Sequence record: NC_050153.1
DNA length: 64,000 nucleotides
Direction: 5' to 3' (one strand)
Source: Escherichia phage vB_EcoM-Ro157c2YLVW
Shown: piece after piece, positions 1-64,000 of the stretch
How positions within the stretch are numbered: the stretch's first letter is position 1
Layout of the letters: every line of letters begins with the position of its first letter
Made by a program: the position numbers and the translations under genes
The notes under the pieces: generated by a model
What the model was told of the DNA's origin: nothing
The model's database searches: none
The model's input: the letters and a program-made list of their open reading frames with translations, nothing else

Positions 1-125
1 TAAAGTTGTTTGGTGATCATGAAGTAGTTGGCAATAACGCCTGGTATATCCCTGGTGCTGATACAGATTGTGTGCTGTTCAATTGCCTCGCTCATCTCTT
101 CACGGGTGACTAATGACGTTCTCAT
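1..125 (-). CDS. Antirepressor-like protein, 5' end only (runs off window start); paralog of the 39863..40900 product
   Basis: Minus-strand translation from ATG at ~123-125 gives MRTSLVTREEMSEAIEQHTICISTRDIPGVIANYFMITKQL, which aligns with the N-terminus of the 345-aa antirepressor at 39863 (MKTPLVTRNEIAEAIALHTTCMPTREIPGAIANYFMITRRF). Start overlaps the stop of the upstream small ORF (ATGA). Confidence 0.6.
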   Translation of the reverse strand, partial: MRTSLVTREEMSEAIEQHTICISTRDIPGVIANYFMITKQL

Positions 126-343
126 AGCCCCTCCTGAGCAGAAGCGTTAACAGGGAGGCACCAGTAACTGAGAGAATTGCGCAAATCGGTAGAAAAGCGG
201 GCAGAGAAAATACAGGGAGCATCCGGAAGCTGAGAACGTGCCTCATCTTCTGTTGGTGCGATAACGAAGTGATAGTGACCTTTCTGGCAGGAGTAAAAGC
301 GCCAGATAAATTCAGGGCGTGCGCAAGGATTGGCATTAACCAT
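122..343 (-). CDS. icd: Icd-like small protein (73 aa), left copy, translationally coupled to ant-like gene
   Basis: 73-aa ORF about 85 percent identical to the 73-aa ORF at 39645..39866; stop overlaps the start of the downstream antirepressor-like gene, as for P1 icd-ant (from memory). Confidence 0.5.
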   Translation of the reverse strand: MVNANPCARPEFIWRFYSCQKGHYHFVIAPTEDEARSQLPDAPCIFSARFSTDLRNSLSYWCLPVNASAQEGL

Positions 344-394
344 AGTTACGGCCTCATGTACAGGTTTAACAACCTGCTACCCGCTGCTAAACGG

Positions 395-560
395 GTGGCA
401 GGACGTGACGGGGTTAGCAGACTGGCGTACATGAAACCAGCAGGCCGAAGCCTCCCCATCACGCCCCACCATAATTCGGGCGTAACGCGGTTTTACGGAC
501 ATAAAAATACCGCAATATCGGAAATCTGCGGTTGTCCGCATGTACATTCAGGCTGCTAAA
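395..560 (-). ncRNA. c4-like antisense RNA and leader region of the left immunity-I-like module (ends not defined)
   Basis: Non-coding leader nearly identical at DNA level to 39430..39644 in inverted orientation; contains one antisense site and two sense target sites that covary between the copies (cores near 357-360, 428-431, 541-544). Confidence 0.4.
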
Positions 561-643
561 CCCGGTCGCAGAATTTGCTACGACGGTGGAACTATAAGCC
601 TGAACGACGATGAGATCAATAGAGCCGTGTTCGATGGTAGGTT

Positions 644-677
644 ATTTGCTCTAATAAATCAAATTTATTAGAGCAAT
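644..677. promoter_or_regulatory. Palindromic pair of C1-repressor-operator-like sites upstream of the left immunity-I module
   Basis: atttgctctaataaatc followed by aaatttattagagcaat, the latter being the exact reverse complement of the P1 C1 operator consensus ATTGCTCTAATAAATTT (consensus recalled from memory). Confidence 0.6.
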
Positions 678-937
678 AACAATCTAGTTGAATGTTTCCT
701 CTCTGAGGTTGCAATGTGCACACTTAGTGTCTTATTTGTATGCACTAATAAATATATTATTTTTAATAATAAATAATTGACAACTGACAAGTGACTTCAG
801 TCAGAATCATCACACGCCCGGTACGGATGGATCCCTTTTCAAATATTCCATGGACGGCACAGTCTGAGTACCGGGCGCTACCTTCAGTTGTATTGCTAAG
901 CCGCCGCTGGTGGCTTTTCTTTTTTGTAGGGGGAGCT

Positions 938-1582
938 ATGGATAAGAAAATATGCGTTGTTTCGATGAGCGTCGGCAAACCGGCGTCAATGACTGCTGCA
1001 TGGATCAATAACGAGCTGATAATGGCTGAGCGGACCAGCTACCCTGAACGCCGCCGCGATATGGAACTCCAGCTGCTGCGCGAATTGCGAGAAAAAGAGG
1101 AGAAGGGTTTTATCGTGCTGGTGGAAGAGGAAAACAGCTTTATTACTGGTCGAGTTGGCCAGCGTGTAAGGTTGCGCGATCCCTTCATGAACGGCAGGCC
1201 GGTACTAATTGAGGCAATGCAGATTTATAAGGAGCTGGAACGCCAGAAAGCAATCAAGTTACCGCGCAAGGAATCCGGCAAATACATCCTCCACCAAAGC
1301 ATCTTCGATTCCGAACACGATAAAAAAGGCGATGAGTTTTTCAACATCAACTGGAGCGAAATAACGACAGAGCACGTTCTGACGTTGTTATGCTGCTTCG
1401 CAACGGAATACAACAACGTGGCAAGCGCAGACTTCATCAGGACAATGACAAACACCATTACTGAACAAGACAACAGATATTCACCATATGAACCATTTGT
1501 AAATATGATAAGAGCATTTTATCGGATGGAGCTCGCTAAAGTTCCTCAAGGTAAATTAACAGGTAAGGATAACATCTTTTAA
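938..1582 (+). CDS. Hypothetical protein (215 aa)
   Basis: ORF track 791..1582; start moved to internal ATG at 938 preceded by gggag; no recognisable motifs. Confidence 0.45.
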   Translation: MDKKICVVSMSVGKPASMTAAWINNELIMAERTSYPERRRDMELQLLRELREKEEKGFIVLVEEENSFITGRVGQRVRLRDPFMNGRPVLIEAMQIYKELERQKAIKLPRKESGKYILHQSIFDSEHDKKGDEFFNINWSEITTEHVLTLLCCFATEYNNVASADFIRTMTNTITEQDNRYSPYEPFVNMIRAFYRMELAKVPQGKLTGKDNIF

Positions 1583-1724
1583 GCATGGTAATGAGGTGCT
1601 TAGACGTTCATATCAATATCCTAACTCTCTGCATCTCATAAATCTGATAGCCACTTACTATCTATGGACTCAATCTCCACCAGAGGAATTGATGGAAAAA
1701 AATATCCCTGGGCACCCCATAGCC

Positions 1725-2324
1725 CTATCCCTTTTGATAGCTTATGACACTCAATGTTTTCAACACCTTCAGCGATGATATTCGGGCATAATTTTTTAAA
1801 TTACTAATAATGACATCAAAATGAGGATTAGTCCCATATTCTTGGAAAAAGGCCTTATCAAGTTTTATTGCATGGTATTTATTTTTAATTAATGTTTTCA
1901 TGGTGGTGTTGCCACTTCCAAAATCATCAAGCCAAACATAGTCTGTCAAAGTCAGGAGAAAGGGTATAACGTAATCCTCATCGCTTAAATCAGGGTAGTT
2001 TTCTGATATCTCAAGAGCTATAAATTTATTGTTTTTAATTAACTCTTGAGTTTGTTTATTACTGTATATATATATACATGTATCATAATCTACATTAATA
2101 GAACATAGTATATTATGGCGTTCAAAAAAACACTTGTATTTCATTATTGTGTTAAGTTGTGATTTAAGTAAATTAATCTTCATCTTATTGGTAAACATAC
2201 CCAATACTCTTTGAGTAGGAAGAGCGACACCATCTTTGGAGCGAAATCTGCTTAACACTTCTACTGCAATCAACTTGTTCGTGCTCGTAGAAATGATTGG
2301 TTCTGCAATGTAGATAACTTCCAT
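1725..2324 (-). CDS. Short EAL-domain-like protein (199 aa), probably non-catalytic
   Basis: Contains AVEVL (EAL-motif variant), LEISE, and WLDDFGSGNTT...IKLDKAFF matching the EAL-domain DDFGTG...KIDRSF core, but lacks the C-terminal EGVE/Q catalytic region; AT-rich relative to neighbours. Confidence 0.55.
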   Translation of the reverse strand: MEVIYIAEPIISTSTNKLIAVEVLSRFRSKDGVALPTQRVLGMFTNKMKINLLKSQLNTIMKYKCFFERHNILCSINVDYDTCIYIYSNKQTQELIKNNKFIALEISENYPDLSDEDYVIPFLLTLTDYVWLDDFGSGNTTMKTLIKNKYHAIKLDKAFFQEYGTNPHFDVIISNLKNYARISSLKVLKTLSVISYQKG

Positions 2325-2564
2325 ATCCCCACCCTCAAGTTTTAAATTGCTTGATTTTGCTCAGATAACGAGCCCCCTATATTTACAAGAGTTACACTCT
2401 ACTTTTGTAGATTAAATGTCAATTTATTTGTTTGTTTGTGATAATATTGAAAAACATCAATTAAAACAATCAAAAAATGTGACATAAATCAATAATTTTA
2501 TTTTTACACAACTTCTTGATTTCTGAGCCTGGCTATCTCTATTCTTATTCAAAGCCTCTTTAGA

Positions 2565-3299
2565 ATGGTGGTGGCCATGTCAGCAGTTTGTTACTTCATA
2601 CTCATAAAGAAACCTATAAGCTTTCAATTTCTTAAGGATTTCTTGATATTAAATTACGGTGATGTGTTGTTGCTTAAGCATTCTGAGCATGAATGCTTAA
2701 AAATGTATTCAGACAAATATATAGAATTCGAACTCAATGATAATACCGTAAGAAACTATTTATTATGCAGCAACAACCTTGGAAACCAATCGCTGGATAA
2801 GTGTCCACATTTGCTAAAAAAGTCTTTTGCCTATCCTGATTTATTAATCAGGATGATCGATAATATAAGCGACCAAAATCATATCCATTCTGATTTTAGG
2901 GAGGCAGTAACTTTTTCATTACTCTCAATTTTTAATGATGTTGATAACTTTAGAGCATTTCTTACGTCTGGTATGCCCACTTTCTCAGGGAAAGTGCGCA
3001 GCATATTTCTTTCAGATGTATCTAAACACTGGAAACTAAGAGACCTAACCGATTATCTCTACATGAGTGAAAGCTTAATAAAGAAAAAACTATTATTGGA
3101 AAACACCTCCTTCAGTAAGTTATTACTTGATACACGGATGGCTTTCGCTATTAAATTACTAAAGCAAAATCATTCAGTCAAACAAGTATCAGAAAGCTGT
3201 GGCTTTAGTAGTACATCGTACTTTGTGTGCCTGTTCAGGCAATATTATAATTGCACGCCACGTGAATATGCAAAACATCAGTTATTATCTGGAAAATAA
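2565..3299 (+). CDS. AraC/XylS-family transcriptional regulator (about 244 aa)
   Basis: C-terminal tandem helix-turn-helix signature typical of AraC family (…LTDYLYMSESLIKKKL…VKQVSESCGFSSTSYFVCLFRQYYNCTPREY); AT-rich gene. Confidence 0.7.
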   Translation: MVVAMSAVCYFILIKKPISFQFLKDFLILNYGDVLLLKHSEHECLKMYSDKYIEFELNDNTVRNYLLCSNNLGNQSLDKCPHLLKKSFAYPDLLIRMIDNISDQNHIHSDFREAVTFSLLSIFNDVDNFRAFLTSGMPTFSGKVRSIFLSDVSKHWKLRDLTDYLYMSESLIKKKLLLENTSFSKLLLDTRMAFAIKLLKQNHSVKQVSESCGFSSTSYFVCLFRQYYNCTPREYAKHQLLSGK

Positions 3300-3337
3300 G
3301 ATGCATTTATCTCCCAGATAATATTGTAATATTAAAC

Positions 3338-3586
3338 TCAGTCAGCATTTAGTAGCAGAGCATTATCTATGATGATCTGCTCCCATTCTTCGAATGCCCG
3401 ATCGCGGACGCCCTGGGGAACACTGTTAGTTTTGAAATCGACGACCGTACGCCATTTCCCGTCCGGACGGTACATGCGCAGAGCTTTACTTCCCCCTTCC
3501 CTGCGCACCTCAACGTTATGCTTGTCAGCAAACTCTTGTAATGCTCGTAGCGTCCCATGCTTTACTGTGTAGTATCGCTTTTTCAA
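3338..3586 (-). CDS. Small protein (82 aa), possibly Lxc/Bof-like C1 co-repressor by size and position
   Basis: 82-aa ORF overlapping the upstream ORF by 4 nt, last gene of the darB-strand operon; assignment to Lxc rests on recalled length and synteny only. Confidence 0.4.
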   Translation of the reverse strand: MKKRYYTVKHGTLRALQEFADKHNVEVRREGGSKALRMYRPDGKWRTVVDFKTNSVPQGVRDRAFEEWEQIIIDNALLLNAD

Positions 3587-4023
3587 GTTTTCTCTCCAGC
3601 CTGTGCCAAGGCTTCAACTTCCAAATCGTAAGACTCAAACTCATAGTCCTGGTCGTCAACTTCTTCAGGCACTGGCAGTAAATGCCAGGCTGAGTATATC
3701 TGACCATTATCAAAACGCTCCTGGCTGTAGAGCGTCGCGGCTATGAGTGTTAGCGCCGGGCGGTCATAACGGTAAATTTTGCGAACGTCACGGTCAACGA
3801 GACGACCGAAATTACCATAACCGCGCTCCAGTAATAATTTTTTAATTTCCGGCCAGTATGGGCCATAGCTGCGGTACAGACGGGGATTTTTCAGTAATCG
3901 CCCGCGTAGCCCTGACAGGAAGAAATCAACGTATTCGTCTTCTGTCTTTCCTAACAACGCTGTACGGAGTACCGCTTCAAGATATGTTTTATTCGGTTTT
4001 ATTGTATCAGATAGTGTGGCCAT
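3583..4023 (-). CDS. Hypothetical protein (146 aa), possibly Ulx-like
   Basis: ORF starting 34 nt downstream of the darB stop, same strand; no motif recognised. Confidence 0.4.
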   Translation of the reverse strand: MATLSDTIKPNKTYLEAVLRTALLGKTEDEYVDFFLSGLRGRLLKNPRLYRSYGPYWPEIKKLLLERGYGNFGRLVDRDVRKIYRYDRPALTLIAATLYSQERFDNGQIYSAWHLLPVPEEVDDQDYEFESYDLEVEALAQAGEKT

Positions 4024-4056
4024 ATTATGCGACGCCCGGCGAACCGGGCGCTCCTG

Positions 4057-7000
4057 TTATGCGTATTGTTGGATGACGGCCAGAACGTCCGCCACGTTGT
4101 GTTTTGTCTCGATAATCCACCAGTTACCCGGGAAATCGCTGTTCTTTGCCTTCGCTGGCAGCCAGCGAGCGCCGAATTTCGCCTTGATTGCGTCTTTCGC
4201 ACGGAAAAGAATGCCTTTCATGCCTGAGGCTTCCTGAAGCCCAAATACCTCGCCAGCGGCGAATTTTGGTGCGTACATCATCTTCAGGTCGGCGGTGGAT
4301 ACGCGATAATTCAGACCAAGAGACTGAGCTATGCTGGTGGCATCACCCTGTATTGATGATAACTCTTCTTGTTTCTCGTTTCTGGCGGCAATTTCTTCCT
4401 CCGTGATGTTGCCAAGGGCTAGGTTTATCCGATCAGCGTCGGCCTGTTTCTCTTCATCGGTGCGCCCGGCAAGAACCGTGTTAATTCTCTGCAATATCTC
4501 AACATGATTCTTGCGCATGCTGAGCATTTCCGGCGTAACCTCGTTAAGATCCACCAGCCCAAGGATGGCAAGGTCAGTAAACATTGATACCAGGTTGTAG
4601 GTCATGCGATAGCTGAGTTGGCCATAGGCTGATGGCAACTGCACCGCATCCATTTTATAGGCATCCATAAATTTAGAGCCGTCGTTTACGACATCCGCAA
4701 TTGCCGGTGTGATTTTTCCTGTGGTGGCGGCCTCCCTGATTGCTGTTACCCACGATTGAGTCAGCGCGGCGACTGCATGATTCAGATTGGCTTTTCGTTC
4801 TGCTGCAATGCGCGCACTTGCTGCGTCCATTGCCTGCTTGATCTCGTCTTTATTGCTGTAAATGCCAATGGTGCCAAACTGTGCTGTGGTGATCTCATAA
4901 TCTGACGCCCGGAACTCATTGGTACCGAAAATGGCATTGGTGACTTCAAGTTCAGAATCCCCGTTACGAGTAGCCCCCTGGCTTGTTTTTTCCGGCATTC
5001 TGGCGATCGCCTCCGCTATTTTCTCCTGAATTGCTTCAGGGGATAGCGTATCTCCGTATGACGCGATTACATCGCCATAATTGGAGCCAAACAATTCAAC
5101 CAGGAATGTTTCTGCCGAACGGATCTGGCGGTTATTCCCTTCCGACATCATACCAAGCACCCATTTTGCAATTGACGACTTCAGCGCGCCGTCACGGCGA
5201 TCCGGGTAAACCGCATGCTTCAGTGGGTCCGTATAGGTACCAACAAAATCAATGCTATAGCCTGACTCTGTAGTCTGAACGCCGTATGAGTCAGTGATTT
5301 TGATCATGCCGCGCTGCTGGAAACGGTAGAAATCGTCACAGGAAATGATGTCGTTAATCCCGGCGATGGAGACGCCACCACTGATTTTCTGCATAACAGC
5401 ATCTTCATCAGGAGTTACATCAACCTGTTTATCCAGCGTCTTCACATCCCAGTTACCCGATTTGGTGCCTTTGAAGGTAAAGATGATCTCCACGTCTGCG
5501 CGCTGGCTGTCGAAGTCCAGCGACTTAATGCGAACGATATCACCGGCACAATCGTAGTATTGGCCTACACGCCATGAGCGATCGCCGATAACAAGGAACT
5601 CACTCGCATGGTTAACCAGATCAGGATCAACATCCAGAATGCCTTTATTTATTGCATCCTCCACCAGCGGGCGCAGGCGTTTGATATCCGTCGCGGCCTT
5701 CTGAGTACGGTTCAATAATTTCTCATAGCGGGAGATGGCCTGAGAGATATTAGCCTTGCGCTGAATGGCGCTTTTCAACGACGCGCGATACTGTGCTAAC
5801 AACGTACGGTCTGTGTGATGGACGCTACCCCAGCGGGCTTTCCAGTCTGCGTTATCAGCTGCTTTGGCCATTACCGCCTGTTTGAATTTAGCTACCTCGG
5901 CGGTGGTCTTTTCAAGTTCCGCTTTGCTTCGCTCTAATTCAGCGGTAAGTACCTCCACATCCTCGCCTGCTGCGTGCTGCGCCTTGATGTAGTTCTGAAG
6001 GTCGATAGTAGCCTGTTCTTTCTGGCGAGCGCGTTGCGCGGCTTTCGCCTTATCCATTTGAACCTGCATCATTGCCAGACGTTCGCCATCATCCTTAGCG
6101 GTATACATCTGCATTTCGATCATATCGTTGGCGTCGGCGTTCTCCATTTCAGACTTATCTGAGCGGAGGATATCGGAGATCCAGCCTGCTTTACGCTTCA
6201 GCGTCTTCAGTCGGTATTCATCGAAAGAACCCTTGCCGCAGTAGTAGTGAACGCGAACGCTTGCACGGTTGGAACCAACTCGGGCACCGCGACCGTTACG
6301 CTGTGCGATACTGGCTGGTGTCCATGGCAACGTCAGATGATGGATGTCAGTCGTTCCTCGATGCAGGTTGATACCCACCTCTGCCTTTTTGGTGCAGATG
6401 ATGATCGGAGTCCGGCCCTCCTGGAAGTCGGCAGCAATCTTTTCCAGCCCGCCCAGCGACATTTCATTTTGCTGCGCGATATAGGCGTCATACAGAGCCA
6501 TTTGCTCGTTGTATTTCGCTATCTGTGCATCTGTTGGTTCATCCGGTAGCTCTTTCGGCGGTTTAACCGCTTTCAGTTTCTTACCGGTTTTACCTGCCTC
6601 GGCAACCGTCTGAGCATTCAGGATCCCCACCTTTGAAGGTTCAAGGTTAAGAGCATTGCAGATAATGCGCTTGAGCTTCTGGTGTTGCGTTTTTTCATCG
6701 GTGAAGATGATTTGCTTCCCTTCCGGGAAAAACTCCTTCAGCGTGGCAATCAGCTTCGCGTATTTGGGCGTAACGGGGTGAGTTACGGTCTGTTCGTCAA
6801 TGCCAAACCTGGCCAGGCGCTTATTCACTTCCTGCTCAAATGCTTCCGGTACCTGCAACTGAATAAACTCGCCCTTATCTATCAGGGAGTATTGCGATTG
6901 CTGCGTGATAGAATCATCACTGTCGTCGTCTTCGCTGGTGGCTTGTTTAGGCAAACTGTCCGCCAGCTGCTGCACCGCATCGGCGTACTCCGGCAGGAAA

Positions 7001-10000
7001 CGATAGGTGATCCGGCGATAGTACAGGTCCATGTCAGTACATACGCGGTCCATATCCCTGATTATTGAGAAGATCGGACGGGCTTTCTCGTGCTCAATCA
7101 CGCCGTCTTCATTGACCGAGGACGTTACGCCATTGTTGGCTTTGGCTGCCGCTTCCGCCTGCTGACGCAATTCTTCATACGCCGCCAGTTGTTCTTCAGT
7201 AAGTGGTGCATCCTGCTGGTGTTCGTCCAGCTCCGGGATCTCCACGGTATCCTTAACGTCTTCCGCCGTTTTAAGCGTTACCCAGCGATGGAATATACCG
7301 CGCAGCGCATCAAGGTTTTCAAAGCCCACCAGCGCCATTTTTTCTTCAACTTCACCGCTGATTTTCTGTACCGTTTCCAGCCTGGTCTTGCCGAAGAATT
7401 TAACGAAGTCATCAGGACCGTAGATCCCCATCTTCTGCCAGTATTCCTTCGGCAGAACATGAGAGAGCATGTTGTATGCATCGATCGGGGTGTTAACGAC
7501 TGGCGTTGCAGTCAGGAGAACCGGTCCGCGCCCGCCATTCTTTTTCATCAGGTACGCGTTTTTGATTGCCATATCCCGCGCCGATTGCGCCACCGCGCTG
7601 GTGGGCAGATAGGCCAGTTGTGACGCTTCGCGACCATTTTTATAGCTATTGCGGTAGTTGTGACCTTCGTCGGCGATCACACTATCGAAGCCCATATCCT
7701 CAAAGTACGGATACTTCTCTGCTTTTTCGGTACCGGTATCTGAATACTCCGACAATACCCAGCGACGCGCCGCCTCTTTACGATGGGAGTCGGAATCCAT
7801 TGCGCTGGCTACGCGCCCGGCGGCAACGAAGTCATAAAGCATGTCTTGTGCATGCTCATCTACGGTGTCATCACGTAGCGGAATGCGGGCGTATTGTTCT
7901 TTGGTAAACACGACTGCACGGTAATTTGAGTGCGGGATCGCGTTCATCCGCGCCGTGATAGTGGCTTCATCTGCCAGCTTAAGAGCATCGCGCATAACTG
8001 GAGTGCCATCAGTACCAAGAACAGGTTTACCGTTCTCATCGAGCACCGGCACCTGGCGAATCTGATCACCATCCATCAGCACATCAAGACCGACGAACAG
8101 GTAGTTACTGAATGCCTCTTCACTCAGGAACTCTTTTGCTTCGTAATACCAGTTTTCCAGCACTGATTTAGGCACTACATAAGCAGTACGGGTGGAGCGA
8201 CCGTTCTCATAGTTGAACGCCTCAAGCGCCAGCGCGGTCGTGGTTTTACCCAGCCCGGTGCCGAAGCCCAGGATGCCGCGCCCATCTTCGGACAGTCGGC
8301 GCACCTCGCTATTCTGGTAATCAAATGGCTGGCGCTTACCGCTTAATCCCTTCAACCCAAGCGGATCGCCAGAGTGTTCATACGGGATATTGCTATTGAA
8401 CACATCGTTGTATTTGGCAACCAGCTCATCGTAGCGATCGTGCGTCTTGATCCACTTATTGAACTGGTCCTCAAGCAGTGCCATCTGCTCGCGGTAGCCG
8501 TTCGCCGTCGCGCTATCTTTGCCACCGATACGCGCACCATTGAGATACTTTTCCAGCTGTGCCGGGAACCCGGTCGCGTTTTCACCTGATTTACGGTCCC
8601 ACTCGTAGCGGATCTCGCCTGTTTCTTTATCCTTGCGCTGGACGACACCGTATCGGTGCCCGACGAACAGACCATCACCACCGTGATAGGTGTCAGAAAC
8701 CATTTCGTCGCCTTCCAGCTGCACTGACTGCACATAGCGCAGATCCGGATAGCCGTTTTCCTGCAAAAACTCCAGAATGACGGAGCGGTCGAACCAACGG
8801 CTATTGAGCTTAAAGCGGATATTCTCTGCTGGCGTCTTGATGCGCTTCTCTTCGATCGCTGCCAGCTGATTAAGGACGTTGTTCTTTACTGGACCGTCGG
8901 GGAGCGTGGCGAGGAATTCCTGTTTTGGAGCCACTATCTCGTTAATGTCGCCGCTGGTGGCGCGGGCGAACGGAACAATCCCGCCATACGGTGAAACCGC
9001 AATGCCAGGGGTGCTGGCCAATAAATTAAGCAACTCATCATCACTGGCTGGCAGTTCGCCGGTAAACGCAAGGCGGAAATCATCGAGCTGGATTGGATCG
9101 CGAGTGAGATCACTGTAGAGATAACGCAGGGTGTCCTGATAGCTGGTGGAGTCATAACTGGCGCTGGAATCATGCGTAACCAGTTTTCCTGTCAGCTCGT
9201 CAGAAATAGTGCCATCCAGCTTAATTGCACCACGGAAAGCAAACCAGGCGCGCGCACCGCTCCCCGATAATTTCGCTATCGGACCGCGACCGGGGTTACC
9301 AAAACGGTCAATCTCTGCCTGCAAACGGGATACCAGAGAAAGGCGCTGCTGTTCGATTTGTTCAGCACTATGCCCGGCGGCCTTCATGTCCTGATATTCA
9401 ATTAACATCCGGCCAATCATCGCCCCGCGATACAAGCGTTCACGGTATTTTTCAGGCTGGCTGTTAATCCAGTCCACCAGCTGCACCATATCGTCGCTGA
9501 TTGATGTGGTGTACTTATCGCGGACATTTGCCATCTGGGTAAATGTCATGCCGAGACGGCCTTCTGTTGTAGTCAGGTTACGCTGAAGAGCCTCCCAGCT
9601 ATCCGCGCCATAACTGGCAGCATCGATCTTAAGTTCCTTCCCGGCATCAGCTTCAATCCAGCGACCACCAGCATATTTTTGCCATACGCCATTAATCAGG
9701 CGCATTTCCCCTTCACCAACAACGTCTGCGGTCGGTGACGGTTCAGCCATATCGAGCAAAGACCAGTCGATACGGCTTTCGAAACGATGAATCAGCTTCG
9801 CTTTAAGAGCCTGGTTATCAATCTGACCGTCGGCACGAACCTCAATACGCCCCCGGAAGCCCTTTTCTTGGGTGCCATGAACAAACCGGCGGCCATCCTT
9901 TTCAAACCACTTGCCAGAAATAAACGTTGGCCAAAGCACATTTGCTGATTCAAGAGTGCTTTCATCCACCAGGGGGATTTTCTCAGCCATCTCTGCCGGA

Positions 10001-21205: not shown

Positions 21206-23121
21206 GCCGCTACCCCCGCTTTCTGGATTGCTACCAGCAGATCAGCCAGGTGGCGAGCAGCGCCATTAACCAGCTCTTCGTTTTCCTCAAAACGCCCGGC
21301 AGCCTGAAGGGCTGCAATCGCTTCCCGGACATTACCCCGGGCGTTACGGATCTCCGCCATGTCAGTGCTTTGCATATCCATCACGTTATTGAGATATTCA
21401 ATGGCTTTATTAGCCTCTGCATCTGCTTCGCTAACCGTTTCATCAGGCTGTGCCGGGGCAGGTTCTGGCTGAGTAATCTCACCGACTTCGGCCTGCAATG
21501 CATTGATCATGCTCTGCACCATTTTCTCGGTGCCAGCGCCCCCCGGAAACGCAATATTGGGGAAAGTTTTTTGAAACTGAGTTTTCAGCATTACGCGGAA
21601 CTCGTCTGGTGAGCTGGTGGCCAGCTCCAGAGCTTTTTGTGCATATTTGCCAAACGGACCATTAGTAAGTGTCTTCGCCAGGAAGTCGAAAGAATCCTCG
21701 CGAGGCAATAACTTCAGGTCGTACTCACTCATTTGCTGATCAGAAAGCGGGGTATCGTAAGTAGCAATGCCGTAGCGTGCATATTCATAATACGGGTCAC
21801 CTTCATCAGGGCGAGGCAGAATTGCTTTGTTACCTTCAGGTATTGCGCCAGGGGCCGCCGGACGCATTTGCAGGGCATATCGATATGCACCTACAGAGAC
21901 TTCTGGTTCAGGCGAAGAGCTACCGGTATCCTCCGCTGGTTCAGGTTCGACGTTTTCCGGTTTATGTTCTTCTGGTTGGACTAGGTATTCCGATACATTA
22001 CCCGCTTTATAGGCTTTAAACAGCTTGCCGATCGCATCTGCCATGTCCACACCCTGTATGGATTTAGCCTTGATCATGTACACGCTGCCATCCGAATCGG
22101 TTAACTGGATATACCCTTCGCCGTCCTCAATGAATTGCTTCATTGATGCACCATTACTGAGCGTCACTTCCCCGTTCATATGCATACGATTTTTGATACT
22201 GGCAAGGCGATCCGTCATCGCGCGAGAGTGTCCACCAGTCATCCCCGCAGGAGCAATGGTATCGCGCCCACCAGTGCGATTGAGCTGATCAATCTCCGTC
22301 TGCAAACGCTCATTCTCTTCATAAAGAGAATCCGCTTCCGATGCAACAGCGTTAATTTTCTGCTCCAGATCTACCTTCTGCCCTTCTACCGCTGCCACCT
22401 GATCCACGAGGTCGCTCATGGCATCCTCTTTCTGGTCACTGTCAGCCTGTAGTTGGGTTATTTCATCAACAAGGGCTTTTTTCTTCTTCTGCGCACGCTG
22501 AAATTTTGCCGAGTTTTTCTCTGCAAGGTTGGCAAGTTTCATGGTGACCTGCGCCAGCGTCATATCACGTCCACTCATCGGAGCAACGGTGTGAGTAACG
22601 TCTTTTTTATTCAGTAAGAACTGGAAAGCAACCAGCGTATCGCTATTGGTGATCCGGTTTTCCGCTGTCGGGCTATGAAACAGAATGCTGATAGTCTGAC
22701 CATCACTGAGCGGAATAATGGCTGGCAGGACCGGCAGCCCGTTAACGTTACGTGCCCGGCCAATTTCAGCACCGCCGATCGCGCGCGCGCCGCTCTGGGC
22801 CACATCCCCCGTTTTATCACTCCCCGCAGAGATTCCGGTACCATTCAGCTTCTGGTTCAATGCCCGGACAAATGCCTGCATGGTCCGGTGTAACTGCAAA
22901 CGAGTAGAACTAATCGCCTCCAGTAAATCCGTAGCACACCAGTGGATCGGCGTGTCATAGAAGAACGTAGCCTCGATTTCCTCCAGGGTGTTGGATTCCG
23001 TCATCAGATAGCGGTCCTCACCGGCCATTAATGCGCGATATTCATCATCAGTCACTGGCGGGGGAAGCACGTCAAGCCCAGGCTTGATCGTCACCCCTTT
23101 ATTGATATTGAACTGTTCCAT
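21202..23121 (-). CDS. darA: DarA-like internal head / antirestriction protein (639 aa)
   Basis: 639-aa ORF in holin-antiholin-hdf-darA order; coiled-coil region; N-terminal region homologous to the upstream 203-aa protein. Confidence 0.55.
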   Translation of the reverse strand: MEQFNINKGVTIKPGLDVLPPPVTDDEYRALMAGEDRYLMTESNTLEEIEATFFYDTPIHWCATDLLEAISSTRLQLHRTMQAFVRALNQKLNGTGISAGSDKTGDVAQSGARAIGGAEIGRARNVNGLPVLPAIIPLSDGQTISILFHSPTAENRITNSDTLVAFQFLLNKKDVTHTVAPMSGRDMTLAQVTMKLANLAEKNSAKFQRAQKKKKALVDEITQLQADSDQKEDAMSDLVDQVAAVEGQKVDLEQKINAVASEADSLYEENERLQTEIDQLNRTGGRDTIAPAGMTGGHSRAMTDRLASIKNRMHMNGEVTLSNGASMKQFIEDGEGYIQLTDSDGSVYMIKAKSIQGVDMADAIGKLFKAYKAGNVSEYLVQPEEHKPENVEPEPAEDTGSSSPEPEVSVGAYRYALQMRPAAPGAIPEGNKAILPRPDEGDPYYEYARYGIATYDTPLSDQQMSEYDLKLLPREDSFDFLAKTLTNGPFGKYAQKALELATSSPDEFRVMLKTQFQKTFPNIAFPGGAGTEKMVQSMINALQAEVGEITQPEPAPAQPDETVSEADAEANKAIEYLNNVMDMQSTDMAEIRNARGNVREAIAALQAAGRFEENEELVNGAARHLADLLVAIQKAGVAA

Positions 23122-23122
23122 G

Positions 23123-23734
23123 TTAATTTCCTGCTTTCAGTTGCTTAAGACGGCGTTTGAGTTCGCCATTTCGGGCCTTTTCGTTATTGAGTCGGCCTGT
23201 CTCCTTATCCAGCTTCGCCCGCAAATCAGTGATCTGCTGTTGATTGAAAGACACCGAGTTCTGCGCTGATTTATAAGCGGCAACCACCTGAGCATTCCGC
23301 TGTTTTGCCTCTTGCAGGCGCTGAAAGTTGGATTTTACTGCCGGTTTCTTGTCTACCGGATTGGCAACACGTTTCGCTTTGGCGATCAGTGATTTCTGGA
23401 ATTTTGCGGAGTTTTTGCGGGCCGCTTGCCCCATGACGGTACCAAGCGTCTTGATATCCGGCGACTGAGCGTTAGGAATAGCTTTTCCATTCAGCCTCAC
23501 AGACGATATATCGCCAGTATCGTTTACCTGTATGGCAAGAATTTGTCCGTCGTTAAGAACCAGCTTTGCGGTTTTAACTTTAACGCCATCTTTCGTTGTT
23601 GCGCGGTTGCTGGAGTCAACCTCAATTACCGTAACACCGGTTTTATTGATCGCCGCGATAAGGGATTTCAGCCCCTTTTCATTAACCTGGTCAAAATCGA
23701 CCGTTGCATACTTATTTTTCGTCATCTGACACAT
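23123..23734 (-). CDS. hdf: Hdf-like protein (homolog of a DarA fragment, 203 aa)
   Basis: Shares segments with DarA-like protein (DGQ…, KNSAKFQ); positively charged C-terminal coiled coil. Confidence 0.5.
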   Translation of the reverse strand: MCQMTKNKYATVDFDQVNEKGLKSLIAAINKTGVTVIEVDSSNRATTKDGVKVKTAKLVLNDGQILAIQVNDTGDISSVRLNGKAIPNAQSPDIKTLGTVMGQAARKNSAKFQKSLIAKAKRVANPVDKKPAVKSNFQRLQEAKQRNAQVVAAYKSAQNSVSFNQQQITDLRAKLDKETGRLNNEKARNGELKRRLKQLKAGN

Positions 23735-24155
23735 CCTGTGCGAGATTTATTACGTAACTTCTGCGGATTTGCTGAGTAACAGGGAAAATCCGATACAACG
23801 GGTTAATGAACGAGTCGCCATGCGTAACCATGACGTTGAAATGCCACAGTCGCTCTCCTTTACCCATATATTCAGTGGGTATGTACAACCATTCACTGTT
23901 TTCGCCCTGTTCAGCCGACGTCAAACAACGTTGTTCGCCTTCAATCACTGTCGTCGGCTTCTGAACATCGCGGATCCAATATCTGACTGTTGCGCCGCGC
24001 AAAAACGGGAATTTAGACCGGTATTTGAACGGCACCCGGATGAAACCCGGTTTAATTTCCACATCACCAAGTTCTAAATGCGTGATGTCCTTGCGTTTTA
24101 GCAAATAGCGATCGGCTAAGGCTAACGCAAGAACGCATACACCCCAGCCAATCAT
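23712..24155 (-). CDS. lydB: LydB-like holin antagonist (147 aa)
   Basis: ORF overlapping the stop of the upstream holin-like gene; assignment by synteny and size (memory). Confidence 0.45.
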   Translation of the reverse strand: MIGWGVCVLALALADRYLLKRKDITHLELGDVEIKPGFIRVPFKYRSKFPFLRGATVRYWIRDVQKPTTVIEGEQRCLTSAEQGENSEWLYIPTEYMGKGERLWHFNVMVTHGDSFINPLYRIFPVTQQIRRSYVINLAQDVSDDEK

Positions 24156-24481
24156 TTCCCGCCTCCCTTTTTCACCAAACTTGTAAGAACATTCAGAATG
24201 CTATCGATATTCACTCGTTTCATCCCTGAAATCACCTCATGACCGTTATTGCTGGCTATCGTTACCATTAAGTACGTAATTGATAACTCCCAGCCCTCGT
24301 GTTGCCCCAATAGGTACGCCACCGCGCCAGCTGTCACTGCAACAAAGATCTCCGTAACCAATCCCAACAAATTGCCAGACTGGCGACCGTCTCGGACATC
24401 CATCAGGAACGTGCCTATCCCACCAATTACTGAAAGCAGGAGCGCAATAGCAACTGGAGCTAATTCCTGTGTGTCAAGCAC
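24152..24481 (-). CDS. lydA: Holin (LydA-like, 109 aa)
   Basis: Two strongly hydrophobic helices (LAPVAIALLLSVIGGIGTFLM; LLGLVTEIFVAVTAGAVAYLLG) and charged C-terminus; first gene of the operon. Confidence 0.55.
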   Translation of the reverse strand: MLDTQELAPVAIALLLSVIGGIGTFLMDVRDGRQSGNLLGLVTEIFVAVTAGAVAYLLGQHEGWELSITYLMVTIASNNGHEVISGMKRVNIDSILNVLTSLVKKGGGK

Positions 24482-24539
24482 AAGTTCCCTCCTACGTTGT
24501 CAGGAGGTAATGGTATGCAAAGTAACTTCTCAACCGGTC

Positions 24540-24746
24540 ATGCAAAGACAACAAGCGGAAAAAGAAAAGCAAAGCCTGCTACAACTCGTCAGGGATAAAA
24601 CTCAGCTCTGGGACTCACAGTTACGGCTAGGCATTATTTCCGTTCAGGGTAAACAAAAATTAACCGAGTGGATTCTCTATGCGCAGAAAGTCGAATCCAC
24701 GGATACCTCCATCCTTCCAGTAACGTTTCCCGAAAAGCCGGAATGA
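24540..24746 (+). CDS. Small coiled-coil protein (68 aa), divergent from the lysis/dar operon
   Basis: ATG at 24540, in frame with the tail of track ORF 24249..24746; followed by hairpin aggcccgggatcgggcct; weak ribosome-binding site. Confidence 0.25.
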   Translation: MQRQQAEKEKQSLLQLVRDKTQLWDSQLRLGIISVQGKQKLTEWILYAQKVESTDTSILPVTFPEKPE

Positions 24747-25080
24747 GGAAAGGCCCGGGATCGGGCCTTAATTAATATCTATAATCCCAACAAATAAGGG
24801 CTAACAATTTTGTTAATTTTCTCTGGATATAATGCATGTGCTTTAATATACCTGAAGTTATATTAAAGAGCGTCATGTAAAAATTAAATAAATCAATTAA
24901 ATCTATTTTCAATAGACAAATCAAAATTTTTAACAGATATGTATAGAAATGGCAAGCCATAAATTAATAATGACATCCTTAATAAGCCCAAAGAAACACT
25001 GAATAGATAAAATATAAATTATTGCATCCCAAAATACAGAAAGTAGTGGCAATCTTGCAACTTATTATCAATACAATATT

Positions 25081-25115
25081 GACATCCCTTTAGTGCTCAG
25101 TTTAAAATTAATATT
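25081..25115 (+). promoter_or_regulatory. Sigma70-like promoter upstream of the acetyltransferase gene
   Basis: ttgaca, 17-bp spacer, taaaat within an AT-rich block about 120 bp upstream of the start. Confidence 0.35.
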
Positions 25116-25234
25116 TGTGTTTACATTGTGCGTTGGTTTAGTTTAGCAGGAACGCAGTAACACACTGATGCTTATTGTTTTAATTATAATGTCGATATAT
25201 AACCATAGAAACCAAAAATATAGGCAGTTGCAAT

Positions 25235-25807
25235 ATGTTATGTTACTTAATAGCTATTCACTTTGTCATCTTTGGGAATTCAAAAGCTCTATTGAGCTAT
25301 TGGATGGCTGAAGTCATCAGGCGAGAAAAAATGGATGTTTGGCGACTATTAAGAGAGAAGAGGCAGCGCAATCGGAATTTCCTTTTCTGGTGGAGATTGG
25401 CTAATGAAATGCATATTAATGGTAATAAATTACATAAGAAAGCAGCCAAAAAGTTAAACAGTAAAATAATTAACAAATTTGGTTGTGAAATTGGATTGGG
25501 CGCAAATATTGGAAAAGGGTTAACAATTCCCCATCATGCTGGAATTGTTGTTCATTTTGCTGTTGATGCTGGTGAAAATCTGGTGTTACGACAGAATACG
25601 ACCATTGGACAGATAGATGGTGACATACCTGGTTCAAGAGTAAAAATTGGTAGCAACGTTGATATCGGAGCTAATTGTTGCATCATTGGATTATCACGTA
25701 AAATTGGGGATAATGTAAAAATAGGTGCAATGTCTTTTATAAATAAAGATATACCATCGAACTGCACATATATTACTAAAAAGAGCGGTGTTGTATTGTA
25801 TAAATAG
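25235..25807 (+). CDS. Hexapeptide-repeat O-acetyltransferase (left-handed beta-helix; CysE/WcaB-like, 190 aa)
   Basis: Repeating [LIV]-G-x-x-x-x hexapeptides (IGKGLTIPHHAGIVVH…VKIGSNVDIGANCCIIGLSRKIGDNVKIGAMSF); gene and flanks are AT-rich. Confidence 0.7.
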   Translation: MLCYLIAIHFVIFGNSKALLSYWMAEVIRREKMDVWRLLREKRQRNRNFLFWWRLANEMHINGNKLHKKAAKKLNSKIINKFGCEIGLGANIGKGLTIPHHAGIVVHFAVDAGENLVLRQNTTIGQIDGDIPGSRVKIGSNVDIGANCCIIGLSRKIGDNVKIGAMSFINKDIPSNCTYITKKSGVVLYK

Positions 25808-25814
25808 AGTACAT

Positions 25815-25852
25815 AAAGCCATCAATATTTCTATCGATGGCTTTATCTTTTT
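25815..25852. terminator. Hairpin terminator between convergent acetyltransferase and tail-fibre assembly genes
   Basis: aaagccatc…gatggcttt stem followed by atcttttta. Confidence 0.5.
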
Positions 25853-26429
25853 ATTGCGGGGCGACTGGCCACTCAACATCCGCTGCTACTGCTGTATCAA
25901 CACGATTCAACAATACCCGATATGTCTTCCATGCAGTCAGTAACGATGCCTCTTCCTCCGTCGCAATATCCAAATCTACGGCATCCTGAAGTGGCGCAAT
26001 ATGCTCACTGGCCATCTGCATCAGGCTGTTTTTTGTTTCTTCCGCCTTCCGGATCCGGAACAGTTTTTCTGCTTCTGCATCTTTCACCCAGGCTGTGCCG
26101 TTCCACTTCTGAAACTCCCCTTCCGGGGATAACCAGGTGACATTTTCCGGTAATGGGCCAAGTTCAGAAATAAATAACGCGTCGCCGGAAGCCACGTCAT
26201 AGACGGTTTTTCCCCGATGGTCTTCAACGAGATTCCACGATGCCTCATCACTGTTGAAAACGGCCACGAAGCCAGCCGGAATATCTGGCGGGGCAATATC
26301 GGTACTGTTTGCAGGCAGACCTGTATGAGGTGGAATGTATGCATCACCTTCACCAATAAACTCATTGGTTCCGGTCAGTAGATTATAAATTTTTATGGTC
26401 CGTGATTGTTCACTCATTCTGAATGTCAT
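25851..26429 (-). CDS. Tail fibre assembly chaperone (Tfa-like, 192 aa)
   Basis: Located immediately downstream of the tail fibre gene, size and acidic composition typical of Tfa/U proteins; start overlaps fibre stop. Confidence 0.6.
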
Positions 26430-29278
26430 TATGCAAGCCTCACAATATAGTTAAATGCGATGTTTTTTACGGTGTTTTCTTCGTTACCCGTAGCGTTAAC
26501 GGTGATGGTGTGTCCGTGGGGACCAATAATGACAGAATGGGCATGAGCACCAATGCCGATAGTGTGGTTATGGGCACCGATATATACATTGTGAGCATGC
26601 CCGCCTGCGCTCGACGTGGTACCAGTACCTAACGCAGCGTTAAAACCGGCTGATACACCATTCCCCGCGCCAGTGTGACCAACAGGTATATTGTGTGAAT
26701 GATTTCCAGCGCTATTCGTAGTTTTTGTGCCGTAATCAAATGAACTGGTCGTTTTAGTACCGTAATCAAACGACGATGTGGTTTTCGTCCCCAAATCCGT
26801 ACTGGATGCGCTGGCGCTGTGGGTGTGCGATTTAATGCCGTCCTGTTCCTGAGACAATACGGCACGACCACTGCCGGGCTTGCCCTTAATCGTCCAGCCA
26901 CGCATATCAGGAATAACGCCTGACGGATAAGCCGCTGCAAGTTTCGGGTATGCAGATTTGTCAAAAGTCTGCCCCTGCATCAGGGCATAACCAGACGGAA
27001 CGGTATCTGATGGCCACGGGATTGGTGCGCCGACTGGGTAGCTTTCTGGTGGAAGATTTTTCGAGGTATAAACTTCTGCCCAGTCTTCCTCAAAACCATA
27101 ACCGTCTCTTGAAGAACGGTAGAACAGACCACCATTTCTGTAATGCGCCTTCATCTGCAAGGTCGGGCAACTTCCGACTCCGGTATAGAAGTTAACCAGA
27201 ATATAGCTGTCGGCAGAGCGAATGACATTGTAAGCGCCTGATTCGGCATTCCAGGGAACGCCCCCATCCGCATCGGCATACGTATCCGTTGCTCTTCTGG
27301 CAAAAGCAGCAACATGCGCAGCGGTTAAAGTGATATCAGTAGAACCATCAAACGAGACGCCATTGATAGTACATGCTGTCTGCAACTTGGTCGCTGTAGC
27401 CGCATTACCAGAGGTGTCCTGATCCCCTTTGGCATTGACGCCGGGAATTGAATCTTTTGACGTATAGACCTGCGCCCATTCAGACCAGTTGGCAGAATCA
27501 GTATCACGCCGCGAACGGATATGTACGGGCGCATGGTCACCGCTCGTGCCACTCCAGCCAATGAATAACTCACCTTCGCCAGCAGCGGTGGCACCTTTAA
27601 GGTGAAGCACATTGCCATAGGTGGAAGGGTAGCCATTGTTGTATGCCTCATACAGCTGAATCCCGGATGTTCCCTGTGCATTCGCCTCTAGGGCCGTTAC
27701 GCGACCGCGAGATACCAGAGTATTGATATTAATGTCAGCCGAACCATCGAATCTGACGCCATTAATGTTTATGGCTGTTTTTAATTTCGTCGCGGTGTCG
27801 GCGTTCCCTGTCAGCGCCCCGGTGATCCCACCGTTGAAAGTCTGGCGTGCACTCCATTTGTTAGCCGTGCTCAACAGGGGGATCTTTTCACCGCTTGTGC
27901 CAAGTTCTCTTAAATCAAGGTATTGGATAACAGCAAGGACGCTTGTTTTGGCCAGAATATCGCGACCGACTGACGTTAAGTCAGTCTGAGAAATAGTGTC
28001 TGTACCGGTAAAGTACGGCAATTTATTTGCGCCTGTAGCAAGACCAGCAAGCGCGGTTAAAGTTGCATCCAGAGGCTGTTTGCCTGCCAGCGCATTTGTC
28101 ATTGTTGTCGCAAAGTTCGGGTCATTACCAAGTGCTGCGGCAAGCTCATTCAGGGTATCAAGAGCTTCTGGTGATGAACCAACCAATGCGGATATGGCAG
28201 CTCTTACATAAGCGGTCGTAGCAATCTGCGTGTTATTCGTACCCTGTGCAGCGGTAGGCGCAGTAGGTATTCCCGTTAATGCAGGACTTGCTAAAGGAGC
28301 TTTAAGAGCCAGAGCATTGTTGATAGTTGTGCTGAAATTCGGGTCGTTATTGATCGCAGCAGCTATTTCTTTAAGCGTATCCAGTGTGCCAGGTGCACCG
28401 TTGATAAGTGCCGTTATAGCTGCCTTAACAAAGGCTGTATTTGCGATCTGCGTGCTATTTGTACCTTGCGCTGCCGTCGGCGCGGTTGGCGTTCCTGTCA
28501 GACTCGGGCTTTCTATTGGCGCTTTGGTATCAGCAAGATCTTTTACAGACTTAACGGCTTTAGGGGTAGCCGCCATTGTTTCGCTGTCGCTGTTAGTTTC
28601 GCTACTGAGCTGAACTAATCCCTTTTGCGTTGTGCTTGCATCCTGCGCCGTATACTTACTGTTCGCCAGATCGTAGGCTTTTTTAACTGCCAGCGAACTT
28701 GCAGCAACATCACTTCTGCTACTGGTTACAGAGTCTGAAATATCAATGCCGATCGTGCGGTTAATACGCTCGGATGTATCAATCATCTCCTGGGTAATGG
28801 CTGATACTCCAGCAGGGATATTCACCGTACAAACAAGCAGCTCCCCATCTCCTAACTGATATGAATCGGTATAGGTTCTGGTAACAAATTCAGCCGCATG
28901 AATATGTGACGCGGTATTAACCTGATAGGTATCCTCTCCAAGGAGGTATCTTCCCTTCAGCACAATTGCATATTTCTTGCCTGCACTAAGTGCAAGAGGA
29001 ATATCCGTACATTGCTGAATAGTTACCTGGTAGAATTCACCAATATCCACCGACGCCGCGCCTGCGGTTTTATCTCCATCCACTGAGGTGATTAACAGGT
29101 TCATCCCACCGCCAGGCTTAGGTAAGAAACCGGCATAAAATCCCGGGTCAACAATCCCCCTGAATTTTCGGTTTAGCGCGGCTGACAGATATGGTTCGTG
29201 GTATTGCACATCAGCAACCAGAGCCAACGACTCGGGTGATGGGTAAGTAACCGATGTAACAACTGTAACGTCATTCAT
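26429..29278 (-). CDS. Tail fibre protein (about 949 aa)
   Basis: Tandem about 60-aa repeats (…[22 protein letters not shown]…NDPNF…), [10 protein letters not shown] x3, His-rich C-terminal repeats ([25 protein letters not shown]); start set to internal ATG (MNDVTVV) rather than the upstream TTG. Confidence 0.8.
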
Positions 29279-29289
29279 CAAGCATATCC

Positions 29290-29724
29290 TTATGCTGTAG
29301 TCGTGTTTATGGCCATAACTGCGGTATATGTTTTGCCCACATACAGCGAGTCTTCCTGGACACAAATAATGGCGATTGGCTTGTTCTCGTTATCCAGAAC
29401 AACCAGAGTGTTGAATGGGTAGTTTTTCCCTTCCTGCAACTGGCTTTGATCAAGGTCCATTCGGACAGTAATTATCCCACCTGAGTAGGTTGGCACGAGG
29501 TTGATGGTACAAAATTGGCTGGTCAGTTCTGCCAGATCGAAAGCCTTTGGCAGTTCTCCAATCTCATAAGTGCCATCTCCTTTCTTAGTAACCAGAGAAC
29601 TGGTACCGAAAACGGCCTTGCTGATTAAAAATCGAGAGCCTTTGTTAATGGACGATTCAGCGCGCCGCTGATAGTAATAGTCCAACAACTGACTCTTATA
29701 GAGGTTTGTTGAGACGTCAGACAT
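29290..29724 (-). CDS. Tail fibre / baseplate-associated structural protein (R-like, 144 aa)
   Basis: Small ORF immediately upstream of the tail fibre gene; synteny. Confidence 0.45.
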
Positions 29725-29802
29725 GATTTTCCCTAATCACTGTTGTGAAGCCTCATTGTAAGAGAAGTAACTTGTCACCCCGCCCTGCGGACGGGGTGAT
29801 TG

Positions 29803-30642
29803 TCAGGCGTCGCTATCCAGCAACAAATCATCTGCGCGGGTGCGATCAAACGTAGGTGTCGCTTTCACAATAGTGCCACCAGGCGTTGCGGTGATCGGGG
29901 CGCTAATCGACGTAACTCCAGTAAGCGAAGTTGTATCCGAAGTTTCAAACCAGCAGAATGCTTTTTCGGTATCAGAAATCTCGTTCAAAGTGATCATGTC
30001 GGCCTGTTCATTTACAACAACCGACAAATAGAGCGTAAGCCCATCAAACACTATATGCAGTGGCAGTAGAGGCTTTACGAACTGATTAAACTTTCTGAGA
30101 ATTTCTTCTGTAATTGCGGACTGATCTATCGTGCCAGTAATACCCATTGTCCGGGCCAGGTCGTTTATGGGAATACTGATCATCCCTCTGGAAGTCAGAA
30201 ACATCTCGCCGAATGTGCCGCCGGTAGTCTCCAATGTGCTTTCTGGTATTAGAACTGTGCCATAGGGATGACGCTCAAGGTCCACCGGTGCATATATCGG
30301 ATCCCATAAAACAGAAATACCGTTAAATTCGCGGTAAATTGTCTGGTTTATAGGACGTTCAGTTCCCTTAAAGTGGATCTCATCAAGCCGCTGTTGTAAC
30401 AACATCGGAACGGAAGATGAGTCCGAGGTTCTGATAGTAAAGAACTGGCCAAGTTCATTTGTCCTGGTCTCCAGATCCTCCTTGCTCATGGAGAAAATAG
30501 ACTTCCGGTTGGTAATTCGCTCCAACCATGGGTCAACAAAGGTGTCCATCATTGACTGAACCAAATCAGCCAATGATTTATAGAGCAATGACTTTTGCTT
30601 AGCTGATGTAAGCCGGTTATTAAACCAGGAACGCTGCATCAC
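29803..30642 (-). CDS. Baseplate protein (279 aa)
   Basis: Position between baseplate J-like gene and fibre genes; overlapping start/stop with upstream gene. Confidence 0.4.
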   Translation of the reverse strand: MMQRSWFNNRLTSAKQKSLLYKSLADLVQSMMDTFVDPWLERITNRKSIFSMSKEDLETRTNELGQFFTIRTSDSSSVPMLLQQRLDEIHFKGTERPINQTIYREFNGISVLWDPIYAPVDLERHPYGTVLIPESTLETTGGTFGEMFLTSRGMISIPINDLARTMGITGTIDQSAITEEILRKFNQFVKPLLPLHIVFDGLTLYLSVVVNEQADMITLNEISDTEKAFCWFETSDTTSLTGVTSISAPITATPGGTIVKATPTFDRTRADDLLLDSDA

Positions 30643-32072
30643 TCCTCCTCATACGAAATATTAAAGGTGGAGTTTTCTGTATCCAGATAAACGAAATCGT
30701 AAAAGCCGTTGGACTCATTCCACTCGACAAATTCCAGATAAAAGTCGCGGAAATAACCCAGCGTTTCGATAAACGCCCAAACGTCTTTTTTCTTAATCAG
30801 GATGTACTTCCCGACGCGGTTCGGATCAAAGAAAGTTGAGTCGCGCCCAAATTTTGTTTCCAGTGCCGACTTCAGCTCATCGGTCACATTCTCAATGGTC
30901 AGGCTTGCCGATATCCGTCCGGTGATGGTTATCTTAAATGGTAGTTTTCTGACCTCTTTATACGAGAATTTCTTGTTCAACTCATTCGGCACCTTCTTAA
31001 AGGCAGCCAGGATCATTTCTTCAAGCTCTGACTGGCTTTTATTTGGATGCCACCCTGAAATAAATATCTTATTGATATTCCGAACATTATAAGCACCATC
31101 TAATTTCTCTTGCTGGCCTTCGCCCCATGCCTTTACCCATGACAGTCCCGGGATGTTACGCACCAGAAAATACGTATAGTCCCCGCCCCATACGACCTGA
31201 TCATCATAGGCAAGGTAATATTGTGCACGATTACGTGTGATCTCCGTTGTTTCGGCATCGGTACCTGCGGTTATGGGTGTCGTTGTCTTAACTGAAATCA
31301 AATTAGCTAAATTAGCCGCAGAATCGACAGGCGTCAGATTTTGGCCAGCAACCAAGGTTATATCTCCGTTGGTGCACCATACCTTAAGTGTAATGGTCGA
31401 GCCTTCTGGCGGTATTTGCCCAATTAGCCCATCACCGAATCGAACCCCCAACTGCTCGGATGGTTTATAAAACTCAACGTAGACTTGGCTTTTACTACCG
31501 GCTAACCGGAACATAGTGCTGGAAGACCACTGCGTGGTCTTACCATCGGTCGTCACGAATACTTCCAGCTTATAGCAGACAGCAGTGAGAGCCTTTGATA
31601 ACACGACTTCCAGAAATTCTTTGGCTGCCGTAACGGTATATGTCACCTCCTGGATTTCCAACTGTGCCACTTCTACCGTACCGGTGCCGTCAACCAACCT
31701 GCATACATCCATAGTCATGTAAGGGTACTGGTCGTCAGATATTAAAGGCATGTTTTTGGGGATTACCGCTGGGGCATCTTCACTTGTGGCGGTGATCTCA
31801 ATCATCCCCGATGACGGTGTTGGCTTGGTACCAACGTAACTATTCGTTTCTGCCGCTGCCAGGATAGAGGAACGCCGCGTCGCGGTCGATATAAAGCCTT
31901 CAGCCAGCGCCGCATCGGCATACTGAAAGCACCTGTAGACAATCTGGGTAATAAACAATGTCAGCATCGAGACAAATTGAGAGCCGACAAACTTCGACCA
32001 GAATGAATCTTTCTCGACAAGCTCTTCAAACTCTGCACGAATACTGTCTTTAGTCGGTGTTGTTTTACTCAT
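30639..32072 (-). CDS. Baseplate wedge protein (J-like, 477 aa)
   Basis: Size and position downstream of a W/gp25-like gene in a myovirus-type tail module. Confidence 0.4.
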   Translation of the reverse strand: MSKTTPTKDSIRAEFEELVEKDSFWSKFVGSQFVSMLTLFITQIVYRCFQYADAALAEGFISTATRRSSILAAAETNSYVGTKPTPSSGMIEITATSEDAPAVIPKNMPLISDDQYPYMTMDVCRLVDGTGTVEVAQLEIQEVTYTVTAAKEFLEVVLSKALTAVCYKLEVFVTTDGKTTQWSSSTMFRLAGSKSQVYVEFYKPSEQLGVRFGDGLIGQIPPEGSTITLKVWCTNGDITLVAGQNLTPVDSAANLANLISVKTTTPITAGTDAETTEITRNRAQYYLAYDDQVVWGGDYTYFLVRNIPGLSWVKAWGEGQQEKLDGAYNVRNINKIFISGWHPNKSQSELEEMILAAFKKVPNELNKKFSYKEVRKLPFKITITGRISASLTIENVTDELKSALETKFGRDSTFFDPNRVGKYILIKKKDVWAFIETLGYFRDFYLEFVEWNESNGFYDFVYLDTENSTFNISYEEE

Positions 32073-32428
32073 AGCACCACGTCCTGTGTGATAGTTATAT
32101 CCCTGATACGAATGGATATTTTCAACTTATCAAAAGCATCTCCCTCGGCTACTGACAAGCCAGAAATCGGTATGTCAGGTAAATCTACCGTCAGTTTTTG
32201 CAACAGCATTGCCTCAACCGCAATTTGAACATGCGACAAGTTGGTCGGTTCGTGTTTAAACTGCGGTAAAACATTGCCCCATGACGGATCTCCGTATACC
32301 TCACCCTGATAAGTGTTTAGCCACTCATATAAACGAGCGCCCCAGGCCTCCTCCTGGGACTCATACGTTTTTACGCCGGATAACTCCAGCGTCAGCAAAG
32401 GATCAATTTCGTTATTGTTGGCCATCAA
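32069..32428 (-). CDS. Baseplate protein (GpW/gp25-like, 119 aa)
   Basis: About 120-aa ORF directly downstream of the tape measure gene with overlapping stop/start. Confidence 0.4.
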   Translation of the reverse strand: MMANNNEIDPLLTLELSGVKTYESQEEAWGARLYEWLNTYQGEVYGDPSWGNVLPQFKHEPTNLSHVQIAVEAMLLQKLTVDLPDIPISGLSVAEGDAFDKLKISIRIRDITITQDVVL

Positions 32429-35400
32429 TCAACTCTCGCGTAGTCATTCATCAACGGATCATCAATTGACAGTGGTACCGTGCGCATAACGCCCGGCTGA
32501 GGCGTGCTGACCTTTACGACAGTTCCCTGGCCTTTCGCCGAGTCTTTGGTGTGCTCTTCAATCCTGGCAAGCAATGAGGTCATCTGCGCAAACAGCCGCT
32601 TCGTTTCACCATCAAGTGAAACGGTATTATCAGCCAACTGCATTGTCGGCTTGGCACCGGAGCCGCCAAGGTCACTAATAACCTGTCCGTCTATCTGCAT
32701 ACGACCGGTTGGTTGCTGCAAATCGTTGACGGCAGTCGTCACCTGGGACGTGGAGGCTGGTTCAGGCGCATTATTTTTCCGCATCCCCGGCGAGTTGCGG
32801 AGTTTATCGAATAGTCCATCAATCCCCATTTGTGCGCCGAGTTGGTCAAAGTAACTTGAGTTGCTGGCCACCGGACGCGCCTCTTCAACTGGCATCGGAG
32901 TATCAACATACACATTGCCAGCTGCTGTTGCGGTCCCCTTCCCTCGTGCACGTTCTTCGAGCGTTCCCTGAACGACTTCCCGACGCATACCCCGGCCATT
33001 CATGAATTTGTTGACCAGATCGTTAACGCCAACAGCATTGCCGATTTTGTCTACCAAACCGCCTTTCTCAAACGGGCTATCACCAGGGGTAAACGCCAGA
33101 CCAGTAGACTGATCGATAACGGCGTTATCAGGTAGTGGTTCCCTCACTCCATATTGCGCCCCACCCTGTGCTCCTGCCCCAGGTGTATAGATTTCACCAC
33201 CTAAATAGCGAGCACGATGAGTATTGACCTTGATCGCGTACTCACGGTTTTCCTTCGATAAGTCACCGGTGCCTTTTTTCCACTTATTAATAGTGCCAAA
33301 CCCAGCGTTATATGCAGTGATGGCCTCGTTTAAGTCTCCATTGGCTTGCTTCAGATACTTGCTCATGAGAAGAGCCGCAGCTTCTGCCGATTTCACAGGA
33401 TCAAACGATTCACCTTCAGCTAAGCCAGTCTCTTCACGAGCAATGCCCGTGAACTGAAACATTCCTAGAGCACCAGTTTGGGATTTTGCGTACGGATTAC
33501 CACCAGATTCAGTTGCAGCAATCGCGTAAAGAGTGCCTTCAGGAAGACCATATTTATTCTCCAGTTCAGCAAAATACGGAGCTAACTTATCGAGATTTGC
33601 CTTACCTTCAGCGCCAAGGCTTCCGACTTTTACATCTAAGTTGCCATTATTGTAGGTATCAGCAGCTTTCTGAATGTCATTCCTGGTGCCGGTGGTATTA
33701 CGCGACGATGATGACGAGCTATTTTGTCCAATAGCTGAATCAATTTTCCGCACCGCGCTATTGCCCGTTTCTACGGCATTTGCATTGATAATCTGATTGG
33801 CAGTTTCTTTAACTGTTTTATTGCTATCTTTCGCCGTGTCCAGTGCCGCATTTATCACGCGGGTAGCAATATTAGTCTGTTTAGCATCGGATTCAGTTTT
33901 AGAATCAGATGTCTCCTGGTGGCTATTAACCGGAGCTTTTAACTCTGGAGTGATTTCTTTTGCATTAGCCTCGCCGATCGGATTGGGTATTTTTGATACA
34001 ATCATTGCCGCAGGGGTATTTTTAACGGCATCAACCGCTGCATCTAATGCTTTACCGGGTAAACTTTTAACCCCATCCCAAATATTACCAGCCGCCTCTT
34101 TAATGTGTTTTCCTGGGTTCTTAATGAAGTCAATTGCACTATCAATTGCATCACTGAAAACCTGTTTCAGGTTATCGACAGTAAAGAAGTCTTTTATGGC
34201 ATCCAGCTTTTCAAGCAACTTATTAGATGTATCGCTAAACCATGCTGAAACAGCATCACCAATCTTTGCTGTGTAATCATCGAACTTGGTAGAAATGGTG
34301 TCGCCAAGGTTAGAAATATATGTTTCTAAGTTGGTAACCCCACTATCAATGGCCTGGGCAATACTTTCCGTCGAAAATGATTGCAACATATTGCCGATAT
34401 CCTCAAATCCAAGTGATTTGAGAACATCACCAATAGCACTGCTAATACCAGATACCAGTCCCCCCATATCGAGAACATTGGCTAACGTATAAGCGGCTTT
34501 TTGCTGGAATGATGGATCTTGTCCTGATTTAAGCCCAAACGCTCGACGTTGCGCTTCTGTATCATTCCAACCGGTTACCGCATCATAAATACCTCCAGCC
34601 ACTGTGCCGACTAGGGGAATTGCGCGTAACGCCCCTTTACCAACTGCCTTTAATCCAAGTTTACCTGCTGCCCGGGCAGCCAAATCTCCGCCTTCATGGG
34701 CGAGAGTCTTCTTGCCACCACCGCGTAGCATTCCTACAAGTTTCTTTGCCCCCAGAGCGCCAAAAGCGAGTGCTCCAGCTTTTTTCAGCATGCCACGCCC
34801 CATTAACAACGACGCGACGCCACCGGCCCCCTTCCCTAACAGGCTAAATAGTTTGGACAGCAAGCCGCCCTTCTTTTTACCGGTGTTTTTGGCTATCTGA
34901 TCAAGGGCGCGGAGAATCTTGTCATTGCCCTCTTTAATTTCGCTGGTCTGCTCCTGAAGTTCCTGAACCGTCCGTTTTTGGGTGTTAACCTGAACGACAT
35001 CGGCACTATTTTGCGATTTACGCCTAAAAAAACCTTTTCTACGGCTGTTATCGTCATTGCCACGAATCACATCGGCAATAGACTTTCTGGCACCATTAAG
35101 CGATCCACCAACTTCTTTTGATATCCCGCCAAGCTCCTTCCCTGCTGCCCACAATGGACCAGCAACGGCATAACCTAACGCATCGACGGCACGAGTCTCT
35201 GAAGGGTTGCCTATGCCTTCAGCTACTTTTGACAGTTTTTTTAATAAACCTGATTCAGCATTTAGACGCTCATCATCCTCTTTGCGCCTGGCCTTTTCAG
35301 CACGTTCAGCACGGGCATCTTCCGCTGCGGCCTTACTCCCTGACTTTCCAATAAAACGACCACGCGCATCGCGTTGGTTTTGGCTTTTTTGCGCACCGCC

Positions 35401-35817
35401 TTTTTGACCGAACATTTCGCGAGCGTGTTCGGCTGCTTCGGTCCGTTGCGCCTTTACATCTTCTGTTATAGCCTTCTTGCGTCGTTTTTTACCCTTTCGC
35501 GTAGTTGATTTGGCCTGCGGTTCCTGTAGAGCAACATCCTCCTGAACTACACGAGAAACGTCCCCTAAATTAAGCCGTTTCATTGCCTCAACAATAGGGT
35601 CCACTGATGGCGCATTGGCCACAAGGTCTGGCCGGGAATTTTCGATTGTGCGATTTAATGCCGACACACTGCGAGAGACAGGATCAACTGTAGCAACTCG
35701 CCCCCCTTTCAAATCTTCAACGGCTTCCCGAATACCTGCAAGCTCTTCCAGCTCTTTTGCGCTGGCGGTTTCAACCGTCCTTATCACATCGTCAATGTTG
35801 GCGTTTTTTCTTTCCAT
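32425..35817 (-). CDS. sit: Tape measure protein with lytic transglycosylase (SLT) domain (1130 aa)
   Basis: SLT signature …YAIAATESGGNPYAKSQTGALGMFQF…; long Gly/Ala/Lys-rich repeats; size. Confidence 0.8.
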   Translation of the reverse strand: MERKNANIDDVIRTVETASAKELEELAGIREAVEDLKGGRVATVDPVSRSVSALNRTIENSRPDLVANAPSVDPIVEAMKRLNLGDVSRVVQEDVALQEPQAKSTTRKGKKRRKKAITEDVKAQRTEAAEHAREMFGQKGGAQKSQNQRDARGRFIGKSGSKAAAEDARAERAEKARRKEDDERLNAESGLLKKLSKVAEGIGNPSETRAVDALGYAVAGPLWAAGKELGGISKEVGGSLNGARKSIADVIRGNDDNSRRKGFFRRKSQNSADVVQVNTQKRTVQELQEQTSEIKEGNDKILRALDQIAKNTGKKKGGLLSKLFSLLGKGAGGVASLLMGRGMLKKAGALAFGALGAKKLVGMLRGGGKKTLAHEGGDLAARAAGKLGLKAVGKGALRAIPLVGTVAGGIYDAVTGWNDTEAQRRAFGLKSGQDPSFQQKAAYTLANVLDMGGLVSGISSAIGDVLKSLGFEDIGNMLQSFSTESIAQAIDSGVTNLETYISNLGDTISTKFDDYTAKIGDAVSAWFSDTSNKLLEKLDAIKDFFTVDNLKQVFSDAIDSAIDFIKNPGKHIKEAAGNIWDGVKSLPGKALDAAVDAVKNTPAAMIVSKIPNPIGEANAKEITPELKAPVNSHQETSDSKTESDAKQTNIATRVINAALDTAKDSNKTVKETANQIINANAVETGNSAVRKIDSAIGQNSSSSSSRNTTGTRNDIQKAADTYNNGNLDVKVGSLGAEGKANLDKLAPYFAELENKYGLPEGTLYAIAATESGGNPYAKSQTGALGMFQFTGIAREETGLAEGESFDPVKSAEAAALLMSKYLKQANGDLNEAITAYNAGFGTINKWKKGTGDLSKENREYAIKVNTHRARYLGGEIYTPGAGAQGGAQYGVREPLPDNAVIDQSTGLAFTPGDSPFEKGGLVDKIGNAVGVNDLVNKFMNGRGMRREVVQGTLEERARGKGTATAAGNVYVDTPMPVEEARPVASNSSYFDQLGAQMGIDGLFDKLRNSPGMRKNNAPEPASTSQVTTAVNDLQQPTGRMQIDGQVISDLGGSGAKPTMQLADNTVSLDGETKRLFAQMTSLLARIEEHTKDSAKGQGTVVKVSTPQPGVMRTVPLSIDDPLMNDYARVD

Positions 35818-35898
35818 GATCTTATCGCCTACCGCTTCGGTTTAAGTTTTTCTTCCAGTTTCTCCAACAGGAAAAACGCATAGGATTCAGTGAGCCTT

Positions 35899-36780
35899 TC
35901 AGCGTCCTGAATCGGTATACCCCCATACAAAACCAGGTTGGACACTAAGGTCTGATAGCTTTTCAATCCCCACCTGTGGAATGAAGTCGGTAGCCCGAAA
36001 GGGCACCCACAGACGGGTATACGCACCCTCTGTGGACTCCTTTGTATCCTGGTTTGGGCATTTGTGCGGCGGGAGACGAAGACGCATTTCGCCTTTATCG
36101 ATGTAGCACGGTAAACCATGTTCGAGCTTTTCATGAGCCAGCCGGATGTGTGCCGCCAGCTTCATAAATTCAGTATCAATGGCCATCCGTTTGATCGTTT
36201 CATAACGACGCTCAGCCTGCTCTTCACGAGTACCGCTAACATCGTTATAAAGTTCACACTGATAAGCGAATTCCCAAAAACGCAAATCAACGATCGCTTC
36301 TTTGAATTCCGCGTCGTCTTCAGGTGGCAATGCTGCACGGCGCATCTCCAGCATTTCCATTGCCCAACCATCAAGCGGCACGATACGCCATTGATAAGGC
36401 ACGCCCTCTACAGACACCTCAATATCGTCAATGAACGGTTCCACTTCCAGGACCTGGATATCTTCAGCCAGAGCATTCATATCGCAATCGTAATAATGCT
36501 CTTTACCGCAATGTTTACAGGTGTAGGTGAATGTCTCGACCGGTGTTTCACGGGAGCCAGTAAATATCCACCATAACGCGGTAATCCGGTCCTGCGCCGT
36601 CCATGTCAGGGGATCATATTTCGCGGGTTCAGCCAGCAAGACTTTTAAATACGCCGTTGTCTGTTGTTCTTGTTCCTCCGGTGTTATCGAGTTGAAACGC
36701 ATCGCATCAGCAATATTTGGCTGACGGAACTGGATCAATTCAGTTGGCCGCGATGGTAGCGGGAAAAGAGGTAAAAGCAT
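35899..36780 (-). CDS. Tail-module protein with Cys-rich putative zinc site (293 aa)
   Basis: CKHCGK…C and HKCP motifs; position between tube-like and tape measure genes. Confidence 0.4.
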   Translation of the reverse strand: MLLPLFPLPSRPTELIQFRQPNIADAMRFNSITPEEQEQQTTAYLKVLLAEPAKYDPLTWTAQDRITALWWIFTGSRETPVETFTYTCKHCGKEHYYDCDMNALAEDIQVLEVEPFIDDIEVSVEGVPYQWRIVPLDGWAMEMLEMRRAALPPEDDAEFKEAIVDLRFWEFAYQCELYNDVSGTREEQAERRYETIKRMAIDTEFMKLAAHIRLAHEKLEHGLPCYIDKGEMRLRLPPHKCPNQDTKESTEGAYTRLWVPFRATDFIPQVGIEKLSDLSVQPGFVWGYTDSGR

Positions 36781-36794
36781 CCTTGCTCCTTAAT

Positions 36795-37406
36795 TCAAAG
36801 AGAAAAACTAAAGCCCAGAAGGGAAGCTAAAGAACTTGAGGATTGGTTAAACGTGCTGTGCAATGCGAAGGTCATTGGGAATGACTTAAATTCCGTAACC
36901 TGATCCCGCGCATAGGTGACATCGCCGGTAGTGACCGGGAATACCGTCATCTCATTTTCCAGTTTGGTTAAACCGGAGGACAGCAACCGATAAATGCGCA
37001 CATTGAGCAAATATTTAGACGGTATATTCCCGGTACCGTCCGGATTGATAACCCGACCTTTTGCCGTCTTAAACCAGTCCAAAACGAGGCCATCAACGGT
37101 ATCCCTGACCATCATTGTTATCTGCCCAGGCGAACGCTCCGTTGGCTGAAGGATATTCCCTCCGCCGATTTTAATCGTTTCATATTCGATGCTGTAATCG
37201 TGGTAGGTAATGTCTTTAGCAAAGAAGTCTGCCCCCTCCAGACCATCAACTTCGACAGAGAACTGCCATCCTTGCGCGAACAGCATTTTGTTCATGATGA
37301 TTGACGTCAGCTTACCAACTTCCCGCTCACCAACGCCGGAGCCAAATAATGTCGTCGTTAATGCCGAAGATACATAAGACTTTACTGAAGCAACATTAAG
37401 CCCCAT
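36795..37406 (-). CDS. Tail tube-like protein (203 aa)
   Basis: Size and location upstream of tape measure gene. Confidence 0.4.
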   Translation of the reverse strand: MGLNVASVKSYVSSALTTTLFGSGVGEREVGKLTSIIMNKMLFAQGWQFSVEVDGLEGADFFAKDITYHDYSIEYETIKIGGGNILQPTERSPGQITMMVRDTVDGLVLDWFKTAKGRVINPDGTGNIPSKYLLNVRIYRLLSSGLTKLENEMTVFPVTTGDVTYARDQVTEFKSFPMTFALHSTFNQSSSSLASLLGFSFSL

Positions 37407-37416
37407 ATCAGCTCCC

Positions 37417-38007
<591 letters not shown>

Positions 38008-38041
38008 TTAACCGATTCTACGAGTAGTCATTTGTGACAGG

Positions 38042-38518
38042 TCATTTTGCGCGCTTCAGGCAGCCATCTTCAGGTGCCGCGTTGAAAAGCTCTGCGGCCT
38101 TACGTAGCGTAAATGTTGCGATTTTTTTTCCGTCTACGTATGCATCGAATGTTTTAACTTCCATATCAGGGGTATCTGACCAAAAACCATACCAGTAACT
38201 ATCACCCACAGAGGAACCGATAGAACTGATAGGATATTCATCATCACCAACTTTCAGCGTTATTTGTTCTTTTTTAGCATCAAATGACTCACCGCCAGGT
38301 TCTGTTTTCATGAGAGTGAGTAGTCGTGTTCCTACTTGATTGGGATCCGTATTATTAAATTCAACATCGCACTCAAATGTAAGCGTATAATTATCTTTGC
38401 TGGAAACAGCATAAGAACGAACACCATGAGTCTCGCCGGTTGACCATTTGCTTACATTTGCCATTGATGAAAACGGAGTAAGCAAAGCAATAACTAGTAA
38501 AAATCGTTTGATGCGCAT
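38042..38518 (-). CDS. Secreted protein with signal peptide (158 aa)
   Basis: N-terminal MRIKRFLLVIALLTPFSSMA signal sequence. Confidence 0.5.
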   Translation of the reverse strand: MRIKRFLLVIALLTPFSSMANVSKWSTGETHGVRSYAVSSKDNYTLTFECDVEFNNTDPNQVGTRLLTLMKTEPGGESFDAKKEQITLKVGDDEYPISSIGSSVGDSYWYGFWSDTPDMEVKTFDAYVDGKKIATFTLRKAAELFNAAPEDGCLKRAK

Positions 38519-38569
38519 TAATTTATCTCCTTTGGATATTAATATTTTAATTAGTTAACCACCATATAT

Positions 38570-39214
38570 TCACCATTCATAGGGTAAATTAAGCGCTTTT
38601 AAACCTTGCTGGAAAGTATTAAGAGATCCGTTTTTTTGTTGTTCCATTTTTTCGCGTGCAGCTTTCTCATACTGCTCCATCCGTTGGTTATACTCTTGCA
38701 ATTCCTCCGGGGAGAGGTTTCCCATTGGGGAGTTTGTACCCGGCCCCCTGGCCCGTTCTTCAAGCGTACCCTGAACGTTTTGATGGCGCATTCCCGGTGA
38801 GTTTCTGATTGAATCAATGCCATTTCTTCCAACGTCTTCTTTATTAACGGCATTGCTCGCCACCAGCACACCCCAGCTAGGAATAGCAAAATCAGGAGCG
38901 GTTTCGCATGCCTTTACCATATAATCGAAAGAGCTTCGATTGATCTCGTTTGCGTCGGGATTTAACAGGCGAGAATATTGATATTTAGCATTTTCGTTGG
39001 TTGCGACTTTATACAGTTCTTGCTGCACCATCGCTTCAGAAAGTTTAAGGCGTTTCATATCTGACAGTAACTTCTTGCGCATGGATTCGTCTTGACTGAC
39101 AGCAAAGCCGTAAACGTGCCCAAGGTATTTCGTATAATCGGTACAAATCTCCTTTACGCTTGATGCTGCATTAACAGTCCCAGCCATAAATAATAACGGT
39201 AGTAATAGTTTTCT
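38570..39214 (-). CDS. Secreted protein (possible Sim-like superinfection-exclusion candidate) carrying a motif shared with the tape measure protein
   Basis: Signal peptide MRKLLLPLLFMAGTVNA (start at internal ATG); C-terminal IRNSPGMRHQNVQGTLEERARGPGT matches two segments of the tape measure protein. Confidence 0.5.
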   Translation of the reverse strand, partial: RKLLLPLLFMAGTVNAASSVKEICTDYTKYLGHVYGFAVSQDESMRKKLLSDMKRLKLSEAMVQQELYKVATNENAKYQYSRLLNPDANEINRSSFDYMVKACETAPDFAIPSWGVLVASNAVNKEDVGRNGIDSIRNSPGMRHQNVQGTLEERARGPGTNSPMGNLSPEELQEYNQRMEQYEKAAREKMEQQKNGSLNTFQQGLKALNLPYEW

Positions 39215-39322
39215 CATTATAACCTCACCTGCCTTATAACTCATTTAGGGTACATATTTTCGCCTTTAAAAAAAAGAGGTTATTAGATCCAGTTGTGTAT
39301 TTACTAATCAGATAATGCTCTA

Positions 39323-39339
39323 ATAGATTTGTATTTTTA
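39323..39339. promoter_or_regulatory. C1-operator-like site upstream of the right immunity-I module
   Basis: aatgctctaatagattt, two mismatches to consensus. Confidence 0.45.
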
Positions 39340-39429
39340 AGTCGCGAATGCTATCTTTTCGCATCATATTGACCTTTTAATCGTTCAGGCTTATAGTTCC
39401 GCCGTCGTAGCAAATTCTGCGACCGGGTT

Positions 39430-39644
39430 TAGCAGCCTGAATGATTGTGCGGACAGCCGCAGATATCCGATATTGCGGTATTTTTGTGTCCGTAAAACCG
39501 CGTTACGCCCAAATTATGGTGGGGCGTGATGGGGAGGCTTCGGCCTGCTGGTTTCACAATCGCCAGTCTGCTAACCCCGTCACGTCCTGCCACCTGTTTA
39601 GCAGCGGGTAGCAGGTTGTTAAACCTGATTGTGAGGCCGTAACT
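39430..39644 (+). ncRNA. c4-like antisense RNA and leader of the right immunity-I module (ends not defined)
   Basis: Antisense element tcacaatc (about 39555-39561) complementary to gattgtg at about 39443-39449 and at about 39627-39633, the latter lying 12 nt upstream of the icd ATG over the putative Shine-Dalgarno; UUCG-tetraloop hairpin aggcttcggcct nearby. Confidence 0.45.
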
Positions 39645-39866
39645 ATGGTTAATGCCAATCCTTGCGCACGCCCAGAATTCATCTGGCGTTTCTATTCCTG
39701 TAAAAAACACCACTATCACTTCGTTATCGCAGCAACTGAAGACGAAGCACGCTCTCAATTGCCTGATGGCCCCTGCATTTTTACTGCCCGTTTTTCAACT
39801 GACTCGCGCAATTCACTTAGTTACTGGAGCCTCCCCTTCTCTGCCAACGTTCAGGGGGGTTTATGA
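39645..39866 (+). CDS. icd: Icd-like small protein (73 aa), translationally coupled to ant
   Basis: 73 aa; stop overlaps ant start (ATGA); paralog at 122..343. Confidence 0.55.
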   Translation: MVNANPCARPEFIWRFYSCKKHHYHFVIAATEDEARSQLPDGPCIFTARFSTDSRNSLSYWSLPFSANVQGGL

Positions 39867-40900
39867 AAACACCTCTCGTCACCCGTAATGAAATAGCCGA
39901 AGCGATCGCTTTGCATACAACCTGTATGCCGACACGGGAGATCCCCGGCGCAATTGCCAACTATTTCATGATAACCAGACGTTTTTATACCCGAACAGAT
40001 AAGGCTGTGATCAACAGGCTACTGATAGCCGAGATCAGGGATTATTTGATTGAACAAGGACGTCTACGTTACGCAACAGTGGCAGCAGAAATGAGAAAGG
40101 AGGCGCGCAGAATGACCGGTAATAATTTGAATGTTGAAAAACCAGCACCTGTTGCTTCAGCTACGCCATCACCAGCAGTGAATGTTATCTCCAACACCGG
40201 AGACACAATCGACAGCCTGACACTGTTAAAGATGGTCAATGAAGCGCGTAAGTTATGTGGGGAACCAGAGGTTCGGAACAACAAATTCATCGAAAAAATA
40301 CTCGATGAGCTTGATGGTGAGCACTACACAAAAAGTGTAGTGGAAAAAATGAACAAAACATCAATGCTTGTCATAACCATGACTTTCAAACAAGCCCTGC
40401 GAGTCGCCGCGCGCGAGTCAAAAGCGGTCCGCCGTTCGCTGATCGACAAACTGGAAGAATTGCAGCAGGCAAACTCCCCTGCCCCATCGATCCCCCAAAC
40501 ATTACCAGAAGCTCTACGCCTGGCTGCCGAGTTGGCAGAACAGAAAATGCAGCTGGAACAACAGCTGGTGGCCGCAGCCCCTAAAGTCGATTTTGCCGAC
40601 CGGGTATCAGTGGCTAATGGAATCCTGATCGGGAACTTTGCAAAGGTCGTTGGACTTAAGCAAAACGCCCTTTTCTCATGGTTGCGCCAGAACGGCATTC
40701 TCATGGCTTTTGGTGCGCGCAAAAACGTACCGCGCCAACAGTACATCAACGCCGGGTATTTCACGGTGAAAGAAGTGGTGCTGGATGATGAAAATGGCTA
40801 CCAGATACGGCTGACGCCCCAATTAACGGGTAAAGGCCAGCAGTGGTTAACTCGCAAGCTACTTGATGCTGGTTTGTTAAAACCAGTAGCAATAGGTTAA
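39863..40900 (+). CDS. ant: Antirepressor (Ant-like, 345 aa)
   Basis: C-terminal about 130 aa paralogous to the C-terminus of the KilA-N protein at 41064 (…PEALRLAAELAEQK…GKGQQWL…LLDAG…), typical antirepressor C-terminal domain. Confidence 0.75.
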   Translation: MKTPLVTRNEIAEAIALHTTCMPTREIPGAIANYFMITRRFYTRTDKAVINRLLIAEIRDYLIEQGRLRYATVAAEMRKEARRMTGNNLNVEKPAPVASATPSPAVNVISNTGDTIDSLTLLKMVNEARKLCGEPEVRNNKFIEKILDELDGEHYTKSVVEKMNKTSMLVITMTFKQALRVAARESKAVRRSLIDKLEELQQANSPAPSIPQTLPEALRLAAELAEQKMQLEQQLVAAAPKVDFADRVSVANGILIGNFAKVVGLKQNALFSWLRQNGILMAFGARKNVPRQQYINAGYFTVKEVVLDDENGYQIRLTPQLTGKGQQWLTRKLLDAGLLKPVAIG

Positions 40901-40904
40901 CAAA

Positions 40905-40940
40905 AGAAAAAACCTGCCAGCAAACTGGCAGGTTTCTGAG
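40905..40940 (+). terminator. Hairpin downstream of ant
   Basis: aacctgccagcaaactggcaggtt stem. Confidence 0.4.
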
Positions 40941-40977
40941 CAGATCGACCAACCCGATCTGGATCGAGTCAGAAAAA

Positions 40978-40994
40978 TTTGCTCTAATAAATTT
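40978..40994. promoter_or_regulatory. C1-operator-like site upstream of kilA
   Basis: tttgctctaataaattt, one mismatch to consensus. Confidence 0.6.
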
Positions 40995-41063
40995 CGTTTT
41001 CTAAGTGCAAAGAATCACCATTTCGAGCTGGTGATTGAAGGTTGATGCAAATTTGGAGAAAAA

Positions 41064-41864
41064 ATGCAACAAACATTCAATGCGGATATGAATATATCAA
41101 ACCTTCATCAAAATGTCGATCCTTCAACCACTCTGCCTGTTATTTGTGGTGTTGAAATTACGACCGACCGCGCTGGCCGTTACAACCTTAATGCTCTACA
41201 CAGAGCGAGCGGACTCGGTGCCCATAAAGCGCCAGCTCAATGGCTAAGAACGCTGTCAGCCAAACAGCTCATCGAAGAGCTTGAAAAAGAAACTATGCAG
41301 AATTGCATAGTTTCGTTCGAAGGCCGTGGCGGCGGCACTTTTGCCCATGAATTGCTCGCTGTGGAGTACGCAGGCTGGATTTCTCCCGCGTTTCGGCTGA
41401 AGGTAAACCAGACATTTATCGACTATCGAGCCGGAAGATTACAACCTGCTATTCCGCAGAGTCTCCCTGAAGCTCTCCGTTTGGCTGCCGACCTGGCAGA
41501 GCAAAAGCAACGGCTGGAGCAAAAAATGCTTATGGATGCACCTAAAGTCGAATTCGCCGAACGCGTTGCTACCGCCAGCGGAGTTCTAATCGGCAACTAT
41601 GCCAAAGTGCTCGGCCTGGGCCAAAACTATCTCTTCACCTGGTTGCGTGATAACGGAATTCTGATCGCAACCGGTGAACGCAGGAACGTCCCCAAACAAG
41701 AATACATATCCCGTGGGTATTTCACCCTTAAAGAAACCGTGATCGATACAAGCAATGGAAGCAGGATTTCTTTCACGACTCGTATAACCGGCAAAGGTCA
41801 GCAGTGGCTGATGAAGCGATTGCTTGATGCTGGTGTGCTGGTACCTGTCGCGGCAACGCGCTAA
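41064..41864 (+). CDS. kilA: KilA-N domain protein with antirepressor-type C-terminal domain (266 aa)
   Basis: N-terminal KilA-N-like region (…GRYNLNALHRASGLGAHKAPAQWLR…) and C-terminal domain shared with Ant; 266 aa as recalled for P1 KilA. Confidence 0.75.
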   Translation: MQQTFNADMNISNLHQNVDPSTTLPVICGVEITTDRAGRYNLNALHRASGLGAHKAPAQWLRTLSAKQLIEELEKETMQNCIVSFEGRGGGTFAHELLAVEYAGWISPAFRLKVNQTFIDYRAGRLQPAIPQSLPEALRLAADLAEQKQRLEQKMLMDAPKVEFAERVATASGVLIGNYAKVLGLGQNYLFTWLRDNGILIATGERRNVPKQEYISRGYFTLKETVIDTSNGSRISFTTRITGKGQQWLMKRLLDAGVLVPVAATR

Positions 41865-41893
41865 CAGACGTAGTAAGAACCACCAGCATTGTA

Positions 41894-42739
41894 ATGCTGG
41901 CTAAAGTCACTTTCCTGAGCTGTATAACGATGAGCGATTTTACTTTTTCTGGCTATGAATTGGCCTGCTTTGTAACACACTCCGGTCTATCCCGTAGCGC
42001 CGGGCATATCCTGTCGCAATGTGCAAATCTCGCGGCAACAACCAGTGAATACTTCATTCACAAGCCTCACCGCCTGATCGCGGCAGAAACTGGTTATAGC
42101 CAATCAACCGTCGTTCGTGCATTCCGTGAAGCTGTAAACAAAGGAATCCTGTCTGTAGAGATTGTTATCGGCGATCACCGTGAACGTCGCGCTAACCTGT
42201 ACCGGTTTACACCATCCTTTTTGGCCTTCGCACAACAAGCCAAAAATGCGCTGATTGAAAGCAAATTAAAGATCTCTTCAGCGGCAACCAAGGTTAAAGC
42301 TGTTCTCGCTAAGACATTGGCTTTATTTAATTTTTTATCCACACCCCCATGTCAAAATGATACCCCCTCCCCCTGTCAGGATGACGTGGCAATAAAGAAT
42401 AAGAAGTCACAAGTTAAAAAAACAAAAAGATCAGTTTCCGGCGGTGCCGGAACGAGCAGACTCAAAAAATTGACTTCATGGATCGCTGAGGCAAAAGCAA
42501 AGGCTGACAATCTGCGGTTATCCAAAAAACGCGCTCAAAAACATGAGTTCAAGCAGAAAGTAGAGGCGGCAGCGCGGAAATATGCTTACCTGAAGGACAA
42601 GCGTTCTCCTGATATTGGCGGGATATCAAACTTCGATAATCTGCCGCATTGCATGACGGTAAACGAAGCTCTTAATGCGGTTTTAGCCAAAAATAAAGAT
42701 AACGAACAATGGGGTATACCGGCAGGATTCAGAGGGTGA
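41894..42739 (+). CDS. repL: RepL-like lytic replication initiator (281 aa)
   Basis: Position directly after kilA, 281 aa as recalled for P1 RepL; helix-turn-helix-like segment QSTVVRAFREAVNKGIL. Confidence 0.55.
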   Translation: MLAKVTFLSCITMSDFTFSGYELACFVTHSGLSRSAGHILSQCANLAATTSEYFIHKPHRLIAAETGYSQSTVVRAFREAVNKGILSVEIVIGDHRERRANLYRFTPSFLAFAQQAKNALIESKLKISSAATKVKAVLAKTLALFNFLSTPPCQNDTPSPCQDDVAIKNKKSQVKKTKRSVSGGAGTSRLKKLTSWIAEAKAKADNLRLSKKRAQKHEFKQKVEAAARKYAYLKDKRSPDIGGISNFDNLPHCMTVNEALNAVLAKNKDNEQWGIPAGFRG

Positions 42740-42789
42740 TAGATTGCTCTAATCTGGAGTCACCTGGCGTTTTCAGTTTGAGGTCGGAG

Positions 42790-43035
42790 ATGCAATCTGA
42801 TTTTTTACAGTTAGCGATCGCTTTTGCAGGATATGTTTGTATTGGCTTCTGTGTATACATGATCAGCCGAAAAATGCTTGTCGATATCGACCGCAAAGAA
42901 CAAGCAGAGGAGATCTTAGTATGGATTTTCTTTGGCGCGGTCTGGCCATTAGGGATCATGTTTGCTGCAACATTTCTTCTGATGTGGATATTCACCCTTC
43001 CAGGTGATTTCTATAGAAAAAAAGCCAGACATTGA
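42790..43035 (+). CDS. Small integral membrane protein (81 aa)
   Basis: Two hydrophobic helices; ATG at 42790 with ggaga upstream. Confidence 0.4.
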   Translation: MQSDFLQLAIAFAGYVCIGFCVYMISRKMLVDIDRKEQAEEILVWIFFGAVWPLGIMFAATFLLMWIFTLPGDFYRKKARH

Positions 43036-43124
43036 TACAATCGTTGCGGGTGCTTGAGGCTATCTGCTTCAGGCATTACCCGAAAAGCAGATAGAAGAAA
43101 GCCCCAGATAACATTACGCGTCCT

Positions 43125-43195
43125 GCAAGACGCTTAACATTAATCTGAGGCCACATCTATGCTTAGCATACGTAGATTAGCCTCTTACCGACCAA
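43125..43195 (-). ncRNA. Predicted Sok-like antisense RNA (position inferred, not demonstrated)
   Basis: By analogy with hok/sok, the antisense RNA covers the mok initiation region; the 5' tac element (gcttgaggct at about 43048) and 3' fold-back region (about 43385-43430) of the hok mRNA are recognisable. Confidence 0.3.
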
Positions 43196-43365
43196 AAGGT
43201 CAAGGAGAAGCAGGCTATGAAGCAGCAAAAAGCGATGTTAATCGCTCTGATCGTCATCTGTTTAACCGTCATTGTGACGGCACTGGTAACGAGGAAAGAC
43301 CTCTGCGAGGTACGAATCCGAACCGGCCAGACGGAGGTCACTGTCTTCACAGCCTACGAATCTGA
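43159..43365 (+). CDS. mok: Mok-like overlapping reading frame of the hok locus
   Basis: ORF overlapping the hok-like gene in another frame, as in hok/mok/sok loci. Confidence 0.45.
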   Translation: MLSIRRLASYRPKGQGEAGYEAAKSDVNRSDRHLFNRHCDGTGNEERPLRGTNPNRPDGGHCLHSLRI

Positions 43366-43369
43366 AAGG
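43217..43369 (+). CDS. hok: Hok/Gef-family type I toxin (50 aa)
   Basis: Translation MKQQKAMLIALIVICLTVIVTALVTRKDLCEVRIRTGQTEVTVFTAYESER, close to E. coli HokD/RelF as recalled; below the 60-aa cutoff of the ORF track. Confidence 0.8.
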
Positions 43370-43446
43370 TAAGAGACCTGGCGGGGAGAGATCCCCGCCA
43401 CTCTTCGTGTGTCAGGTATCCTCAATGCACCCTTTCCTCTCCAAAT

Positions 43447-43472
43447 AAAAAAGCTCCCGAAGGAGCTTTAAA
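43447..43472 (-). terminator. Rho-independent terminator after the minus-strand tail operon
   Basis: On minus strand: hairpin gctccttcgggagc followed by tttttt. Confidence 0.6.
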
Positions 43473-43488
43473 ATACAAGGGATTACTA

Positions 43489-43998
43489 TTAATCCCACTC
43501 AATCCAGTTGTAGACGATACGAAGTGACGGGCGCACAGCGGCAGTCACATCTTCGGTACTAAAGTCGATTGCATCACTGTAGATTTTGCAGTCCAACATT
43601 TCAATTGTTGTAGCAGCTTTTGTCACAGCGTTAACCCCGGAAGATTTGGATTCAGGGGTAGCAGCCATCGTGATATCAACATAGTCCTTCGCCGCAATGC
43701 GATCCTTGATGAACTGAAGAATATCGCCTTCGATAGTCTCCACGCACTGGACCTGGATTTCCCCAGAGTTTCGAATTGGTCCGTGCTGGTTGAACTTCAC
43801 ACCATTCGGACCATAGTCCTCCACATCCTCGCGGGTCATTTCAGGAATTTGCGACGTGCGAACCAGTACGCTGATATCTTCATGGCCTGCAACAGTGAGC
43901 TGGAATTCAGAAGATACCAGTCGTTCGCCTTTGGCCGCGTTGGCAGTATAGCGGCCCTTAATAAATTTACGGTTTCCCTTAGTGTTATTGTGCCCCAT
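43489..43998 (-). CDS. Virion structural protein (169 aa)
   Basis: ORF in sheath-containing operon. Confidence 0.4.
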   Translation of the reverse strand: MGHNNTKGNRKFIKGRYTANAAKGERLVSSEFQLTVAGHEDISVLVRTSQIPEMTREDVEDYGPNGVKFNQHGPIRNSGEIQVQCVETIEGDILQFIKDRIAAKDYVDITMAATPESKSSGVNAVTKAATTIEMLDCKIYSDAIDFSTEDVTAAVRPSLRIVYNWIEWD

Positions 43999-44009
43999 AT
44001 AAAATCCTT

Positions 44010-44591
44010 TTACTGGAACGCCCGAACAATATCGGAGCTGTTATATATCGAAGAACCGGTCAACTGGAGGTTGACGGTGTTTTTCAGGAAATGCCCATTG
44101 CTGTCCCTGGGCGCATCGAGATCGAAACTTATGTCCTGGATAGCGACATCAATGATGTTGATCTGGCGACCAATGTTTAGCGTCACACGCTCCGGGATTC
44201 GACCACCAATACTGGCATCTTTAAGTTCCGGGCTAATCATCGCTGACAATGCGGCGATAGCTCCTGAAACCTCCGTGAATGGATCAAACAAAGCGATGAA
44301 AGTTACTGGCAGCGTGAAAGTTGGCGGTGTTCCCCCCTCCCAAACCATTAAGCTGTTCCAACGGGCCACCGACGTTGTTTCAGTACCAACCTGCGCAAAA
44401 CCACTGAAGGCACCAGCAACAGACCCCATGGACATACCGGTAAACGGCGCTTCCCAATTCTGGGCCATGTTCATTGCTGCCCCCTGGCTGATATATCCGG
44501 TAACCTGGTACTGAGAGTTCGTTAAAGTAACTTTCAGAAATGGCGATACACCGTCAGCCTGGCTGTAAACCCCATAAGGTATAGGTGCCAT
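44010..44591 (-). CDS. Virion structural protein (193 aa)
   Basis: ORF in sheath-containing operon. Confidence 0.4.
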   Translation of the reverse strand: MAPIPYGVYSQADGVSPFLKVTLTNSQYQVTGYISQGAAMNMAQNWEAPFTGMSMGSVAGAFSGFAQVGTETTSVARWNSLMVWEGGTPPTFTLPVTFIALFDPFTEVSGAIAALSAMISPELKDASIGGRIPERVTLNIGRQINIIDVAIQDISFDLDAPRDSNGHFLKNTVNLQLTGSSIYNSSDIVRAFQ

Positions 44592-44626
44592 TCAAGTTAA
44601 AGGCCGGAGTTCTCCGGCCTCCTCCT

Positions 44627-45442
44627 TTAGCCAAGGCGCTTACGGCGCAGTTTCATTGACTTTTTGCGGGCAAGTTTTGCCGCACCCGTCTGGGCTTTTC
44701 GACGCGCTTTTTTCAGCGCCGATTTTTGAGCCGCAGTCAGACGTTTTTTACGCAGGCGTTTACGGATGAGTTTGATCTCACCGTTACGAACAACCTTCTT
44801 AAATGCTTCAGTCAGCATTTCATCAGAAGTGCCAGCAACAACAAACGCCGCTTCCAGTTCGTCACGGTCGTCGCTATCTAAACCAGCGATAGAGGCACCA
44901 ACATCAGCAGCTGCGTCGTCGTCTTCATCGTCAGCCAGTGCTTCGATCAGGTCATCATCTACACCGCATGCTGCGAGGAAGTCAGCAACATTTGCCCATG
45001 CTTCGTTATAGGCATCGTCCTGTTCTTCTTTAACTTCGGAGTCGTCGTCATCAGAGATACCAGCGATAGCCTGAACGAAACCATCAAGGGAGTCGAAAGT
45101 CAGATCACCGCTATCAGCCCAGGCGAAAACGGCGTCGGCCGCATCACTCAACGCATTCTGCATAGCACTTCTATTTGCAGCTTCCAGAATCATCTGGTGC
45201 GCCTGTTCGACGGTCCATTCTTTACCGTCTTTCCCTTCCAGGATTTGCTCAGGAGCCGGGGCAGATGGAACGTTATCGTTAGTCTGTGCCGCCGGTTCCG
45301 GATTATTATTAATAACCGGATCTGTTGGCTGTTCGGCGCTTGCTCGGGCAGACTCCATCAGCTGCACAGGATCAGAGTTCAAAGCGAAACGAGACAGTCC
45401 ATTCCCCAAAAATGCCCCGGATTGAAAAAAGTTTTTGCTCAT
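44627..45442 (-). CDS. Structural-module protein with acidic core and strongly basic C-terminal tail (271 aa)
   Basis: DDDDSEVKEEQDD… followed by RKRLRKKRLTAAQKSALKKARRK…KLRRKRLG. Confidence 0.4.
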   Translation of the reverse strand: MSKNFFQSGAFLGNGLSRFALNSDPVQLMESARASAEQPTDPVINNNPEPAAQTNDNVPSAPAPEQILEGKDGKEWTVEQAHQMILEAANRSAMQNALSDAADAVFAWADSGDLTFDSLDGFVQAIAGISDDDDSEVKEEQDDAYNEAWANVADFLAACGVDDDLIEALADDEDDDAAADVGASIAGLDSDDRDELEAAFVVAGTSDEMLTEAFKKVVRNGEIKLIRKRLRKKRLTAAQKSALKKARRKAQTGAAKLARKKSMKLRRKRLG

Positions 45443-45451
45443 TGTATTCCC

Positions 45452-47041
45452 TTACTTAATAAGCAGCGGTACGCCCTGGATACGACGGGCTACGCCAGTC
45501 GGGCAGCAGGCCCAGACTACTTCCCATTTATCGAATTCCGCCTGCGTAACTTTCAGCACATACGGTTCTGTACCGTCAGCATCAGGATCACGAGGAGCCA
45601 CCAGAGCGCCGGAGGCGACAAAGCGATCTAAAAGTTTGGTCATCCCTTTAGTCAGGCCAGCCGCAGTAATACCGTCCGGGCTATGCTTCATCTGTCGGGC
45701 TAACTGGACAAAGAAACGGCTGATTGCATTCATCAGGGATGGGACGTGCTGGAAGTGCAGATAGTTATCCTGCGTGCAGCAAGTTAAAGCATCGTCGATG
45801 ATCATCTGGCCAGAGGTGCCAACAGATACTTTATTGAGACGGCCCTTGACCATTGCTTCTTCGTCCGGGGTATCTTCCGGATACAGCGGTTGAATTGACG
45901 CACGAGCAATGACGGCACGTTCTTCACCAGCCGGTGAGTAATGCCAACCGCCGACATCAGAGTTTTTCTTGACGCCACGAGCTTTCGCCGCATACGCCAC
46001 GCCAGACAGACCAAAGACCACACGGGATTGGGTCCATTTGTCTTTGCAGGAGAACGGGTAGTGATAGACAGCACAGCTTACATAATCGGTACCAAGTAAA
46101 CCGGTATCTTCAACAGCAGAGAGCGCTTCCGTATACGTCAATGTCGGTTTGACATCAAAGAAGCCATCAATCAGGCGATCAGAACAGATATTACCTAACG
46201 CGGTGATCGCCGCATTGTCATAGCAACCCAGGCCGAGAACAGCGGTGTACATGTACGGCGCATTGTTCAGCACCTTAACCGCACGCAGGTACGCAGCGGT
46301 TGAGATTTTCGACTGATCACCGTTGGTACCACCAGTGAACGCCAGCGATTTTTTATTTGTTACTTTCGCCGTCGAAATCAGCTCTTCATTAACAACCGCG
46401 CGCAGATATTTAGAACGGGCTTCCAGAGCCGTAGGCAGATAACACAAGCGGCCCATGTCATCTTTCGCTTCTTCCGCCAAAGACACAGTGTGTGTCTCCA
46501 GGGTCGTTACCACGCCGAGCGAAGTCGTCTGGGTCAGTTTTAAGAGGAAGCGTTCATTACCCGCGCTGTCCGCTGTTGCCGTTTCGATGGTTAACTCACG
46601 GGTAGGTGAAATACACGGATCACCATCATCAACGTAGATAGCAAAGGCTTCGCCACTATCAAGTTCAATTTCAGAACCGTATGGCAACGCACTGTAAGCC
46701 GGTTCGCCTGATTCATCGAACATAATAATCGGGAACTTCGCATCATCCGGAACAGCACGAACAACATAACCTGACGTTTGCTGAATAGCTTCGTATACAT
46801 GGCGAATTGGTTCGAACTGTGAGCCGGAAGACGGCTTCAGCGGTTCGCCGAGAACATCTTTGTAATTGGACTCAGTAACCGCAAGAACAGTAAACGGCTT
46901 GCCACGCGCAAATACGCCAATACCAGCCCACAAGCTGCTATTTAATGCAACACCGGTAGATAACGTCGCATCGGCATTGATCGGGCTAACCGCGACGCCG
47001 GATGCATTACCTAATGACTGTTGAATTGAATATTGAGACAT
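45452..47041 (-). CDS. Tail sheath protein (529 aa)
   Basis: Size, composition and position typical of contractile-tail sheath proteins. Confidence 0.55.
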   Translation of the reverse strand: MSQYSIQQSLGNASGVAVSPINADATLSTGVALNSSLWAGIGVFARGKPFTVLAVTESNYKDVLGEPLKPSSGSQFEPIRHVYEAIQQTSGYVVRAVPDDAKFPIIMFDESGEPAYSALPYGSEIELDSGEAFAIYVDDGDPCISPTRELTIETATADSAGNERFLLKLTQTTSLGVVTTLETHTVSLAEEAKDDMGRLCYLPTALEARSKYLRAVVNEELISTAKVTNKKSLAFTGGTNGDQSKISTAAYLRAVKVLNNAPYMYTAVLGLGCYDNAAITALGNICSDRLIDGFFDVKPTLTYTEALSAVEDTGLLGTDYVSCAVYHYPFSCKDKWTQSRVVFGLSGVAYAAKARGVKKNSDVGGWHYSPAGEERAVIARASIQPLYPEDTPDEEAMVKGRLNKVSVGTSGQMIIDDALTCCTQDNYLHFQHVPSLMNAISRFFVQLARQMKHSPDGITAAGLTKGMTKLLDRFVASGALVAPRDPDADGTEPYVLKVTQAEFDKWEVVWACCPTGVARRIQGVPLLIK

Positions 47042-47101
47042 AACTTTCCCTGTTATGCGCCCCGCACGGGGGCGCTATGTTAAACGGAGAACTTCCCCTG
47101 A

Positions 47102-48808
47102 TTACTCAGAGTCACCGGCATCAATCGTGTCGCCGCTTATGAAGTTAAGCCCGCCTTTTTTGGCCATTGTCAGCGTTACACGAGTGAAGTAATCAGCGCC
47201 GTTGCGTGGGTGCATATCGTTGATAGCCGAACCCCACAGTGTGGTACGGTTGACCAGCGCCGGAGTGGTCGGATGCTGGAACGGGATAGCCGGGACAGCA
47301 TCACCAGTCACGAAGCCTGCTTTACCCGGATTTTCATCACGGACGTAGCACAGCACATCCATCGAGCTGAACTGAATGTTCTCTGTCGTTAAGTTCTTAC
47401 AAATACCAGCAGGTACTTCGTACACTTTCACGTTACCGAACAGGGTACCGATGTAGTGAACATACGGAGTCTGGATATAGTCTTCGGCTGGCTGGAAGAA
47501 ATCCTTCGGCAACTGTTTGAAGAAAGATGCTGCATCAGCACCAGCAAACATCCCCATCGCACCAGAAGATTTAACGCGCTCAATAATGTCGCGATATACA
47601 GTCTGGAATTTGCCACGAATGATGGTTGCCCATACATTAAAGGACTGGTTAACCGGCAGAGCGATGTCAAAGGTGTCGGTCGCAAGAGTACGCCAGATCA
47701 TGATGCGAAGACGCAGCATATCCTGTTCATGAGACAGGTATTCCTTCAGGGTGCGGAACTGTAGGGAACCCAGGTCCAGACCAAATTCACGCTGTGCTTC
47801 ATACGCCGCCTGTACCGTGTGCTCAGCCGCGATAACGAACTGACTTGGGAACAGGGTGTATTTCTTCATTTCGTGGTTGATCAGCGGGATCAGCTCAGGT
47901 GCGGCTTCAATATTGATTTCCGTCTCAATTGCGATCTCAGTGCCTTTATCCGGCGCTTTGGAGAACGACAGGGCAATCTGACCAATGTTGTAGTTCAGAG
48001 AGCAGGTAACAGTGATTTGCTCACCAGCAGCATTAGTAAACGAGTGAAGTAGGCTGCCGGAACCGTTATCAACAACAGACTTAATACGGTTAACGTAGAT
48101 GTTAGTGCGACCTTTTCGGATTGGTACATTCTGGCCTTCGAAGTCTTCCATCTTGAAGGTTGCGGTTTTGCTGGTGCCATCGGAGCTTGCCACCAGCACA
48201 TAGCGGCGACGTAACTGGCTGTACACACCAACGGATTGCATGTCCAGAACATCACCAGCAGCATAAGAACCAAAAGAGGAACCTGCCACGTTAAAGACTT
48301 CATAGATGTCGGACTGGTCACGCGTAACCGGAATGAAGGTACACGCATCAGCGGTAGCTGCCCCCAACTGAACAGGCAGGATCATCGCGAGGAATAAAGG
48401 CAGACGCATAACACCGTCAGAAACGCTCATCATCTCTGCTGCGACGGATTCCAGCATCGCTTTATTAGTGGCATCCATGCTATTGCGGGTGGACTCAATC
48501 AGGCAGTTTTCCAGCGTCTGGTGGCAGGAGGCCAGAATTTCCGGACGCGGCATAGATTTATGTGCTGCGGCGTAGTCAGCCAGTGCACTTGCCCACGCTG
48601 TAGCGATTTGAGCGGTGGCATTATCAGAGATACCCGCAAAAACCGGGTCTTTACGTGCAGCTTCAAGGATAGATGCGGCACGCGCGGCATCATCTTTAAT
48701 GAATTGGTTATCAGTACCGAACTGCGCAGTGCTTGCCCAGCCAAGCACAGCTTTAGAGCGTTTTGCGATATCTGCAATACGATTCTGGTATTCGCGTAAG
48801 TTACTCAA
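47102..48808 (-). CDS. Major structural protein, possibly major capsid protein (about 568 aa)
   Basis: Large ORF adjacent to parS; start moved to TTG with aggaag Shine-Dalgarno (track start 48829). Confidence 0.45.
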   Translation of the reverse strand: MSNLREYQNRIADIAKRSKAVLGWASTAQFGTDNQFIKDDAARAASILEAARKDPVFAGISDNATAQIATAWASALADYAAAHKSMPRPEILASCHQTLENCLIESTRNSMDATNKAMLESVAAEMMSVSDGVMRLPLFLAMILPVQLGAATADACTFIPVTRDQSDIYEVFNVAGSSFGSYAAGDVLDMQSVGVYSQLRRRYVLVASSDGTSKTATFKMEDFEGQNVPIRKGRTNIYVNRIKSVVDNGSGSLLHSFTNAAGEQITVTCSLNYNIGQIALSFSKAPDKGTEIAIETEINIEAAPELIPLINHEMKKYTLFPSQFVIAAEHTVQAAYEAQREFGLDLGSLQFRTLKEYLSHEQDMLRLRIMIWRTLATDTFDIALPVNQSFNVWATIIRGKFQTVYRDIIERVKSSGAMGMFAGADAASFFKQLPKDFFQPAEDYIQTPYVHYIGTLFGNVKVYEVPAGICKNLTTENIQFSSMDVLCYVRDENPGKAGFVTGDAVPAIPFQHPTTPALVNRTTLWGSAINDMHPRNGADYFTRVTLTMAKKGGLNFISGDTIDAGDSE

Positions 48809-48945
48809 TTTACTCTTCCTTAAACACAAGGCACTTGTGTGAATCCCTTTTCGGAAGAGATTTTATTGAAAGTCACTTGTTGACTTTCTCGTGACAAGCA
48901 ATTTTTTTATTTTTTCGGGAGTAGGGGAGGAAGGTAAAATCCAAG

Positions 48946-49028
48946 GTGAAATCGTGGCGATTTCACCTTGAAATTTTAGATGGATTTACTTTAAAAACAG
49001 TAGGTTAATAGTGAAATTTGAATGGCGA
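48946..49028. other. parS: parS centromere-like site
   Basis: ParB heptamer boxes (ATTTCAC / GTGAAAT) and hexamer boxes (TCGCCA / TGGCGA) flanking an AT-rich IHF-like core; closely matches P1 parS as recalled. Confidence 0.75.
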
Positions 49029-49032
49029 AAGT

Positions 49033-50034
49033 TTAAGGCTTCGGCTTTTTATCGAGGCTCTTTCTAAGGATATGCCCAATCATCCTGTCGAGTTCTTCCT
49101 GTAGCTCTTTTGAAAGTCGATTAAACTCATAAGAAAATGCACGGCCTTTCACGCGCTTCCTTGCAAAGCGATCCTTGTCCTCAAATTTCCATAATTCAGT
49201 AACTACGGACTTATCTTTAGAACCTTTATCCGTGAGTAGTGAGGCTTCCTTTGTTATCAAGCGCAGGATTTTATTTTTAACTTCATCTTCGGCCATTTCT
49301 TCAATGGATAAGATGTCGTTTATTTCCGGGGATATGTTTTGAATAAGCTGATCAAACTCTAAATTCTTGTTCCCCATTTCGTCGCCAACAGCACAAAGCG
49401 TTTTGTAGTCCGAAAAGGTTAATTCCGACTGCACAGGGAAAAGGGCGACTAATTCTTCCGGAGCACTCGCTGCCTGGAGAGCACGCGTGACCTTAGCCTG
49501 AGACAGCCCTTCTTTGGCTGCAATATCCTTCTGACTCATCCCATCATTTTTCATTCGCATCAAACGCAGACCTATTTCTCGAATGCTGTGCTGCAATGCT
49601 GTCTGAACGTCTTTCGCTAAATTTTGCGCTTCCTGAACGCTGATCTCCTGGTCCGTGACTAAAACCCGCAACCCTACGTTCTCTAAGATGGCAGAAGCTC
49701 GACGCCGGGAACCATCCAAAATTTCAATTTTCCCTGTACCCCGTCTAACACCTATTGCAGGGTAAAATTGCTGATGCTTAATAGTGCTTCGGATACTTTT
49801 TAATGATTTTGGCGTAAGAGATGCCTGGTCACGCCCGTTGTTATGCTGATCAACAAAGGTATCGCTTTCTACCTGGTTCGGAGGTATTACCTCTTCAATA
49901 AATGTGGCCTGGCGACCAGTTGATAACTTGAATACCTGCTCGACTCGATCGCCAGAGGCTGAAGAACTATCAAATCCGCTTAATATTGAAGGATTAAGGG
50001 TTCGCCCAATTGTTGGTCTGTTTTTCTTTGACAT
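49033..50034 (-). CDS. parB: Partition protein ParB (333 aa)
   Basis: ParB signature including helix-turn-helix region; 333 aa; immediately downstream of parA. Confidence 0.9.
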   Translation of the reverse strand: MSKKNRPTIGRTLNPSILSGFDSSSASGDRVEQVFKLSTGRQATFIEEVIPPNQVESDTFVDQHNNGRDQASLTPKSLKSIRSTIKHQQFYPAIGVRRGTGKIEILDGSRRRASAILENVGLRVLVTDQEISVQEAQNLAKDVQTALQHSIREIGLRLMRMKNDGMSQKDIAAKEGLSQAKVTRALQAASAPEELVALFPVQSELTFSDYKTLCAVGDEMGNKNLEFDQLIQNISPEINDILSIEEMAEDEVKNKILRLITKEASLLTDKGSKDKSVVTELWKFEDKDRFARKRVKGRAFSYEFNRLSKELQEELDRMIGHILRKSLDKKPKP

Positions 50035-50050
50035 GGGGGTTTCTTACTCC

Positions 50051-51247
50051 TCAGTTAGATCTGATAAATTCAATACGGTCAAAAACTGCTTTAGCAAAAT
50101 CTTCCGCGGCAATTCGCGCGTTCTTCAATGCATCAGCACTACCAACATACGTTGCCGGGTTAGCTGAAATAACAGTGTCAAAAGACTCGCCGCAACGTTC
50201 AAAACCGTCAAGGCGAGGGAGGACGACATCGAGCATATCCCCACCGAACACTTCTTTAGCCAGGCTATGGCAATACTTATGATCTGCCTTGTTACTCAAC
50301 TTGGACATAAAACCAATGTTAGTCGCAAGCTGGCACTCGCAGCCTTCATCCGAAATGAGTTTCACCAACTCAGGAAGGCGGGCAACGTATTTAAGCGATG
50401 AGTGGAAATCGACAGTTGCTGGCGGCAGAGGTGTAAACAGTATATTGGCCGAGGCCAAAGCATTTTTCAGGAAGGCGTCAAGGTGAGGACCACTATCAAC
50501 GAGGATAAAGTCATAATCGCTCTTCAGCTTATCAATCACATTTTCTTTCAGGACAGCATGGATGTTCTGACCCGGTAGATGCTCATTGCACAGCTCTCTC
50601 CAATCGGATGCAATAAAGGCATCGTCAATCGACGCAGGCATAACGTCAACCCCAGGTACAACAGAAGGAACAATAAACTCCTCTAACAGCTCTTCACGGC
50701 TTACATTCTGCAACATAGCCTGTGCAGATGTTGCGTTTACGATACCAATAGAGTGTTTATGGCTTAAAAACATCGTTGCTGAAGATTGCGGATCAAGGTC
50801 AATAACCAGAATCCTTAAATCTTCCATCAGAAGATGAGGGTGAGCACGCATTGCATGCGCCAGAGAAACCGTCGATACAGTTTTTGACACACCGCCTTTA
50901 AGATTGGAGATGAAAATCACATACGCTTCGCTGTAGCGATCCCGGTATTTTGGCACTCCGCGATGTTCATATATGTCAATGATGTTCTGAATTGACATCG
51001 CATATTTCATTGAAGAGCCAGCAGGGCGTTTATCGAAAACATAACCCTTTTCTTCCATTTCACTTACGGCATAGTCAACGTTCGCTCGAGTCAGTAGAGG
51101 CAATTTTGCCAGTGCCGCTTTCGCATAGACCTGGTAAAACTCGTTCGCGTGTAGCTCATCCTTTTGCAACTGTACTTGTTCAGTCAGAACATTGAGCATT
51201 CTGTTTGCTCTTTGAGCAACCTTGTGAAGCTGGCTGGAATCACTCAT
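50051..51247 (-). CDS. parA: Partition ATPase ParA (398 aa)
   Basis: Deviant Walker A KGGVSKT and N-terminal DNA-binding extension; sequence matches P1 ParA as I recall it. Confidence 0.95.
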   Translation of the reverse strand: MSDSSQLHKVAQRANRMLNVLTEQVQLQKDELHANEFYQVYAKAALAKLPLLTRANVDYAVSEMEEKGYVFDKRPAGSSMKYAMSIQNIIDIYEHRGVPKYRDRYSEAYVIFISNLKGGVSKTVSTVSLAHAMRAHPHLLMEDLRILVIDLDPQSSATMFLSHKHSIGIVNATSAQAMLQNVSREELLEEFIVPSVVPGVDVMPASIDDAFIASDWRELCNEHLPGQNIHAVLKENVIDKLKSDYDFILVDSGPHLDAFLKNALASANILFTPLPPATVDFHSSLKYVARLPELVKLISDEGCECQLATNIGFMSKLSNKADHKYCHSLAKEVFGGDMLDVVLPRLDGFERCGESFDTVISANPATYVGSADALKNARIAAEDFAKAVFDRIEFIRSN

Positions 51248-51387
51248 CGAAAGTCATCCTTTATGCTGTATTTTTGAATTTAATTAAAAATGCTGCATAA
51301 AATAATAATGTATGCGTAGATGCTTGTACATGGCATTCTCTGCATGTTTTGTTCATTTTGCACGATTGAGAGTTACAAGAAAGGCAC

Positions 51388-51413
51388 AAAAAAGCCCCGT
51401 TCAGGGGCATCAG
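51388..51413 (-). terminator. Rho-independent terminator
   Basis: On minus strand gcccctgaacggggc followed by tttttt. Confidence 0.5.
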
Positions 51414-51415
51414 TG

Positions 51416-52225
51416 TTATTTGCTAAGAGCAGCGAATAATCGTTCGAAATCGATAGTATCTATAGCACGCGTAAGCGCCGGAAGTTCAGCCTCAAAGTAC
51501 CCGTGTCGATCGTAAAAGAAGGGACCGAAGAGCGAGGCATGTTGGATTCTACTTCGCCCCAGCCCGGACACACAGTTAAGCCCATTACCGGCTAAAAGGC
51601 TAAAAAACTTCTCTGGATTATCGTGGTAAAGCTGAGAATCAATGGTGGCGGTTAACTCTTCCATAGGGAAGCACACCCGCCCTGTCTCCCAGGGATATTT
51701 AGTCCGAAGCATAAACATTGCTTTCAGCAATTCACATTGAGCGTGGATCGCGTCCGGTTCATAGCCAGATATGGAGACATAAGCCACGTCCCTCATTCCT
51801 GCGTCATCTTTGAAAGTCACGATAGAAGTAACATCCAGCTCTTTTTCGAAAGAGCAAGCAGCATCTACTGGACGCTGAAGTAAATCATTCGACTTAATGC
51901 GCTTGAGAATCCCTCCCCACATATCATTTAGATATTCGATATGAGCCAAAACCTTATCAAGACACTCTCGTGTAAACCATTCAGTATGCCCGCCACCGGC
52001 GCTTTTCTCCCACGGCGCATTCCAAGGGAAAAAGGTTGCGTGTAAAGCCCGCTCAAGATTAACCATTGCCAAACGCGTACCACGATAGACCCGTGAAAGC
52101 GCAAAATCGGGACTCACTTGTAGCCCTTTAAACCGTGCCAATGGACCACATGAAATGCCGATTTTAAAAGTATCTCCGTTCTCTGGCACCAGAACGTAGA
52201 GGTAGTGTTGTTTCTCTTCTTGCAT
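51416..52225 (-). CDS. T5orf172 (GIY-YIG-like) domain protein (269 aa)
   Basis: N-terminal YLYVLVPENGDTFKIGIS…GGGHTEWF pattern typical of the T5orf172/MUG113 family. Confidence 0.5.
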   Translation of the reverse strand: MQEEKQHYLYVLVPENGDTFKIGISCGPLARFKGLQVSPDFALSRVYRGTRLAMVNLERALHATFFPWNAPWEKSAGGGHTEWFTRECLDKVLAHIEYLNDMWGGILKRIKSNDLLQRPVDAACSFEKELDVTSIVTFKDDAGMRDVAYVSISGYEPDAIHAQCELLKAMFMLRTKYPWETGRVCFPMEELTATIDSQLYHDNPEKFFSLLAGNGLNCVSGLGRSRIQHASLFGPFFYDRHGYFEAELPALTRAIDTIDFERLFAALSK

Positions 52226-52235
52226 ATCAATACCA

Positions 52236-52516
52236 CTGCTTGATGAGAACCGCGCAAATGTTGACTATGCGCGAAGGTTAATGTGAATAGTTGACTATGC
52301 GCGATGTGACTACAGTCAAAAGTTGACTGTAGTCGATTTAACTCCACCAAAGATCGACTATGTAAGATATTGTCGGGAGAAACGTTGACTATACGCGATG
52401 AAATGACCCTAAAAGCCATCTCAATAGCGACTTGCAGAATATTGACGCCAGCAAAAATCCACCAGCGTCAACGAATGTCGCCTATAGTCAACTTCTCGCT
52501 ATCGCATATAGTCAAT
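52236..52516. repeat. Iteron array downstream of repA (incA-like, about nine copies in both orientations)
   Basis: Repeated units such as ttgactatgcgcga, ttgactgtagtcga, ttgactatacgcga, cgcctatagtcaac. Confidence 0.7.
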
Positions 52517-52517
52517 A

Positions 52518-53402
52518 TTATGGATTGCGCTTATGGATCTGGAAGCCGATTTTCCTGCCGTTTTTTATCTCTGAAAATTTAAGATATTCAATAGATTCCA
52601 AATCTTTCATGGCTTTTCTGATAACGCTATTTTGCACGCTAACGGATGATTTGAGATTAAGCCTCGCTCTAAGGCGCTCAATGCTGACAGGTGCAGGGTT
52701 GGCGGGTAGAGCCTCAAAGAATGTATACAGTACCTTGGCCGTCTCTTTGCGCCCGAGCTTATCCAGCATCTTCAGCTTCAGGATTCGCTTATAGTCAACA
52801 TAGTAAAGTTCAGATAGCTGTTTCTGCGGCTGGATCTCAATAACATCAAGCTCGGTATTCAGGCTGCTATATGCCAACAAGTTGACGTTAATGTTATTGA
52901 GATGACCTTTTGCCGCCGGGAAGCGGAATTTGACAACTGTCTGCTGAATGCGTGTCAGAGAGTCATCAATACTTTTACGGAACGCCTTTGAAAGGCGCTT
53001 ACGTGGATAGCCGCATCGATCGGCAAACTCGGAGAATGGCAGGGTGATGATACCGTCATCATCAGGTGCGTAGTCAAACAACGCGGAGGTTATGCCCACC
53101 CACACCTTAAAATCAGTATCCATATCCAGGCGTGGACCATGAATTTCAATTCCCTCATAGCCTTCCTGCTCAACAATTTTGAGGCTTGATAGTTCTTCGG
53201 TTGCGTTCGTTGTGTTTGTAGTAACTGACGATCCGCGACGTAGTGCCACATTGGTAGATTTTAAGGTTGGCACAAACACACCTAAGCGCAACAAAGCAAT
53301 GGGTTGTATAGTGCTATTGTTATTGGGTTTCAGGCTGTGGATTTCTCCTGTATTTCCTGCAACTTCTTCAACGCTAAGGAAGCCTTTATTTTCTTCCAGC
53401 AT
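52518..53402 (-). CDS. repA: Iteron-binding replication initiator RepA
   Basis: Flanked by iteron arrays on both sides and followed by parA-parB-parS; start chosen at internal ATG (track ORF starts 53459). Confidence 0.8.
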   Translation of the reverse strand: MLEENKGFLSVEEVAGNTGEIHSLKPNNNSTIQPIALLRLGVFVPTLKSTNVALRRGSSVTTNTTNATEELSSLKIVEQEGYEGIEIHGPRLDMDTDFKVWVGITSALFDYAPDDDGIITLPFSEFADRCGYPRKRLSKAFRKSIDDSLTRIQQTVVKFRFPAAKGHLNNINVNLLAYSSLNTELDVIEIQPQKQLSELYYVDYKRILKLKMLDKLGRKETAKVLYTFFEALPANPAPVSIERLRARLNLKSSVSVQNSVIRKAMKDLESIEYLKFSEIKNGRKIGFQIHKRNP

Positions 53403-53469
53403 CGTGGTTTCTCCATATGTGGCGCGGCCTGGCGTCATCTGGATTGCAGTTATCAACAACTGTGAATAG

Positions 53470-53590
53470 TCAGGCTCTAAAATCGCGTACAGTCAATGTT
53501 TCTGTCGCATATAGTCAACAATAAATCGCGTGCAGTCAACAATAAATCGTGCACAGTCAACATAAAATCGCGTATAGTCAATGTTGATCC
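53470..53590. repeat. Five direct iterons upstream of repA (incC-like)
   Basis: Five about 21-bp direct repeats with core aatcgcgt-cagtcaa. Confidence 0.7.
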
Positions 53591-53735
53591 CATTTCAGGC
53601 CAGAAATGGCGCGGCTTACAGCGATCCGGGATCTTCTTTGGATCTTCCTGGGTTCTCTTTAGGATCTGTTTATTGGATCTATGCTGTGGATAAGTTGAAT
53701 AAACCGGCCAACATAGCCGGTTGGAAGGAAGGGTA
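53591..53735. promoter_or_regulatory. Plasmid replication origin region (oriR-like)
   Basis: Cluster of GATC sites (gatccc, gatccgggatct, ggatct x3) and a DnaA box (tgtggataa) immediately beyond the five iterons. Confidence 0.55.
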
Positions 53736-54128
53736 TTATTCTACGCTTTCGATAAGAAGACCATGTTCATAACATTTAAGCTCATCGCCTTCGTACAGGA
53801 ATTGGTATCCAATACCACCATTTTCATGGACATTAGGGAATAACTCATAACTCACTGAAGAGCAAATCACACCAATGCAGCGATCAACGCCTTCTCGTTC
53901 TTCAGTGCTGAAAAAATCCTCTTCGGTAAGAACATGAGTACATTGCTCATCAGCATAGGTCGGAAATACATGCTCGATGCAATCCGGGTGTTTTAAACCA
54001 AGCTGATCGGCAAGCTCGAAAGCATGACGGTATTGTTCAGATCCTGGCTTGCCAACAGTGATGTGCTCAATTTTGTAGATTGAAGTCGCTTTGTTGATAG
54101 TTTGCTTTACTGTTACTTTATCAGACAT
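53736..54128 (-). CDS. Hypothetical protein (130 aa)
   Basis: ORF track. Confidence 0.4.
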   Translation of the reverse strand: MSDKVTVKQTINKATSIYKIEHITVGKPGSEQYRHAFELADQLGLKHPDCIEHVFPTYADEQCTHVLTEEDFFSTEEREGVDRCIGVICSSVSYELFPNVHENGGIGYQFLYEGDELKCYEHGLLIESVE

Positions 54129-54139
54129 AAAAATCCCTT

Positions 54140-54391
54140 TTAGTTACCGCTGATAGCGCGGTTGTAATCATTAACGTTGCGATTCTTCCTGTTAATCCCC
54201 ATCAGCATCGTTTCTGTATCGAGGATATACGCTGGCAGATCATCAAAATATTCACTGCTAAACTCTGGCATCCTGCACATAAACGCACTTTTGGGGGCAG
54301 GGTGGTTAACCTTTGTCGGCGTCGGCGTTAAATTCGCTGATCGACTCCCGGAGCAACCGCTGAGTGTCAGCAGGAATGCGCTGGCGAACAT
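54140..54391 (-). CDS. Outer-membrane lipoprotein, candidate o-spanin (Rz1-like)
   Basis: Lipobox LTLSGC then Pro-rich segment TPTPTKVNHPAPKS; reading frame starts inside the upstream gene in a different frame and extends past its stop. Confidence 0.45.
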   Translation of the reverse strand: MFASAFLLTLSGCSGSRSANLTPTPTKVNHPAPKSAFMCRMPEFSSEYFDDLPAYILDTETMLMGINRKNRNVNDYNRAISGN

Positions 54392-54728
54392 TACCCGCCG
54401 CAACCAGTTGTTTCTGAACTTCAGCTTTTCGTTCCATTTGCCTGTCAGCATATTTGGCTTGTTCTGATTCATTTTTCACTTCCTGGCTGTGAAAATGTTG
54501 CTCTGCTTTGTTCATCGTCTCAATGGTCTGGTTAAGATCCATTATTGACTTATCACGTTCCTTAACAGCCTGATCAAGACTGCCAATTTTCTCCATGGCT
54601 TGCTTTAGCTGATGACGTTCCCATGCAAACCCAGCACCAACAAGTGCGCAAATCAGAACAAGAACACCAGTAGCAGCAAGTTTCTCCTTCAAAGACAAAG
54701 CTGTTTTTAACGTAGAAAAGAATGACAT
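54306..54728 (-). CDS. Membrane-anchored coiled-coil protein, candidate i-spanin (Rz-like)
   Basis: N-terminal transmembrane helix LAATGVLVLICALVGAGFAW followed by charged coiled-coil periplasmic domain. Confidence 0.45.
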   Translation of the reverse strand: MSFFSTLKTALSLKEKLAATGVLVLICALVGAGFAWERHQLKQAMEKIGSLDQAVKERDKSIMDLNQTIETMNKAEQHFHSQEVKNESEQAKYADRQMERKAEVQKQLVAAGNVRQRIPADTQRLLRESISEFNADADKG

Positions 54729-54767
54729 GTCTTCCTCCTGAAGAAAAATTATCAATGAAGTCCTTTG

Positions 54768-55556
54768 TTACCGTGCCGCTTTGTTTAATTCATCAAGAAC
54801 AGAATCAGGAACCAAAGCGGCGACTGCGCTGGCTGTGCTGGCCTTATTTGCTGATGCTTCCGCAAGCGCGGTACCGATAGCATGGTTATAAGCAGTTATG
54901 GCTACGTTGGCGCTTTCATTCGCTCGTTCATACTGCTGTTGTAACGCAGTTGTGGGTGCTGTTGTCTGGTTGAAAACAACCCCAAACTGTTCAGTTGCTA
55001 CTTTCAGAGATTCAATTTGCTCTTCTGTTAGTGCTGGTGGGGGAGTGGCAGTGCCGCCGCCTGAACCAGAGCCTGACGAGCTTTCTGAGCCAGTGTTAAG
55101 GGCCTGGTTAATCTCCCCCATTGCAGCGACTAAACTTGATGTATTAAGCGCGTTAACAGCGTCCTCAAGCGATTTAGTAATATTCACATCACCAATGGCA
55201 ATAGAGATCGGCAGTTCTGAAACTTCTCGCTCATTAGCACGGCAGTAAACATCCCAACCAATATCGAGTTGAAGCAGCATTGACAGATCTGCATAACCAG
55301 CCAACAGGTCCGCGTGCTTAGTTGCCAGTTCTCCAATGTTCGTTAAGCCGGTTGTGGTTGTTCTGATCGTTGAAACATAGCTGGTAATAGTGTCGGGATA
55401 GACAATTGTATCCAGAATTAATCCGGTCAATTCTTCTGCAAGCAGTTTTGCTGTGTTAGCACTGTTTCGTGCCGATGTTATGGCACCAGGTGTTTTCATC
55501 CCACCGGCGGCGGCCAATTTTTTATATGCGGATAACTGGTAGTCTTTTTCCAGCAT
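54768..55556 (-). CDS. Hypothetical Ser/Thr/Ala-rich protein
   Basis: ORF track (start moved to internal ATG). Confidence 0.35.
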   Translation of the reverse strand: MLEKDYQLSAYKKLAAAGGMKTPGAITSARNSANTAKLLAEELTGLILDTIVYPDTITSYVSTIRTTTTGLTNIGELATKHADLLAGYADLSMLLQLDIGWDVYCRANEREVSELPISIAIGDVNITKSLEDAVNALNTSSLVAAMGEINQALNTGSESSSGSGSGGGTATPPPALTEEQIESLKVATEQFGVVFNQTTAPTTALQQQYERANESANVAITAYNHAIGTALAEASANKASTASAVAALVPDSVLDELNKAAR

Positions 55557-55564
55557 GATATCTC

Positions 55565-55849
55565 CTAACTTACCTGAACCAGGCCGTCTCCGGACGCTAC
55601 GGTAGATCCGCATGAAACAGGGTCACCAACGCATACGATCCCTTTACCATTGACGGTAAACCATGCCCTGGTTGATATAGCTTGCCCACCGTGCGTACTG
55701 TTTCCATCGGTATGCTGTGCATATTGCTTACCATCAACTAACACTTCGACTCCGTTGACTTTAAGTAGTGGTTCACTCTCTACAGGAGGCCTGGATGGGA
55801 ATCCTCCGTGCCCCGAACAAATGCTGTCTTTTGTTGCAATGCTTGCCAC
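55565..55849 (-). CDS. PAAR-repeat-like protein (94 aa)
   Basis: Three spaced Gly/Cys-rich repeats (DSICSGHGG…, …THGGQ…, VGDPVSCGSTVASG) as in PAAR spike-tip proteins. Confidence 0.45.
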   Translation of the reverse strand: MASIATKDSICSGHGGFPSRPPVESEPLLKVNGVEVLVDGKQYAQHTDGNSTHGGQAISTRAWFTVNGKGIVCVGDPVSCGSTVASGDGLVQVS

Positions 55850-55930
55850 GCCATCACCAATTATTTGCTCTGATTTTCGTTATTTTAACTTAGGTTATTT
55901 GTGGTCTGTATGGCGTTTACTTATCGCAAA

Positions 55931-55947
55931 ATTGCTCTAATAAATAT
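55931..55947. promoter_or_regulatory. C1-operator-like site in a divergent promoter region
   Basis: attgctctaataaatat, one mismatch to consensus. Confidence 0.55.
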
Positions 55948-56018
55948 TGTTTTTTATGTCGTATTTTCGGTACCATTCAGCCATCGCCCTTCAATGGGCA
56001 TTTGTTTGGAGTCGTCAG

Positions 56019-56303
56019 ATGCAGATGGAGCTAATAAGCCGCAAAGAGTTCGATAGCCGTGTAACCAGCGGTGAACTCGACAACTTGCAGGCTATCAAGG
56101 TGAAAGAAGGCTTTTGCCTCATTGGGAATCAGAGCGGAATAAATCGCGTTTTTATGCTTCGCCGTACGGATTTGAAGCCATTTGTCTGGAAGAACGAAAT
56201 TGGTCCCAGCTCATACGCTCAAACGAGGGGGTGCCACAACCTGGCCTTTTTCTACAAAGACGAGCTTTCTGTGGTTGATATTCAAGGGTTACAACATGTT
56301 TAA
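56019..56303 (+). CDS. Hypothetical protein upstream of the RdgC homolog (94 aa)
   Basis: ORF downstream of an operator-bearing promoter. Confidence 0.4.
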
Positions 56304-57201
56304 GCACTGGAAAAACATTACTATTTATAAACTTTCTCGTGAGGCGGATCTGACCGACTTAGAAGATAAAAAGAAAATGATCCTTTTCACGCCATGCGGT
56401 AGTCAGGATATGGCCAAGTTCGGTTTTGTATCGCCATTTGGTGATAATTCTGAAGTTATCGCTATGCATGGAAATGGTTTTATCCTTGTTGAAGCAAAGC
56501 GCGAAACAAAAATTCTTCCCCCGCCGGTTATCCAGCGAGCTATTCAAGAAAAAATTGAAAAACTTGAGCAAGAACAAGCGCGTAAACTGAAGAAAACAGA
56601 GAAGGACTCCCTGAAAGACGAAGTTCTGCATTCTCTTCTGCCACGGGCTTTTTCAAAGTTTTCTGTTATCCAGGCGATCTACGACGGTTCAACTAAACGT
56701 ATCTATATCAATGCCAGCGCGCGGCAGGCAGAGGATATGCTCGCGCTTATGCGTAAGTCTCTGGGTTCTCTTCCTGCTGTTCCCCTGAGTGTTGAAAATC
56801 CCATTGAATTAACGCTGACCGACTGGGTACGTGATGGTAGTGCTCCACAGGGATTTCAAATGGGGGATGCGGCAGAACTTAAGGCAGTGCTTGAGGATGG
56901 CGGTATTGCCCGAGTGAAAAAGCAGGATTTGGGAAGCGATGAAATTTCCACACACCTGGAAGCTGGCAAGCTCGTCACTAAGTTGGCACTCGACTGGCAG
57001 AACCGCATTAAATTTACACTGGACCATAACTTCAGCCTTACCAGCGTCAAATTTGCGGATGAATTGCTTGAGCAGAACTCTGATATTGATAGTGAAGATG
57101 TTGCGCAGCGACTGGACGCAGATTTCTTCCTGTTGACCAGTGAAATTTCGTGCCTGGTTGATGCTCTGGTAAATGCCCTTGGCGGAGAGGCTAAGCAGTG
57201 A
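56296..57201 (+). CDS. hrdC: RdgC-family recombination-associated protein (301 aa)
   Basis: Collinear similarity to E. coli RdgC (…[11 protein letters not shown]…KILPPPVI…[26 protein letters not shown]…SLGSLP…ENPIELTLT…). Confidence 0.85.
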
Positions 57202-60200
57202 AAGAGCTGTGCTATGGATCTGTTTGCAGTGGAATTGAAGCCGCGAGTATTGCCTGGGAACCGTTGGGTATGCGTCCGGCGTGGTTTGCTGAAATCGAGC
57301 CTTTTCCATCGGCCGTTCTTGCGCTCCGCTGGCCCCATGTTGCCAACCTTGGCGACATGAAAAAACTTGCCAAAAAAGTCTTGGCTGGGGAAATCGAATC
57401 CCCTGACGTGCTCGTCGGGGGAACACCATGTTTTACCGCGGGGCATATGGTTCTTTGTAAAAATGGCTATAAACCAATAGAAAATGTTTGCCCTGGTGAT
57501 TACGTAGTCAGTCATCTCGGGCGGTTACAACAAGTAAAAAGAGTTGGTTCAAAAATAGCTAATACGGGGTTACTTAATGCCGTTGGGCAGCCTTTAGGTA
57601 TAAGAACAACCAATGACCATCCCTTCCTGGCTGTTCGGTGGAAAGCCCAAAACACCCGGAAAAATGGCACATATTTTAAGAGAGAGTTGTTGTCTGAACC
57701 GGAATGGCGAGCAGCATGTGATATGCCGGGATATCAATGGTGCGCTCTAACTAATTTCAATATTGCATTTCCAGATATTTGTTCTCGGTTCTTGTCTGAA
57801 GAACAGGCTATGTATCTTGCGGGCGCTTATGTTGGCGATGGATATATTAGGAGATGGAGAGGTAAATCTAAGAAGGCGGTTGTTTTTGGCATAAATTGCC
57901 AGAAATTGAGAAAGTTTCATTGCCGCATACCAGAAAACATATTTTCCGTGGCAAGCGAAATCCGAGGGAGCATCAAAGTAACCTTGAATGATACGTGTTA
58001 TGCCAATTGGCTTAATGAACATTTTGGCGAGTTAAGCCATGCTAAGCGTATCCCTGCATGGGTGATGTCGCATCCATTGCGTCATGTGTTTTTACAAGGC
58101 TATCTTGATACTGATGGGACACCAAGTGGTAAAGCGGGATTTAGAATTAATAGTGTTAGTTCTGCGCTTGCTTGGGGCGTTGCGGGGTTGTCACAGACTT
58201 GTGGTTATGTTTCTTCGGTCAGCTTTATTGAAGTTGAGCCCAAAAAAGTGATCGAGGATCGCGTGGTAAATCAACGGAATTATTATCAGGTAACAATCTG
58301 CCCGCAGAAATTGTCACGTAAATCAAGATTGGCTCATGGAATGCTTTTACGAACAGTCAAAGAGTTTAAATCGGTAGGCCTAGATACTGTATACAACATA
58401 GAAGTCGAAGGTGATCATTCCTATATCCTCAATGGTGCGGTGGTCCATAACTGTCAGGCATTCAGTATCGCGGGATTACGTGGTGGGCTTGATGATGAGC
58501 GTGGCGCGCTAACTTTAAAGTATGTGGAGCTTGCAAATGCAATTGACGACAAACGGGCTGAGTCATTTCTCAAACCAGCCGTTATCGTCTGGGAAAATGT
58601 CCCAGGAGTCTTGTCATCGGCAGATAACGCCTTCGGATGTTTCCTTGCCGGATTGGCTGGAGAAGATGTGCCATTTGAACCAGGTGATCGACCTGAATCA
58701 GGAAAAAGCAACGCGTTCTGGCGGTGGGATGGCAAAACCGGTTGCCATGTTCCAAAGTGGCCGCAGTGTGGTTGTATTTATGGACCGCAGCGAAAAGTGG
58801 CCTGGAGAATCCTTGATGCCCAATACTTCGGAGTGGCACAACGACGCCGACGCGTGTTTGTTGTCGCAAGTGCTCGAACAGATCTCGATCCCGCAACGGT
58901 ACTTTTTGAGTTCGAAGGCGTGCGCCGGAATATTGCGCCGAGCCGAAAAAAGAAGGAAATCGCTTCCGCCATTATTGCAAATGGCGCTGCAATCAGTGGC
59001 GAAAGCCTAAATCCATGCCTACACGCTGACATGCCACCCGGTATGAAATCGACGAAAGCCGTAAACGCTTTCAGGATGGCAGCATTTGGGGAATATATTG
59101 ACGATGAAACCGCATCGACAGTAAAGGCAAGAGATTTTAAAGATGCCACTGACCTTGCCGTTTTTAGCAGCACAGGAGCAGGTTTTTGGTCAGAAGGGCA
59201 TGGTACATTGCGGGCACGTGAGCAAGAAAGCCATGAGCATCTTGTTACATTGGCTTTTCCTGAGCGTATGAGCGGTACACAACATGCTGCAACTAAGAAT
59301 ACTTCACCATCTCTAATGGCTAAAAATCCAACAGCTGTTTGCTATGAAGTAAGAAACGCAGAAGTAGCTGTCCGCCGTCTTACCCCTGTCGAATGTGAAA
59401 GGCTGCAAGGTTTTCCTGAGGGGCATACGTTGATCCCGACGGAAAAGCGTAAAAAAGTTTCTTCAGATGAACTGGCATACCTTCGCAATCACTATCCAGA
59501 TTTAAGCGAAGAAGAGGCCGCGATGCTTGCAGCTGACGGACCGCGTTACAAAGCGATCGGCAATAGTATGGCAATACCAGTAATGCGCTGGATTGGCGAT
59601 CGGATTACTAAGGCCGTATGTCGGCAGAAAGAAGGAAGTGAAACAAAAGAGCGAAAAGTTAAACCAGCGGCAGAATTCGAACGGTCCATATTCAAATGGG
59701 CTGGTGGAAAATTTGGTGTTCTGGAACAAATCTTTCGCTATTTGCCAGAAGGGAAGCGCCTGATTGAACCTTTCGTTGGTGGCGGAGCTGTCTTCATGAA
59801 TGCCGGATACCAGGAAAATCTGCTAAATGATGTGAATGCTGACCTGATTAACTTTTACAAGACTCTGCAACGCGAGGCGCATTCACTTATCACTCTGGCA
59901 CATCGTTTCTTCCAGGACTACAACACACAGGAAGGATACCTGGCAGTACGGAATGCGTTTAACAAACAAGTCTATGATGATTTACATCGCGCAGCGGCGT
60001 TTTTGTTCCTGAACCGACATTGTTTTAACGGATTGACGCGTTACAACCAGGCCGGTGAGTTCAATGTCGGTTATGGGAAGTATAAAACTCCGTATTTCCC
60101 ATTACAGGAGATGGAAGCCTTCCTCGGTGCGGAAGGGCGGTCTGAGTTTGTATGCGGTGATTTTGCAGCGGTGATTGAAGCTGCCGGAGAAGGAGATGTC

Positions 60201-60485
60201 ATCTTTTGCGATCCGCCGTATGAACCGCTTCCAAATACAGAGGGATTCACGAACTATTCCGGTCATGACTTTAAGTTTGAAGAGCAAAAACGCCTGGTGT
60301 CTCTGTTGACGGATGCTCATCGTCGAGGTGCAAAGGTTCTCATTACTAACAGTGGCGCGCCAAACATCAGAGAGCTTTATCATGACAGTGGCTTCAGAGT
60401 GGAACCTCTTTTTGCCAGACGTTCTGTGTCTTGTAAGGGGGACACTCGAGGTGTAGCTCATGACGTTTTGGGTATATTGCTCTAA
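57198..60485 (+). CDS. dmt: Bifunctional DNA methyltransferase (N-terminal C5-cytosine domain, C-terminal N6-adenine domain) interrupted by an intein; 1095 aa precursor
   Basis: C5 motifs: GGTPC…QAFS (PCQ split by the insert), ENV (VIVWENVPG); N6A motifs FVGGGAV and DPPY (FCDPPYEP). Removing the 341-aa insert leaves 754 aa. Confidence 0.85.
57429..58451 (+). other. Intein with LAGLIDADG homing-endonuclease domain (341 aa) inside dmt
   Basis: Starts with Cys (CFTAGHMV…), block B TTNDHPF, two LAGLIDADG-type motifs ([21 protein letters not shown]), ends …ILNGAVVHN followed by extein Cys, which is the catalytic Cys of PCQ. Confidence 0.8.
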
Positions 60486-60492
60486 TAAATTT
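60476..60492. promoter_or_regulatory. C1-operator-like site, perfect consensus, overlapping the dmt stop codon
   Basis: attgctctaataaattt followed by a partial inverted copy (aaatttattag). Confidence 0.6.
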
Positions 60493-61157
60493 ATTAGTGT
60501 AATATCACCTCAATGAATCGTGATTTATAGAGCGATTTAGCTGTTAGCCGCGACAGGCGCGGCGGTAAGCATGGCTGGGCCTAGTCCTCCCAGACAAACC
60601 ACCGAGTTGCCAGGTTGACCATGCGCCTAAGTGGCAACGCCGAAGTGCGTTACGAGCGTCCAGTTTGCCCATCTTCGGGTGGGCGTTTTTTTCAGGGTTT
60701 TCGTCATGGTTAGCGACTTTGCGGCGGTTTAGAAACTGACCATTAAAGTAAATGCAAACGATGATCTGATGATGGTAGCGGCCTAAGAAGCCAGATGCCA
60801 TGGGGTATGAGTCGTCCCCCGTCAAAAAATCGACCGCAGAGTGTCCCCGTCTGTGTATTAGGGAACGGGGAGGCACAACAGGTAAGGGCGCTGGTGTGAT
60901 TAACCAGATGAACGAGAAGGGGCCATCTGTTGGTCAGCGTCCTTTCCTGTTGCGTTTTCTTTTCAGCGTAACAGCGGTGCTTAACAGCACTTTGGGTACA
61001 GTTCCACGAATTTACGGGTATATCCCGTCATGCTGAAGGCGCTAATCACGCTGGAAGCCAGGGTTATGCATCCCCTGTTACCGAATTGCAGCCAGGGCGC
61101 GGTGCGCCGAAAAGCATACGGAGGTGGAAGCCCTCGCCGGAGACGTACCCGGCAAGT

Positions 61158-61232
61158 GATGGTGTAGCTCAGCGGTAGAGCAGTTGGCTGTTAACCAACT
61201 GGTCGGTAGTTCGAATCCACCCACCATCGCCA
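61158..61232 (+). tRNA. tRNA-Asn (anticodon GTT)
   Basis: Cloverleaf with 7-bp acceptor GATGGTG/CACCATC, anticodon stem GTTGG/CCAAC, loop CTGTTAA, T-loop TTCGAAT, encoded CCA. Confidence 0.85.
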
Positions 61233-61237
61233 CTTTA

Positions 61238-61324
61238 GGGGAGTTAGTCCGTAGGGGTAGCGGGGTAGACTGTAAATCTACTGTCATTGCGACTCGGGTG
61301 GTTCGACTCCATCACTCCCCACCA
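61238..61324 (+). tRNA. tRNA-like gene, class II, reading as tRNA-Tyr (anticodon GTA), atypical D-arm
   Basis: Acceptor GGGGAGT/ACTCCCC, anticodon stem GTAGA/TCTAC with loop CTGTAAA, long variable arm with GTC/GAC stem, T-arm GGTGG-TTCGACT-CCATC, encoded CCA; the D-stem cannot be drawn canonically. Confidence 0.5.
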
Positions 61325-61328
61325 CATT

Positions 61329-61404
61329 GCCGATTTAGCTCAGTTGGTAGAGCAGTCGCTTTGTAAGCGAATGGTCAGCGGTTCGATCCCGTTAATCGGC
61401 ACCA
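61329..61404 (+). tRNA. tRNA-Thr (anticodon TGT)
   Basis: Acceptor GCCGATT/AATCGGC, D-arm GCTC-AGTTGGTA-GAGC, anticodon loop TTTGTAA, T-loop TTCGATC, encoded CCA. Confidence 0.85.
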
Positions 61405-62135
61405 ACATAACAGGTAAGAGCATTCTCCCTTATGGGGCCTGGCTTAAATGCATCGAGTGCTCTTACCGTTGTGATGAAGTGCAGATCTTAGAAGCAACCA
61501 GAAGATAAGCATCTGGCTTCACAACATAAACCGCAGGAACGACCAATAAACGGTAGTCCGTATGGAGAACACCCCGTTGAGGAAGAGGCCTGGCCGGAAC
61601 CGTAACCGGCGACTGGTAATGTGTGTAAATGGAGCGAAATATGTGGGCGTTTAACGGGATACGGGTTGTAACAGCGATTATTAACGGCGAACTTAAGTAT
61701 TCACGTTTCGAGACAAATGAACGTGATGGGAAATGTATTGGTGTGCGGTTAGTAAGAGAATACGCATAACAACTACAACGTTGAGAACACTGGCGTAACG
61801 GGGTCATATCCCAATCTACGAATAAATGTTGCGTTGCCGCGTGACAACCAGTGTTCTCAACATTGTGGTGAATGCACAGGCTGATGTGCCGCAACTACAG
61901 TAGTGCGCGCTTTGCGGGGCTTGCTACAACCCTGTGTCGGAGTTCAGCACCGACCATCACAGTTTGATTCTCTGGCATGAGCATAACGCTGAAATAAGTC
62001 CAGTCTGGTGCGGTCTGATCACCCGCCGTTAGCTCCACGAAACGGAGCACGTAACAGGTAAGAGCATTCTCCTGTAACAATCTACAGGTCCACCAAGAAT
62101 GCTCTTTCCGTTGCGGTGAATGCGGCTAAGCGCAC
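61405..62135 (+). repeat. Three copies of a conserved hairpin-plus-tail element in a largely non-coding stretch
   Basis: Copies at about 61405-61495, 61775-61885 and 62050-62135: long stems (ggtaagagcattct / agaatgctctt; gttgagaacactgg / ccagtgttctcaac), each followed by GTTGYGRTGAAKGC. Confidence 0.4.
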
Positions 62136-62264
62136 GCGGGGAAATGGTTATATCTGTCCATTATTTCTCCTTGTTTCCACGTCCACGGTGGATAACCAGC
62201 CAAAGGACACCGGGAGGAACCCGGCACCGCAGCTTTTTTATTCGTTAAATAATGGAGTGAGAGG

Positions 62265-62501
62265 ATGCAGAACAATCCGAACAAATGTCGAACGCTATGG
62301 GTGCGGTTATATATTTATGCCGTCCTCTGTTTGATTGTGTCACTGGTTCTGTATGTTTGGCTTTTGCCAAATATGATCTCATCTAACAGCACAATACTTG
62401 TATTGTTGGGAGTCCTTCTCGCGCTCATTTACCCGGCTTTCGCAGTAGTCTTTTTTCGTGAAAAAACCAGGAAATTAATTAATGAAAAAAACGTTGATTA
62501 G
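62265..62501 (+). CDS. Small integral membrane protein (78 aa)
   Basis: Two hydrophobic helices; overlaps start of the next gene. Confidence 0.4.
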   Translation: MQNNPNKCRTLWVRLYIYAVLCLIVSLVLYVWLLPNMISSNSTILVLLGVLLALIYPAFAVVFFREKTRKLINEKNVD

Positions 62502-63309
62502 TGCAGCGATTATTTTGGGTTCTTTATGTCTGACCGGATGCGATCGGGTAGAGCCAGGTAACGTAGGGATCAAAGTAAATAAGCTGGGGGATGATAAAGG
62601 TATCGGTGAAGTAGTTGGCGTTGGTCGCTACTGGACAGGCTTGAATACTGAAGTTTATATCTTCCCGACCTTTAAGCAAATGAAGACATACGATGAGCCG
62701 TTCAGCTTCCAGATGAGCGACGGAACAACCATTGGTTACCACATCGGCGTAGCCTACAAGGTTGATCCAGCAAAAGTCACAACGGTATTTCAGACCTATC
62801 GCAAAGGTGTAGATGATATTACTGATACCGATCTACGCCAGAAGGTTGCAGATGCTCTGAACCGATTAGCCAGCAAAATGACCACCGACAAATTTATCGA
62901 CGGTGGCAAATCTGAATTGCTTGATGCAGCCCTTAAAGACATTCAGGAAGAAATGACGCCAATCGGCATTCAGGTGATGAGCCTCTCTTATGTAGGTAAG
63001 CCAGAATACCCGCCAACAGTTATTGACAGTATTAACGCCAAAGTCACGGCAAACCAAAAAACCCTGCAACGCGAGCAAGAGGTCAAACAACGTGAAGCAG
63101 AGGCCAACATGCTGCGCGCGGAAGCTGCCGGACAGGCTGATGCTATTCGCACAAAAGCCCAGGCCGAAGCTGATGCCATTCGTTTACGTGGTGAAGCTCT
63201 GCGCCAGAACCCCGGTGTTATGGACTTGGAAGCGATCAACAAATGGAACGGTACATTACCGCAGTATATGACCAGTAATACCGCTGTTCCGTTTGTTCCG
63301 GTGAAATAA
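62482..63309 (+). CDS. SPFH/band-7-domain lipoprotein (275 aa)
   Basis: Lipoprotein signal MKKTLISAAIILGSLCLTGC; C-terminal Ala/Glu/Arg-rich coiled coil typical of stomatin/prohibitin-like proteins. Confidence 0.6.
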   Translation: MKKTLISAAIILGSLCLTGCDRVEPGNVGIKVNKLGDDKGIGEVVGVGRYWTGLNTEVYIFPTFKQMKTYDEPFSFQMSDGTTIGYHIGVAYKVDPAKVTTVFQTYRKGVDDITDTDLRQKVADALNRLASKMTTDKFIDGGKSELLDAALKDIQEEMTPIGIQVMSLSYVGKPEYPPTVIDSINAKVTANQKTLQREQEVKQREAEANMLRAEAAGQADAIRTKAQAEADAIRLRGEALRQNPGVMDLEAINKWNGTLPQYMTSNTAVPFVPVK

Positions 63310-63336
63310 AAGCGTAAGCAAAATTGGCAGTAATCC

Positions 63337-63412
63337 GGCCCTTTAGCTCAGTGGTTAGAGCTGGCGACTCATAATCGCACGGTCACCGGTTCAAGTCCGG
63401 TAGGGGCCACCA
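63337..63412 (+). tRNA. tRNA with CAT anticodon, most like tRNA-Ile2 (lysidine type)
   Basis: GGCCCTT…AGGGGCC acceptor, anticodon loop CTCATAA, T-loop TTCAAGT; near-identical to E. coli ileX as recalled. Confidence 0.75.
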
Positions 63413-63692
63413 TATTTGGTTGTAACACGGCGTCTGGCACATGCGTCGTTAGCGGTCTGGTGACGTTAAAGGGGTAACCTTTCCCCTAGCTCAGGCAACA
63501 AACCAGGTAGCCGGAATGTGCAAGCCCCGTTCATAGCGTCGGACTGCGGATTCACCATCCTGGCGATTCGGTGTGACAGCCGGGAAGAGTCCGGCGCATT
63601 AATCCTGATTTTCTGGTGATGACTCATATCGTTAGGAGTGATTTGAGTATGCCGATTATATCTGACATTCAGCACGCCTGGGTGGAGTGCTA

Positions 63693-64000
63693 ATGTCTGC
63701 ATCCCCTCTTGAATCCATGCCAAATTCCCTTAGTGCAGAACAAGCTGTACTTGGTGGCTTAATGCTTGATAACTGCCGCTGGGATGAAGTTGCAGATCGT
63801 ATAGTTGCTGATGATTTTTATACCAGTGCTCATCGTGAAATTTTCAGTGAGATGGAGAGGTTATTAAGTCATGGCAAACCGATTGATTTGATAACACTTG
63901 CTGAAGCACTTGAACAGAACGGTAAATTAGAACGCGCCGGTGGTTTTGCGTACCTTGCGGAGATGTCAAAGAACACGCCCAGCGCGGCAAATATTTGTGC
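63693..64000 (+). CDS. ban: DnaB-like replicative helicase, N-terminal part (runs off window end)
   Basis: N-terminal DnaB signature …AEQAVLGGLMLDN…ADDFYTSAHREIF…. Confidence 0.85.
   Translation, partial: MSASPLESMPNSLSAEQAVLGGLMLDNCRWDEVADRIVADDFYTSAHREIFSEMERLLSHGKPIDLITLAEALEQNGKLERAGGFAYLAEMSKNTPSAANIC

Follow-up and report, generated by a model that had tools for sequence, protein, structure and literature searches.

The immI-type cassettes

The stretch of DNA analysed here (the window, 64,000 nucleotides) belongs to a pO111_2-like P1-family phage-plasmid. A repeat search over the 64 kb returned a sole long inverted pair, at positions 153-621 and 39367-39835, and no further long repeat in direct or inverted orientation. 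The arms are 469 nt each, align without gaps with 413 of 469 positions complementary (88%) and are separated by 38,745 nt; a repeat of such length and identity is far above chance. The longest perfectly identical runs between them measure 45, 42, 42, 34 and 32 nt. Outward of the arms a weaker likeness (100/152, 66%; window 1-152 against 39836-39987) reaches into the start of ant, which brings the similar length to about 620 nt per arm, and inward of the promoter the similarity drops off (46/79). The inverted repeats of roughly 0.6 kb that an earlier note had described around a 39 kb block are thus borne out, and so are the two immunity-I modules (c4-icd-ant) that it placed there in inverted, outward-reading orientation, the left one on the minus and the right one on the plus strand. 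Both arms are cassette parts throughout: operator, promoter, a1/b1, c4, icd and ant. The sequence differences between them fall mostly at the c4 recognition sites. As predicted from the nucleotide sequence, each cassette comprises a C1-controlled promoter, the target sites a1/b1, c4, a second pair of target sites (a2/b2), icd and a translationally coupled ant.

The right cassette (plus strand) occupies the canonical immI position between the sim region and kilA-repL. It begins with a predicted C1 operator (39314..39330) that has two mismatches to the consensus and is equivalent to P1 Oc4/Op51, and a putative sigma-70 promoter (39369..39397; -35 TTGACC, -10 TATAGT) recognised by sequence conservation only. 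The upstream sites a1 (39429-39435, TTAGCAG) and b1 (39443-39449, GATTGTG) follow; the Rfam family RF03163 (c4-a1b1 element) matches 39391-39443 with 55.5 bits, the gathering score being 46.7. The c4 antisense RNA (39518..39594), of P7 specificity, is matched over all 87 model positions by RF01695 (39512-39597; 69.6 bits, gathering score 45) and carries the loops b' (39555-39561, CACAATC) and a' (39568-39574, CTGCTAA). Their targets a2 (39598-39604) and b2 (39627-39633, GATTGTG) precede an intact icd of 73 aa (39645..39866), which overlaps the ant start in an ATGA. The ant1 gene (39863..40900) encodes a protein of 345 aa with a KilAC domain, is followed on its 3' side by the Op53 operator (40978-40994), and runs on, as had been supposed, into kilA (41064-41864) and repL (41894-42739), both on the plus strand. 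NZ_CP027443 and NZ_CP028125 are 100% identical to the window over the right cassette through kilA only.

The left cassette (minus strand) lies between cra/c8 and mat, where ref would be, and not at the canonical position between sim and kilA-repL. Its predicted C1 repressor operator (661..677) matches the consensus ATTGCTCTAATAAATTT perfectly and is adjoined by an imperfect inverted half-site at about 641-657; in the whole window a search with the operator consensus gave six matches against 0.02 expected by chance. The putative promoter (591..619; -35 TTGATC at 614-619, -10 TATAGT at 591-596), likewise assigned by conservation only, aligns with the P1 promoter P1c4/P51b. This promoter/operator stretch is identical to that of the pro|lyz cassettes of other plasmids and differs from that of the p99_1145-3 cra|mat cassette. 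The upstream target sites are a1 (553-559, TTAGCAG) and b1 (539-545, GTACATG), with a c4-a1b1 element at 545-597 (RF03163, 55.7 bits; gathering score 46.7). The left c4 RNA, when sized by its homology to mature P1 c4, has 77 nt (394..470); its Rfam match (RF01695, 391-476) again spans all 87 model positions with 71.7 bits, the gathering score being 45. The loops are b' (427-433, CATGTAC) and a' (414-420, CTGCTAA), and the targets in the icd leader are a2 (384-390) and b2 (355-361, GTACATG), the latter abutting the icd Shine-Dalgarno sequence GAGG. The left icd-like ORF (122..343) is intact with 73 aa, its relatives being annotated as Icd-like, and its stop and the start codon of ant overlap (ATGA). 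Of the left ant, 41 codons (1..125, MRTSLVTREEMSEAIEQ...) remain before the window edge cuts it, as the earlier note had recognised. The closest relatives encode in its place an intact 370-aa protein that has an ORF6N and a KilAC domain, whereas the pO111_2 version is apparently truncated.

Between the cassettes lies a backbone block (740..39300) that is itself outside the repeat system and collinear with pO111_2 at 99.2-99.5%. It contains mat, an EAL/AraC-HTH insert, a darB-type methylase, portal and pro, lysis genes, ssb, dar antirestriction genes, tail fibre, baseplate and tail genes, and ORFs at the sim position.

The recognition sites of the two cassettes

In P1 and P7 the a' and b' loops of c4 pair with a2 and b2 over the icd ribosome-binding site, which blocks the synthesis of Ant (PMC12197685, PMC8546580). 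According to PMC8546580 and PMC12197685, which cite Citron & Schuster (1990, 1992) and Heinrich et al. (1995), the specificity that underlies P1/P7 heteroimmunity is set by a few bases, located in the loops of c4 and in their mRNA targets. Aligned with the annotated P1 and P7 sequences, the right cassette equals P7 at six of six recognition sites (a1, b1, a', b', a2, b2). The left cassette combines a P7-type a site with a third b specificity, in which the loop CAUGUAC faces the targets GUACAUG. This b site departs from that of the right cassette at four of seven positions, and the changes were made in concert at b1, b' and b2. Within both window cassettes the c4 loops are perfectly complementary to a2 and b2 (7+7 nt), and b2 lies beside the icd Shine-Dalgarno sequence.

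The same holds more widely. Among six cassette types the pairings of c4 with a2/b2 and of a1/b1 with c4 were each 100% paired (84 cells), whereas slid controls gave 23-51%. Seven of the 14 pairs had changed on both sides and none on one side only. Variation is concentrated in the recognition sites, where 21 of 42 columns vary compared to 12 of 195 elsewhere (p = 1e-10). The predicted duplex energy at the b site is about -19 kcal/mol for cognate partners as opposed to -7 to -14 kcal/mol for non-cognate ones.

In a sample of about 25 cassettes we found at least four a types and at least eight b types. At least six b types beyond those of P1 and P7 were present in a small sample, and the cassettes combine their a and b types in reassorted fashion. 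No (a,b) combination was repeated within one element in the six typed elements (20 cassettes). These elements are close relatives with backbones 97-99% identical, and thus the lack of duplicate pairs could be due to inheritance rather than selection. pOkiPb01717_1 has two cassettes that share their b site (b3) and have different a sites, so that a, b or both may set specificity. Since the a sites of the two window cassettes are identical, partial cross-repression between them may occur.

Distribution among P1-like plasmids

The left cassette joined to mat, replacing ref, is present in at least 57 PLSDB plasmid records and at least 54 complete E. coli genomes. The hosts of this junction are E. 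coli, E. albertii, E. fergusonii and Shigella, and the assemblies that contain it are dozens of independent complete ones. With the left module as the query 1,037 places were found in 680 plasmid records, hence extra modules are frequent in the P1-like family. Relatives carry up to five cassettes, and six backbone sites are occupied overall. The cassettes reside almost only on P1-family backbones; 1,692 of 1,728 places were on plasmids. An nhmmer profile of the cassette was used, since a strict regular expression failed to recover P1 and the divergent cassettes at pacB|c1. An exact-pattern scan, in which the c4 core was fixed and the b' loop left free, had no matches in IMG/VR and none in the JGI metagenomes, and found a single MAG contig in the GTDB species genomes. 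The census of b' types was therefore confined to PLSDB and RefSeq E. coli records, which were fetched singly.

The best whole-backbone match to the window is pO111_2 (NC_013370; about 99.3%), which is collinear at 99.2-99.5% over 3342-64000 and likewise carries a cra|mat cassette. In contrast to the window, this cassette has a P1-type a site, its ant is annotated as a 333-nt fragment, and pO111_2 is without the EAL/AraC insert. pTA13-2 (NZ_CP069714) has a pair identical to that of the window, a canonical aP7bP7 cassette and a cra|mat aP7b3 cassette, and its left Ant is intact with 370 aa. Both plasmids possess an additional third cassette in the pacB-c1 interval, a region outside the window. 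In pO111_2 this pacB|c1 cassette is interrupted by IS1203, and in pOkiPb01717_1 its ant is frameshifted. The damaged relatives have kept the c4-icd part and lost ant, which fits selection on the c4 (defensive) half. Several accessory cassettes are thus decaying and may be dispensable in settled plasmids.

Additional icd-ant homologues have been described by Venturini et al. 2019 (PMC6906374): pSvP1 has icd-ant1/2 homologues in its region RD-1, and pTZ20_1P and RCS47 have an ant in the pacB-c1 interval. All of them are accessory cassettes of the kind discussed here. That study dealt with gene-content differences only, and c4 RNAs, recognition sites and specificity were outside its analysis.

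Origin and function of the second cassette

We regard it as probable that each arm is the regulatory half of a complete immI-type cassette, and that these two paralogous cassettes do not repress each other and together widen superinfection immunity and counter-immunity. In its structural part, i.e. two complete paralogous cassettes, this reading has high confidence. Its functional part, no cross-repression, wider immunity and counter-immunity, has about even chances of being right. Each c4 would shut off mainly its own cassette. A prophage with both cassettes would then silence Ant from incoming relatives of either type, i.e. have a broader immunity, and an infecting phage could still make Ant in a lysogen lacking one of its c4 types, which would amount to counter-immunity. 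The ORF6N-type Ant would probably target C1. We infer both the absence of cross-repression in vivo and the arms-race rationale from these observations. The inverted orientation would simply reflect a fixed cassette orientation at the backbone sites.

An inversion by recombination between the arms had been proposed earlier. By this, a RecA-dependent crossover would flip the 39 kb block of lysis, antirestriction and tail genes and swap the promoter-proximal cassette halves, giving two isomers. In principle this is possible: the arms are inverted, their identical runs would suffice for rare homologous exchange, and signs of exchange between cassettes exist in the reassortment of a and b and in the promoter/operator stretch shared with the pro|lyz cassettes. 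Yet a synthetic query for the predicted junction (mat next to c4-icd-ant-kilA) was found in none of 820 P1-family plasmid records and in none of 784 complete E. coli genomes (813 records), while both cassettes are present in about 55 of the plasmid records and about 55 of the genomes searched. The three relatives compared as a whole (pO111_2, pOkiPb01717_1 and CP027575) are all collinear with the window, and neither arm is adjoined by a recombinase gene or contains a dedicated crossover site. Homeologous recombination at 12% divergence and with short identical runs is expected to occur at very low rates. With no instance of the junction in either collection we reject an invertible segment, which we consider very unlikely. 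The suggestion that the duplication could be specific to this element was not supported. A recent private duplicate of the canonical immI, or a mis-join artefact, would agree with the single cassette of the P1 and P7 reference genomes, which the earlier note had correctly supposed for P1, and with the position of the left copy at the window edge. However, a fresh duplicate or an artefact would be near-identical. These copies agree at 88% of positions and show compensatory changes at three separate sites, and the left ant of relatives encodes a different middle domain. Together with the coordinated changes, the 12% divergence identifies the arms as old paralogues. Matched site changes and the recurrence of the mat junction in independent assemblies rule out both possibilities, and they can practically be dismissed.

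The left cassette could also be a decaying relic of a past recombination with another P1-like plasmid, passive and without a role in immunity. The frequent damage to the accessory cassettes of relatives speaks for this, but the left regulatory parts are all intact: its c4 outscores the canonical copy, its operator is a perfect consensus and icd is undamaged. Neutral decay would not have kept three b sites perfectly complementary, and the retention of c4-icd where ant is lost again fits selection on the c4 half; we therefore consider a relic unlikely. Alternatively, the same anatomy could serve another purpose, the ORF6N-KilAC antirepressor being directed, instead of at P1 C1, at a repressor that belongs to another prophage or plasmid in the same cell. 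The ORF6N middle domain is absent from canonical Ant1, overall identity to Ant1 is only 57%, and STEC hosts carry many prophages. Against this, the accessory Ant and Ant1 share about 92% identity in their C-terminal KilAC region (about 60% in the N-terminal 90 aa), the cassette itself lies behind a perfect predicted C1 operator, and such cassettes are almost confined to P1-family backbones, which makes a different target improbable. A type I toxin-antitoxin function of c4/icd was rejected, since a single C1-controlled promoter serves c4 together with icd-ant and antirepressor control is the established role.

Comparison with known immunity systems

The right cassette does not differ notably from P7 immI (c4-icd-ant1/2), with which it shares gene order, sites and the position beside kilA-repL. 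The left cassette shares the a site with P7 immI and differs from it in b, in the operator/promoter stretch, in its location in place of ref and in the ORF6N middle domain of the Ant of its relatives. P1 immI has the same architecture and specificity principle as the window cassettes. P1 and P7 have one cassette each and the contrast is between phages, whereas here two cassettes of different specificities, and in relatives up to five, are found in one genome. The secondary immunity region of P22, also called immI, encodes an antirepressor, ant, whose control is shared by the sar antisense RNA and the Arc and Mnt repressors. Its RNA and proteins are unrelated to those of the P1-type cassettes and it is a single cassette; we know of no two-site (a,b) recognition code in it.

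As a possibly invertible, element-specific duplication the arrangement is ordinary, as it is inherited, widespread and fixed in one orientation, and the array of cassettes with multiple specificities is a variant of the known P1/P7 system. A broader interpretation, which we offer tentatively, is that the P1 family carries arrays of one to five antisense-RNA-gated antirepressor cassettes whose a and b sites form a reassorting, combinatorial immunity code. The left cassette would then represent a third, uncharacterised immI specificity. Each cassette would be both a lock, as its c4 protects the resident prophage, and a key, as its Ant breaks the immunity of lysogens without this c4. Variation of the sites is always compensated at three places, and the arrays could record an arms race.

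P1/P7 heteroimmunity is the textbook case in which few bases of an antisense RNA determine immunity specificity, and these plasmids multiply the same device within one genome and diversify its matched RNA/target pairs. It thus becomes testable how many base changes are needed to make two antisense regulators independent and whether the a and b sites act jointly. The same applies to the question of whether stacked cassettes broaden superinfection immunity among the P1-like plasmids by which resistance and virulence genes are spread in E. coli. The cassettes constitute a natural collection of small RNA regulators, which may be free of cross-reaction.

The inverted repeat as part of two immI cassettes

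A repeat search of the window yielded one long repeat only, whose inverted arms lie at 153-621 and 39367-39835. They are 469 nt long, align without gaps with 413/469 positions complementary (88%), and enclose a spacer of 38,745 nt. In pairwise alignment the similarity continues outward in weaker form (100/152, 66%) as far as window position 1 and is lost inward of the promoter. The description in the earlier note, inverted repeats of roughly 0.6 kb around about 39 kb, is thus accurate (469 nt at 88% plus 152 nt at 66%). Both modules also read outward, as had been claimed. On the minus strand, the left icd (122-343, 73 aa) is followed by ant, which starts at 125 and leaves the window after 41 codons. 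On the plus strand, the right icd (39645-39866, 73 aa) is followed by ant1 of the canonical cassette (39863-40900), kilA (41064-41864) and repL (41894-42739). In each case the stop of icd overlaps the start of ant.

In each arm two Rfam models match in full: the c4 antisense RNA (RF01695) with 71.7 bits left and 69.6 right vs a gathering score of 45, and the c4-a1b1 element (RF03163) with 55.7 bits left and 55.5 right vs 46.7. When both arms were aligned to the annotated immI regions of P1 (NC_005856) and P7 (AF503408), every cassette part was found in both: a C1 operator, the -35/-10 of a P51b-type promoter, a1, b1, the 77-nt c4, and a2 and b2 abutting the icd Shine-Dalgarno sequence. The left C1 operator (661-677) matches ATTGCTCTAATAAATTT perfectly; sites of this type number 6 in the window vs 0.02 expected. 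Two immI modules in inverted orientation are therefore present, and the "inverted repeat" corresponds to the regulatory half that these two complete cassettes have conserved. More C1-operator-like sites lie at 55931-55947 and 60476-60503, including an overlapping inverted pair (60476-60492 and 60487-60503).

A putative new specificity of the left cassette

The c4/Ant mechanism and the basis of P1/P7 heteroimmunity are established (PMC12197685 and PMC8546580, with reference to Citron & Schuster 1990, 1992 and Heinrich et al. 1995): the c4 loops a' and b' of P1 and P7 pair with a2 and b2 round the icd ribosome-binding site and block expression of icd and ant, the C1 repressor is inactivated by Ant1/Ant2, and heteroimmunity results from differing c4 and targets.

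In the P1/P7 alignment the positions at which the two arms differ are concentrated in the c4 recognition sites. P1 has the a target TTGACAG with the loop CTGTCAA and the b target GTTAGTG with CACTAAC. The right cassette has the P7 sequences (a TTAGCAG with CTGCTAA, b GATTGTG with CACAATC). The left cassette has the same a pair, together with a new b type, b3 (GTACATG with CATGTAC), which is present at all three places: b1 (539-545), b' (427-433) and b2 (355-361). When all available cassettes were typed, more matched targets and loops emerged: b4 (ACGAATG with CATTCGT), b5 (GTCTAAGG with CCTTGGAC, found with the a5 pair UUGGCCU and AGGCCAA), b6 (ACTTACG with CGTAAGT) and a pacB-c1 variant (b GCAAAAGG with CCTTTTGC, found with a TTGGAAC and GTTCCAA). 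Another type was seen on a MAG contig.

The intermolecular pairings were scored as helices on an alignment of six distinct cassette types. For c4:a2/b2 and a1/b1:c4, standard pairs were found in 100% of 84 cells; both partners had changed in 7 of the 14 pairs, and one-sided changes numbered 0. With the partners slid by 1-3 columns as a control, just 23-51% of the cells paired. Variable columns make up 21/42 within the recognition sites vs 12/195 (6%) elsewhere (Fisher's exact test, p = 1e-10). The predicted b-site duplex has about -19 kcal/mol for cognate vs -7 to -14 for non-cognate partners; at the a site the predicted discrimination is smaller (-9 vs -6.6 kcal/mol). Each c4 fits its own b targets only, with all parts present in both cassettes. 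Within this known system the left cassette represents a new variant in specificity.

Place and spread of the left cassette

The mat gene of the window (740-1447) matches P1 2629-3336 at 96.8%. In P1, ref (2077-2637) lies directly left of mat, and c8/cra and cre come before ref. Neither ref nor c8 was found in the window; the left cassette thus replaces ref. The stretch between mat and the darB-side genes (1447-3342), roughly in the position of P1 res-mod, encodes an EAL-domain protein and an AraC-type helix-turn-helix regulator (ORFs 1725-2324, minus strand, and 2565-3299, plus strand). It is missing from the otherwise 99%-identical pO111_2 and present in p99_1145-3, pEA24_3 and pOkiPb01717_1, and could be cyclic-di-GMP-related cargo of the phage-plasmid.

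At a coverage of at least 80%, window 1-1500, i.e. the left cassette with the mat junction, was found in 57 plasmid records of PLSDB and in 54 E. coli genomes of complete status, with identities of up to 97.9% and with hosts that include E. coli, E. albertii, E. fergusonii and Shigella. Window 3342-64000 and pO111_2 (E. coli O111:H- 11128) are collinear at 99.2-99.5%. The left cassette as query hit 1,037 places across 680 plasmid records, so extra cassettes are common in the P1 family. P1 and P7 have a single cassette each. Hence the duplication is neither private nor universal.

In whole relatives, cassettes occupy six backbone sites: the canonical one between the sim region and kilA, cra-mat, pro-lyz, pacB-c1, dbn-gene 5, and downstream of mat. 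Extra icd-ant genes have been recorded as gene-content differences (Venturini et al. 2019, PMC6906374), and for P1-like plasmids that combine cassettes of differing specificity we found only gene-content records in the openly accessible literature. A c4-core pattern of 23 specified bases gave 0 matches in IMG/VR and the JGI metagenomes, while hundreds of plasmid records have the motif; these two collections seem to lack P1-family sequence.

Co-resident cassettes and decay of ant

The window combines aP7bP7 with aP7b3. The same two occur in pTA13-2 together with a third cassette of the pacB-c1 type; pO111_2 has aP7bP7, aP1b3 and a5b5, CP027575 has aP7bP7, aP1b4 and a5b5, and CP013030 has aP1bP7, aP1b3, aP1b4 and a5b5. 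The 98-kb plasmid pOkiPb01717_1 (NZ_AP042707.1) carries five c4-icd-ant cassettes (at 26453, 53624, 80237, 91045 and 98703, the last spanning the record origin), each with a different combination: aP1bP7, aP1b3, aP7b3, aP1b4 and a5b5. One of them, flanked by the dnaB/dbn genes and by gene 5, occupies a site unseen in the other plasmids. Among the six typed elements no (a,b) pair was found twice within one element. Such a pattern agrees with selection for distinct types; the elements are closely related, so it is no proof. Site and type are not tied, since cra-mat holds aP7b3, aP1b3, aP7b4 or aP1b4, depending on the plasmid. In NZ_LC511659.1 (1439-1988; labelled L016), which still has ref, a cassette downstream of mat shows the sixth b specificity (b6, with ACTTACG as targets and CGTAAGT as loop) and a Tn3-family transposase instead of ant.

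The canonical Ant1 (345 aa) has KilAC as its sole Pfam domain, which the accessory Ants (370-372 aa) combine with ORF6N; the 41-codon fragment in the window is of the accessory type. Overall identity between Ant1 and the cra-mat Ant of p99_1145-3 is 57%, with about 60% in the N-terminal 90 aa, about 92% at the KilAC end and a replaced middle. Several relatives have an accessory cassette with a damaged ant half and with c4-icd retained. This fits a benefit of the c4 half to resident plasmids, but partial decay would look alike. In the accessory cassettes of pO111_2 (L005, 2472-3805; L006, 43646-46295) decay is confined to the ant end, with c4 and icd intact: at cra-mat the annotation shows only a 333-nt fragment of ant, and at pacB-c1 icd and ant are separated by IS1203. 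The pacB-c1 ant of pOkiPb01717_1 is frameshifted.

Inversion or gene conversion

The earlier note proposed that the 39 kb block is invertible. As query for the inversion junction we fused the reverse complement of 622-1447 to 39367-41864, so that mat lies beside c4-icd-ant1-kilA. At a query coverage of at least 80% it was found in 0 of 820 plasmid records and 0 of 813 E. coli records (784 genomes); the best coverage, 75%, comes from the canonical locus in its usual arrangement. The window is collinear with three whole relatives, and the longest identical run shared by the arms is 45 nt. There is thus no sign that the block inverts.

The cassettes do seem to exchange sequence over evolutionary time. 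When the operator/promoter stretch of the left cassette (window ~600-668) was compared with 16799-17347 and 9119-9668 of the comparison sequence L001, it was identical to pro-lyz cassettes of other plasmids, and it differs at many positions from the cra-mat cassette of p99_1145-3. The reassorted a/b types and the shared promoter stretch suggest patchy gene conversion, not segment inversion. Of the earlier reading, two inverted, outward-reading immI modules, the second absent from P1, stand, whereas specificity to this element and inversion, the two points that made it interesting, fail.

Other features of the window

Two minus-strand ORFs of 158 and 224 aa (38042-39244) lie directly upstream of the canonical cassette, in the position of P1 simABC and of P7's two envelope protein genes; each has a hydrophobic N-terminus, signal-peptide-like by eye. 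Directly after repL, a full-length Rfam match to the sok antitoxin RNA (43048-43222, plus strand; 114.8 bits) corresponds in place to hokD annotated in relatives. A full-length IS009 match (25888-26086, minus strand; 192.7 bits vs gathering score 117) falls by collinearity into the tail-fibre-assembly region. Four tRNA genes on the plus strand (61158-61401 and 63337-63409) form a tight cluster of three, one of them weak (41.9 bits), with the fourth about 2 kb downstream; the annotation of pOkiPb01717_1 gives their counterparts as Asn, Tyr, Thr and Ile. P1 has three tRNA genes.

In this lineage the plasmid replication gene carries the annotation of a RepB-family initiator (pO111_2 53598-54482); by collinearity it would lie at window ~52500-53400.

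Possible roles of stacked cassettes

With their separate b specificities, the left and right cassettes would be largely independent of each other. A prophage with both would silence incoming Ant of both types and, as an infecting phage, a two-cassette element would express at least one Ant in lysogens without the matching c4. If plasmids of this lineage and IncY P1-like plasmids are compatible, one cell could harbour two P1-type prophages with C1 in common, and by this the extra c4 types would gain a use.

Follow-up and report, generated by a model that had tools for sequence, protein, structure and literature searches.

The window analysed here is a 64,000-nucleotide stretch of Escherichia phage vB_EcoM-Ro157c2YLVW (NC_050153.1). 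It carries a cassette of two divergent genes, one for an EAL-domain protein and one for an AraC-family regulator, placed between the conserved genes mat and lxc, a variable site of P1-like phage-plasmids. The features of the locus are the following.

791..1582, + strand: mat (maturation control), the left flank, from annotations of relatives, BLAST break points and phrog_1837
1636..2324, - strand: whole remnant of the EAL gene, 689 nt versus 690 nt in intact relatives
1636..1790, - strand: out-of-frame remainder, still coding for the last (C-terminal) fifth of the EAL domain (beta7 and beta8 strands, E186-G-V-E189, Q206-G)
1725-2324, - strand: EAL ORF as first annotated, 199 aa
1791..1796, - strand: frameshift site, A6 on the coding strand (T6 on the + strand); A7 or A6G in intact alleles
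2325..2576, no strand: divergent intergenic control region, 252 bp, GC 0.31
2565-3299, + strand: AraC-family ORF, 244 aa as an ORF
2577..3299, + strand: AraC/XylS-family regulator, intact, the likely true gene, 240 aa, YdeO-like over its full length
3283..3323, no strand: AT-rich hairpin with a 17-bp stem, a pattern match only from a terminator scan
3338..3586, - strand: lxc (modulator of C1), the right flank, from annotations of relatives, PHROGs and BLAST break points
3583-4023: ulx, next after lxc
4057-10824: darB, after ulx

Both ORFs lie where the first-pass annotation had placed them. The region between the flanks (1583-3337) has a GC content of 0.330 versus 0.476 for the window, lower than any other 1755-bp segment of the sequence (5th percentile 0.402), in agreement with the first-pass annotation, which had called the pair markedly AT-rich. 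A neighbouring immunity-I copy had also been proposed, and this was borne out: a C4 antisense RNA and its a1b1 target were found at 391-597 (- strand), so that an immunity-I-type locus adjoins the cassette. Homology to P1 and RCS47 is broken at ~1447 and returns at 3342 in BLAST comparisons, the 3′ end of mat (from ~1448) being already diverged from both. No Rfam match to a structured RNA was found between 1583 and 3337, and no IS annotation adjoins the cassette in the relatives examined. Both cassette genes fall in PHROGs entries of unknown function.

The EAL gene of the window is a frameshifted allele. In a DNA alignment with four relatives it shows a single 1-nt gap (column 541) and is conserved to a shared TGA stop. 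All relatives examined have a 690-nt gene encoding 229 aa. The 199-aa ORF is native over residues 1-177, which include EVLSR, N77, E105xxE108, D133D134FG and K154, and its final 22 residues are out of frame. The next frame is undamaged up to the ancestral stop at 1636, with EGVE and QG in place; downstream of the A6 run it still encodes a tail ending in CPNIIAEGVENIECHKLSKGIGLWGAQGYFFPSIPLVEIESIDSKWLSDL at that stop. The shifted-frame translation of 1636..1790 is 100% identical to residues 178-229 of P0049, the 229-aa protein found on 216 contigs, and P0049 is also what the repaired gene encodes as a whole. The nearest intact allele has no mismatches over 2.2 kb; the IMG/VR contig L034, which carries A7, differs from window positions 1400-3600 by two gaps and no mismatches. 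The A7-to-A6 deletion is a very recent slippage event, and by ending the native frame after residue 177 it is shown to cost the product two barrel strands (beta7 and beta8) and three catalytic residues (E186, E189 and Q206).

The 199-aa product (P0048) occurs on ~10 contigs from independent samples and is annotated in the phage itself, and IMG/VR holds seven intact copies and no frameshifted one. The allele is therefore real but rare. Because the repaired translation is the 229-aa protein and the frameshifted allele is uncommon, the supposed degenerate EAL protein is a truncated pseudogene form of an ordinary, longer gene in relatives, the very outcome that the first-pass annotation had listed as counting against its reading. 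The first-pass annotation had read it as a naturally short, non-enzymatic EAL-like regulator, a reading that the 229-aa length of all relatives examined overturns. The C-terminal catalytic residues that it described as lacking are absent from the ORF only through the loss of one homopolymer base. Programmed -1 frameshifting at the A_AAA_AAG heptamer of the A6G alleles was considered and set aside: the window allele would have to shift by +1, and in intact alleles the -1 frame runs into a stop after ~8 codons (read by eye).

The EAL assignment itself was upheld by a profile search, in which the 199-aa ORF scored 48.9 bits against Pfam EAL (PF00563; cutoff 31.3) and the repaired protein 64.8 bits, with coverage of the 236-position profile rising from 14-206 to 14-233. 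P0049 has all 11 catalytic residues (E22, R26, N77, E105, E108, D133, D134, K154, E186, E189 and Q206), and its relatives down to ~27% identity have 10 or 11; among the proteins used as controls for this count, PdeL has 11, PdeH 10, STM1697 seven and YdiV four. The gene evolves with a dN/dS of 0.13-0.16. An AlphaFold2 model of the intact protein (pLDDT 92.9) forms a complete EAL barrel, in which strands 183-186 and 204-206 lie within the part cut off by the frameshift. In a rough neighbour-joining tree, the nearest relatives of P0049 form a clade of their own, all intact, apart from the YdiV and STM1697 clades. None of the catalytic residues lost from YdiV and STM1697 is missing from the intact family, which therefore looks enzymatic, not degenerate; on these sequence features, the most likely role of the 229-aa protein is that of an active, stand-alone c-di-GMP phosphodiesterase. 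Loop 6 reads DFGSGNTTM versus the canonical DFG(T/A)GYSS, which suggests that activity could be low or conditional. However, PdeH is active with DFGTGMANF, and a non-canonical loop 6 therefore does not decide activity.

PdeH (YhjH) resembles the P1-borne protein in having a single EAL domain, no sensor domain, retained catalytic residues and a loop 6 of the same non-canonical DFGxG(M/N)xx type. The corresponding NCBIfam model, PRK11596, is the best match of the P1-borne protein, with a full-length alignment, although identity is only 26% and the score of 95 bits does not reach the equivalog cutoff of 190 bits. With 229 aa and no N-terminal extension, the P1-borne protein is shorter than PdeH (255 aa); its gene is plasmid- and phage-carried, AT-rich and paired with an AraC gene, whereas PdeH belongs to the flagellar regulon. 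PdeY/SfaY and PdeX are accessory EAL-only E. coli genes downstream of fimbrial operons. Comparable in kind are homologues at 43-49% identity that follow a pap-type operon or lie beside SPATE autotransporter genes. All of these have 11 of 11 catalytic residues but, unlike the cassette gene, no YdeO-like partner.

The second gene was confirmed as encoding an AraC-family protein by HTH_18 (PF12833; 50.7 bits, cutoff 33.6) and HTH_AraC (PF00165; 38.5 bits, cutoff 26.6). Its likely true start is at 2577, since the annotated length in RefSeq relatives is 723 bp and the upstream ATG is absent from the homologue on an IncFII plasmid. The exact protein is present on 258 contigs, and the gene evolves with a dN/dS of 0.08-0.11. 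Residues 5-237 of the 244-aa ORF align with positions 1-232 of 253 in the NCBIfam YdeO model (NF007407), and an alignment with K-12 YdeO spans the whole protein (35% identity, 233 aa, E 1e-47), but the model score of 155 bits is below the equivalog cutoff of 348 bits. By these scores the cassette regulator is YdeO-like and not YdeO. Its DNA-binding half is 38-41% identical to AppY and EnvY (41% to the C-terminal half of AppY). Among solved proteins, its best relatives are CsvR, Rns and GadX; Rns and CsvR, together with ToxT, align best among solved structures over the full length (E ~1e-20, residues 42-232), although identity is low and no fimbrial or toxin operon adjoins the cassette. Three AraC regulators of acid-resistance genes, AppY, PatE and PsrB, are encoded by prophages (PMC10057817). 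The cassette gene is likewise carried by a temperate phage element, and it differs from YdeO, AppY, PatE and PsrB in being linked to an EAL gene.

The mat-lxc (res-mod) interval is a documented variable region of P1-like elements (PMC9603915). RCS47 has an empty slot of 39 bp, P1 has res-mod with IS5, and the E. albertii plasmid pEA18_2 has both the EAL/AraC pair and res-mod. Among complete E. coli genomes with P1-like lxc-ulx, 146 of 699 (~21%) have the pair, and an IncFII plasmid carries the same divergent arrangement with EAL and AraC proteins ~68% and 80% identical. The view of the pair as an AT-rich, horizontally mobile cargo of an EAL-type and an AraC-family gene is thus supported, while the data do not call for the recent acquisition suggested alongside it: between P1-like lineages, alleles of the cassette are separated by dS 0.4-0.7, whereas in 695 of 703 records the adjoining lxc-ulx shows 95-99% identity. 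By this measure, the cassette is an old, polymorphic occupant of the slot. A literature search returned no papers describing the EAL/AraC pair on P1-like elements and no measurements of c-di-GMP hydrolysis by the EAL protein.

We hypothesize that the pair is a mobile regulatory module of the mat-lxc slot, composed of a likely active phosphodiesterase and a YdeO-like activator, with the EAL gene frameshifted in the window; we consider this probable. A host-regulatory (lysogenic conversion) role, as the first-pass annotation had proposed, is a reasonable reading of the sequences. The intact 229-aa protein would lower c-di-GMP in the lysogen, and motility would then be favoured over curli and cellulose biofilm. 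The YdeO/AppY/Rns-type activator probably switches on the AT-rich, presumably H-NS-silenced module, and the conserved divergent arrangement suggests that the EAL gene is among its targets. Like other phage-borne regulators of the YdeO/AppY type, the regulator may in addition act on regulons of the host for acid resistance, motility or biofilm. In the window, the A7-to-A6 slippage has inactivated the phosphodiesterase gene, and the regulator alone is left intact.

A different function for the EAL protein is suggested by its fold. The YdiV/RflP (STM1344) and STM1697 proteins are compact, stand-alone EAL folds of ~230 aa, and the P1-borne protein could be a non-enzymatic factor of this kind that binds FlhD and shuts down flagellar genes, in its intact or its truncated form. 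STM1697 (E 1.4e-27) and YdiV (E 3.6e-21) are its best solved sequence matches, the predicted fold is closest to theirs (Foldseek TM 0.88 to 3tlq and 0.84/0.91 to 5hxg, versus ~0.72-0.83 for active EAL enzymes), and a homologue in one phage record is annotated as 'putative anti-FlhC(2)FlhD(4) factor YdiV'. Members of the YdiV/STM1697 group, however, neither bind nor cleave c-di-GMP and have lost catalytic residues (PMC5622320), whereas the P1-borne protein keeps all 11 under purifying selection. Its identity to either protein is 28%, much as to PdeH, and it branches outside both degenerate clades. We compared the FlhD-interface residues of STM1697 (F160, L172, L173, K167, K175 and H176) and YdiV (F155, F168, F181 and A184). 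The hydrophobic positions of P0049 (F159, V171, I172 and I146) are conservative, and the STM1697 core F160, L172 and L173, replaced by F159, V171 and I172, lies upstream of the frameshift. F159, however, is conserved across EAL domains and so does not discriminate for FlhD binding; the polar contacts K167, K175 and H176 are changed to N166, S174 and N175, and YdiV A184 aligns to a four-residue gap. A truncated form would in addition lack two barrel strands. Overall, we regard a YdiV-like, non-enzymatic role as unlikely. It is improbable, too, that the intact protein is intermediate in evolution and function, a catalytically live, c-di-GMP-dependent 'trigger' regulator of YdiV/STM1697 fold, for example of FlhD4C2, that phage-plasmids switch by slippage in the A7 and (TA)5 tracts, with a heritable, reversible motility and biofilm polymorphism among lysogens as the result and the window as an OFF copy.

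The short product could instead be under selection, as a neofunctionalised or dominant-negative regulator or as one state of a slippage ON/OFF switch. The allele persists in ~10 independent samples; the P0015 lineage (56% identical, 292 cluster members) has independently lost one nucleotide from the corresponding A-run, and the P0050 variant (17 contigs) has an apparent frameshift in the (TA)5 tract of the gene. Both tracts are short for contingency loci, however, and the intact allele is commoner by ~20 to 1, with the frameshifted one at 0 of 7 in IMG/VR. The 22 residues at the new end are frame noise, the loss of beta7 and beta8 makes a stable fold unlikely, and the P0015 lineage also has DDFG changed to DNLG, consistent with plain decay. 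We find a selected short form about as hard to credit as the trigger. A sequencing or assembly error, with the gene of the real element intact, would fit the classic pattern of a single-base change in homopolymer length, but the same 199-aa protein and identical 2.2-kb DNA recur in at least five separately assembled runs or genomes (L018-L022) and in the NCBI phage record, which rules error out as the cause of the frameshift for nearly all purposes. Only slightly less remote is a role of the pair in phage defence or counter-defence, for instance through a nuclease acting on cyclic-dinucleotide signals. Elsewhere the slot is occupied by a type III restriction-modification system, and it adjoins the anti-restriction genes ulx and darB, yet a PADLOC search of both proteins for known anti-phage systems gave a single match, at the chance level of 13.9 bits, and the neighbours of homologues are fimbrial operons, SPATE autotransporters and genes for plasmid maintenance, not defence islands. 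EAL domains are, moreover, known to be specific for c-di-GMP.

If the module does pair an active phosphodiesterase with a YdeO-like activator, as we favour, lysogeny could shift host c-di-GMP signalling, with effects on motility and biofilm and perhaps on acid-resistance regulons as well. The uncharacterised pair occurs in about one-fifth of complete E. coli genomes with P1-like lxc-ulx. P1-like phage-plasmids are now studied mainly as carriers of resistance genes, and such a module would give them a lysogenic-conversion trait beyond antibiotic resistance. For annotation, the 199-aa protein should be treated as the product of a frameshifted allele and not as a natural non-enzymatic EAL-like regulator.

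The intergenic region offers some further detail. A promoter scan found one promoter-like site directed toward the AraC gene (2416-2445) and, for the EAL gene, no convincing sigma-70 promoter. The hexamer TTGATT/AATCAA was considered as an operator; its four intergenic copies versus 0.36 expected are not significant alone, as the best 6-mer reaches four copies in 35% of shuffles, a test that corrects for post hoc choice. In an alignment, a block at ~2476-2528 is conserved as far as the module on the IncFII plasmid. At the other end of the AraC gene, the 3283..3323 hairpin overlaps the stop codon between the convergent AraC and lxc genes, and from its pattern could be a bidirectional terminator.

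The window derives from a P1-like phage-plasmid, as judged from annotated relatives and PHROGs, and in it an EAL-domain gene and an AraC-family gene occupy the segment between mat and lxc (1583-3337). We consider this cassette an uncharacterised but unsurprising module of a mobile element, combining a predicted stand-alone EAL phosphodiesterase with a putative YdeO-type AraC regulator. In the public records encountered it is annotated mostly by domain names, with the exception of one phage record that names the EAL gene ydiV.

Features of the window around the cassette and the two C4 loci (phage genes from annotated relatives and PHROGs; C4 loci from Rfam RF01695 and RF03163)
391-597, minus strand: C4 antisense RNA and a1b1 target, locus 1
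791-1582, plus strand: mat
1725-2324, minus strand: EAL ORF, 199 aa, between mat and lxc
2565-3299, plus strand: AraC-type ORF, 244 aa, between mat and lxc
3338-3586, minus strand: lxc
3583-4023, minus strand: ulx
4057-10824, minus strand: darB, 2255 aa
39391-39597, plus strand: C4 antisense RNA and a1b1 target, locus 2

The two separate C4/a1b1 loci indicate that the element has two immunity-I-type regions, and locus 1 confirms the immunity-I copy that the first-pass annotation had placed beside the cassette. That annotation was also correct about the genes, their families (Pfam EAL domain and AraC-type double HTH, both above gathering scores) and their AT-richness: the segment has a GC content of 0.330, compared with 0.476 for the window, and is the lowest-GC 1755-bp stretch of the entire 64 kb. 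The catalytic C-terminus that it reported missing is indeed absent from the 199-aa ORF, but this is due to a frameshift. Upstream of mat, relatives carry an icd-like gene and a KilAC antirepressor instead of ref. Rfam matches elsewhere in the window (25888-26086, 43048-43222, 61158-63409) comprise an IS009 RNA, a hok/sok-type sok antitoxin RNA and four clustered tRNA genes.

The EAL gene of the phage and plasmid relatives studied (87% to 97% DNA identity) is 690 nt long and encodes 229 aa. The window's ORF is thus a truncated form of a longer gene, an outcome that the first-pass annotation had itself named as speaking against its reading. DNA alignment with these relatives shows a single base missing from a homopolymer (A6 at 1791-1796 in the window, A6G or A7 in the relatives), and the sequence on either side of the 1-nt gap is conserved up to a shared TGA at 1636-1638. 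With one base put back, the gene encodes a 229-aa protein with the C-terminus ...KKLCPNIIAEGVENIECHKLSKGIGLWGAQGYFFPS..., identical to an intact protein (P0049) recorded on 216 contigs. The frameshifted protein is recorded on ~10 contigs from different samples and in the NCBI record of phage vB_EcoM-Ro157c2YLVW, and at five of its loci 2.2 kb of DNA is 99.7-100% identical to the window; the deletion is therefore real, a minority allele in circulation, and assembly error is ruled out by the occurrence of the same allele in different samples. An A7-bearing IMG/VR contig differs from the window by no mismatches and two gaps over 2.2 kb, which indicates that the A7 to A6 slippage is very recent. 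The second gap is probably accounted for by an intergenic TTTG repeat (2429-2440) that has one extra unit relative to the other aligned alleles (columns 117-120 of the intergenic alignment). IMG/VR holds seven intact EAL copies and no frameshifted one. The window allele lacks the native sequence from residue 178 onward; E186, E189 and Q206 are lost, as are strands 183-186 and 204-206. Its product cannot be enzymatically active and is unlikely to fold. In the intact A6G alleles (L001, L003 and L004), the site homologous to window 1791-1797 reads TT-A AAA AAG in frame, a classic -1 slippery heptamer (A_AAA_AAG) in the correct phase, with the -1 frame stopping after ~8 codons; this is probably a coincidence of the AT-rich Lys-Lys context.

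The repaired protein matches the Pfam EAL profile over its full length (64.8 bits, positions 14-233 of 236). We aligned ~120 stand-alone EAL proteins from two database searches together with references, and scored eleven catalytic, metal-binding and substrate-binding positions. The intact protein and all closer relatives, down to 42% identity, keep 11 of 11, as does the active enzyme PdeL, and more distant relatives (down to ~27% identity) mostly keep 10 or 11; the active enzyme PdeH scores 10, and the non-enzymatic STM1697 and YdiV 7 and 4, respectively. Between module alleles, the dN/dS of the EAL gene is 0.13-0.16.

A YdiV-like binding role is the less favored alternative. In its favor, STM1697 (E 1e-27) and YdiV (E 4e-21) are the top solved sequence matches, and their structures are also the top fold matches (TM 0.88 to 3tlq, 0.84/0.91 to 5hxg) of an AlphaFold model of a near-identical intact form (P0001, pLDDT 92.9), compared with TM ~0.72-0.83 for active EAL enzymes. 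Pairwise identity is, however, equally low to PdeH (26%), YdiV (28%) and STM1697 (28%). Among the STM1697 residues published as contacting FlhD (PMC5622320), hydrophobic positions are retained conservatively and polar positions are changed. The complete active site argues against a binding role, as does a rough NJ tree in which the P1-borne protein groups with accessory EAL-only proteins of E. coli in its own clade, distinct from those of YdiV and STM1697, which degenerated separately. We read the family as probably combining a compact YdiV-like architecture with an enzyme-type active site, and, with moderate confidence, consider the intact protein most likely to be a stand-alone c-di-GMP phosphodiesterase. 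The earlier view of a degenerate, non-enzymatic EAL protein is thus not supported.

Disrupted copies also occur elsewhere. In a lineage at 56% identity (P0015, 292 cluster members), the corresponding A-run has independently lost one base and DDFG has become DNLG, so that this is another copy of the family that has decayed on its own; it is carried by large plasmids, close to a pap-like fimbrial operon (L006-L009, e.g. L008:6001-6759). The EAL gene also contains a (TA)5 tract at 2074-2084 (coding strand ...TGTATATATATATACAG...), and a 149-aa variant on 17 contigs, starting MIHVYIYSNKQ as expected from a frame shift there, may have arisen by such a shift. In some plasmids the pair is interrupted by IS5. 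Together, these cases indicate recurrent loss of function, which we attribute to ordinary decay of tracts prone to slippage; a switch-like role is conceivable but unsupported.

The likely start of the AraC gene is ATG 2577 (240 aa), because it is the RefSeq start in relatives, the upstream ATG is missing from an IncFII homologue, and the alignment to the YdeO model starts at this point. The exact protein is recorded on 258 contigs, and the gene has a dN/dS of 0.08-0.11. It shares 35% identity with K-12 YdeO over 233 residues (E 1e-47), although its 155 bits fall below the 348-bit cutoff of the YdeO equivalog model; AppY and EnvY align with its C-terminal half, and its top solved relatives are CsvR, Rns and GadX. 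AppY, PatE and PsrB provide precedents, being phage-borne regulators of this type that rewire acid-resistance genes (PMC10057817). Describing the pair as lysogenic-conversion cargo is reasonable.

On an IncFII plasmid the two genes are likewise divergent and separated by ~250 bp; their proteins are ~68% (EAL) and 80% (AraC) identical to those of the window module, and an intergenic block at ~2476-2528 is conserved. This conserved pairing suggests that the AraC protein may control the EAL gene. A promoter scan found a single weak promoter-like site, directed toward the AraC gene, and recurrence of a TTGATT motif in the intergenic region was not significant after allowing for its post hoc choice. 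More distant EAL homologues (43-56% identity) on plasmids or islands have as neighbours other AraC-type genes, SPATE autotransporter genes or fimbrial operons.

The site itself is variable. The distance between mat and lxc is 39 bp in RCS47, the gap is filled by res-mod and IS5 in P1, and an E. albertii plasmid carries the pair together with a type III R-M system; variability of the res-mod region among P1-like elements has been documented (PMC9603915). The window ceases to be homologous to P1 and RCS47 at ~1447 and is so again from 3342, so the variable segment begins inside the diverged mat 3' end (1448-1582), not at the stop codon. In the relatives inspected, no annotated IS was seen adjoining the cassette. 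P1-like lxc-ulx is present in 699 of 5426 complete E. coli genomes, and the cassette in 146, where it is almost always on plasmids. Most cassette records (129 of 146) are only 80-90% identical to that of the window, whereas 695 of 703 lxc-ulx records show 95-99% identity. The cassette is thus an old resident of the site with diverse alleles, and the recent acquisition proposed earlier is not borne out. The closest allele in the E. coli collection (97.4%) is in the ST2747 'chromosome' NZ_CP007393.1 (~2.165-2.179 Mb), within a P1-like segment in which darB is frameshifted, a cre-like recombinase is broken and a GlxA/MBL-hydrolase/ester-cyclase trio has been inserted; this is either an integrated, decaying P1-like element or a misassembly. 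OP279344.1, titled 'phage P1 isolate del res del mod', has the pair (87% allele) in place of res-mod and is therefore not a simple res-mod deletion of P1.

Follow-up and report, generated by a model that had tools for sequence, protein, structure and literature searches.

The window analyzed here, a 64-kb stretch of Escherichia phage vB_EcoM-Ro157c2YLVW (NC_050153.1), is part of a P1-type plasmid prophage and carries an AT-rich island (24774-25850) that encodes a hexapeptide-repeat acetyltransferase (Table 1). The G+C content of the island is 0.316, versus 0.476 for the window, and is the second lowest of all 1,077-bp stretches in the 64 kb (z = -3.85). The neighboring genes tfa and S have G+C contents of 0.487 and 0.494. 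The island extends between two stop codons, that of a U' remnant at 24744-24746 and that of U/tfa at 25851-25853, and contains a promoter-like site, the acetyltransferase gene, and a terminator hairpin. In P1, U' (33785-34318) and U (34347-34874) are separated by 28 bp; in the window the corresponding stop codons are ~1.1 kb apart, and the two genes converge.

On the left side, homology to P1 continues up to 24773, through a hairpin that folds at -15.1 kcal/mol on the + strand and -14.6 kcal/mol on the - strand. Further left, lydA is 99.4% identical to its counterparts in P1 and JL22; the promoter LPdar drives lydA, lydB, and the dar genes. We looked for direct repeats, IS-like ends, and phase-variation tracts at the ends and in the interior of the island and saw none. 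The sole tandem repeat at the island is a weak three-copy 9-mer within AT-rich DNA. The island is moron-type phage cargo, an extra and presumably separately transcribed unit set between two genes that adjoin in a related phage: it is placed between genes that are neighbors in P1, and its base composition is deviant. A preliminary description had placed an AT-rich block between the lysis/dar side and the fiber genes, where P1 has cin and the C-segment, and both statements agree with the base composition and with the comparison to P1.

Table 1. Features of the acetyltransferase island and its flanks, in window positions
Feature	Position	Strand	Evidence or remark
lydA holin, last P1-backbone gene left of the island	24152..24481	-	Pfam Phage_holin_3_3, E = 5e-7
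-22 box AAGTTACTT of retained late promoter LPdar	24520..24528	-	Identical to the P1-annotated LPdar and LPs -22 boxes
Deletion junction	24541..24542		blastn versus JL22 locus
U' pseudogene remnant, 3' 204 bp including stop codon	24543..24746	+	Caudo_TAP, profile 60-131 of 131, E = 6e-18
G+C-rich hairpin, homolog of the P1 28-bp U'/U spacer	24750..24769		Directly after U' stop; left island edge
AT-rich noncoding left half, with acetyltransferase leader	24774..25234	+	27% G+C, ~460 bp
Sigma-70 promoter-like site TTGACA-18-TAAAAT	25079..25108	+	Motif match, 11/12 consensus positions
Acetyltransferase gene, 190 aa	25235..25807	+	Hexapep matches, PHROG 2154
Terminator-like hairpin and T-run	25813..25858 (hairpin 25813-25846)	+	Overlaps U/tfa 3' end
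U/tfa tail fiber assembly gene, lambda Tfa type	25851..26429	-	Caudo_TAP, E = 3e-42; convergent with acetyltransferase gene
Receptor-binding C-terminal tip of S, lambda Stf type	26429..27040	-	Right part of shared block
Tail fiber gene S, P1 constant part fused to lambda-type tip	26429..29278	-	949 aa as annotated in identical plasmids
Orphan cixR-like site inside S	27908..27927		One mismatch to P1 cixR

Noncoding DNA, Promoter-Like Site, and Terminator

The left half of the island is confined to P1-like plasmids (65 genomes, 0 chromosomal places). We identified two small reverse-strand ORFs in it, of 62 and 40 aa, for which a coding role is unlikely: neither has a PHROG match, and 1-bp indels between variants of the left half argue against coding. 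In an Rfam scan of 24400-25900 (E <= 1) no known RNA family was detected in the left half. A match to cyanobacterial tmRNA in the same scan is at chance level, with 12.5 bits versus a gathering score of 70.

The promoter-like site lies ~125 nt upstream of the acetyltransferase start codon, and both of its hexamers are unchanged in four plasmid variants that otherwise diverge by up to 7%. Such matches are common in AT-rich DNA, and their count in the region does not exceed chance expectation (8 observed versus 5.5 +/- 2.6 expected), so the site stays a motif match. Upstream of the gene the island has neither of the P1 control motifs searched for, a C1 operator and a late-promoter -22 box; the best C1 operator candidate in the island has 4 mismatches, lies in AT-rich DNA, and was rejected.

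The terminator hairpin has 15-bp arms followed by AUCUUUUUAUUG and a folding free energy of -14.6 kcal/mol on the + strand (z = -3.2) and -20.5 kcal/mol on the - strand (z = -7.1). P2-like prophages keep this hairpin along with the gene, and homology to them continues through it. Both elements had been proposed before from the sequence, and both are present, the promoter as a motif match.

Loss of the Invertible Segment

Comparison with JL22 accounts for the absence of the P1 switch genes. By blastn, window positions 23601-24541 correspond to positions 1976-2916 of the JL22 locus and window positions 24543-27040 to positions 5794-8291. Relative to a JL22-type phage, the 2,877 bp missing between these segments comprise lydC, cin, cixL, the Sv' cassette, and the 5' 330 bp of U'. 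In tblastn searches of the 64 kb, P1 Cin matches nothing and LydC matches only its paralog lydA. Neither microhomology nor a cix-like sequence is apparent at the junction. The same junction recurs in 49 complete E. coli genomes as well as in pO111_2, pE2855-2, and pF1273-3. An IS3 insertion in bplA, suspected from the 100%-identical plasmid pF1273-3, is not in the window.

The U' remnant shares 86% identity with the 3' end of the P1 gene and 97% with U' of JL22, and has no start codon of its own. U' is the tail fiber assembly gene of the lost second cassette. The cixR-like site falls in the 589-bp C-segment repeat (27340-27928); because it has neither a partner site nor Cin, the fiber is locked. 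The claim that the locus has no recombinase thus stands. The companion claim, that there is no inverted second fiber-tip cassette, is right as to Sv', which is gone, and needs amending as to the last 204 bp of U' and the cixR-like site, which survive.

The island did not replace the C-segment; a 2.9-kb deletion gave rise to the arrangement in the window, in which a stub of U' and one cix site remain. All components of the Cin/C-segment switch occur in JL22-type relatives that retain cin. There the island lies at the center of the invertible segment, and both orientations are found in sequenced plasmids. As in the P1 C-segment/Cin system (and the Mu G-segment/Gin system, likewise a host-range switch), these relatives have two cix-bounded cassettes. 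Still present in the window are the constant part of S, the 589-bp repeat, and the cixR-like site; unlike P1, the window has no cin, cixL, or Sv' and lacks most of U', so the switch is dead. It also differs from the P1 C-segment in having a lambda-type tip in one cassette and, in place of the 28 bp of P1, a 1.1-kb cargo island at the center.

The Acetyltransferase

Public records name the acetyltransferase 'sacF' or 'serine O-acetyltransferase', with RefSeq and GenBank using serine (O-)acetyltransferase. [quoted passage not shown] A Pfam scan detected Hexapep and Hexapep_2 alone, and no SATase_N domain. The protein belongs to PHROG 2154, a phage protein family of unknown function, with a near full-length match (E = 3.6e-84; residues 13-190 versus profile positions 3-181 of 185). 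The AlphaFold2 model (pLDDT 87) predicts five N-terminal helices followed by a left-handed beta-helix, in a soluble protein with no membrane-protein features.

The start at 25235 is backed by P2-like orthologs, whose N terminus is conserved and which begin with GTG at this codon, served by a strong ribosome-binding site. In the P1-plasmid version the ribosome-binding site is weak. A shorter ORF from Met33, as annotated in JL22, was rejected on the basis of the conserved N terminus and the strong P2-like ribosome-binding site at the aligned start.

The database name raises the question of whether the enzyme is a real serine O-acetyltransferase (CysE, EC 2.3.1.30). The gene would then be an auxiliary metabolic gene whose product supplies O-acetylserine, either in the lysogen or during infection, and would raise the cysteine supply or turn on the CysB regulon without feedback control. 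Apart from the naming, several features are consistent with this. The best solved folds for the model are serine acetyltransferases (TM about 0.65-0.69), as are the best sequence matches among solved structures (E = 6.6e-13), a comparison that is one-sided in that no WcaB structure is among the matches in either search. The acetyl-CoA-binding beta-helix of CysE is conserved, and the catalytic pair of CysE, H158 and D143, is matched in the alignment by His100 and Glu85. These residues are nearly invariant across 64 homologs, and His100 is so in the family; in WcaB, too, the equivalent of Glu85 aligns with D143.

Beyond the catalytic pair, resemblance to CysE breaks down. Scores fall far below the cutoffs of both NCBIfam CysE models (TIGR01172, 59.6 bits versus 210.65; NF008349, 35.6 versus 397). 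About 50 residues of E. coli CysE, including RDPA and the D92 segment, have no counterpart in the alignment. In solved CysE structures, the side chains that bind serine are Asp157 and Arg192-His193 (E. coli numbering). The former aligns with Pro99, and the GDRHP loop aligns with PGSR-V; the loop is not conserved and is hypervariable among the 64 family members. The protein stops 10-12 residues past the last beta-helix turn (...SGVVLYK), where CysE runs about 35 residues more, and thus lacks the CysK-binding C-terminal tail. Given these differences, synthesis of O-acetylserine is very unlikely to be the role of the enzyme.

Among characterized E. coli enzymes the best pairwise match is WcaB, the O-acetyltransferase of the colanic acid repeat unit (35% over 109 aa; 57 bits versus 42 bits for CysE). 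Like the island protein, WcaB consists of a few N-terminal helices and a beta-helix (162 versus 190 aa) and lacks the same CysE-specific segments. Unlike wcaB, the island gene lies outside the wca cluster, in a phage fiber region, and its product scores below the cutoffs of the WcaB models (TIGR04016 and NF007564, 52.7 and 54 bits versus 194.65 and 196). The best NCBIfam match is the EpsC model NF041874, yet at 70.3 bits versus a cutoff of 150. The NCBIfam matches include the sugar and polysaccharide enzymes WcaB, EpsC, WbbJ, WcaF, and HpsU; the xenobiotic families CatB and Vat are not among them.

Judged by these comparisons, the protein is not CysE, is closer to WcaB, and looks more like a sugar-acetylating enzyme. 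It is probably best placed in a short WcaB/EpsC-like branch of the hexapeptide family, separate from WcaB and represented by PHROG 2154. The preliminary description of the ORF as a CysE/WcaB-like hexapeptide acetyltransferase is consistent with the Hexapep matches and with profile matches to EpsC, CysE, and WcaB, all sub-threshold. It had also named, as a finding that would speak against its reading, closest homologs that are housekeeping serine acetyltransferases with no link to surface sugars; in the homology searches the closest homologs are not housekeeping serine acetyltransferases.

A Shared Cassette under Selection

The acetyltransferase gene is intact in 530 of 5,426 complete E. coli genomes, on P1-like plasmids and in P2-like prophages. 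The gene, tfa, and the fiber tip form a single 1,798-bp blastn segment (25243-27040) that matches, at 95.9% identity, a P2-like prophage in E. coli HUSEC2011, and the block shared with JL22 stops at the same base, 27040. U/tfa is 89-92% identical to tfa of lambda-like phages. Relatives from Escherichia, Salmonella, and Buttiauxella, 35-79% identical, have the same gene order. The comparisons suggest that acetyltransferase, tfa, and tip travel as one cassette between phage families. Strict coupling of enzyme and tip alleles was rejected, as phage 613R2 pairs a 35%-identical acetyltransferase with a similar lambda-type tip (85-87% DNA identity).

Movement in one block with tfa and the tip could also mean that the gene is a functionless passenger, carried because it is wedged between often-recombining fiber genes. 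The weak ribosome-binding site of the P1-plasmid version and the 460-bp left half without recognizable function would fit such a passenger. Selection argues otherwise: the ORF is full length and intact in all copies examined, and dN/dS is 0.08-0.21 across P1-like and P2-like copies, so the gene is under purifying selection. Also against a passenger are the near-invariant catalytic residues of the 64 homologs and the retention of the gene in a decayed, IS-riddled P2-like remnant of O157:H7 that lost its fiber gene. We regard the passenger explanation as the least probable of those considered here.

The exchange resembles that of certain known morons of temperate phages, AT-rich self-contained units at the 3' end of fiber operons that pass between unrelated phage families via fiber-gene homology. 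Examples are Z/fun of P2, between G and FI, and the sopE cassette, flanked by tail fiber genes in P2-like and lambdoid Salmonella phages. The island differs from these in its cargo and in its site, which in the P1 lineage is the center of a site-specific invertible segment; to our knowledge such siting is not described for Z/fun or sopE.

Genomic Neighborhoods of Relatives

Distant relatives of the acetyltransferase are often found among LPS and polysaccharide genes and not in cys operons, which also speaks against a serine acetyltransferase. A GT25 adjoins a relative in a Xenorhabdus prophage, next to a tail fiber, and another in an Orbaceae chromosome. Among the neighbors of other relatives are a Wzy_C/WaaL-type ligase, LPS kinases, HldE, NeuB with a GNAT, an MsbA-like ABC transporter, an AT3-SGNH acyltransferase, a pyruvyl transferase, and GT9. 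Of the 80 species-representative loci, many have neighbors of unrelated kinds, for example GGDEF and AraC proteins in Rahnella, and in two metagenome-derived genomes an aromatic amino-acid lyase adjoins the relative. Relatives at about 55% identity are carried by IncF and EAF plasmids, in surroundings that lack phage tail genes; those on IncF plasmids adjoin genes for ParE toxin, ProQ/FinO, and colicin immunity, and other close relatives lie in integrase islets.

This use of close relatives as general mobile-element cargo raises the possibility that the target is not a glycan. The enzyme may instead acetylate a toxin, an antibiotic, a signaling nucleotide, or a protein and so help the mobile element to counter phages or bacteriocins or to compete in other ways, as is the case for other cargo at this position. 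In P2-like prophages the gene sits in the slot between the tail fiber assembly gene and the sheath/tube operon, which in P2 itself holds the T5-exclusion gene Z/fun. Hexapeptide acetyltransferases include xenobiotic-inactivating enzymes. Arguing in the other direction, a PADLOC-DB 2.0 search with the acetyltransferase matched no defence-protein family, and two papers on P2/P4 defence hotspots mention no acetyltransferase. The NCBIfam matches, with sugar and polysaccharide enzymes and no CatB or Vat, and the LPS and polysaccharide neighbors of distant relatives count against it as well. A non-glycan target is a real possibility, if on the unlikely side.

Proposed Function in the Lysogen

There is, in our judgment, an even chance that the island enzyme is a lysogenic-conversion enzyme that O-acetylates an envelope glycan. 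For this role we infer expression in the lysogen, a sugar acceptor, and an effect on phage adsorption. The sigma-70-type promoter of the island would transcribe the gene independently of the P1 C1 repressor and of the late activator, and it is proposed that the enzyme is therefore made in the lysogen. The product is predicted to be a soluble, catalytically competent, acetyl-CoA-dependent O-acetyltransferase. Its proposed substrate, at the cytoplasmic face, is an envelope-glycan sugar in lipid-linked or nucleotide-linked form; the candidate glycans are LPS (core or O-unit), colanic acid, and enterobacterial common antigen. The acetylated surface would lower the adsorption of competing phages or alter antigenicity. 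The gene passes by recombination between P1-like and P2-like phages, together with the lambda-Stf-type tip and the chaperone. In the window, loss of cin and the alternative cassette through the 2.9-kb deletion locked the segment.

Modification of a surface polysaccharide had been suggested in the preliminary description from the position of the gene beside receptor-binding genes. The suggestion is plausible and is now better supported, given the failed tests for CysE, the closer match to WcaB, closest homologs other than housekeeping serine acetyltransferases, the glycan-related neighborhoods, and co-inheritance with the fiber tip and its chaperone. Its link to the neighboring fiber is weakened by plasmid relatives without tail genes and by the tip itself, which is of the lambda Stf type. 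Because the known receptor of such tips is the protein OmpC, the enzyme need not modify the receptor of the neighboring fiber.

Closer integration, in which acetyltransferase, chaperone, and tip could form a functional 'bind-and-mask' cassette that includes coupling to orientation, we consider doubtful. The acetylated LPS core or other glycan could be the receptor or co-receptor of P1-, P2-, Mu-, or T-even-type fibers, and the lysogen could be refractory to related tips. Because the gene sits inside the invertible segment in cin-retaining phages, flipping would switch it between two states there. It would be put either downstream of, and co-directional with, the late R-S'-U' operon or convergent with late R-S-tfa, and receptor masking would then be coupled to which fiber tip is made. 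With LPS as the acceptor, some 10% of sequenced E. coli, typical O157:H7, O111, O26, O103, and O104:H4 strains among them, would also carry an unrecognized LPS modification.

Acetylation of envelope glycans by prophage enzymes has precedents. The NeuO gene adjoins a receptor-binding tailspike gene. The hexapeptide enzyme NeuO of the E. coli K1 prophage CUS-3, a polysialic-acid O-acetyltransferase, modifies the K1 capsule and increases resistance to phages (PMC3046976, PMC13001214). The island enzyme is likewise a prophage-borne O-acetyltransferase with a left-handed beta-helix, of the NodL/LacA/CysE superfamily. Unlike NeuO, which is phase variable through 5' heptanucleotide repeats, the island ORF has no tandem repeat in or before it. 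The island protein does not match NeuO at E <= 0.01 in the solved-structure search, and where the acceptor of NeuO is known, that of the island enzyme is a list of candidates. The phage O-antigen acetylases Oac (Sf6) and GtrC (P22-like BTP1) are integral-membrane acyltransferase-3 enzymes that work on the periplasmic side, unlike the island enzyme, which is predicted to be soluble and to have a beta-helix fold. Both acetylate LPS sugars in lysogenic conversion and thereby block superinfection (PMC7067206).

Implications

The island is cargo of a familiar phage kind. As the island shows, the pivot of the classical P1 host-range switch can accommodate a cargo gene, and most island carriers have since lost the switch, one deletion junction being common to the 49 genomes. 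It also provides a clear case of a tip, a chaperone, and a cargo gene moving as a 1.8-kb block between unrelated phage families. The database label 'serine O-acetyltransferase, cysteine biosynthesis', which has spread over hundreds of records, is corrected here, since the protein departs from CysE in nearly every respect compared and keeps the catalytic pair. Should the enzyme indeed acetylate an envelope glycan, Shiga-toxin-producing and other E. coli would have in it a widespread lysogenic-conversion factor that has so far gone unexamined. Effects on phage susceptibility, of importance to phage typing and phage therapy, and possibly on antigenicity could follow.

Island structure and insertion site

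Between the lysis/dar operon and the fibre genes, the G+C profile falls from ~0.5 to 0.26-0.36 (about 24750 to 25850). The island itself (24774-25850) has a G+C content of 31.6%, versus 47.6% window-wide and 48.7% and 49.4% for the flanking genes tfa and S. Of the 1,077-bp stretches that the window contains, it ranks second lowest in G+C (z = -3.85). The AT-rich block, acetyltransferase gene, and terminator of the preliminary description were all recovered, the last as a hairpin with predicted folding energies of -14.6 kcal/mol (+ strand, z = -3.2) and -20.5 kcal/mol (- strand, z = -7.1). The promoter-like element proposed there is present as a motif. Since the total of such sites (8 observed versus 5.5 +/- 2.6 in shuffled expectation) is not above expectation, we treat it as a motif match; the one feature that strengthens it as a putative promoter is that both hexamers are unchanged across four plasmid variants otherwise diverging by up to 7%.

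The AT-rich left half (24774-25234, 460 bp) contains no annotated feature, RNA-family match, or PHROG-matching ORF and, among complete E. coli genomes, is confined to P1-like plasmids. Over 24740-25240, pE2855-2 agrees with the window over the first half of the island's non-coding part and with pO111_2 over the second (comparison loci L018 and L019), a pattern indicating that plasmid lineages have recombined within the island. We take the island to be a moron because its flanking genes are adjacent in P1, its composition is foreign, it carries promoter-like and terminator-like signals, and it lacks P1 control motifs (neither a C1 operator nor a late-promoter box lies within it). A second AT-rich island (1725-3299), which includes the window minimum of G+C (0.309 over 1792-2868), carries divergent EAL-domain and AraC-family genes and looks like another cargo unit of the P1-like plasmid.

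Features of the island, its flanks, and the second AT-rich island
Feature	Position	Strand	Remarks
EAL-domain protein	1725-2324	-	stand-alone, 199 aa; Pfam EAL, E = 7e-13
AraC-family regulator	2565-3299	+	244 aa; HTH_18, E = 2e-13
darA, hdf	left of island	-	
lydB	23712-24155	-	left of island
lydA	24152-24481	-	left of island
LPdar -22 box	24520-24528		late promoter retained
U' stub	24543-24746		204 bp; Caudo_TAP, E = 6e-18
Promoter-like site	25079-25108		TTGACA-18-TAAAAT, 11/12 consensus positions
Acetyltransferase ORF	25235-25807	+	190 aa; one convincing ORF of island
Terminator-like hairpin	25813-25846		folding; 15-nt arms, then T-run
U/tfa	25851-26429	-	right of island
S	26429-29278	-	right of island
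Orphan cixR-like site	27908-27927		TCTTAAATCAAGGTATTGGA; one mismatch to P1 cixR; inside S
R	29290-29724	-	right of island

A deleted switch and the pivot position

In P1 the order from lydA to S is lydC, cin, cixL, Sv', U', a 28-bp spacer, U, Sv, and cixR. By blastn, 23601-24541 is P1 backbone (99.4% identity), 24542-24773 is the U' 3' end plus the U'/U spacer (86% identity), and 27340-27928 is the 589-bp C-segment repeat. P1 Cin had no match anywhere in the 64 kb and LydC matched only its paralogue lydA, so the preliminary description was right that the recombinase and second fibre cassette are missing. The cassette has nevertheless left traces: the U' stub and the orphan cix site persist, the latter with neither a partner site nor an invertase within the 64 kb.

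Relative to JL22, a P1-like phage that retains cin, the window lacks exactly 2,877 bp comprising lydC, cin, cixL, Sv', and the 5' 330 bp of U'. The left breakpoint of this 2.9-kb deletion (24541/24542) is ~13 bp upstream of the LPdar -22 box, leaving the lysis/dar operon promoter intact, and the junction has neither microhomology nor cix-like sequence. This exact junction occurs in 49 complete E. coli genomes, and the cin-less layout is also found in pO111_2, pE2855-2, and pF1273-3. In pF1273-3 (E. coli O157:H7 F1273; L017/L112) the island is 100% identical to the window's, and an IS3-family element interrupts the baseplate gene bplA (labelled 'bleomycin hydrolase' in RefSeq), which probably makes that prophage defective; bplA is uninterrupted in the window, so the window represents another plasmid of this group. 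Within the fibre gene, a variable part of S (27041-27332, ~290 bp) has no blastn match in JL22 while both sides are 97-98% identical, and is a further mosaic joint.

JL22 is the only phage record carrying the island (98.6% identity). Its order is lydC, cin, S', U', the island with the acetyltransferase gene ('sacF'), tfa, and stf; the invertible segment is intact there, and the island sits between its two converging assembly genes. The island is not a replacement of the switch; it occupies the switch's pivot. Both segment orientations are found where cin is kept: cin adjoins S'-U' in Ec40743 unnamed3, pECY44-3, and JL22, and lies on the far side in pEND_Eco 19025-2 and p15648-1, where R-S'-U' is fused and predicted to be expressed. 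The segment therefore flips with the acetyltransferase gene inside. In one state the gene follows the late R-S'-U' operon directly and in the same direction; in the other it converges with R-S-tfa, and this second state is the one in which the window is locked.

A cassette shared with P2-like prophages

The P1-like lydA segment occurs in about 465 complete E. coli genomes and the whole island in 65, always on a plasmid. The right half, which is the gene, also has 533 chromosomal places in complete E. coli genomes at 90-95% identity; overall, 530 of 5,426 E. coli genomes have the gene, with O157:H7, O111, O103, and HUSEC2011 strains among the matches listed. Chromosomal copies lie within P2-like prophages, convergent with a tail-fibre-assembly gene, in either the gpU/Tfa interval or the sheath gene/Tfa interval, the latter being the slot that Z/fun occupies in P2. 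One continuous blastn segment (25243-27040), 95.9% identical to the HUSEC2011 prophage, spans the gene, terminator, tfa, and the final ~610 bp of the fibre gene, and the block shared with JL22 stops at the same base, 27040. The gene belongs to a mobile cassette that P2-like prophages share.

Both tfa and the tip belong to the lambda Stf/Tfa type, with 89-92% identity to lambda-like phages, and the island is absent from those phages. Relatives in Escherichia, Salmonella, and Buttiauxella keep the order acetyltransferase-tfa-tip at 35-79% identity (protein or DNA). Strict coupling of enzyme and tip alleles is ruled out, as a 35%-identical enzyme adjoins an 85-87%-identical tip. In E. coli P2-like prophages (L009-L011, 6617-8244), a 67%-identical acetyltransferase gene adjoins an 87-aa tail-fibre-assembly fragment, after which come a class I methyltransferase gene and a complete assembly gene. 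Here a further cargo gene has gone in and the tfa 3' end has been duplicated, suggesting repeated cargo swapping by recombination within tfa.

The acetyltransferase

The 190-aa reading is the correct one, because P2-like orthologues have a GTG start at the aligned codon preceded by a TAAGGAG ribosome-binding site, the N-terminal 32 residues are conserved, and the PHROG 2154 match spans residues 13-190. The gene is under purifying selection (dN/dS 0.08-0.21) and is intact in a decayed O157:H7 remnant whose fibre gene was removed by IS elements; both observations contradict a passenger without function, an idea we find scarcely credible.

The AlphaFold2 model (pLDDT 87) has five helices followed by a left-handed beta-helix, and the nearest solved folds are serine acetyltransferases (TM about 0.65-0.69). 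A true serine acetyltransferase is very unlikely, however, given its active site and architecture. No SATase_N domain was detected, and scores against two CysE models (59.6 versus a cutoff of 210.65; 35.6 versus 397) are far too low. The Asp92-bearing CysE segment has no counterpart, Pro99 aligns with CysE Asp157, the GDRHP loop is unconserved here and across the family, and the CysE C-terminal tail is absent. The catalytic His (His100, nearly invariant) and an acidic partner (Glu85) are kept. Pairwise, the colanic-acid enzyme WcaB is closer than CysE (35% over 109 aa, 57 bits, versus 42 bits), and scores are well under the WcaB and EpsC model cutoffs as well. On these comparisons the 'serine acetyltransferase' label is unsupported, and the protein fits best as a family of its own within the short WcaB/EpsC-like branch; it is probably an active O-acetyltransferase that uses acetyl-CoA and a non-serine acceptor.

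Gene neighbourhoods and proposed function

The closest relatives are all mobile-element cargo, located in P2-like prophages, at a prophage end adjoining copA, on EAF plasmids beside the bfp operon, on IncF plasmids beside ParE and ProQ, and in a Salmonella integrase islet. Relatives at 41-53% identity are often in envelope-glycan loci. A family-25 LPS glycosyltransferase is the partner in a Xenorhabdus prophage, between integrase and tail fibre, and a family-25 enzyme again on an Orbaceae chromosome, where a polysaccharide pyruvyl transferase lies alongside. In Halopseudomonas the relative is among an MsbA-like exporter, an LPS-kinase-like gene, NeuB, and GNAT; it comes after a WaaL-type ligase gene in Pseudomonas jinjuensis and a Kdo/WaaP-family kinase in Dechloromonas, and is between HldE and an AT3-SGNH acyltransferase in a marine gammaproteobacterium. 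A GT9 heptosyltransferase is a neighbour four times. Not all relatives show this signal: the neighbours are GGDEF and AraC in nine Rahnella loci, and an aromatic amino-acid lyase adjoins the relative in two metagenome-derived genomes.

We give roughly even chances to a role in which the enzyme would be produced in the lysogen and, at the cytoplasmic face, O-acetylate a sugar within an envelope glycan, thereby altering the cell surface. Functionally, the nearest parallel is NeuO from prophage CUS-3; this hexapeptide O-acetyltransferase modifies the K1 capsule and raises phage resistance (PMC3046976, PMC13001214). In P22-like phages, membrane acetylases such as GtrC play this part for O-antigen (PMC7067206). 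Less likely is a non-glycan acceptor that would serve mobile elements in competing with one another; it would accord with the P2 cargo slot and with the plasmid contexts, but PADLOC gave no match and there is no xenobiotic-type family signal.

Surface-polysaccharide modification was first proposed from the proximity of receptor-binding genes. The linked tip is lambda Stf-like, and the described receptor of lambda Stf is OmpC; adjacency by itself does not show OmpC to be masked by the enzyme. A coupling of receptor masking to the switching of fibres, together with an unrecognised LPS modification in enterohaemorrhagic E. coli, seems improbable.

The gene is annotated in hundreds of records, and the JL22 paper noted 'sacF' and stated the reason for its presence as unknown (PMC9603915); we found no functional study in the literature. 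A phage moron with a glycan acetyltransferase gene is a known kind, and this enzyme is a probable glycan acetyltransferase. What is new is its position at the pivot of an invertible segment observed in both orientations, a common deletion that freezes the fibre in 49 genomes, a 1.8-kb cassette in common with P2-like prophages, the demonstration that the serine acetyltransferase annotation lacks support, and the LPS and polysaccharide neighbourhoods of its relatives.

What the first reader, a model, noticed from the sequence alone, without database searches (positions are those of the whole stretch)
38570..39214. Secreted protein shares an RNSPGMR…VQGTLEERARG motif with the tape measure / transglycosylase protein
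The periplasmic protein contains IRNSPGMRHQNVQGTLEERARGPGT. The tape measure protein (32425..35817) carries the two halves separately (…LRNSPGMRKNN… and …GRGMRREVVQGTLEERARGKGT…). A secreted protein mimicking a motif of the injected tape measure protein would fit a superinfection-exclusion mechanism that competes for a periplasmic partner or processing site.
Basis: seen in the sequence. Interest (0 to 1): 0.5.

Follow-up and report, generated by a model that had tools for sequence, protein, structure and literature searches.

The report
Exported P1 protein copies tape-measure motif
A P1-like phage-plasmid encodes a secreted protein, the intact form of the broken 'simA' gene of phage P1, whose flexible tail carries a conserved ~30-residue copy of a motif from the phage's own injected tape-measure protein; it sits where P1 keeps its superinfection-exclusion genes, so it is a testable candidate decoy that blocks incoming phage.

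Summary
ORF 38570..39217(-) and the tape-measure/transglycosylase Sit (32425..35817(-)) share a ~30-40 residue motif (BLASTP E=7e-9; SW score 101 vs at most 71 in 1000 shuffles; profile-profile E=8.6e-8). One correction: Sit site 1 carries the whole motif. Site 2 is a partial repeat found only in the P1 clade.

The ORF is the full-length form of P1 simA, which in P1 is a 45-residue remnant. It opens a two-gene cassette of exported proteins lying between late promoter LPsit and operator Oc4. This cassette is allelic with P1 simB-simC, the classical superinfection-exclusion locus.

The predicted protein has a signal peptide, a roughly 105-residue helical domain with two invariant cysteines, and a disordered tail carrying the motif. 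N-x-x-G-M-R-x-Q is the only invariant element of that tail across the whole small family, which has 11 clusters among 1.84 billion proteins. Synonymous sites are scrambled, so selection acts on the peptide.

Exclusion by tape-measure mimicry is the best-supported reading (about 0.45). It rests on position and anatomy, not experiment. The partner of the motif is unknown.

The parts
38570..39217 (-). It is the full-length SimA-family protein (phrog_3933).
   Evidence: ORF list. The Shine-Dalgarno GGTGAGG lies before the ATG at 39217, and all homologues start at the equivalent Met. P1 SimA (52 aa) equals its first 45 residues. phrog_3933 matches at E=1e-136.
39167..39217 (-). Sec signal peptide MRKLLLPLLFMAGTVNA, with cleavage predicted after VNA. 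There is no lipobox.
   Evidence: Translation. The n/h/c pattern is read from the sequence and is conserved in all homologues.
38843..39166 (-). Helical globular domain (residues ~18-125 of the precursor) with two invariant cysteines (C25 and C104 of the precursor).
38738..38818 (-). Sit-like linear motif IDSIRNSPGMRHQNVQGTLEERARGPG in a predicted disordered tail.
   Evidence: pLDDT is below 50 over residues 131-168. N, G, (M), R and Q are the only invariant tail positions in the family.
38573..38737 (-). Variable C-terminal extension (predicted long helix, ending LPYEW). It is absent or replaced in other family members.
   Evidence: Alignments. A 163-residue allele ends right after the motif, at ...ERARGPGVAP*.
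38042..38518 (-). Second cassette gene: an exported beta-rich YfjT-family protein (phrog_3429, PF27224) with a signal peptide and two invariant cysteines.
32425..35817 (-). sit: tape-measure protein with an SLT transglycosylase domain.
   Evidence: Pfam SLT E=2e-27. P1 annotation. Called TMP in PMC10695390 and PMC12810830.
33247..33576 (-). SLT lytic transglycosylase domain of Sit (residues 748-857).
32935..33030 (-). Sit motif site 1 (complete motif), ~75 residues downstream of the SLT domain. It is nearly invariant in P1-like and D6-like Sit.
32770..32826 (-). Sit motif site 2, a partial repeat (first half only, exact RNSPGMR) inside a P1-clade-specific insertion. It is a local island of allelic variation.
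38015..38033 (-). Late promoter LPsit equivalent. Left boundary of the variable cassette.
   Evidence: Transfer of the P1 annotation through an ungapped alignment. Homology of P1, P7 and the window ends at ~38036-38041.
39315..39331 (+). C1 operator Oc4 equivalent (one mismatch to P1), adjacent to the predicted PsimA promoter region. Right limit of the variable slot.
   Evidence: P1 annotation transferred through the alignment.

Best explanation
ORF 38570..39217(-) is the intact form of simA, the first gene of the 'sim' slot of P1-family phage-plasmids.

Its product is exported by Sec into the periplasm. The mature protein is a ~105-residue, probably disulfide-bonded, helical domain followed by a flexible tail. 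The tail displays a ~27-35 residue short linear motif (G-I/V-D/N-x-L/I...N-x-x-G-M-R-x-x-x-V-x-G-T-L-x-E-R-A-R-G). The same motif lies just downstream of the transglycosylase domain in the C-terminal, tip-proximal part of the tape-measure protein Sit, the part that reaches the periplasm when a P1-type virion fires.

Most likely SimA works with the co-transcribed exported partner (here the YfjT-like ORF158; in other alleles a SimC homologue) as an envelope-level superinfection-exclusion or entry-interference device. The tail would act as a decoy of the Sit motif. It could occupy whatever periplasmic or inner-membrane partner that motif must engage. Alternatively it could insert into the Sit assembly in place of a Sit copy. 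Either way the incoming genome would not cross the envelope.

Shown: the motif identity, its selection at the peptide level, the export signals, the domain/tail architecture and the allelic position with simBC.
Inferred: periplasmic encounter with Sit, the decoy action and the exclusion phenotype.
For: (1) The motif is real and specific.

(2) It is under peptide-level selection, not recent gene conversion. Between the two genes only 7 of 19 identical residues use the same codon. Among SimA orthologues the conserved residues use scrambled codons. The most divergent member (P0037, 38% identity in the domain) still has NAPGMRHQAVKGSMAERARG.

(3) In IMG/VR the back-translated pattern occurs only in Sit-type or SimA-type contexts, apart from one chance hit. 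In 50,697 phage records it occurs only in P1/D6-like Sit and in JK004.

(4) The architecture fits a displayed linear motif: a confident helical domain and a tail with pLDDT below 50. A natural 163-residue allele, seen in 13 IMG/VR loci, ends three residues after the motif.

(5) Locus:
- The cassette fills exactly the slot between LPsit and Oc4.
- In P1 that slot holds the simA remnant plus simB and simC.
- In P7 it holds two other exported proteins.
- L052 has an intact SimA followed by a SimC homologue.
- sim causes superinfection exclusion (references 56-57 in PMC8546580).

(6) There are precedents for exclusion proteins that act on the tape measure or tail lysozyme: T4 Imm binds the TMP (preprint 10.64898/2026.03.06.709160), T4 Spackle binds gp5 lysozyme (PMC7677548), and Ltp and HK97 gp15 are escaped through the TMP (PMC10883804). 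The HK97 TMP needs a periplasmic chaperone and an inner-membrane protein (Cumby 2015, cited).

(7) Operon coupling: the gap between the two genes is 3-5 nt in D6-like relatives.
Against: No experiment exists.

In P1 the exclusion phenotype is attributed to simC, with simA truncated (annotation). SimA is therefore not needed for SimC-type exclusion, and the sim genes are dispensable for plaque formation.

About half of the family (type b: L005-L008, JK004) keeps only N-x-x-G-M-R-x-Q and has lost the VQGTLxERARG half.

Matching between a phage's SimA motif and its own Sit motif is only weakly better than random (permutation p about 0.04-0.05, not corrected for relatedness; no signal over the full 26 residues, p=0.46).

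The partner of the motif is unknown, and nothing similar was found in PDB sequences. The motif region has low model confidence, so 'disordered' is itself a prediction. Expression in lysogens is only inferred from promoters predicted in the P1 annotation. The simple promoter scan found no strong site on the minus strand.
Confidence: 0.45

Rival explanations
1. Spackle-like neutralisation of the tail transglycosylase. The cassette proteins bind the SLT domain of incoming Sit and inhibit cell-wall digestion, giving exclusion or protection from lysis-from-without. The SimA tail would not be a competitor for a host factor. It would be a tether that replaces the Sit segment normally lying next to the SLT domain.
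For: SimA's mature domain is a small periplasmic helical bundle with a conserved cysteine pair, like T4 Spackle (PMC7677548). Sit site 1 lies only ~75 residues after the SLT domain. The partner YfjT-like gene has two deep types that mostly travel with the two deep SLT-domain types, across both the P1 clade and the D6-like clade. All intervening genes meanwhile follow the clade. The window and L036 differ only in the cassette and in a 620-nt SLT block 4.3 kb away.
Confidence: 0.2
2. Shared handle for a host periplasmic factor, without any role in exclusion. On this reading both Sit and SimA carry a docking or processing motif for a host chaperone or protease that each needs for its own folding, stability or turnover. 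SimA's real job would be some other lysogenic-conversion function in the envelope.
For: The motif is a conserved linear element in flexible, non-globular sequence in both proteins. At least one TMP is known to depend on a periplasmic chaperone (HK97/FkpA, cited). The SimA helical domain is itself well conserved and of unknown function.
Against: The motif is confined to these two gene families of one phage lineage, which is odd for a generic host-factor signal. The gene sits in the exclusion slot and pairs with a SimC homologue in L052. If both proteins use the same host factor, competition with incoming Sit would follow anyway.
Confidence: 0.15
3. Evolutionary relic. A piece of sit was once captured into simA, or the reverse, by illegitimate recombination between genes 5 kb apart, and it persists without a function of its own.
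For: The two genes are close together on the same strand. Sit itself shows a local partial duplication of the motif, so this sequence has been copied before.
Against: Synonymous sites are randomised while the residues are kept in both families. The motif core is the only invariant part of an otherwise freely varying tail, and it is kept at 38% domain identity. A neutral relic would have decayed.
Confidence: 0.05

Closest known systems
P1 sim (superimmunity) locus: simA-simB-simC, SimC being the exported exclusion protein
   Same: It occupies the same genomic slot, between late promoter LPsit and operator Oc4, on the same strand. Its products are also exported. The first 45 residues and the upstream region are identical to P1 simA. 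An intact SimA is found next to a SimC homologue in L052.
   Different: ORF224 and ORF158 have no detectable similarity to SimC or SimB. P1's SimA is a truncated remnant that lacks the domain and the motif, so the Sit-like motif cannot be seen in P1 itself. The exclusion phenotype has been tested only for the P1 allele.
T4 Spackle (periplasmic inhibitor of the tail lysozyme gp5)
   Same: It is a small Sec-exported helical-bundle protein with a cysteine pair, phage-encoded, and aimed at the cell-wall-digesting part of the injection machinery of the same phage type (PMC7677548).
   Different: There is no sequence or fold match. Spackle has no tail that copies part of its target. Binding of SimA to the SLT domain is untested.
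T4 Imm, HK97 gp15, TP-J34 Ltp: exclusion proteins acting on tape-measure-mediated DNA entry
   Same: The proposed step is the same: DNA entry is blocked after adsorption through the tape-measure protein.
   Different: Those are inner-membrane proteins or lipoproteins that bind the TMP. SimA-like has no membrane helix beyond the signal peptide and no lipobox. It resembles a piece of the TMP rather than a TMP binder.
SNIPE homologues with N-terminal adaptors derived from injection proteins (P22 tail-needle homology)
   Same: A defence or exclusion protein re-uses a module of the phage penetration apparatus, presumably to reach the injection site (PMC13190303).
   Different: SNIPE is a host-encoded cytoplasmic-face nuclease. 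Here the carrier is phage-encoded and periplasmic, has no enzymatic domain, and borrows a short linear motif rather than a folded domain.

Membership tests
SimA family (phrog_3933; 'SimA domain protein' in NCBI/UniRef names) | Sequence match over the whole protein to the family profile, and identity with the P1 SimA N-terminus | tested here: met
   phrog_3933 matches at E=1e-136 over residues 10-224. P1 SimA equals residues 1-45. Homologues are named 'simA domain protein'.
SimA family | Position: first gene of the slot between Oc4 (c4/icd/ant side) and LPsit-pmgC-tub-pmgB-sit | tested here: met
P1 SimC exclusion protein | Homology to SimC | tested here: not met
   BLASTP E is at least 0.8 for both ORF224 and ORF158. 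hhalign of the YfjT family against SimC gives probability 0.3%.
P1 SimC exclusion protein | Blocks P1 infection after adsorption when expressed | not testable with these tools
   Needs plating and DNA-entry assays.
Tape-measure protein (Sit family, phrog_2533) | Full-length match, hydrophobic segments and SLT domain | tested here: not met
   Only residues 138-180 match profile positions 929-972 of 1130. There is no SLT hit.
T4 Spackle-type periplasmic lysozyme inhibitor | Fold or sequence similarity to Spackle | tested here: not met
T4 Spackle-type periplasmic lysozyme inhibitor | Binds and inhibits the tail muralytic domain | not testable with these tools
   No complex prediction or assay was available. 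The only hint is the covariation of the partner gene with the SLT type.
Inner-membrane exclusion proteins (T4 Imm, HK97 gp15, P22 SieA) | Transmembrane helices in the mature protein | tested here: not met
   The only hydrophobic stretch is the cleavable signal peptide. The rest is a soluble helical domain plus a polar tail.
Ltp/Llp-type exclusion lipoproteins | Lipobox with Cys at +1 | tested here: not met
   The signal peptide ends VNA|ASS, and the first Cys is 8 residues into the mature protein.
PTP-like phytase (PF14566) | Score above the gathering threshold and a catalytic HCxxGxxR loop | tested here: not met
   The score is 26.4 bits against a cut-off of 27, and only part of the profile (47-132 of 158) is matched. 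There is no HCx5R in the sequence. The model is all-helical.

The most novel reading that the evidence does not exclude
SimA-like proteins would be the first exclusion factors that work by short-linear-motif mimicry of a tape-measure protein. A soluble periplasmic carrier would display the Sit motif and titrate the still unknown host (or Sit-Sit) contact that P1-type phages need to open the inner membrane. The motif would then be a direct handle to identify P1's entry factor. It would also help explain the 40-year-old sim phenotype as one allele of a modular, two-protein anti-Sit cassette whose second protein is matched to the type of Sit's transglycosylase domain.
Probability: 0.3. Interest if true: 0.75.

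Novelty: new variant of a known kind. Interest (0 to 1): 0.55.

Why it matters
P1 is a classic model phage, and P1-like phage-plasmids are common carriers of resistance genes. Even so, how P1 DNA crosses the envelope, what the C-terminal part of Sit does, and how the sim locus excludes are all still unknown.

The reference P1 genome carries a broken simA, which hid the fact that the ancestral gene copies a piece of the tape measure. The intact gene is at least as common in nature as the P1 allele: about 39 intact versus 24 remnant loci among 69 IMG/VR hits, and at least 81 plasmids in PLSDB, all annotated 'hypothetical'.

If the decoy idea holds, a 30-residue peptide becomes a probe for the entry partner of a contractile-tailed phage. 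It would also be a new principle for exclusion: mimic the injected protein rather than bind it. If it fails, the conserved motif still marks a functional site in Sit that deserves mutagenesis.

Tried and rejected
- Homology of ORF224 or ORF158 to P1 SimC/SimB or P7 Upf50.0/50.5: none.
- Sit-like motifs in the other slot proteins (SimB, SimC, Upf50.0, Upf50.5, ORF158): none.
- Recent gene conversion between sit and simA: rejected from codon usage.
- PTP-like phytase assignment: rejected.
- PADLOC and NCBIfam: no hits.
- Distant homologues by exhaustive HMM search: the family is tiny, only 11 representatives, and no new context appeared.
- Sit C-terminal homologue search: only P1/D6-like fragments.
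- Motif in solved structures: nothing.
- Cognate SimA-Sit covariation: marginal (p about 0.04-0.05 for the core, 0.46 for the full motif, uncorrected for relatedness), so left as inconclusive.
- YfjT-type/SLT-type coupling: suggestive, but too few independent lineages and several exceptions.
- Lobocka et al. 2004 (P1 genome paper) could not be read, so I cannot exclude that it comments on simA.
- Resemblance of the motif to TonB/TolB boxes was considered by eye and rejected (own knowledge, not a tool result).

Full report
**What the window is**

The region is a P1-like (Punavirus) phage-plasmid. On the minus strand the gene order is sit (32425..35817), pmgB, tub, pmgC, then two small ORFs (38042..38518 and 38570..39244). 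On the plus strand c4/icd/ant1 follow. Sit carries a Pfam SLT domain (E=2e-27). It is treated as the P1 tape-measure protein in PMC10695390 and in the 2026 P1 cryo-EM paper PMC12810830, where it could not be resolved in the map.

**Check of the observation**

The quoted peptides are present. The similarity is significant by every test tried:
- BLASTP gives 23/47 identities, E=7e-9, with a second hit at E=0.004.
- Sit is the only non-self hit among 740 ORFs of the window.
- The Smith-Waterman score is 101, against a maximum of 71 in 1000 shuffles.
- The PHROG Sit profile hits ORF224 residues 138-180 at E=1.3e-7.
- The profile-profile comparison of the two families gives E=8.6e-8 over 40 columns.

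Sit site 1 (GVNDLVNKFMNGRGMRREVVQGTLEERARGKG) holds the complete motif. Site 2 (GIDGLFDKLRNSPGMRKNN) is a partial tandem repeat inside a ~45-residue insertion. That insertion occurs only in P1-clade Sit and is absent from D6-like Sit.

**What the gene is**

- It is not a SimC homologue.
- Its first 45 residues and its upstream region are identical to P1 simA, whose 52-codon ORF then diverges and stops. P1 simA is therefore a remnant, and this ORF is the intact gene. Databases name its homologues 'SimA domain protein' or 'hypothetical'.
- The likely start is the ATG at 39217. It has a good Shine-Dalgarno, and all homologues start there.
- The family is very small: 11 cluster representatives in 1.84 billion proteins. 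Wherever context is available, it lies in P1-like or D6-like phage-plasmids of Enterobacteria at the same position.
- Homology among P1, P7 and the window breaks exactly after LPsit on one side and at or near operator Oc4 on the other.
- The slot holds alternative pairs of exported proteins:
  - SimA(215 aa) + YfjT-like type 1 (this window);
  - SimA(163 aa) + YfjT-like type 2 + a 357-residue protein;
  - SimA(212 aa) + a SimC homologue (L052);
  - SimA remnant + SimB + SimC (P1);
  - Upf50.5 + Upf50.0 (P7).
- The sim region is one of eight known variable regions of P1-like plasmids (PMC9603915).
- sim is the superinfection-exclusion determinant of P1 (Devlin 1982; Kliem & Dreiseikelmann 1989, as cited in PMC8546580).

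**Anatomy of the protein**

- The signal peptide is MRKLLLPLLFMAGTVNA|ASS.
- Residues ~18-125 form a confidently predicted all-helical domain (pLDDT 84-92) with two invariant cysteines.
- Residues 131-168, which contain the motif, have pLDDT below 50. A low-confidence helix follows.
- No fold relative was found.
- The borderline Pfam PTP-like-phytase hit fails its threshold and lacks the catalytic loop.

**Conservation**

In the family alignment, the only invariant positions after residue 130 are N139, G142, R144 and Q146, with M143 nearly so.

The extended half (x-V-x-G-T/S-L/M-x-E-R-A-R-G) is kept in the window type and in P0017, P0018 and P0034. It is also kept in the most divergent member, P0037, which has only 38% identity in the domain. 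So the whole motif is ancestral.

A subset (type b) has replaced the second half with a Cys...Cys module. A common natural allele stops three residues after the motif.

Codons for the conserved residues are scrambled, both between sit and simA and among simA orthologues. Selection therefore acts on the peptide, and recent gene conversion is excluded.

In Sit, site 1 is nearly invariant across 48 P1-clade sequences. Site 2 is a small island of allelic variation (RNSPGMRKNN / INARGMRSNN / RNAPGMRKSN) in an otherwise constant C-terminal 230 residues.

Outside these two gene families the motif was not found:
- not in 50,697 phage records;
- not in PDB sequences.

**Mechanism**

These steps are inferred. 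By general knowledge of long-tailed phages (my own knowledge), the tape measure's C-terminal end sits at the tail tip and leaves first. The SLT domain and the adjoining motif are therefore the parts of Sit that meet the periplasm.

A soluble periplasmic protein presenting the same motif on a flexible tail is well placed to compete with it or to join it. Recent work shows that exclusion proteins of contractile and non-contractile phages act on the tape measure or the tail lysozyme. A tape measure can also depend on a periplasmic chaperone and an inner-membrane protein (Cumby 2015, cited). Defence proteins that borrow modules of the penetration machinery exist too.

Together with the position in the sim slot, this makes exclusion by Sit-motif mimicry the best-supported reading. 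I put it at about 0.45.

**Weaknesses**

- There is no phenotype.
- SimA is dispensable for P1's own SimC-based exclusion.
- Half the motif is lost in type b members.
- Matching between cognate SimA and Sit motifs is only marginal.
- The partner is unknown.

**Rivals**

- (a) A Spackle-like action on the SLT domain. The hint is that the partner gene's two deep types mostly co-occur with the two deep SLT types, while all intervening genes follow the clade. The window and L036 differ only in the cassette and in a 620-nt SLT block 4.3 kb away. However, there are exceptions and few independent lineages.
- (b) A shared handle for a host factor, without exclusion.
- (c) A neutral relic, which the conservation pattern contradicts.

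**Novelty**

I found no paper that mentions the motif or the intact gene.

The kind of system is known: prophage-encoded, envelope-level interference with tape-measure-mediated entry. The feature of copying a linear motif of the injected protein appears to be new. I therefore rate it a new variant of a known kind, of moderate to good interest because it is directly testable in a classic model.

Noticed in passing
window 38042..38518 and 33247..33576; loci L036, L003, L008, L038, L040, L087, L220: The YfjT-like partner gene and the SLT domain of Sit each have two deep types (~30% and ~40% identity). These mostly co-occur across both the P1 clade and the D6-like clade, while all intervening genes follow the clade. 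The window and L036 are 96-99% identical except for the cassette and a 620-nt SLT block 4.3 kb away. The exceptions are L038/L040, L220 and JK004, and SimC cassettes occur with both SLT types.
   Followed up: partly
L052:7974-9451: A P1-clade element has an intact SimA-like gene (212/221 aa, motif NARGMRTQNTQGALERRALG) directly followed by a SimC homologue (34% identity to P1 SimC), with no SimB. SimA and SimC are therefore natural operon partners.
   Followed up: partly
L036:7974-10147: In the 163-residue SimA allele (ending ...ERARGPGVAP), the cassette carries a type-2 YfjT-like gene plus an extra 357-residue ORF of unknown function, overlapping by 14 nt.
   Followed up: no
window 38599..38889 (-): An alternative frame inside the 3' half of ORF224 stays open for 96 codons. 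Several database variants (P0002, P0004, P0007, P0008, P0016; 205 aa, mostly single Logan assemblies) shift into this frame at different positions. They are probably sequencing errors or pseudogenes, but the open frame is unusual.
   Followed up: no
window 32770..32905 (Sit residues ~971-1016): P1-clade Sit has a ~45-residue insertion that partially duplicates the preceding segment (IGNAVGVNDLVNKFMNGRGMRRE versus LGAQMGIDGLFDKLRNSPGMRKN). The repeat is the only variable island in the last 230 residues and has three alleles.
   Followed up: partly
window 38573..38587: The 215-residue allele ends in ...LPYEW. An aromatic C-terminus of this Y-x-aromatic kind resembles the C-terminal signals read by periplasmic PDZ proteases (own knowledge). 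Only this allele has it.
   Followed up: no
window 39315..39331: The Oc4-type C1 operator next to the simA start differs from P1 by one base (TAATAGATTT versus TAATAAATTT). The predicted PsimA promoter of the P1 annotation abuts this operator, so the cassette could be C1-regulated.
   Followed up: no
L002 (P7, NC_050152) 2208-2729: RefSeq names P7 upf50.5 'DNA methyltransferase', although the original annotation and the sequence (lipobox, Gly/Ala-rich) indicate an outer-membrane lipoprotein. This is a likely annotation error.
   Followed up: no
L011, L012; protein P0031: P1-like sequences (simA, Sit C-terminus) occur in records labelled Candidatus Paenibacillus intestinavium MAG, Bacillota MAG and Bacillus altitudinis. 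This is probably mis-binning or contamination.
   Followed up: no
window 38000..39400: The cassette has lower G+C (0.37-0.46) than its flanks (about 0.47-0.51). [quoted passage not shown]
   Followed up: partly

What the first reader, a model, noticed from the sequence alone, without database searches (positions are those of the whole stretch)
39430..39644. Two immunity-I-like antisense modules with concerted compensatory 4-nt swaps at all three pairing sites
The leaders upstream of the two icd-ant-like gene pairs are near-identical except at three short sites. Right copy: gATTGtg, caCAATc (antisense), gATTGtg at the icd ribosome-binding site. Left copy at equivalent positions (about 541-544, 428-431, 357-360): TACA / TGTA / TACA. 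Antisense and target change together, the hallmark of an RNA-RNA pairing system. This implies a c4-like antisense RNA and two non-cross-reacting immunity specificities in one genome.
Basis: seen in the sequence. Interest (0 to 1): 0.8.

Follow-up and report, generated by a model that had tools for sequence, protein, structure and literature searches.

The report
Two c4 antisense immunity modules
A P1/P7-like phage-plasmid carries two copies of the known c4 antisense-RNA switch that keeps an antirepressor gene silent; the copies differ almost only at three mutually matching 4-base sites, so each RNA most likely controls only its own copy, as is known for the separate phages P1 and P7.

Summary
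Over 253 nt from the -10 box to the icd start codon, the two leaders differ at 18 positions. Twelve of these are three 4-nt blocks (b1, b' in the c4 loop, b2 at the icd ribosome-binding site) that stay mutually complementary within each copy.

Rfam calls a C4 RNA and an a1/b1 target element in both copies. The right copy is 100% identical to phage P7 immI. The left copy is an old paralogue (icd dS about 1.45, dN/dS 0.07) lying between mat and cre, where P1 has ref. It has its own C1 operator and promoter. In relatives its Ant carries an ORF6N domain that canonical Ant1 lacks.

Across 56 distinct leaders from public contigs, every a and b position pairs (100%). There are two a-types and at least seven b-types. 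In 14 genomes or contigs with 2-4 modules, no two co-resident modules share a type.

Estimated pairing loss between the two window modules (about 9-10 kcal/mol) resembles that between P1 and P7, the pair reported as heteroimmune. However, the two modules share a', and non-cross-reaction is untested.

Verdict: a real new specificity member of a known system. The widespread multi-module, combinatorial pattern appears undescribed in the searchable literature.

The parts
39314..39330 (+). C1 repressor operator of the right (canonical, P7-type) immI operon; homologue of P1 Oc4/Op51
   Evidence: 2 mismatches to the consensus ATTGCTCTAATAAATTT. The window holds 9 matches against 0.31 expected. The position corresponds to P1 Oc4 and P7 Op(c4) in the GenBank annotations.
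39369..39397 (+). Promoter of the right module, TTGACC-17-TATAGT; homologue of P1 P1c4 (former P51b)
   Evidence: Promoter scan. Collinear with the annotated P1 promoter.
39429..39449 (+). Right a1 (TTAGCAG, 39429-39435) and b1 (GATTGTG, 39443-39449), the upstream sites complementary to c4
   Evidence: Rfam RF03163 c4-a1b1 hit at 39391-39443, 55.5 bits. Coordinates. Covariation with a'/b'.
39518..39594 (+). Right c4 antisense RNA, 77 nt by homology to the annotated P1/P7 c4; b' TCACAATC 39554-39561, a' CTGCTAA 39568-39574
   Evidence: Rfam C4 hit, 69.6 bits. 100% identical to P7. MFE -44.9 kcal/mol, z = -5.7.
39598..39636 (+). Right target on the icd mRNA: a2 TTAGCAG 39598-39604, b2 GATTGTGA 39627-39634, overlapping the GAGG Shine-Dalgarno at 39633-39636
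   Evidence: Coordinates. P1 annotation of a2/b2 as sites for repression of icd/ant translation. Covariation.
39645..39866 (+). Right icd (73 aa), cell-division inhibitor
   Evidence: ORF list. 94.5% identical to P1 Icd.
39863..40900 (+). Right ant1/ant2 (345 aa) antirepressor; its start overlaps the icd stop by 4 nt
   Evidence: ORF list. 92.8% identical to P1 Ant1. Pfam ANT/KilAC domain PF03374 at aa 232-334.
645..677 (-). C1 operators of the left module: a perfect consensus site at 677-661 (- strand) and an overlapping inverted partner at 645-661 (+ strand, 3 mismatches)
   Evidence: The operator lies 42 nt upstream of the -35 box, against 39 nt in P1.
591..619 (-). Promoter of the left module, TTGATC-17-TATAGT, collinear with the right copy's P51b-type promoter
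   Evidence: Promoter scan. Alignment.
539..559 (-). Left a1 (TTAGCAG, 559-553) and b1 (GTACATG, 545-539)
   Evidence: Rfam RF03163 hit at 545-597 (-), 55.7 bits. Coordinates.
394..470 (-). Left c4 antisense RNA (77 nt); b' TCATGTAC 434-427, a' CTGCTAA 420-414
   Evidence: Rfam C4 hit at 391-476 (-), 71.7 bits. Same fold as the right copy, -44.9 kcal/mol, z = -4.9.
352..390 (-). Left target: a2 TTAGCAG 390-384, b2 GTACATGA 361-354, overlapping the GAGG Shine-Dalgarno at 355-352
122..343 (-). Left icd paralogue (73 aa, intact)
   Evidence: ORF list. 83.6% aa identity to the right Icd. dN/dS 0.07 with dS 1.45.
1..125 (-). First 41 codons of the left ant paralogue, cut by the window edge; its start overlaps the icd stop by 4 nt
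   Evidence: 95% identical to the first 41 aa of the 370-aa Ant at the same site in plasmid NZ_CP069714. That protein has ORF6N (PF10543) plus ANT/KilAC (PF03374) domains.

Best explanation
The window comes from a P1/P7-like phage-plasmid that carries two immI-type operons.

Each operon has, in order: a C1-repressor operator, a sigma-70 promoter, a leader with sites a1/b1, a 77-nt c4 RNA, sites a2/b2, then icd and ant with overlapping stop and start codons.

As established for P1 and P7, c4 is cut out of the leader of its own operon transcript. Through its hairpin loop (b') and its 3' junction (a') it pairs with b2 and a2 on the same kind of transcript. The b'/b2 helix covers the icd Shine-Dalgarno. 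icd is therefore not translated, and the coupled downstream ant (an antirepressor that inactivates the C1 repressor) stays off.

The right operon is P7's immI itself. The left operon is an old paralogue inserted between mat and cre, where P1 has ref. Its b1, b' and b2 sites carry a concerted 4-nt swap (GTACAT type instead of GATTGT). Each c4 therefore forms the RBS-occluding helix only with its own operon.

Consequences: the prophage expresses two c4 specificities and holds two independently locked antirepressors. As a resident it can silence incoming relatives whose ant modules are of either type. As an invader it can be silenced only by a resident that supplies both c4 types.

Shown here: sequence anatomy, Rfam membership, compensatory changes, family-wide covariation, purifying selection on icd, and conserved operators and promoters. 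Taken from P1/P7 knowledge: processing of c4, trans action, translational repression with polarity on ant. Inferred: non-cross-reaction of the two modules, and the shield-and-sword benefit.
For: Rfam C4 and c4-a1b1 hits at both copies lie above the gathering scores. The right copy is 100% identical to P7 immI.

P1's GenBank record annotates a1, b1, c4, a2, b2, Oc4 and P1c4/P2c4 at collinear positions.

The three 4-nt blocks are the only clustered differences in a 253-nt leader: 12 of 18 differences.

Both RNAs share one fold, with b' and a' unpaired.

Across 56 distinct leaders, all 784 cells (a1/b1 with a'/b') and all 840 cells (a'/b' with a2/b2) form standard pairs. Eight pairs change on both sides (188 cells). 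Slid controls give 27-48% pairing and 0-1 covarying pairs.

Two a-types and at least seven b-types occur in 12 or more combinations, each self-consistent at all three sites.

Cognate pairing is about -24 kcal/mol. The left/right cross pairs give -13.9 and -15.5, and P1/P7 cross pairs give -12.0 and -13.8.

The left module has a perfect C1 operator, a P51b-like promoter, an intact icd with dN/dS 0.07, and a 4-nt icd-stop/ant-start overlap like the canonical operon.

The same module sits at the same mat|cre site in many plasmids.

In 14 genomes or contigs with 2-4 modules, none of the 30 co-resident pairs shares an (a,b) type; 3.5 were expected and the permutation P is 0.021.
Against: No RNA or reporter data exist for either copy in this replicon.

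The two modules share a'/a1/a2 (TTAGCAG). A 7-bp a'/a2 contact (about -9 kcal/mol) remains possible between non-cognate partners. P1 and P7, the calibrating pair, differ in both a and b.

The left ant is cut off after 41 codons by the window edge, so its integrity here is unknown. In the close relative pO111_2, the ant at this site is truncated.

The b-type is strongly linked to the insertion site: GTACAT appears in 0 of 59 canonical modules and 16 of 21 mat-site modules. 'Co-resident modules always differ' may therefore reflect ancestry rather than selection, and the permutation P is not corrected for this or for relatedness.

The role of a1/b1 is only 'putative' even in P1.

Whether the ORF6N-type Ant binds C1 is unknown.
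Confidence: 0.8

Rival explanations
1. One immunity with redundancy. Because both c4 RNAs share a' and the rest of the molecule, each still binds the other operon's a2 (and a1) well enough to repress it. On this view the two modules cross-react at least partly, and the b difference only tunes strength.
For: a', a1 and a2 are identical in the two modules. The a'/a2 duplex alone is about -9 kcal/mol, and non-cognate totals remain -14 to -15.5 kcal/mol. In a lysogen, cross-repression would be harmless.
Against: a2 lies about 30 nt upstream of the Shine-Dalgarno; only the b'/b2 helix covers it. Across the family, b sites covary as strictly as a sites, so b pairing is under selection. Some co-resident modules share b and differ only in a, and others do the reverse, as expected if both contacts are needed. 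The P1/P7 cross pairs have comparable residual energy, and that pair is reported as heteroimmune.
Confidence: 0.2
2. The left module is a decaying relic of a duplication or an acquired fragment. It no longer functions, and its differences are drift.
For: The ant at this site is truncated in pO111_2. The left ant cannot be checked in this window. P1 and P7 themselves do without this module.
Against: Drift would not produce three mutually complementary 4-nt blocks in an otherwise 97.5% identical leader. icd dN/dS is 0.07 at dS 1.45. The module has a perfect C1 operator and a conserved promoter and an unchanged c4 fold. An intact 370-aa Ant is present at this site in NZ_CP069714. The module recurs at the same site in many plasmids and IMG/VR contigs.
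Confidence: 0.05
3. The covariation at b1 (and a1) reflects folding of the precursor in cis, or a decoy/anti-antisense role of the 5' leader (as IsrK activates anrP in Gifsy-1), rather than a repression target. This changes the role of one of the three sites, not the overall system.
For: P1's annotation calls a1/b1 only 'putative' targets. a1/b1 lie upstream of c4 on the same transcript. In Gifsy-1, the leader RNA IsrK acts in trans to activate translation of the downstream orf45-anrP (PMC4825925). An isrK-family leader directly precedes the C4 RNA of the third module of pO111_2.
Against: No isrK hit occurs in this window. Nothing here distinguishes a cis from a trans role. b1 pairing is weaker than b2 (-10 against -15 kcal/mol) but is equally conserved.
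Confidence: 0.35

Closest known systems
immI operon of phage P7 (c4-icd-ant1/2; AF503408)
   Same: The right module is 100% identical over the 281-nt leader. It has the same downstream icd, ant1/2, kilA and repL.
   Different: Nothing detectable for the right module. P7 itself shows only one matching place in the searches and has no module at the mat|cre site.
immI operon of phage P1 (c4 RNA; a1/b1/a2/b2 sites; Citron & Schuster 1990, cited in PMC12197685)
   Same: Same architecture, RNA fold and collinear operator, promoters and sites. Specificity is set by short complementary segments. P1 differs from P7 by compensatory changes in the same sites.
   Different: P1 has a = TTGACAG and b = GTTAGT. 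The left module has a = TTAGCAG and b = GTACAT, a combination not found at any canonical immI site sampled. The left module sits where P1 has ref, in inverse orientation. In relatives it encodes an ORF6N-containing Ant.
Extra icd-ant homologues noted in P1-like plasmids (pSvP1 RD-1; ant between pacB and c1 in pTZ20_1P/RCS47; PMC6906374)
   Same: The same kind of additional icd-ant copies in P1-like plasmids, at the same variable regions.
   Different: That paper mentions them as gene-content differences. It does not mention a c4 RNA upstream or its pairing specificity.
Gifsy-1 isrK-orf45-anrP locus (Salmonella; PMC4825925)
   Same: A prophage leader RNA, a short upstream ORF and a translationally coupled antirepressor, with control by RNA-RNA pairing at the upstream ORF's RBS. 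An isrK-type leader plus a C4 RNA precedes the third icd-ant module of pO111_2.
   Different: IsrK activates translation in trans, whereas c4 represses. No isrK match occurs in this window.
sar antisense RNA of the phage P22 immI region (from my own knowledge, not checked here)
   Same: A small antisense RNA that blocks translation of an antirepressor (ant) in a secondary immunity region.
   Different: sar is a true cis-antisense transcript from the opposite strand. c4 is encoded on the same strand as its target and pairs through two short segments.

Membership tests
C4 antisense RNA (Rfam RF01695) / P1-P7 immI operon | An RNA of about 77 nt that matches the C4 covariance model above the gathering score (45 bits) | tested here: met
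   71.7 bits (left, 391-476 -) and 69.6 bits (right, 39512-39597 +).
C4 antisense RNA (Rfam RF01695) / P1-P7 immI operon | A long closing stem with two hairpins, leaving b' in the loop of hairpin 2 and a' in the 3' junction | tested here: met
   Identical MFE and centroid structures for both copies, -44.9 kcal/mol, z = -5.7 and -4.9.
C4 antisense RNA (Rfam RF01695) / P1-P7 immI operon | a'/b' complementary to a2/b2 downstream, with b2 overlapping the icd Shine-Dalgarno | tested here: met
   Exact 7-bp and 8-bp complementarity in both copies. 100% pairing with 8 covarying pairs across 56 leaders.
C4 antisense RNA (Rfam RF01695) / P1-P7 immI operon | A second pair of complementary sites, a1/b1, upstream of c4 (Rfam RF03163) | tested here: met
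   55.7 and 55.5 bits against a gathering score of 46.7. 100% pairing across 56 leaders.
C4 antisense RNA (Rfam RF01695) / P1-P7 immI operon | c4 and its target are co-transcribed from promoters next to a C1 operator | tested here: met
   The sequence-level criterion is met; function was not tested. Operator matches at 39314-39330 and 661-677. Promoter-like sites at 39369-39397 and 619-591, collinear with annotated P1 features.
C4 antisense RNA (Rfam RF01695) / P1-P7 immI operon | Downstream icd (73 aa) translationally coupled to an ant gene encoding a KilAC-domain antirepressor | tested here: inconclusive
   Fully met for the right module. For the left module, icd is intact and overlaps the ant start by 4 nt, but ant is cut after 41 codons by the window edge. 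The homologous gene in NZ_CP069714 is intact, with ORF6N + KilAC domains.
C4 antisense RNA (Rfam RF01695) / P1-P7 immI operon | c4 is processed from the precursor (RNase P at the 5' end, from my own knowledge) and acts in trans to repress icd/ant | not testable with these tools
   The stem and flanking sequences are identical in both copies and in P7, but no expression data are available.
C4 antisense RNA (Rfam RF01695) / P1-P7 immI operon | Different specificities do not cross-repress (heteroimmunity, as for P1 against P7) | not testable with these tools
   Only an energetic proxy is available. Cognate pairs give about -24 kcal/mol, left/right cross pairs -13.9/-15.5, and P1/P7 cross pairs -12.0/-13.8. 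a' is shared between the two window modules.
isrK Hfq-binding RNA (Rfam RF01394) | A match to the isrK covariance model above the gathering score (50 bits) | tested here: not met
   No isrK hit in the window at the gathering threshold. A hit (60.8 bits) exists only in the third module of the relative pO111_2.

The most novel reading that the evidence does not exclude
P1-like phage-plasmids as a group use a combinatorial RNA 'lock code': at least two a-types, at least seven b-types, and a further diverged isrK/C4 lineage. They stack up to four mutually distinct c4-icd-ant modules per genome, at the canonical immI site, between mat and cre, between pacB and c1, and elsewhere.

On this reading the extra modules are weapons in an immunity/anti-immunity arms race. 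Every additional c4 widens what a resident can silence. Every additional differently keyed ant (some with a different ORF6N effector domain) gives an invader one more way to break a resident's C1 repression.

The window's pair would be one instance of this pattern, and the pattern appears not to have been described.
Probability: 0.45. Interest if true: 0.6.

Novelty: new member of a known kind. Interest (0 to 1): 0.42.

Why it matters
The mechanism itself is classical: c4 antisense control of the P1/P7 antirepressor, with specificity set by a few complementary bases.

What the window adds is that one replicon holds two such switches with different keys. This is also not a one-off:
- Roughly one in five or six P1-type plasmids in PLSDB holds at least two P1-type c4 leaders.
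- Co-resident modules were never of the same type in the 14 multi-module genomes or contigs sampled.
- The keys form a small combinatorial set.

If the modules are truly orthogonal, three things follow:
- Superinfection immunity among these phage-plasmids, which are medically relevant because they carry resistance genes, would be governed by a multi-lock RNA code readable from sequence.
- That code could predict which P1-like elements can coexist with or displace one another.
- It would supply a ready-made set of natural orthogonal antisense/target pairs for synthetic biology.

Tried and rejected
Unconstrained RNAduplex of whole c4 against the targets was uninformative. It unzips c4's own -45 kcal/mol stem and gave about -40 kcal/mol for every pair. 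I replaced it with duplexes of the accessible loop and junction segments.

The first IMG/VR pattern fixed a' and therefore missed P1-type a' modules. A second scan on the conserved hairpin fixed this.

A regex typing pass had an off-by-one error in a', so its a1/a2 flags were ignored in favour of the alignment-based table.

The exact source replicon was not found. The best plasmid match was 98.7% over 24 kb, and the best match to the left module was 97.2%.

The primary papers could not be read: Lobocka 2004 (PMC523184), Citron & Schuster 1992 (PMC312442) and Heinrich 1994 (PMC196329) are not held. Gilcrease & Casjens 2018 on phage D6 did not turn up in my library searches. Prior description of c4 types there cannot be excluded.

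Six literature searches found nothing on typed or multiple c4 modules. The ETEC genome paper's 'antisense RNA' mentions concern hok/sok only.

I considered that the left copy might be an IsrK-type element and rejected this, because the window has no Rfam isrK hit.

I considered a recent duplication and rejected it: icd dS is about 1.45, and the Ant proteins of the two lineages are only 57% identical, with a different central domain.

Full report
**1. What is in the sequence**

The window holds one long inverted repeat, 153-621 against 39367-39835 (469 nt, 88%).

I aligned the right copy (+ strand) with the reverse complement of the left copy and located every element exactly. From the -10 box to the icd start codon, both leaders are 253 nt long and align without gaps. 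They differ at 18 positions.

Six differences are isolated. The other twelve are three 4-nt blocks:
- ATTG against TACA at b1 (right 39444-39447; left 544-541 on the - strand).
- CAAT against TGTA inside the c4 loop (right 39557-39560; left 431-428).
- ATTG against TACA at b2 (right 39628-39631; left 360-357).

The b2 block lies immediately 5' of, and its helix overlaps, the GAGG Shine-Dalgarno 9 nt before the icd ATG. Within each copy, the c4 block is the exact complement of both target blocks.

**2. Identity of the elements**

An Rfam scan of the whole window finds:
- the C4 antisense RNA family at 391-476 (-) with 71.7 bits and at 39512-39597 (+) with 69.6 bits (gathering score 45);
- the 'a1, b1 targets of C4' family at 545-597 (-) and 39391-39443 (+), with 55.7 and 55.5 bits (gathering score 46.7).

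BLAST against phage records shows the right leader is 100% identical to phage P7 immI and 93% identical to P1. The window as a whole is collinear with P1/P7-like genomes.

The GenBank record of P1 annotates the C1 operator Oc4, promoters P2c4 and P1c4, sites a1 and b1, the 77-nt c4 RNA, and sites a2 and b2. It marks a2/b2 for 'repression of icd ant translation'. icd and ant1/ant2 follow. Every one of these has a collinear counterpart in both window copies.

Both 77-nt RNAs fold identically (-44.9 kcal/mol; z = -5.7 and -4.9). The b' segment sits in a 9-nt hairpin loop and a' sits in the 3' junction.

**3. The two modules are old paralogues, not a recent duplication**

The right operon continues into icd (73 aa), ant (345 aa), kilA and repL, as in P1 and P7.

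The left operon runs leftwards from a perfect C1 operator (677-661, with an overlapping inverted partner at 645-661). It passes a TTGATC-17-TATAGT promoter, the leader, an intact icd (343-122) and an ant whose first 41 codons reach the window edge.

The two icd genes are 79% identical in DNA. dS is about 1.45 and dN is about 0.10, so dN/dS is 0.07. The divergence is old, and both copies are under purifying selection.

In plasmid NZ_CP069714, which is 97% identical over this module, the ant at this site encodes 370 aa and is only 57% identical to canonical Ant1. Compared with Ant1:
- the N-terminal part (about 85 aa) is shared, 63% identical over the first 41 aa;
- the C-terminal ANT/KilAC domain is shared;
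- the central segment is replaced by an ORF6N domain.

In P1 this position, between c8 and mat, is occupied by ref.

Against this background the leader stands out. Outside the three blocks it is 97.5% identical. Either it is extremely constrained, or it has been homogenised while the specificity blocks stayed different.

**4. Is the compensatory pattern more than chance?**

I collected c4 leaders from IMG/VR with two pattern scans and added P1, P7, D6 and two plasmids. I then extracted a1, b1, b', a', a2 and b2 from about 125 leaders.

Almost every module is self-consistent at all three a positions and all three b positions. The types are:
- two a-types: TTAGCAG as in P7, and TTGACAG as in P1;
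- at least seven b-types: GATTGT (P7), GTTAGT (P1), ACTTAC (D6), GTACAT (the left copy), ACGAAT, ACTTGT and GTTCAA.

These occur in 12 or more combinations.

On a non-redundant alignment of 56 distinct leaders, I counted the intermolecular pairs formally:
- a1/b1 with a'/b': 784 of 784 cells form standard pairs.
- a'/b' with a2/b2: 840 of 840 cells form standard pairs.
- In each case, 8 pairs change on both sides (188 cells).
- Sliding the partner by 1-3 columns gives 27-48% pairing and at most one covarying pair.

This is strong natural evidence for the pairing. It extends the P1/P7 two-type picture to a small combinatorial set.

**5. Would the two window modules cross-react?**

Unconstrained duplex prediction is useless here, because it unzips c4 itself. 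I therefore used only the accessible loop and junction segments:

| c4 and target | Summed a + b pairing (kcal/mol) |
|---|---|
| Cognate pairs | about -24 (b -15, a -9) |
| Right c4 on left target | -13.9 |
| Left c4 on right target | -15.5 |
| P7 c4 on P1 target | -13.8 |
| P1 c4 on P7 target | -12.0 |

P1 and P7 are reported to be heteroimmune through c4 (review PMC12197685; PMC6906374). The loss of pairing between the two window modules is thus in the range that suffices in nature.

Only the b'/b2 helix covers the Shine-Dalgarno, and that is the helix that is destroyed.

The caveat is that the window modules share the a contact, whereas P1 and P7 differ in both. Non-cross-reaction is therefore inferred, not shown.

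**6. Multi-module genomes are common**

A leader-only query finds 575 plasmid records and 684 places in PLSDB. In a spread sample, 13 of 60 records had two or more places. This is a lower bound, because a more diverged c4 lineage is not detected by megablast.

pO111_2 (NC_013370) is 98.7% identical to the window over 24 kb. It has three modules:
- one between mat and cre (TTGACAG/GTACAT; its ant is truncated);
- the canonical one (P7 type);
- one between pacB and c1. Its leader matches Rfam isrK (60.8 bits) and its RNA matches C4 (75.9 bits). It has its own self-consistent sites (TTGGCCT / GTCTAAGG, with G-U wobbles).

One IMG/VR contig of 97 kb carries four P1-type modules.

In 14 genomes or contigs with two to four modules, none of the 30 co-resident pairs shares an (a,b) type. 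Random assortment predicts 3.5 identical pairs, and the permutation P is 0.021.

This test is not corrected for relatedness. It is also not corrected for the strong link between type and site: GTACAT occurs in 0 of 59 canonical modules but in 16 of 21 mat-site modules. The difference may therefore be inherited with the paralogous lineage rather than selected in each genome.

**7. Mechanism and confidence**

I regard it as near certain that both copies are c4-type antisense modules of different pairing specificity. I regard it as likely (about 0.65-0.7) that they are functionally orthogonal.

The proposed benefit is inference from P1/P7 biology. A resident with two c4 types silences more kinds of incoming ant. 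An invader with two differently keyed ants is harder to silence.

Three rivals are set out separately: partial cross-reaction through the shared a contact; a decaying relic; and a cis-folding or decoy role for a1/b1. The last is suggested by the Gifsy-1 IsrK precedent, where the leader RNA activates the antirepressor (PMC4825925).

**8. Novelty**

The mechanism and the right module are already known.

The left module is a new specificity member of the family. It lies at a non-canonical site and, in relatives, has a different Ant architecture.

Extra icd-ant copies in P1-like plasmids have been mentioned in passing (PMC6906374). None of six full-text searches found an analysis of their c4 RNAs, their types or their co-residence.

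The primary P1 papers were not readable here, and the D6 genome paper did not turn up in my searches, so prior description cannot be excluded.

I therefore file the finding as a new member of a known kind, with moderate interest. The family-wide combinatorial, multi-lock reading is flagged as the most novel case that the evidence allows.

Noticed in passing
window 43048-43372: A sok antitoxin RNA (Rfam RF01794, 114.8 bits, 43048-43222) with a hok-like 51-aa ORF (43217-43372) lies just downstream of repL. pO111_2 annotates hokD at the same relative position.
   Followed up: partly
window 25888-26086 (-): A full-length match to the Rfam family IS009 (RF02111, 192.7 bits against a gathering score of 117).
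   Followed up: no
window 61158-63409 (+): Four tRNA genes: 61158-61229, 61238-61321 (weak, 41.9 bits), 61329-61401 and 63337-63409. P1-type phages are known to carry tRNA genes.
   Followed up: no
window 10754, 14604, 40978-40994, 55931-55947, 60476-60503: The C1 operator consensus ATTGCTCTAATAAATTT matches 9 times with up to 3 mismatches, against 0.31 expected. The matches include the Op53/OrepL homologue upstream of kilA (40978-40994) and an overlapping inverted pair at 60476-60503.
   Followed up: partly
L124 43402-43591 (pO111_2, NC_013370.1 93402-93591): The third icd-ant module of a close relative, between pacB and c1, has an isrK-family leader (60.8 bits) directly followed by a diverged C4 RNA (75.9 bits). 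It has its own self-consistent a/b sites, and an IS1203 is inserted between icd and ant. Whether the window's replicon has this module is unknown, because it would lie left of the window.
   Followed up: partly
L051 (IMGVR_UViG_2565956613_000015) and L050 (same genome): One module has b' = b1 = ACGAAT but b2 = GTTAGT, a mismatched lock. The same genome holds a c4 of the GTTAGT type that could repress it in trans. Both modules lie at contig ends, so an assembly chimera is not excluded.
   Followed up: no
alignment A2 (56 leaders); window 39429-39634 and 559-354: The a and b types occur in many combinations although their sites are interleaved (a1, b1, b', a', a2, b2). A single crossover cannot exchange one type without the other, so how the combinations arise is unexplained.
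   Followed up: no
window 122-596 against 39392-39866: The leader is 97.5% identical between the paralogues outside the three blocks, yet the adjoining icd genes are saturated at synonymous sites (dS about 1.45). This points to extreme constraint on the leader or to homogenisation that spared the specificity blocks.
   Followed up: partly
IMG/VR loci such as L005, L019, L076, L089, L120: Many P1-type c4 leaders lie in contexts with none of the P1 marker genes tested (kilA, mat, cre, c1, pmgC). They therefore sit at further insertion sites or in other phage families.
   Followed up: no
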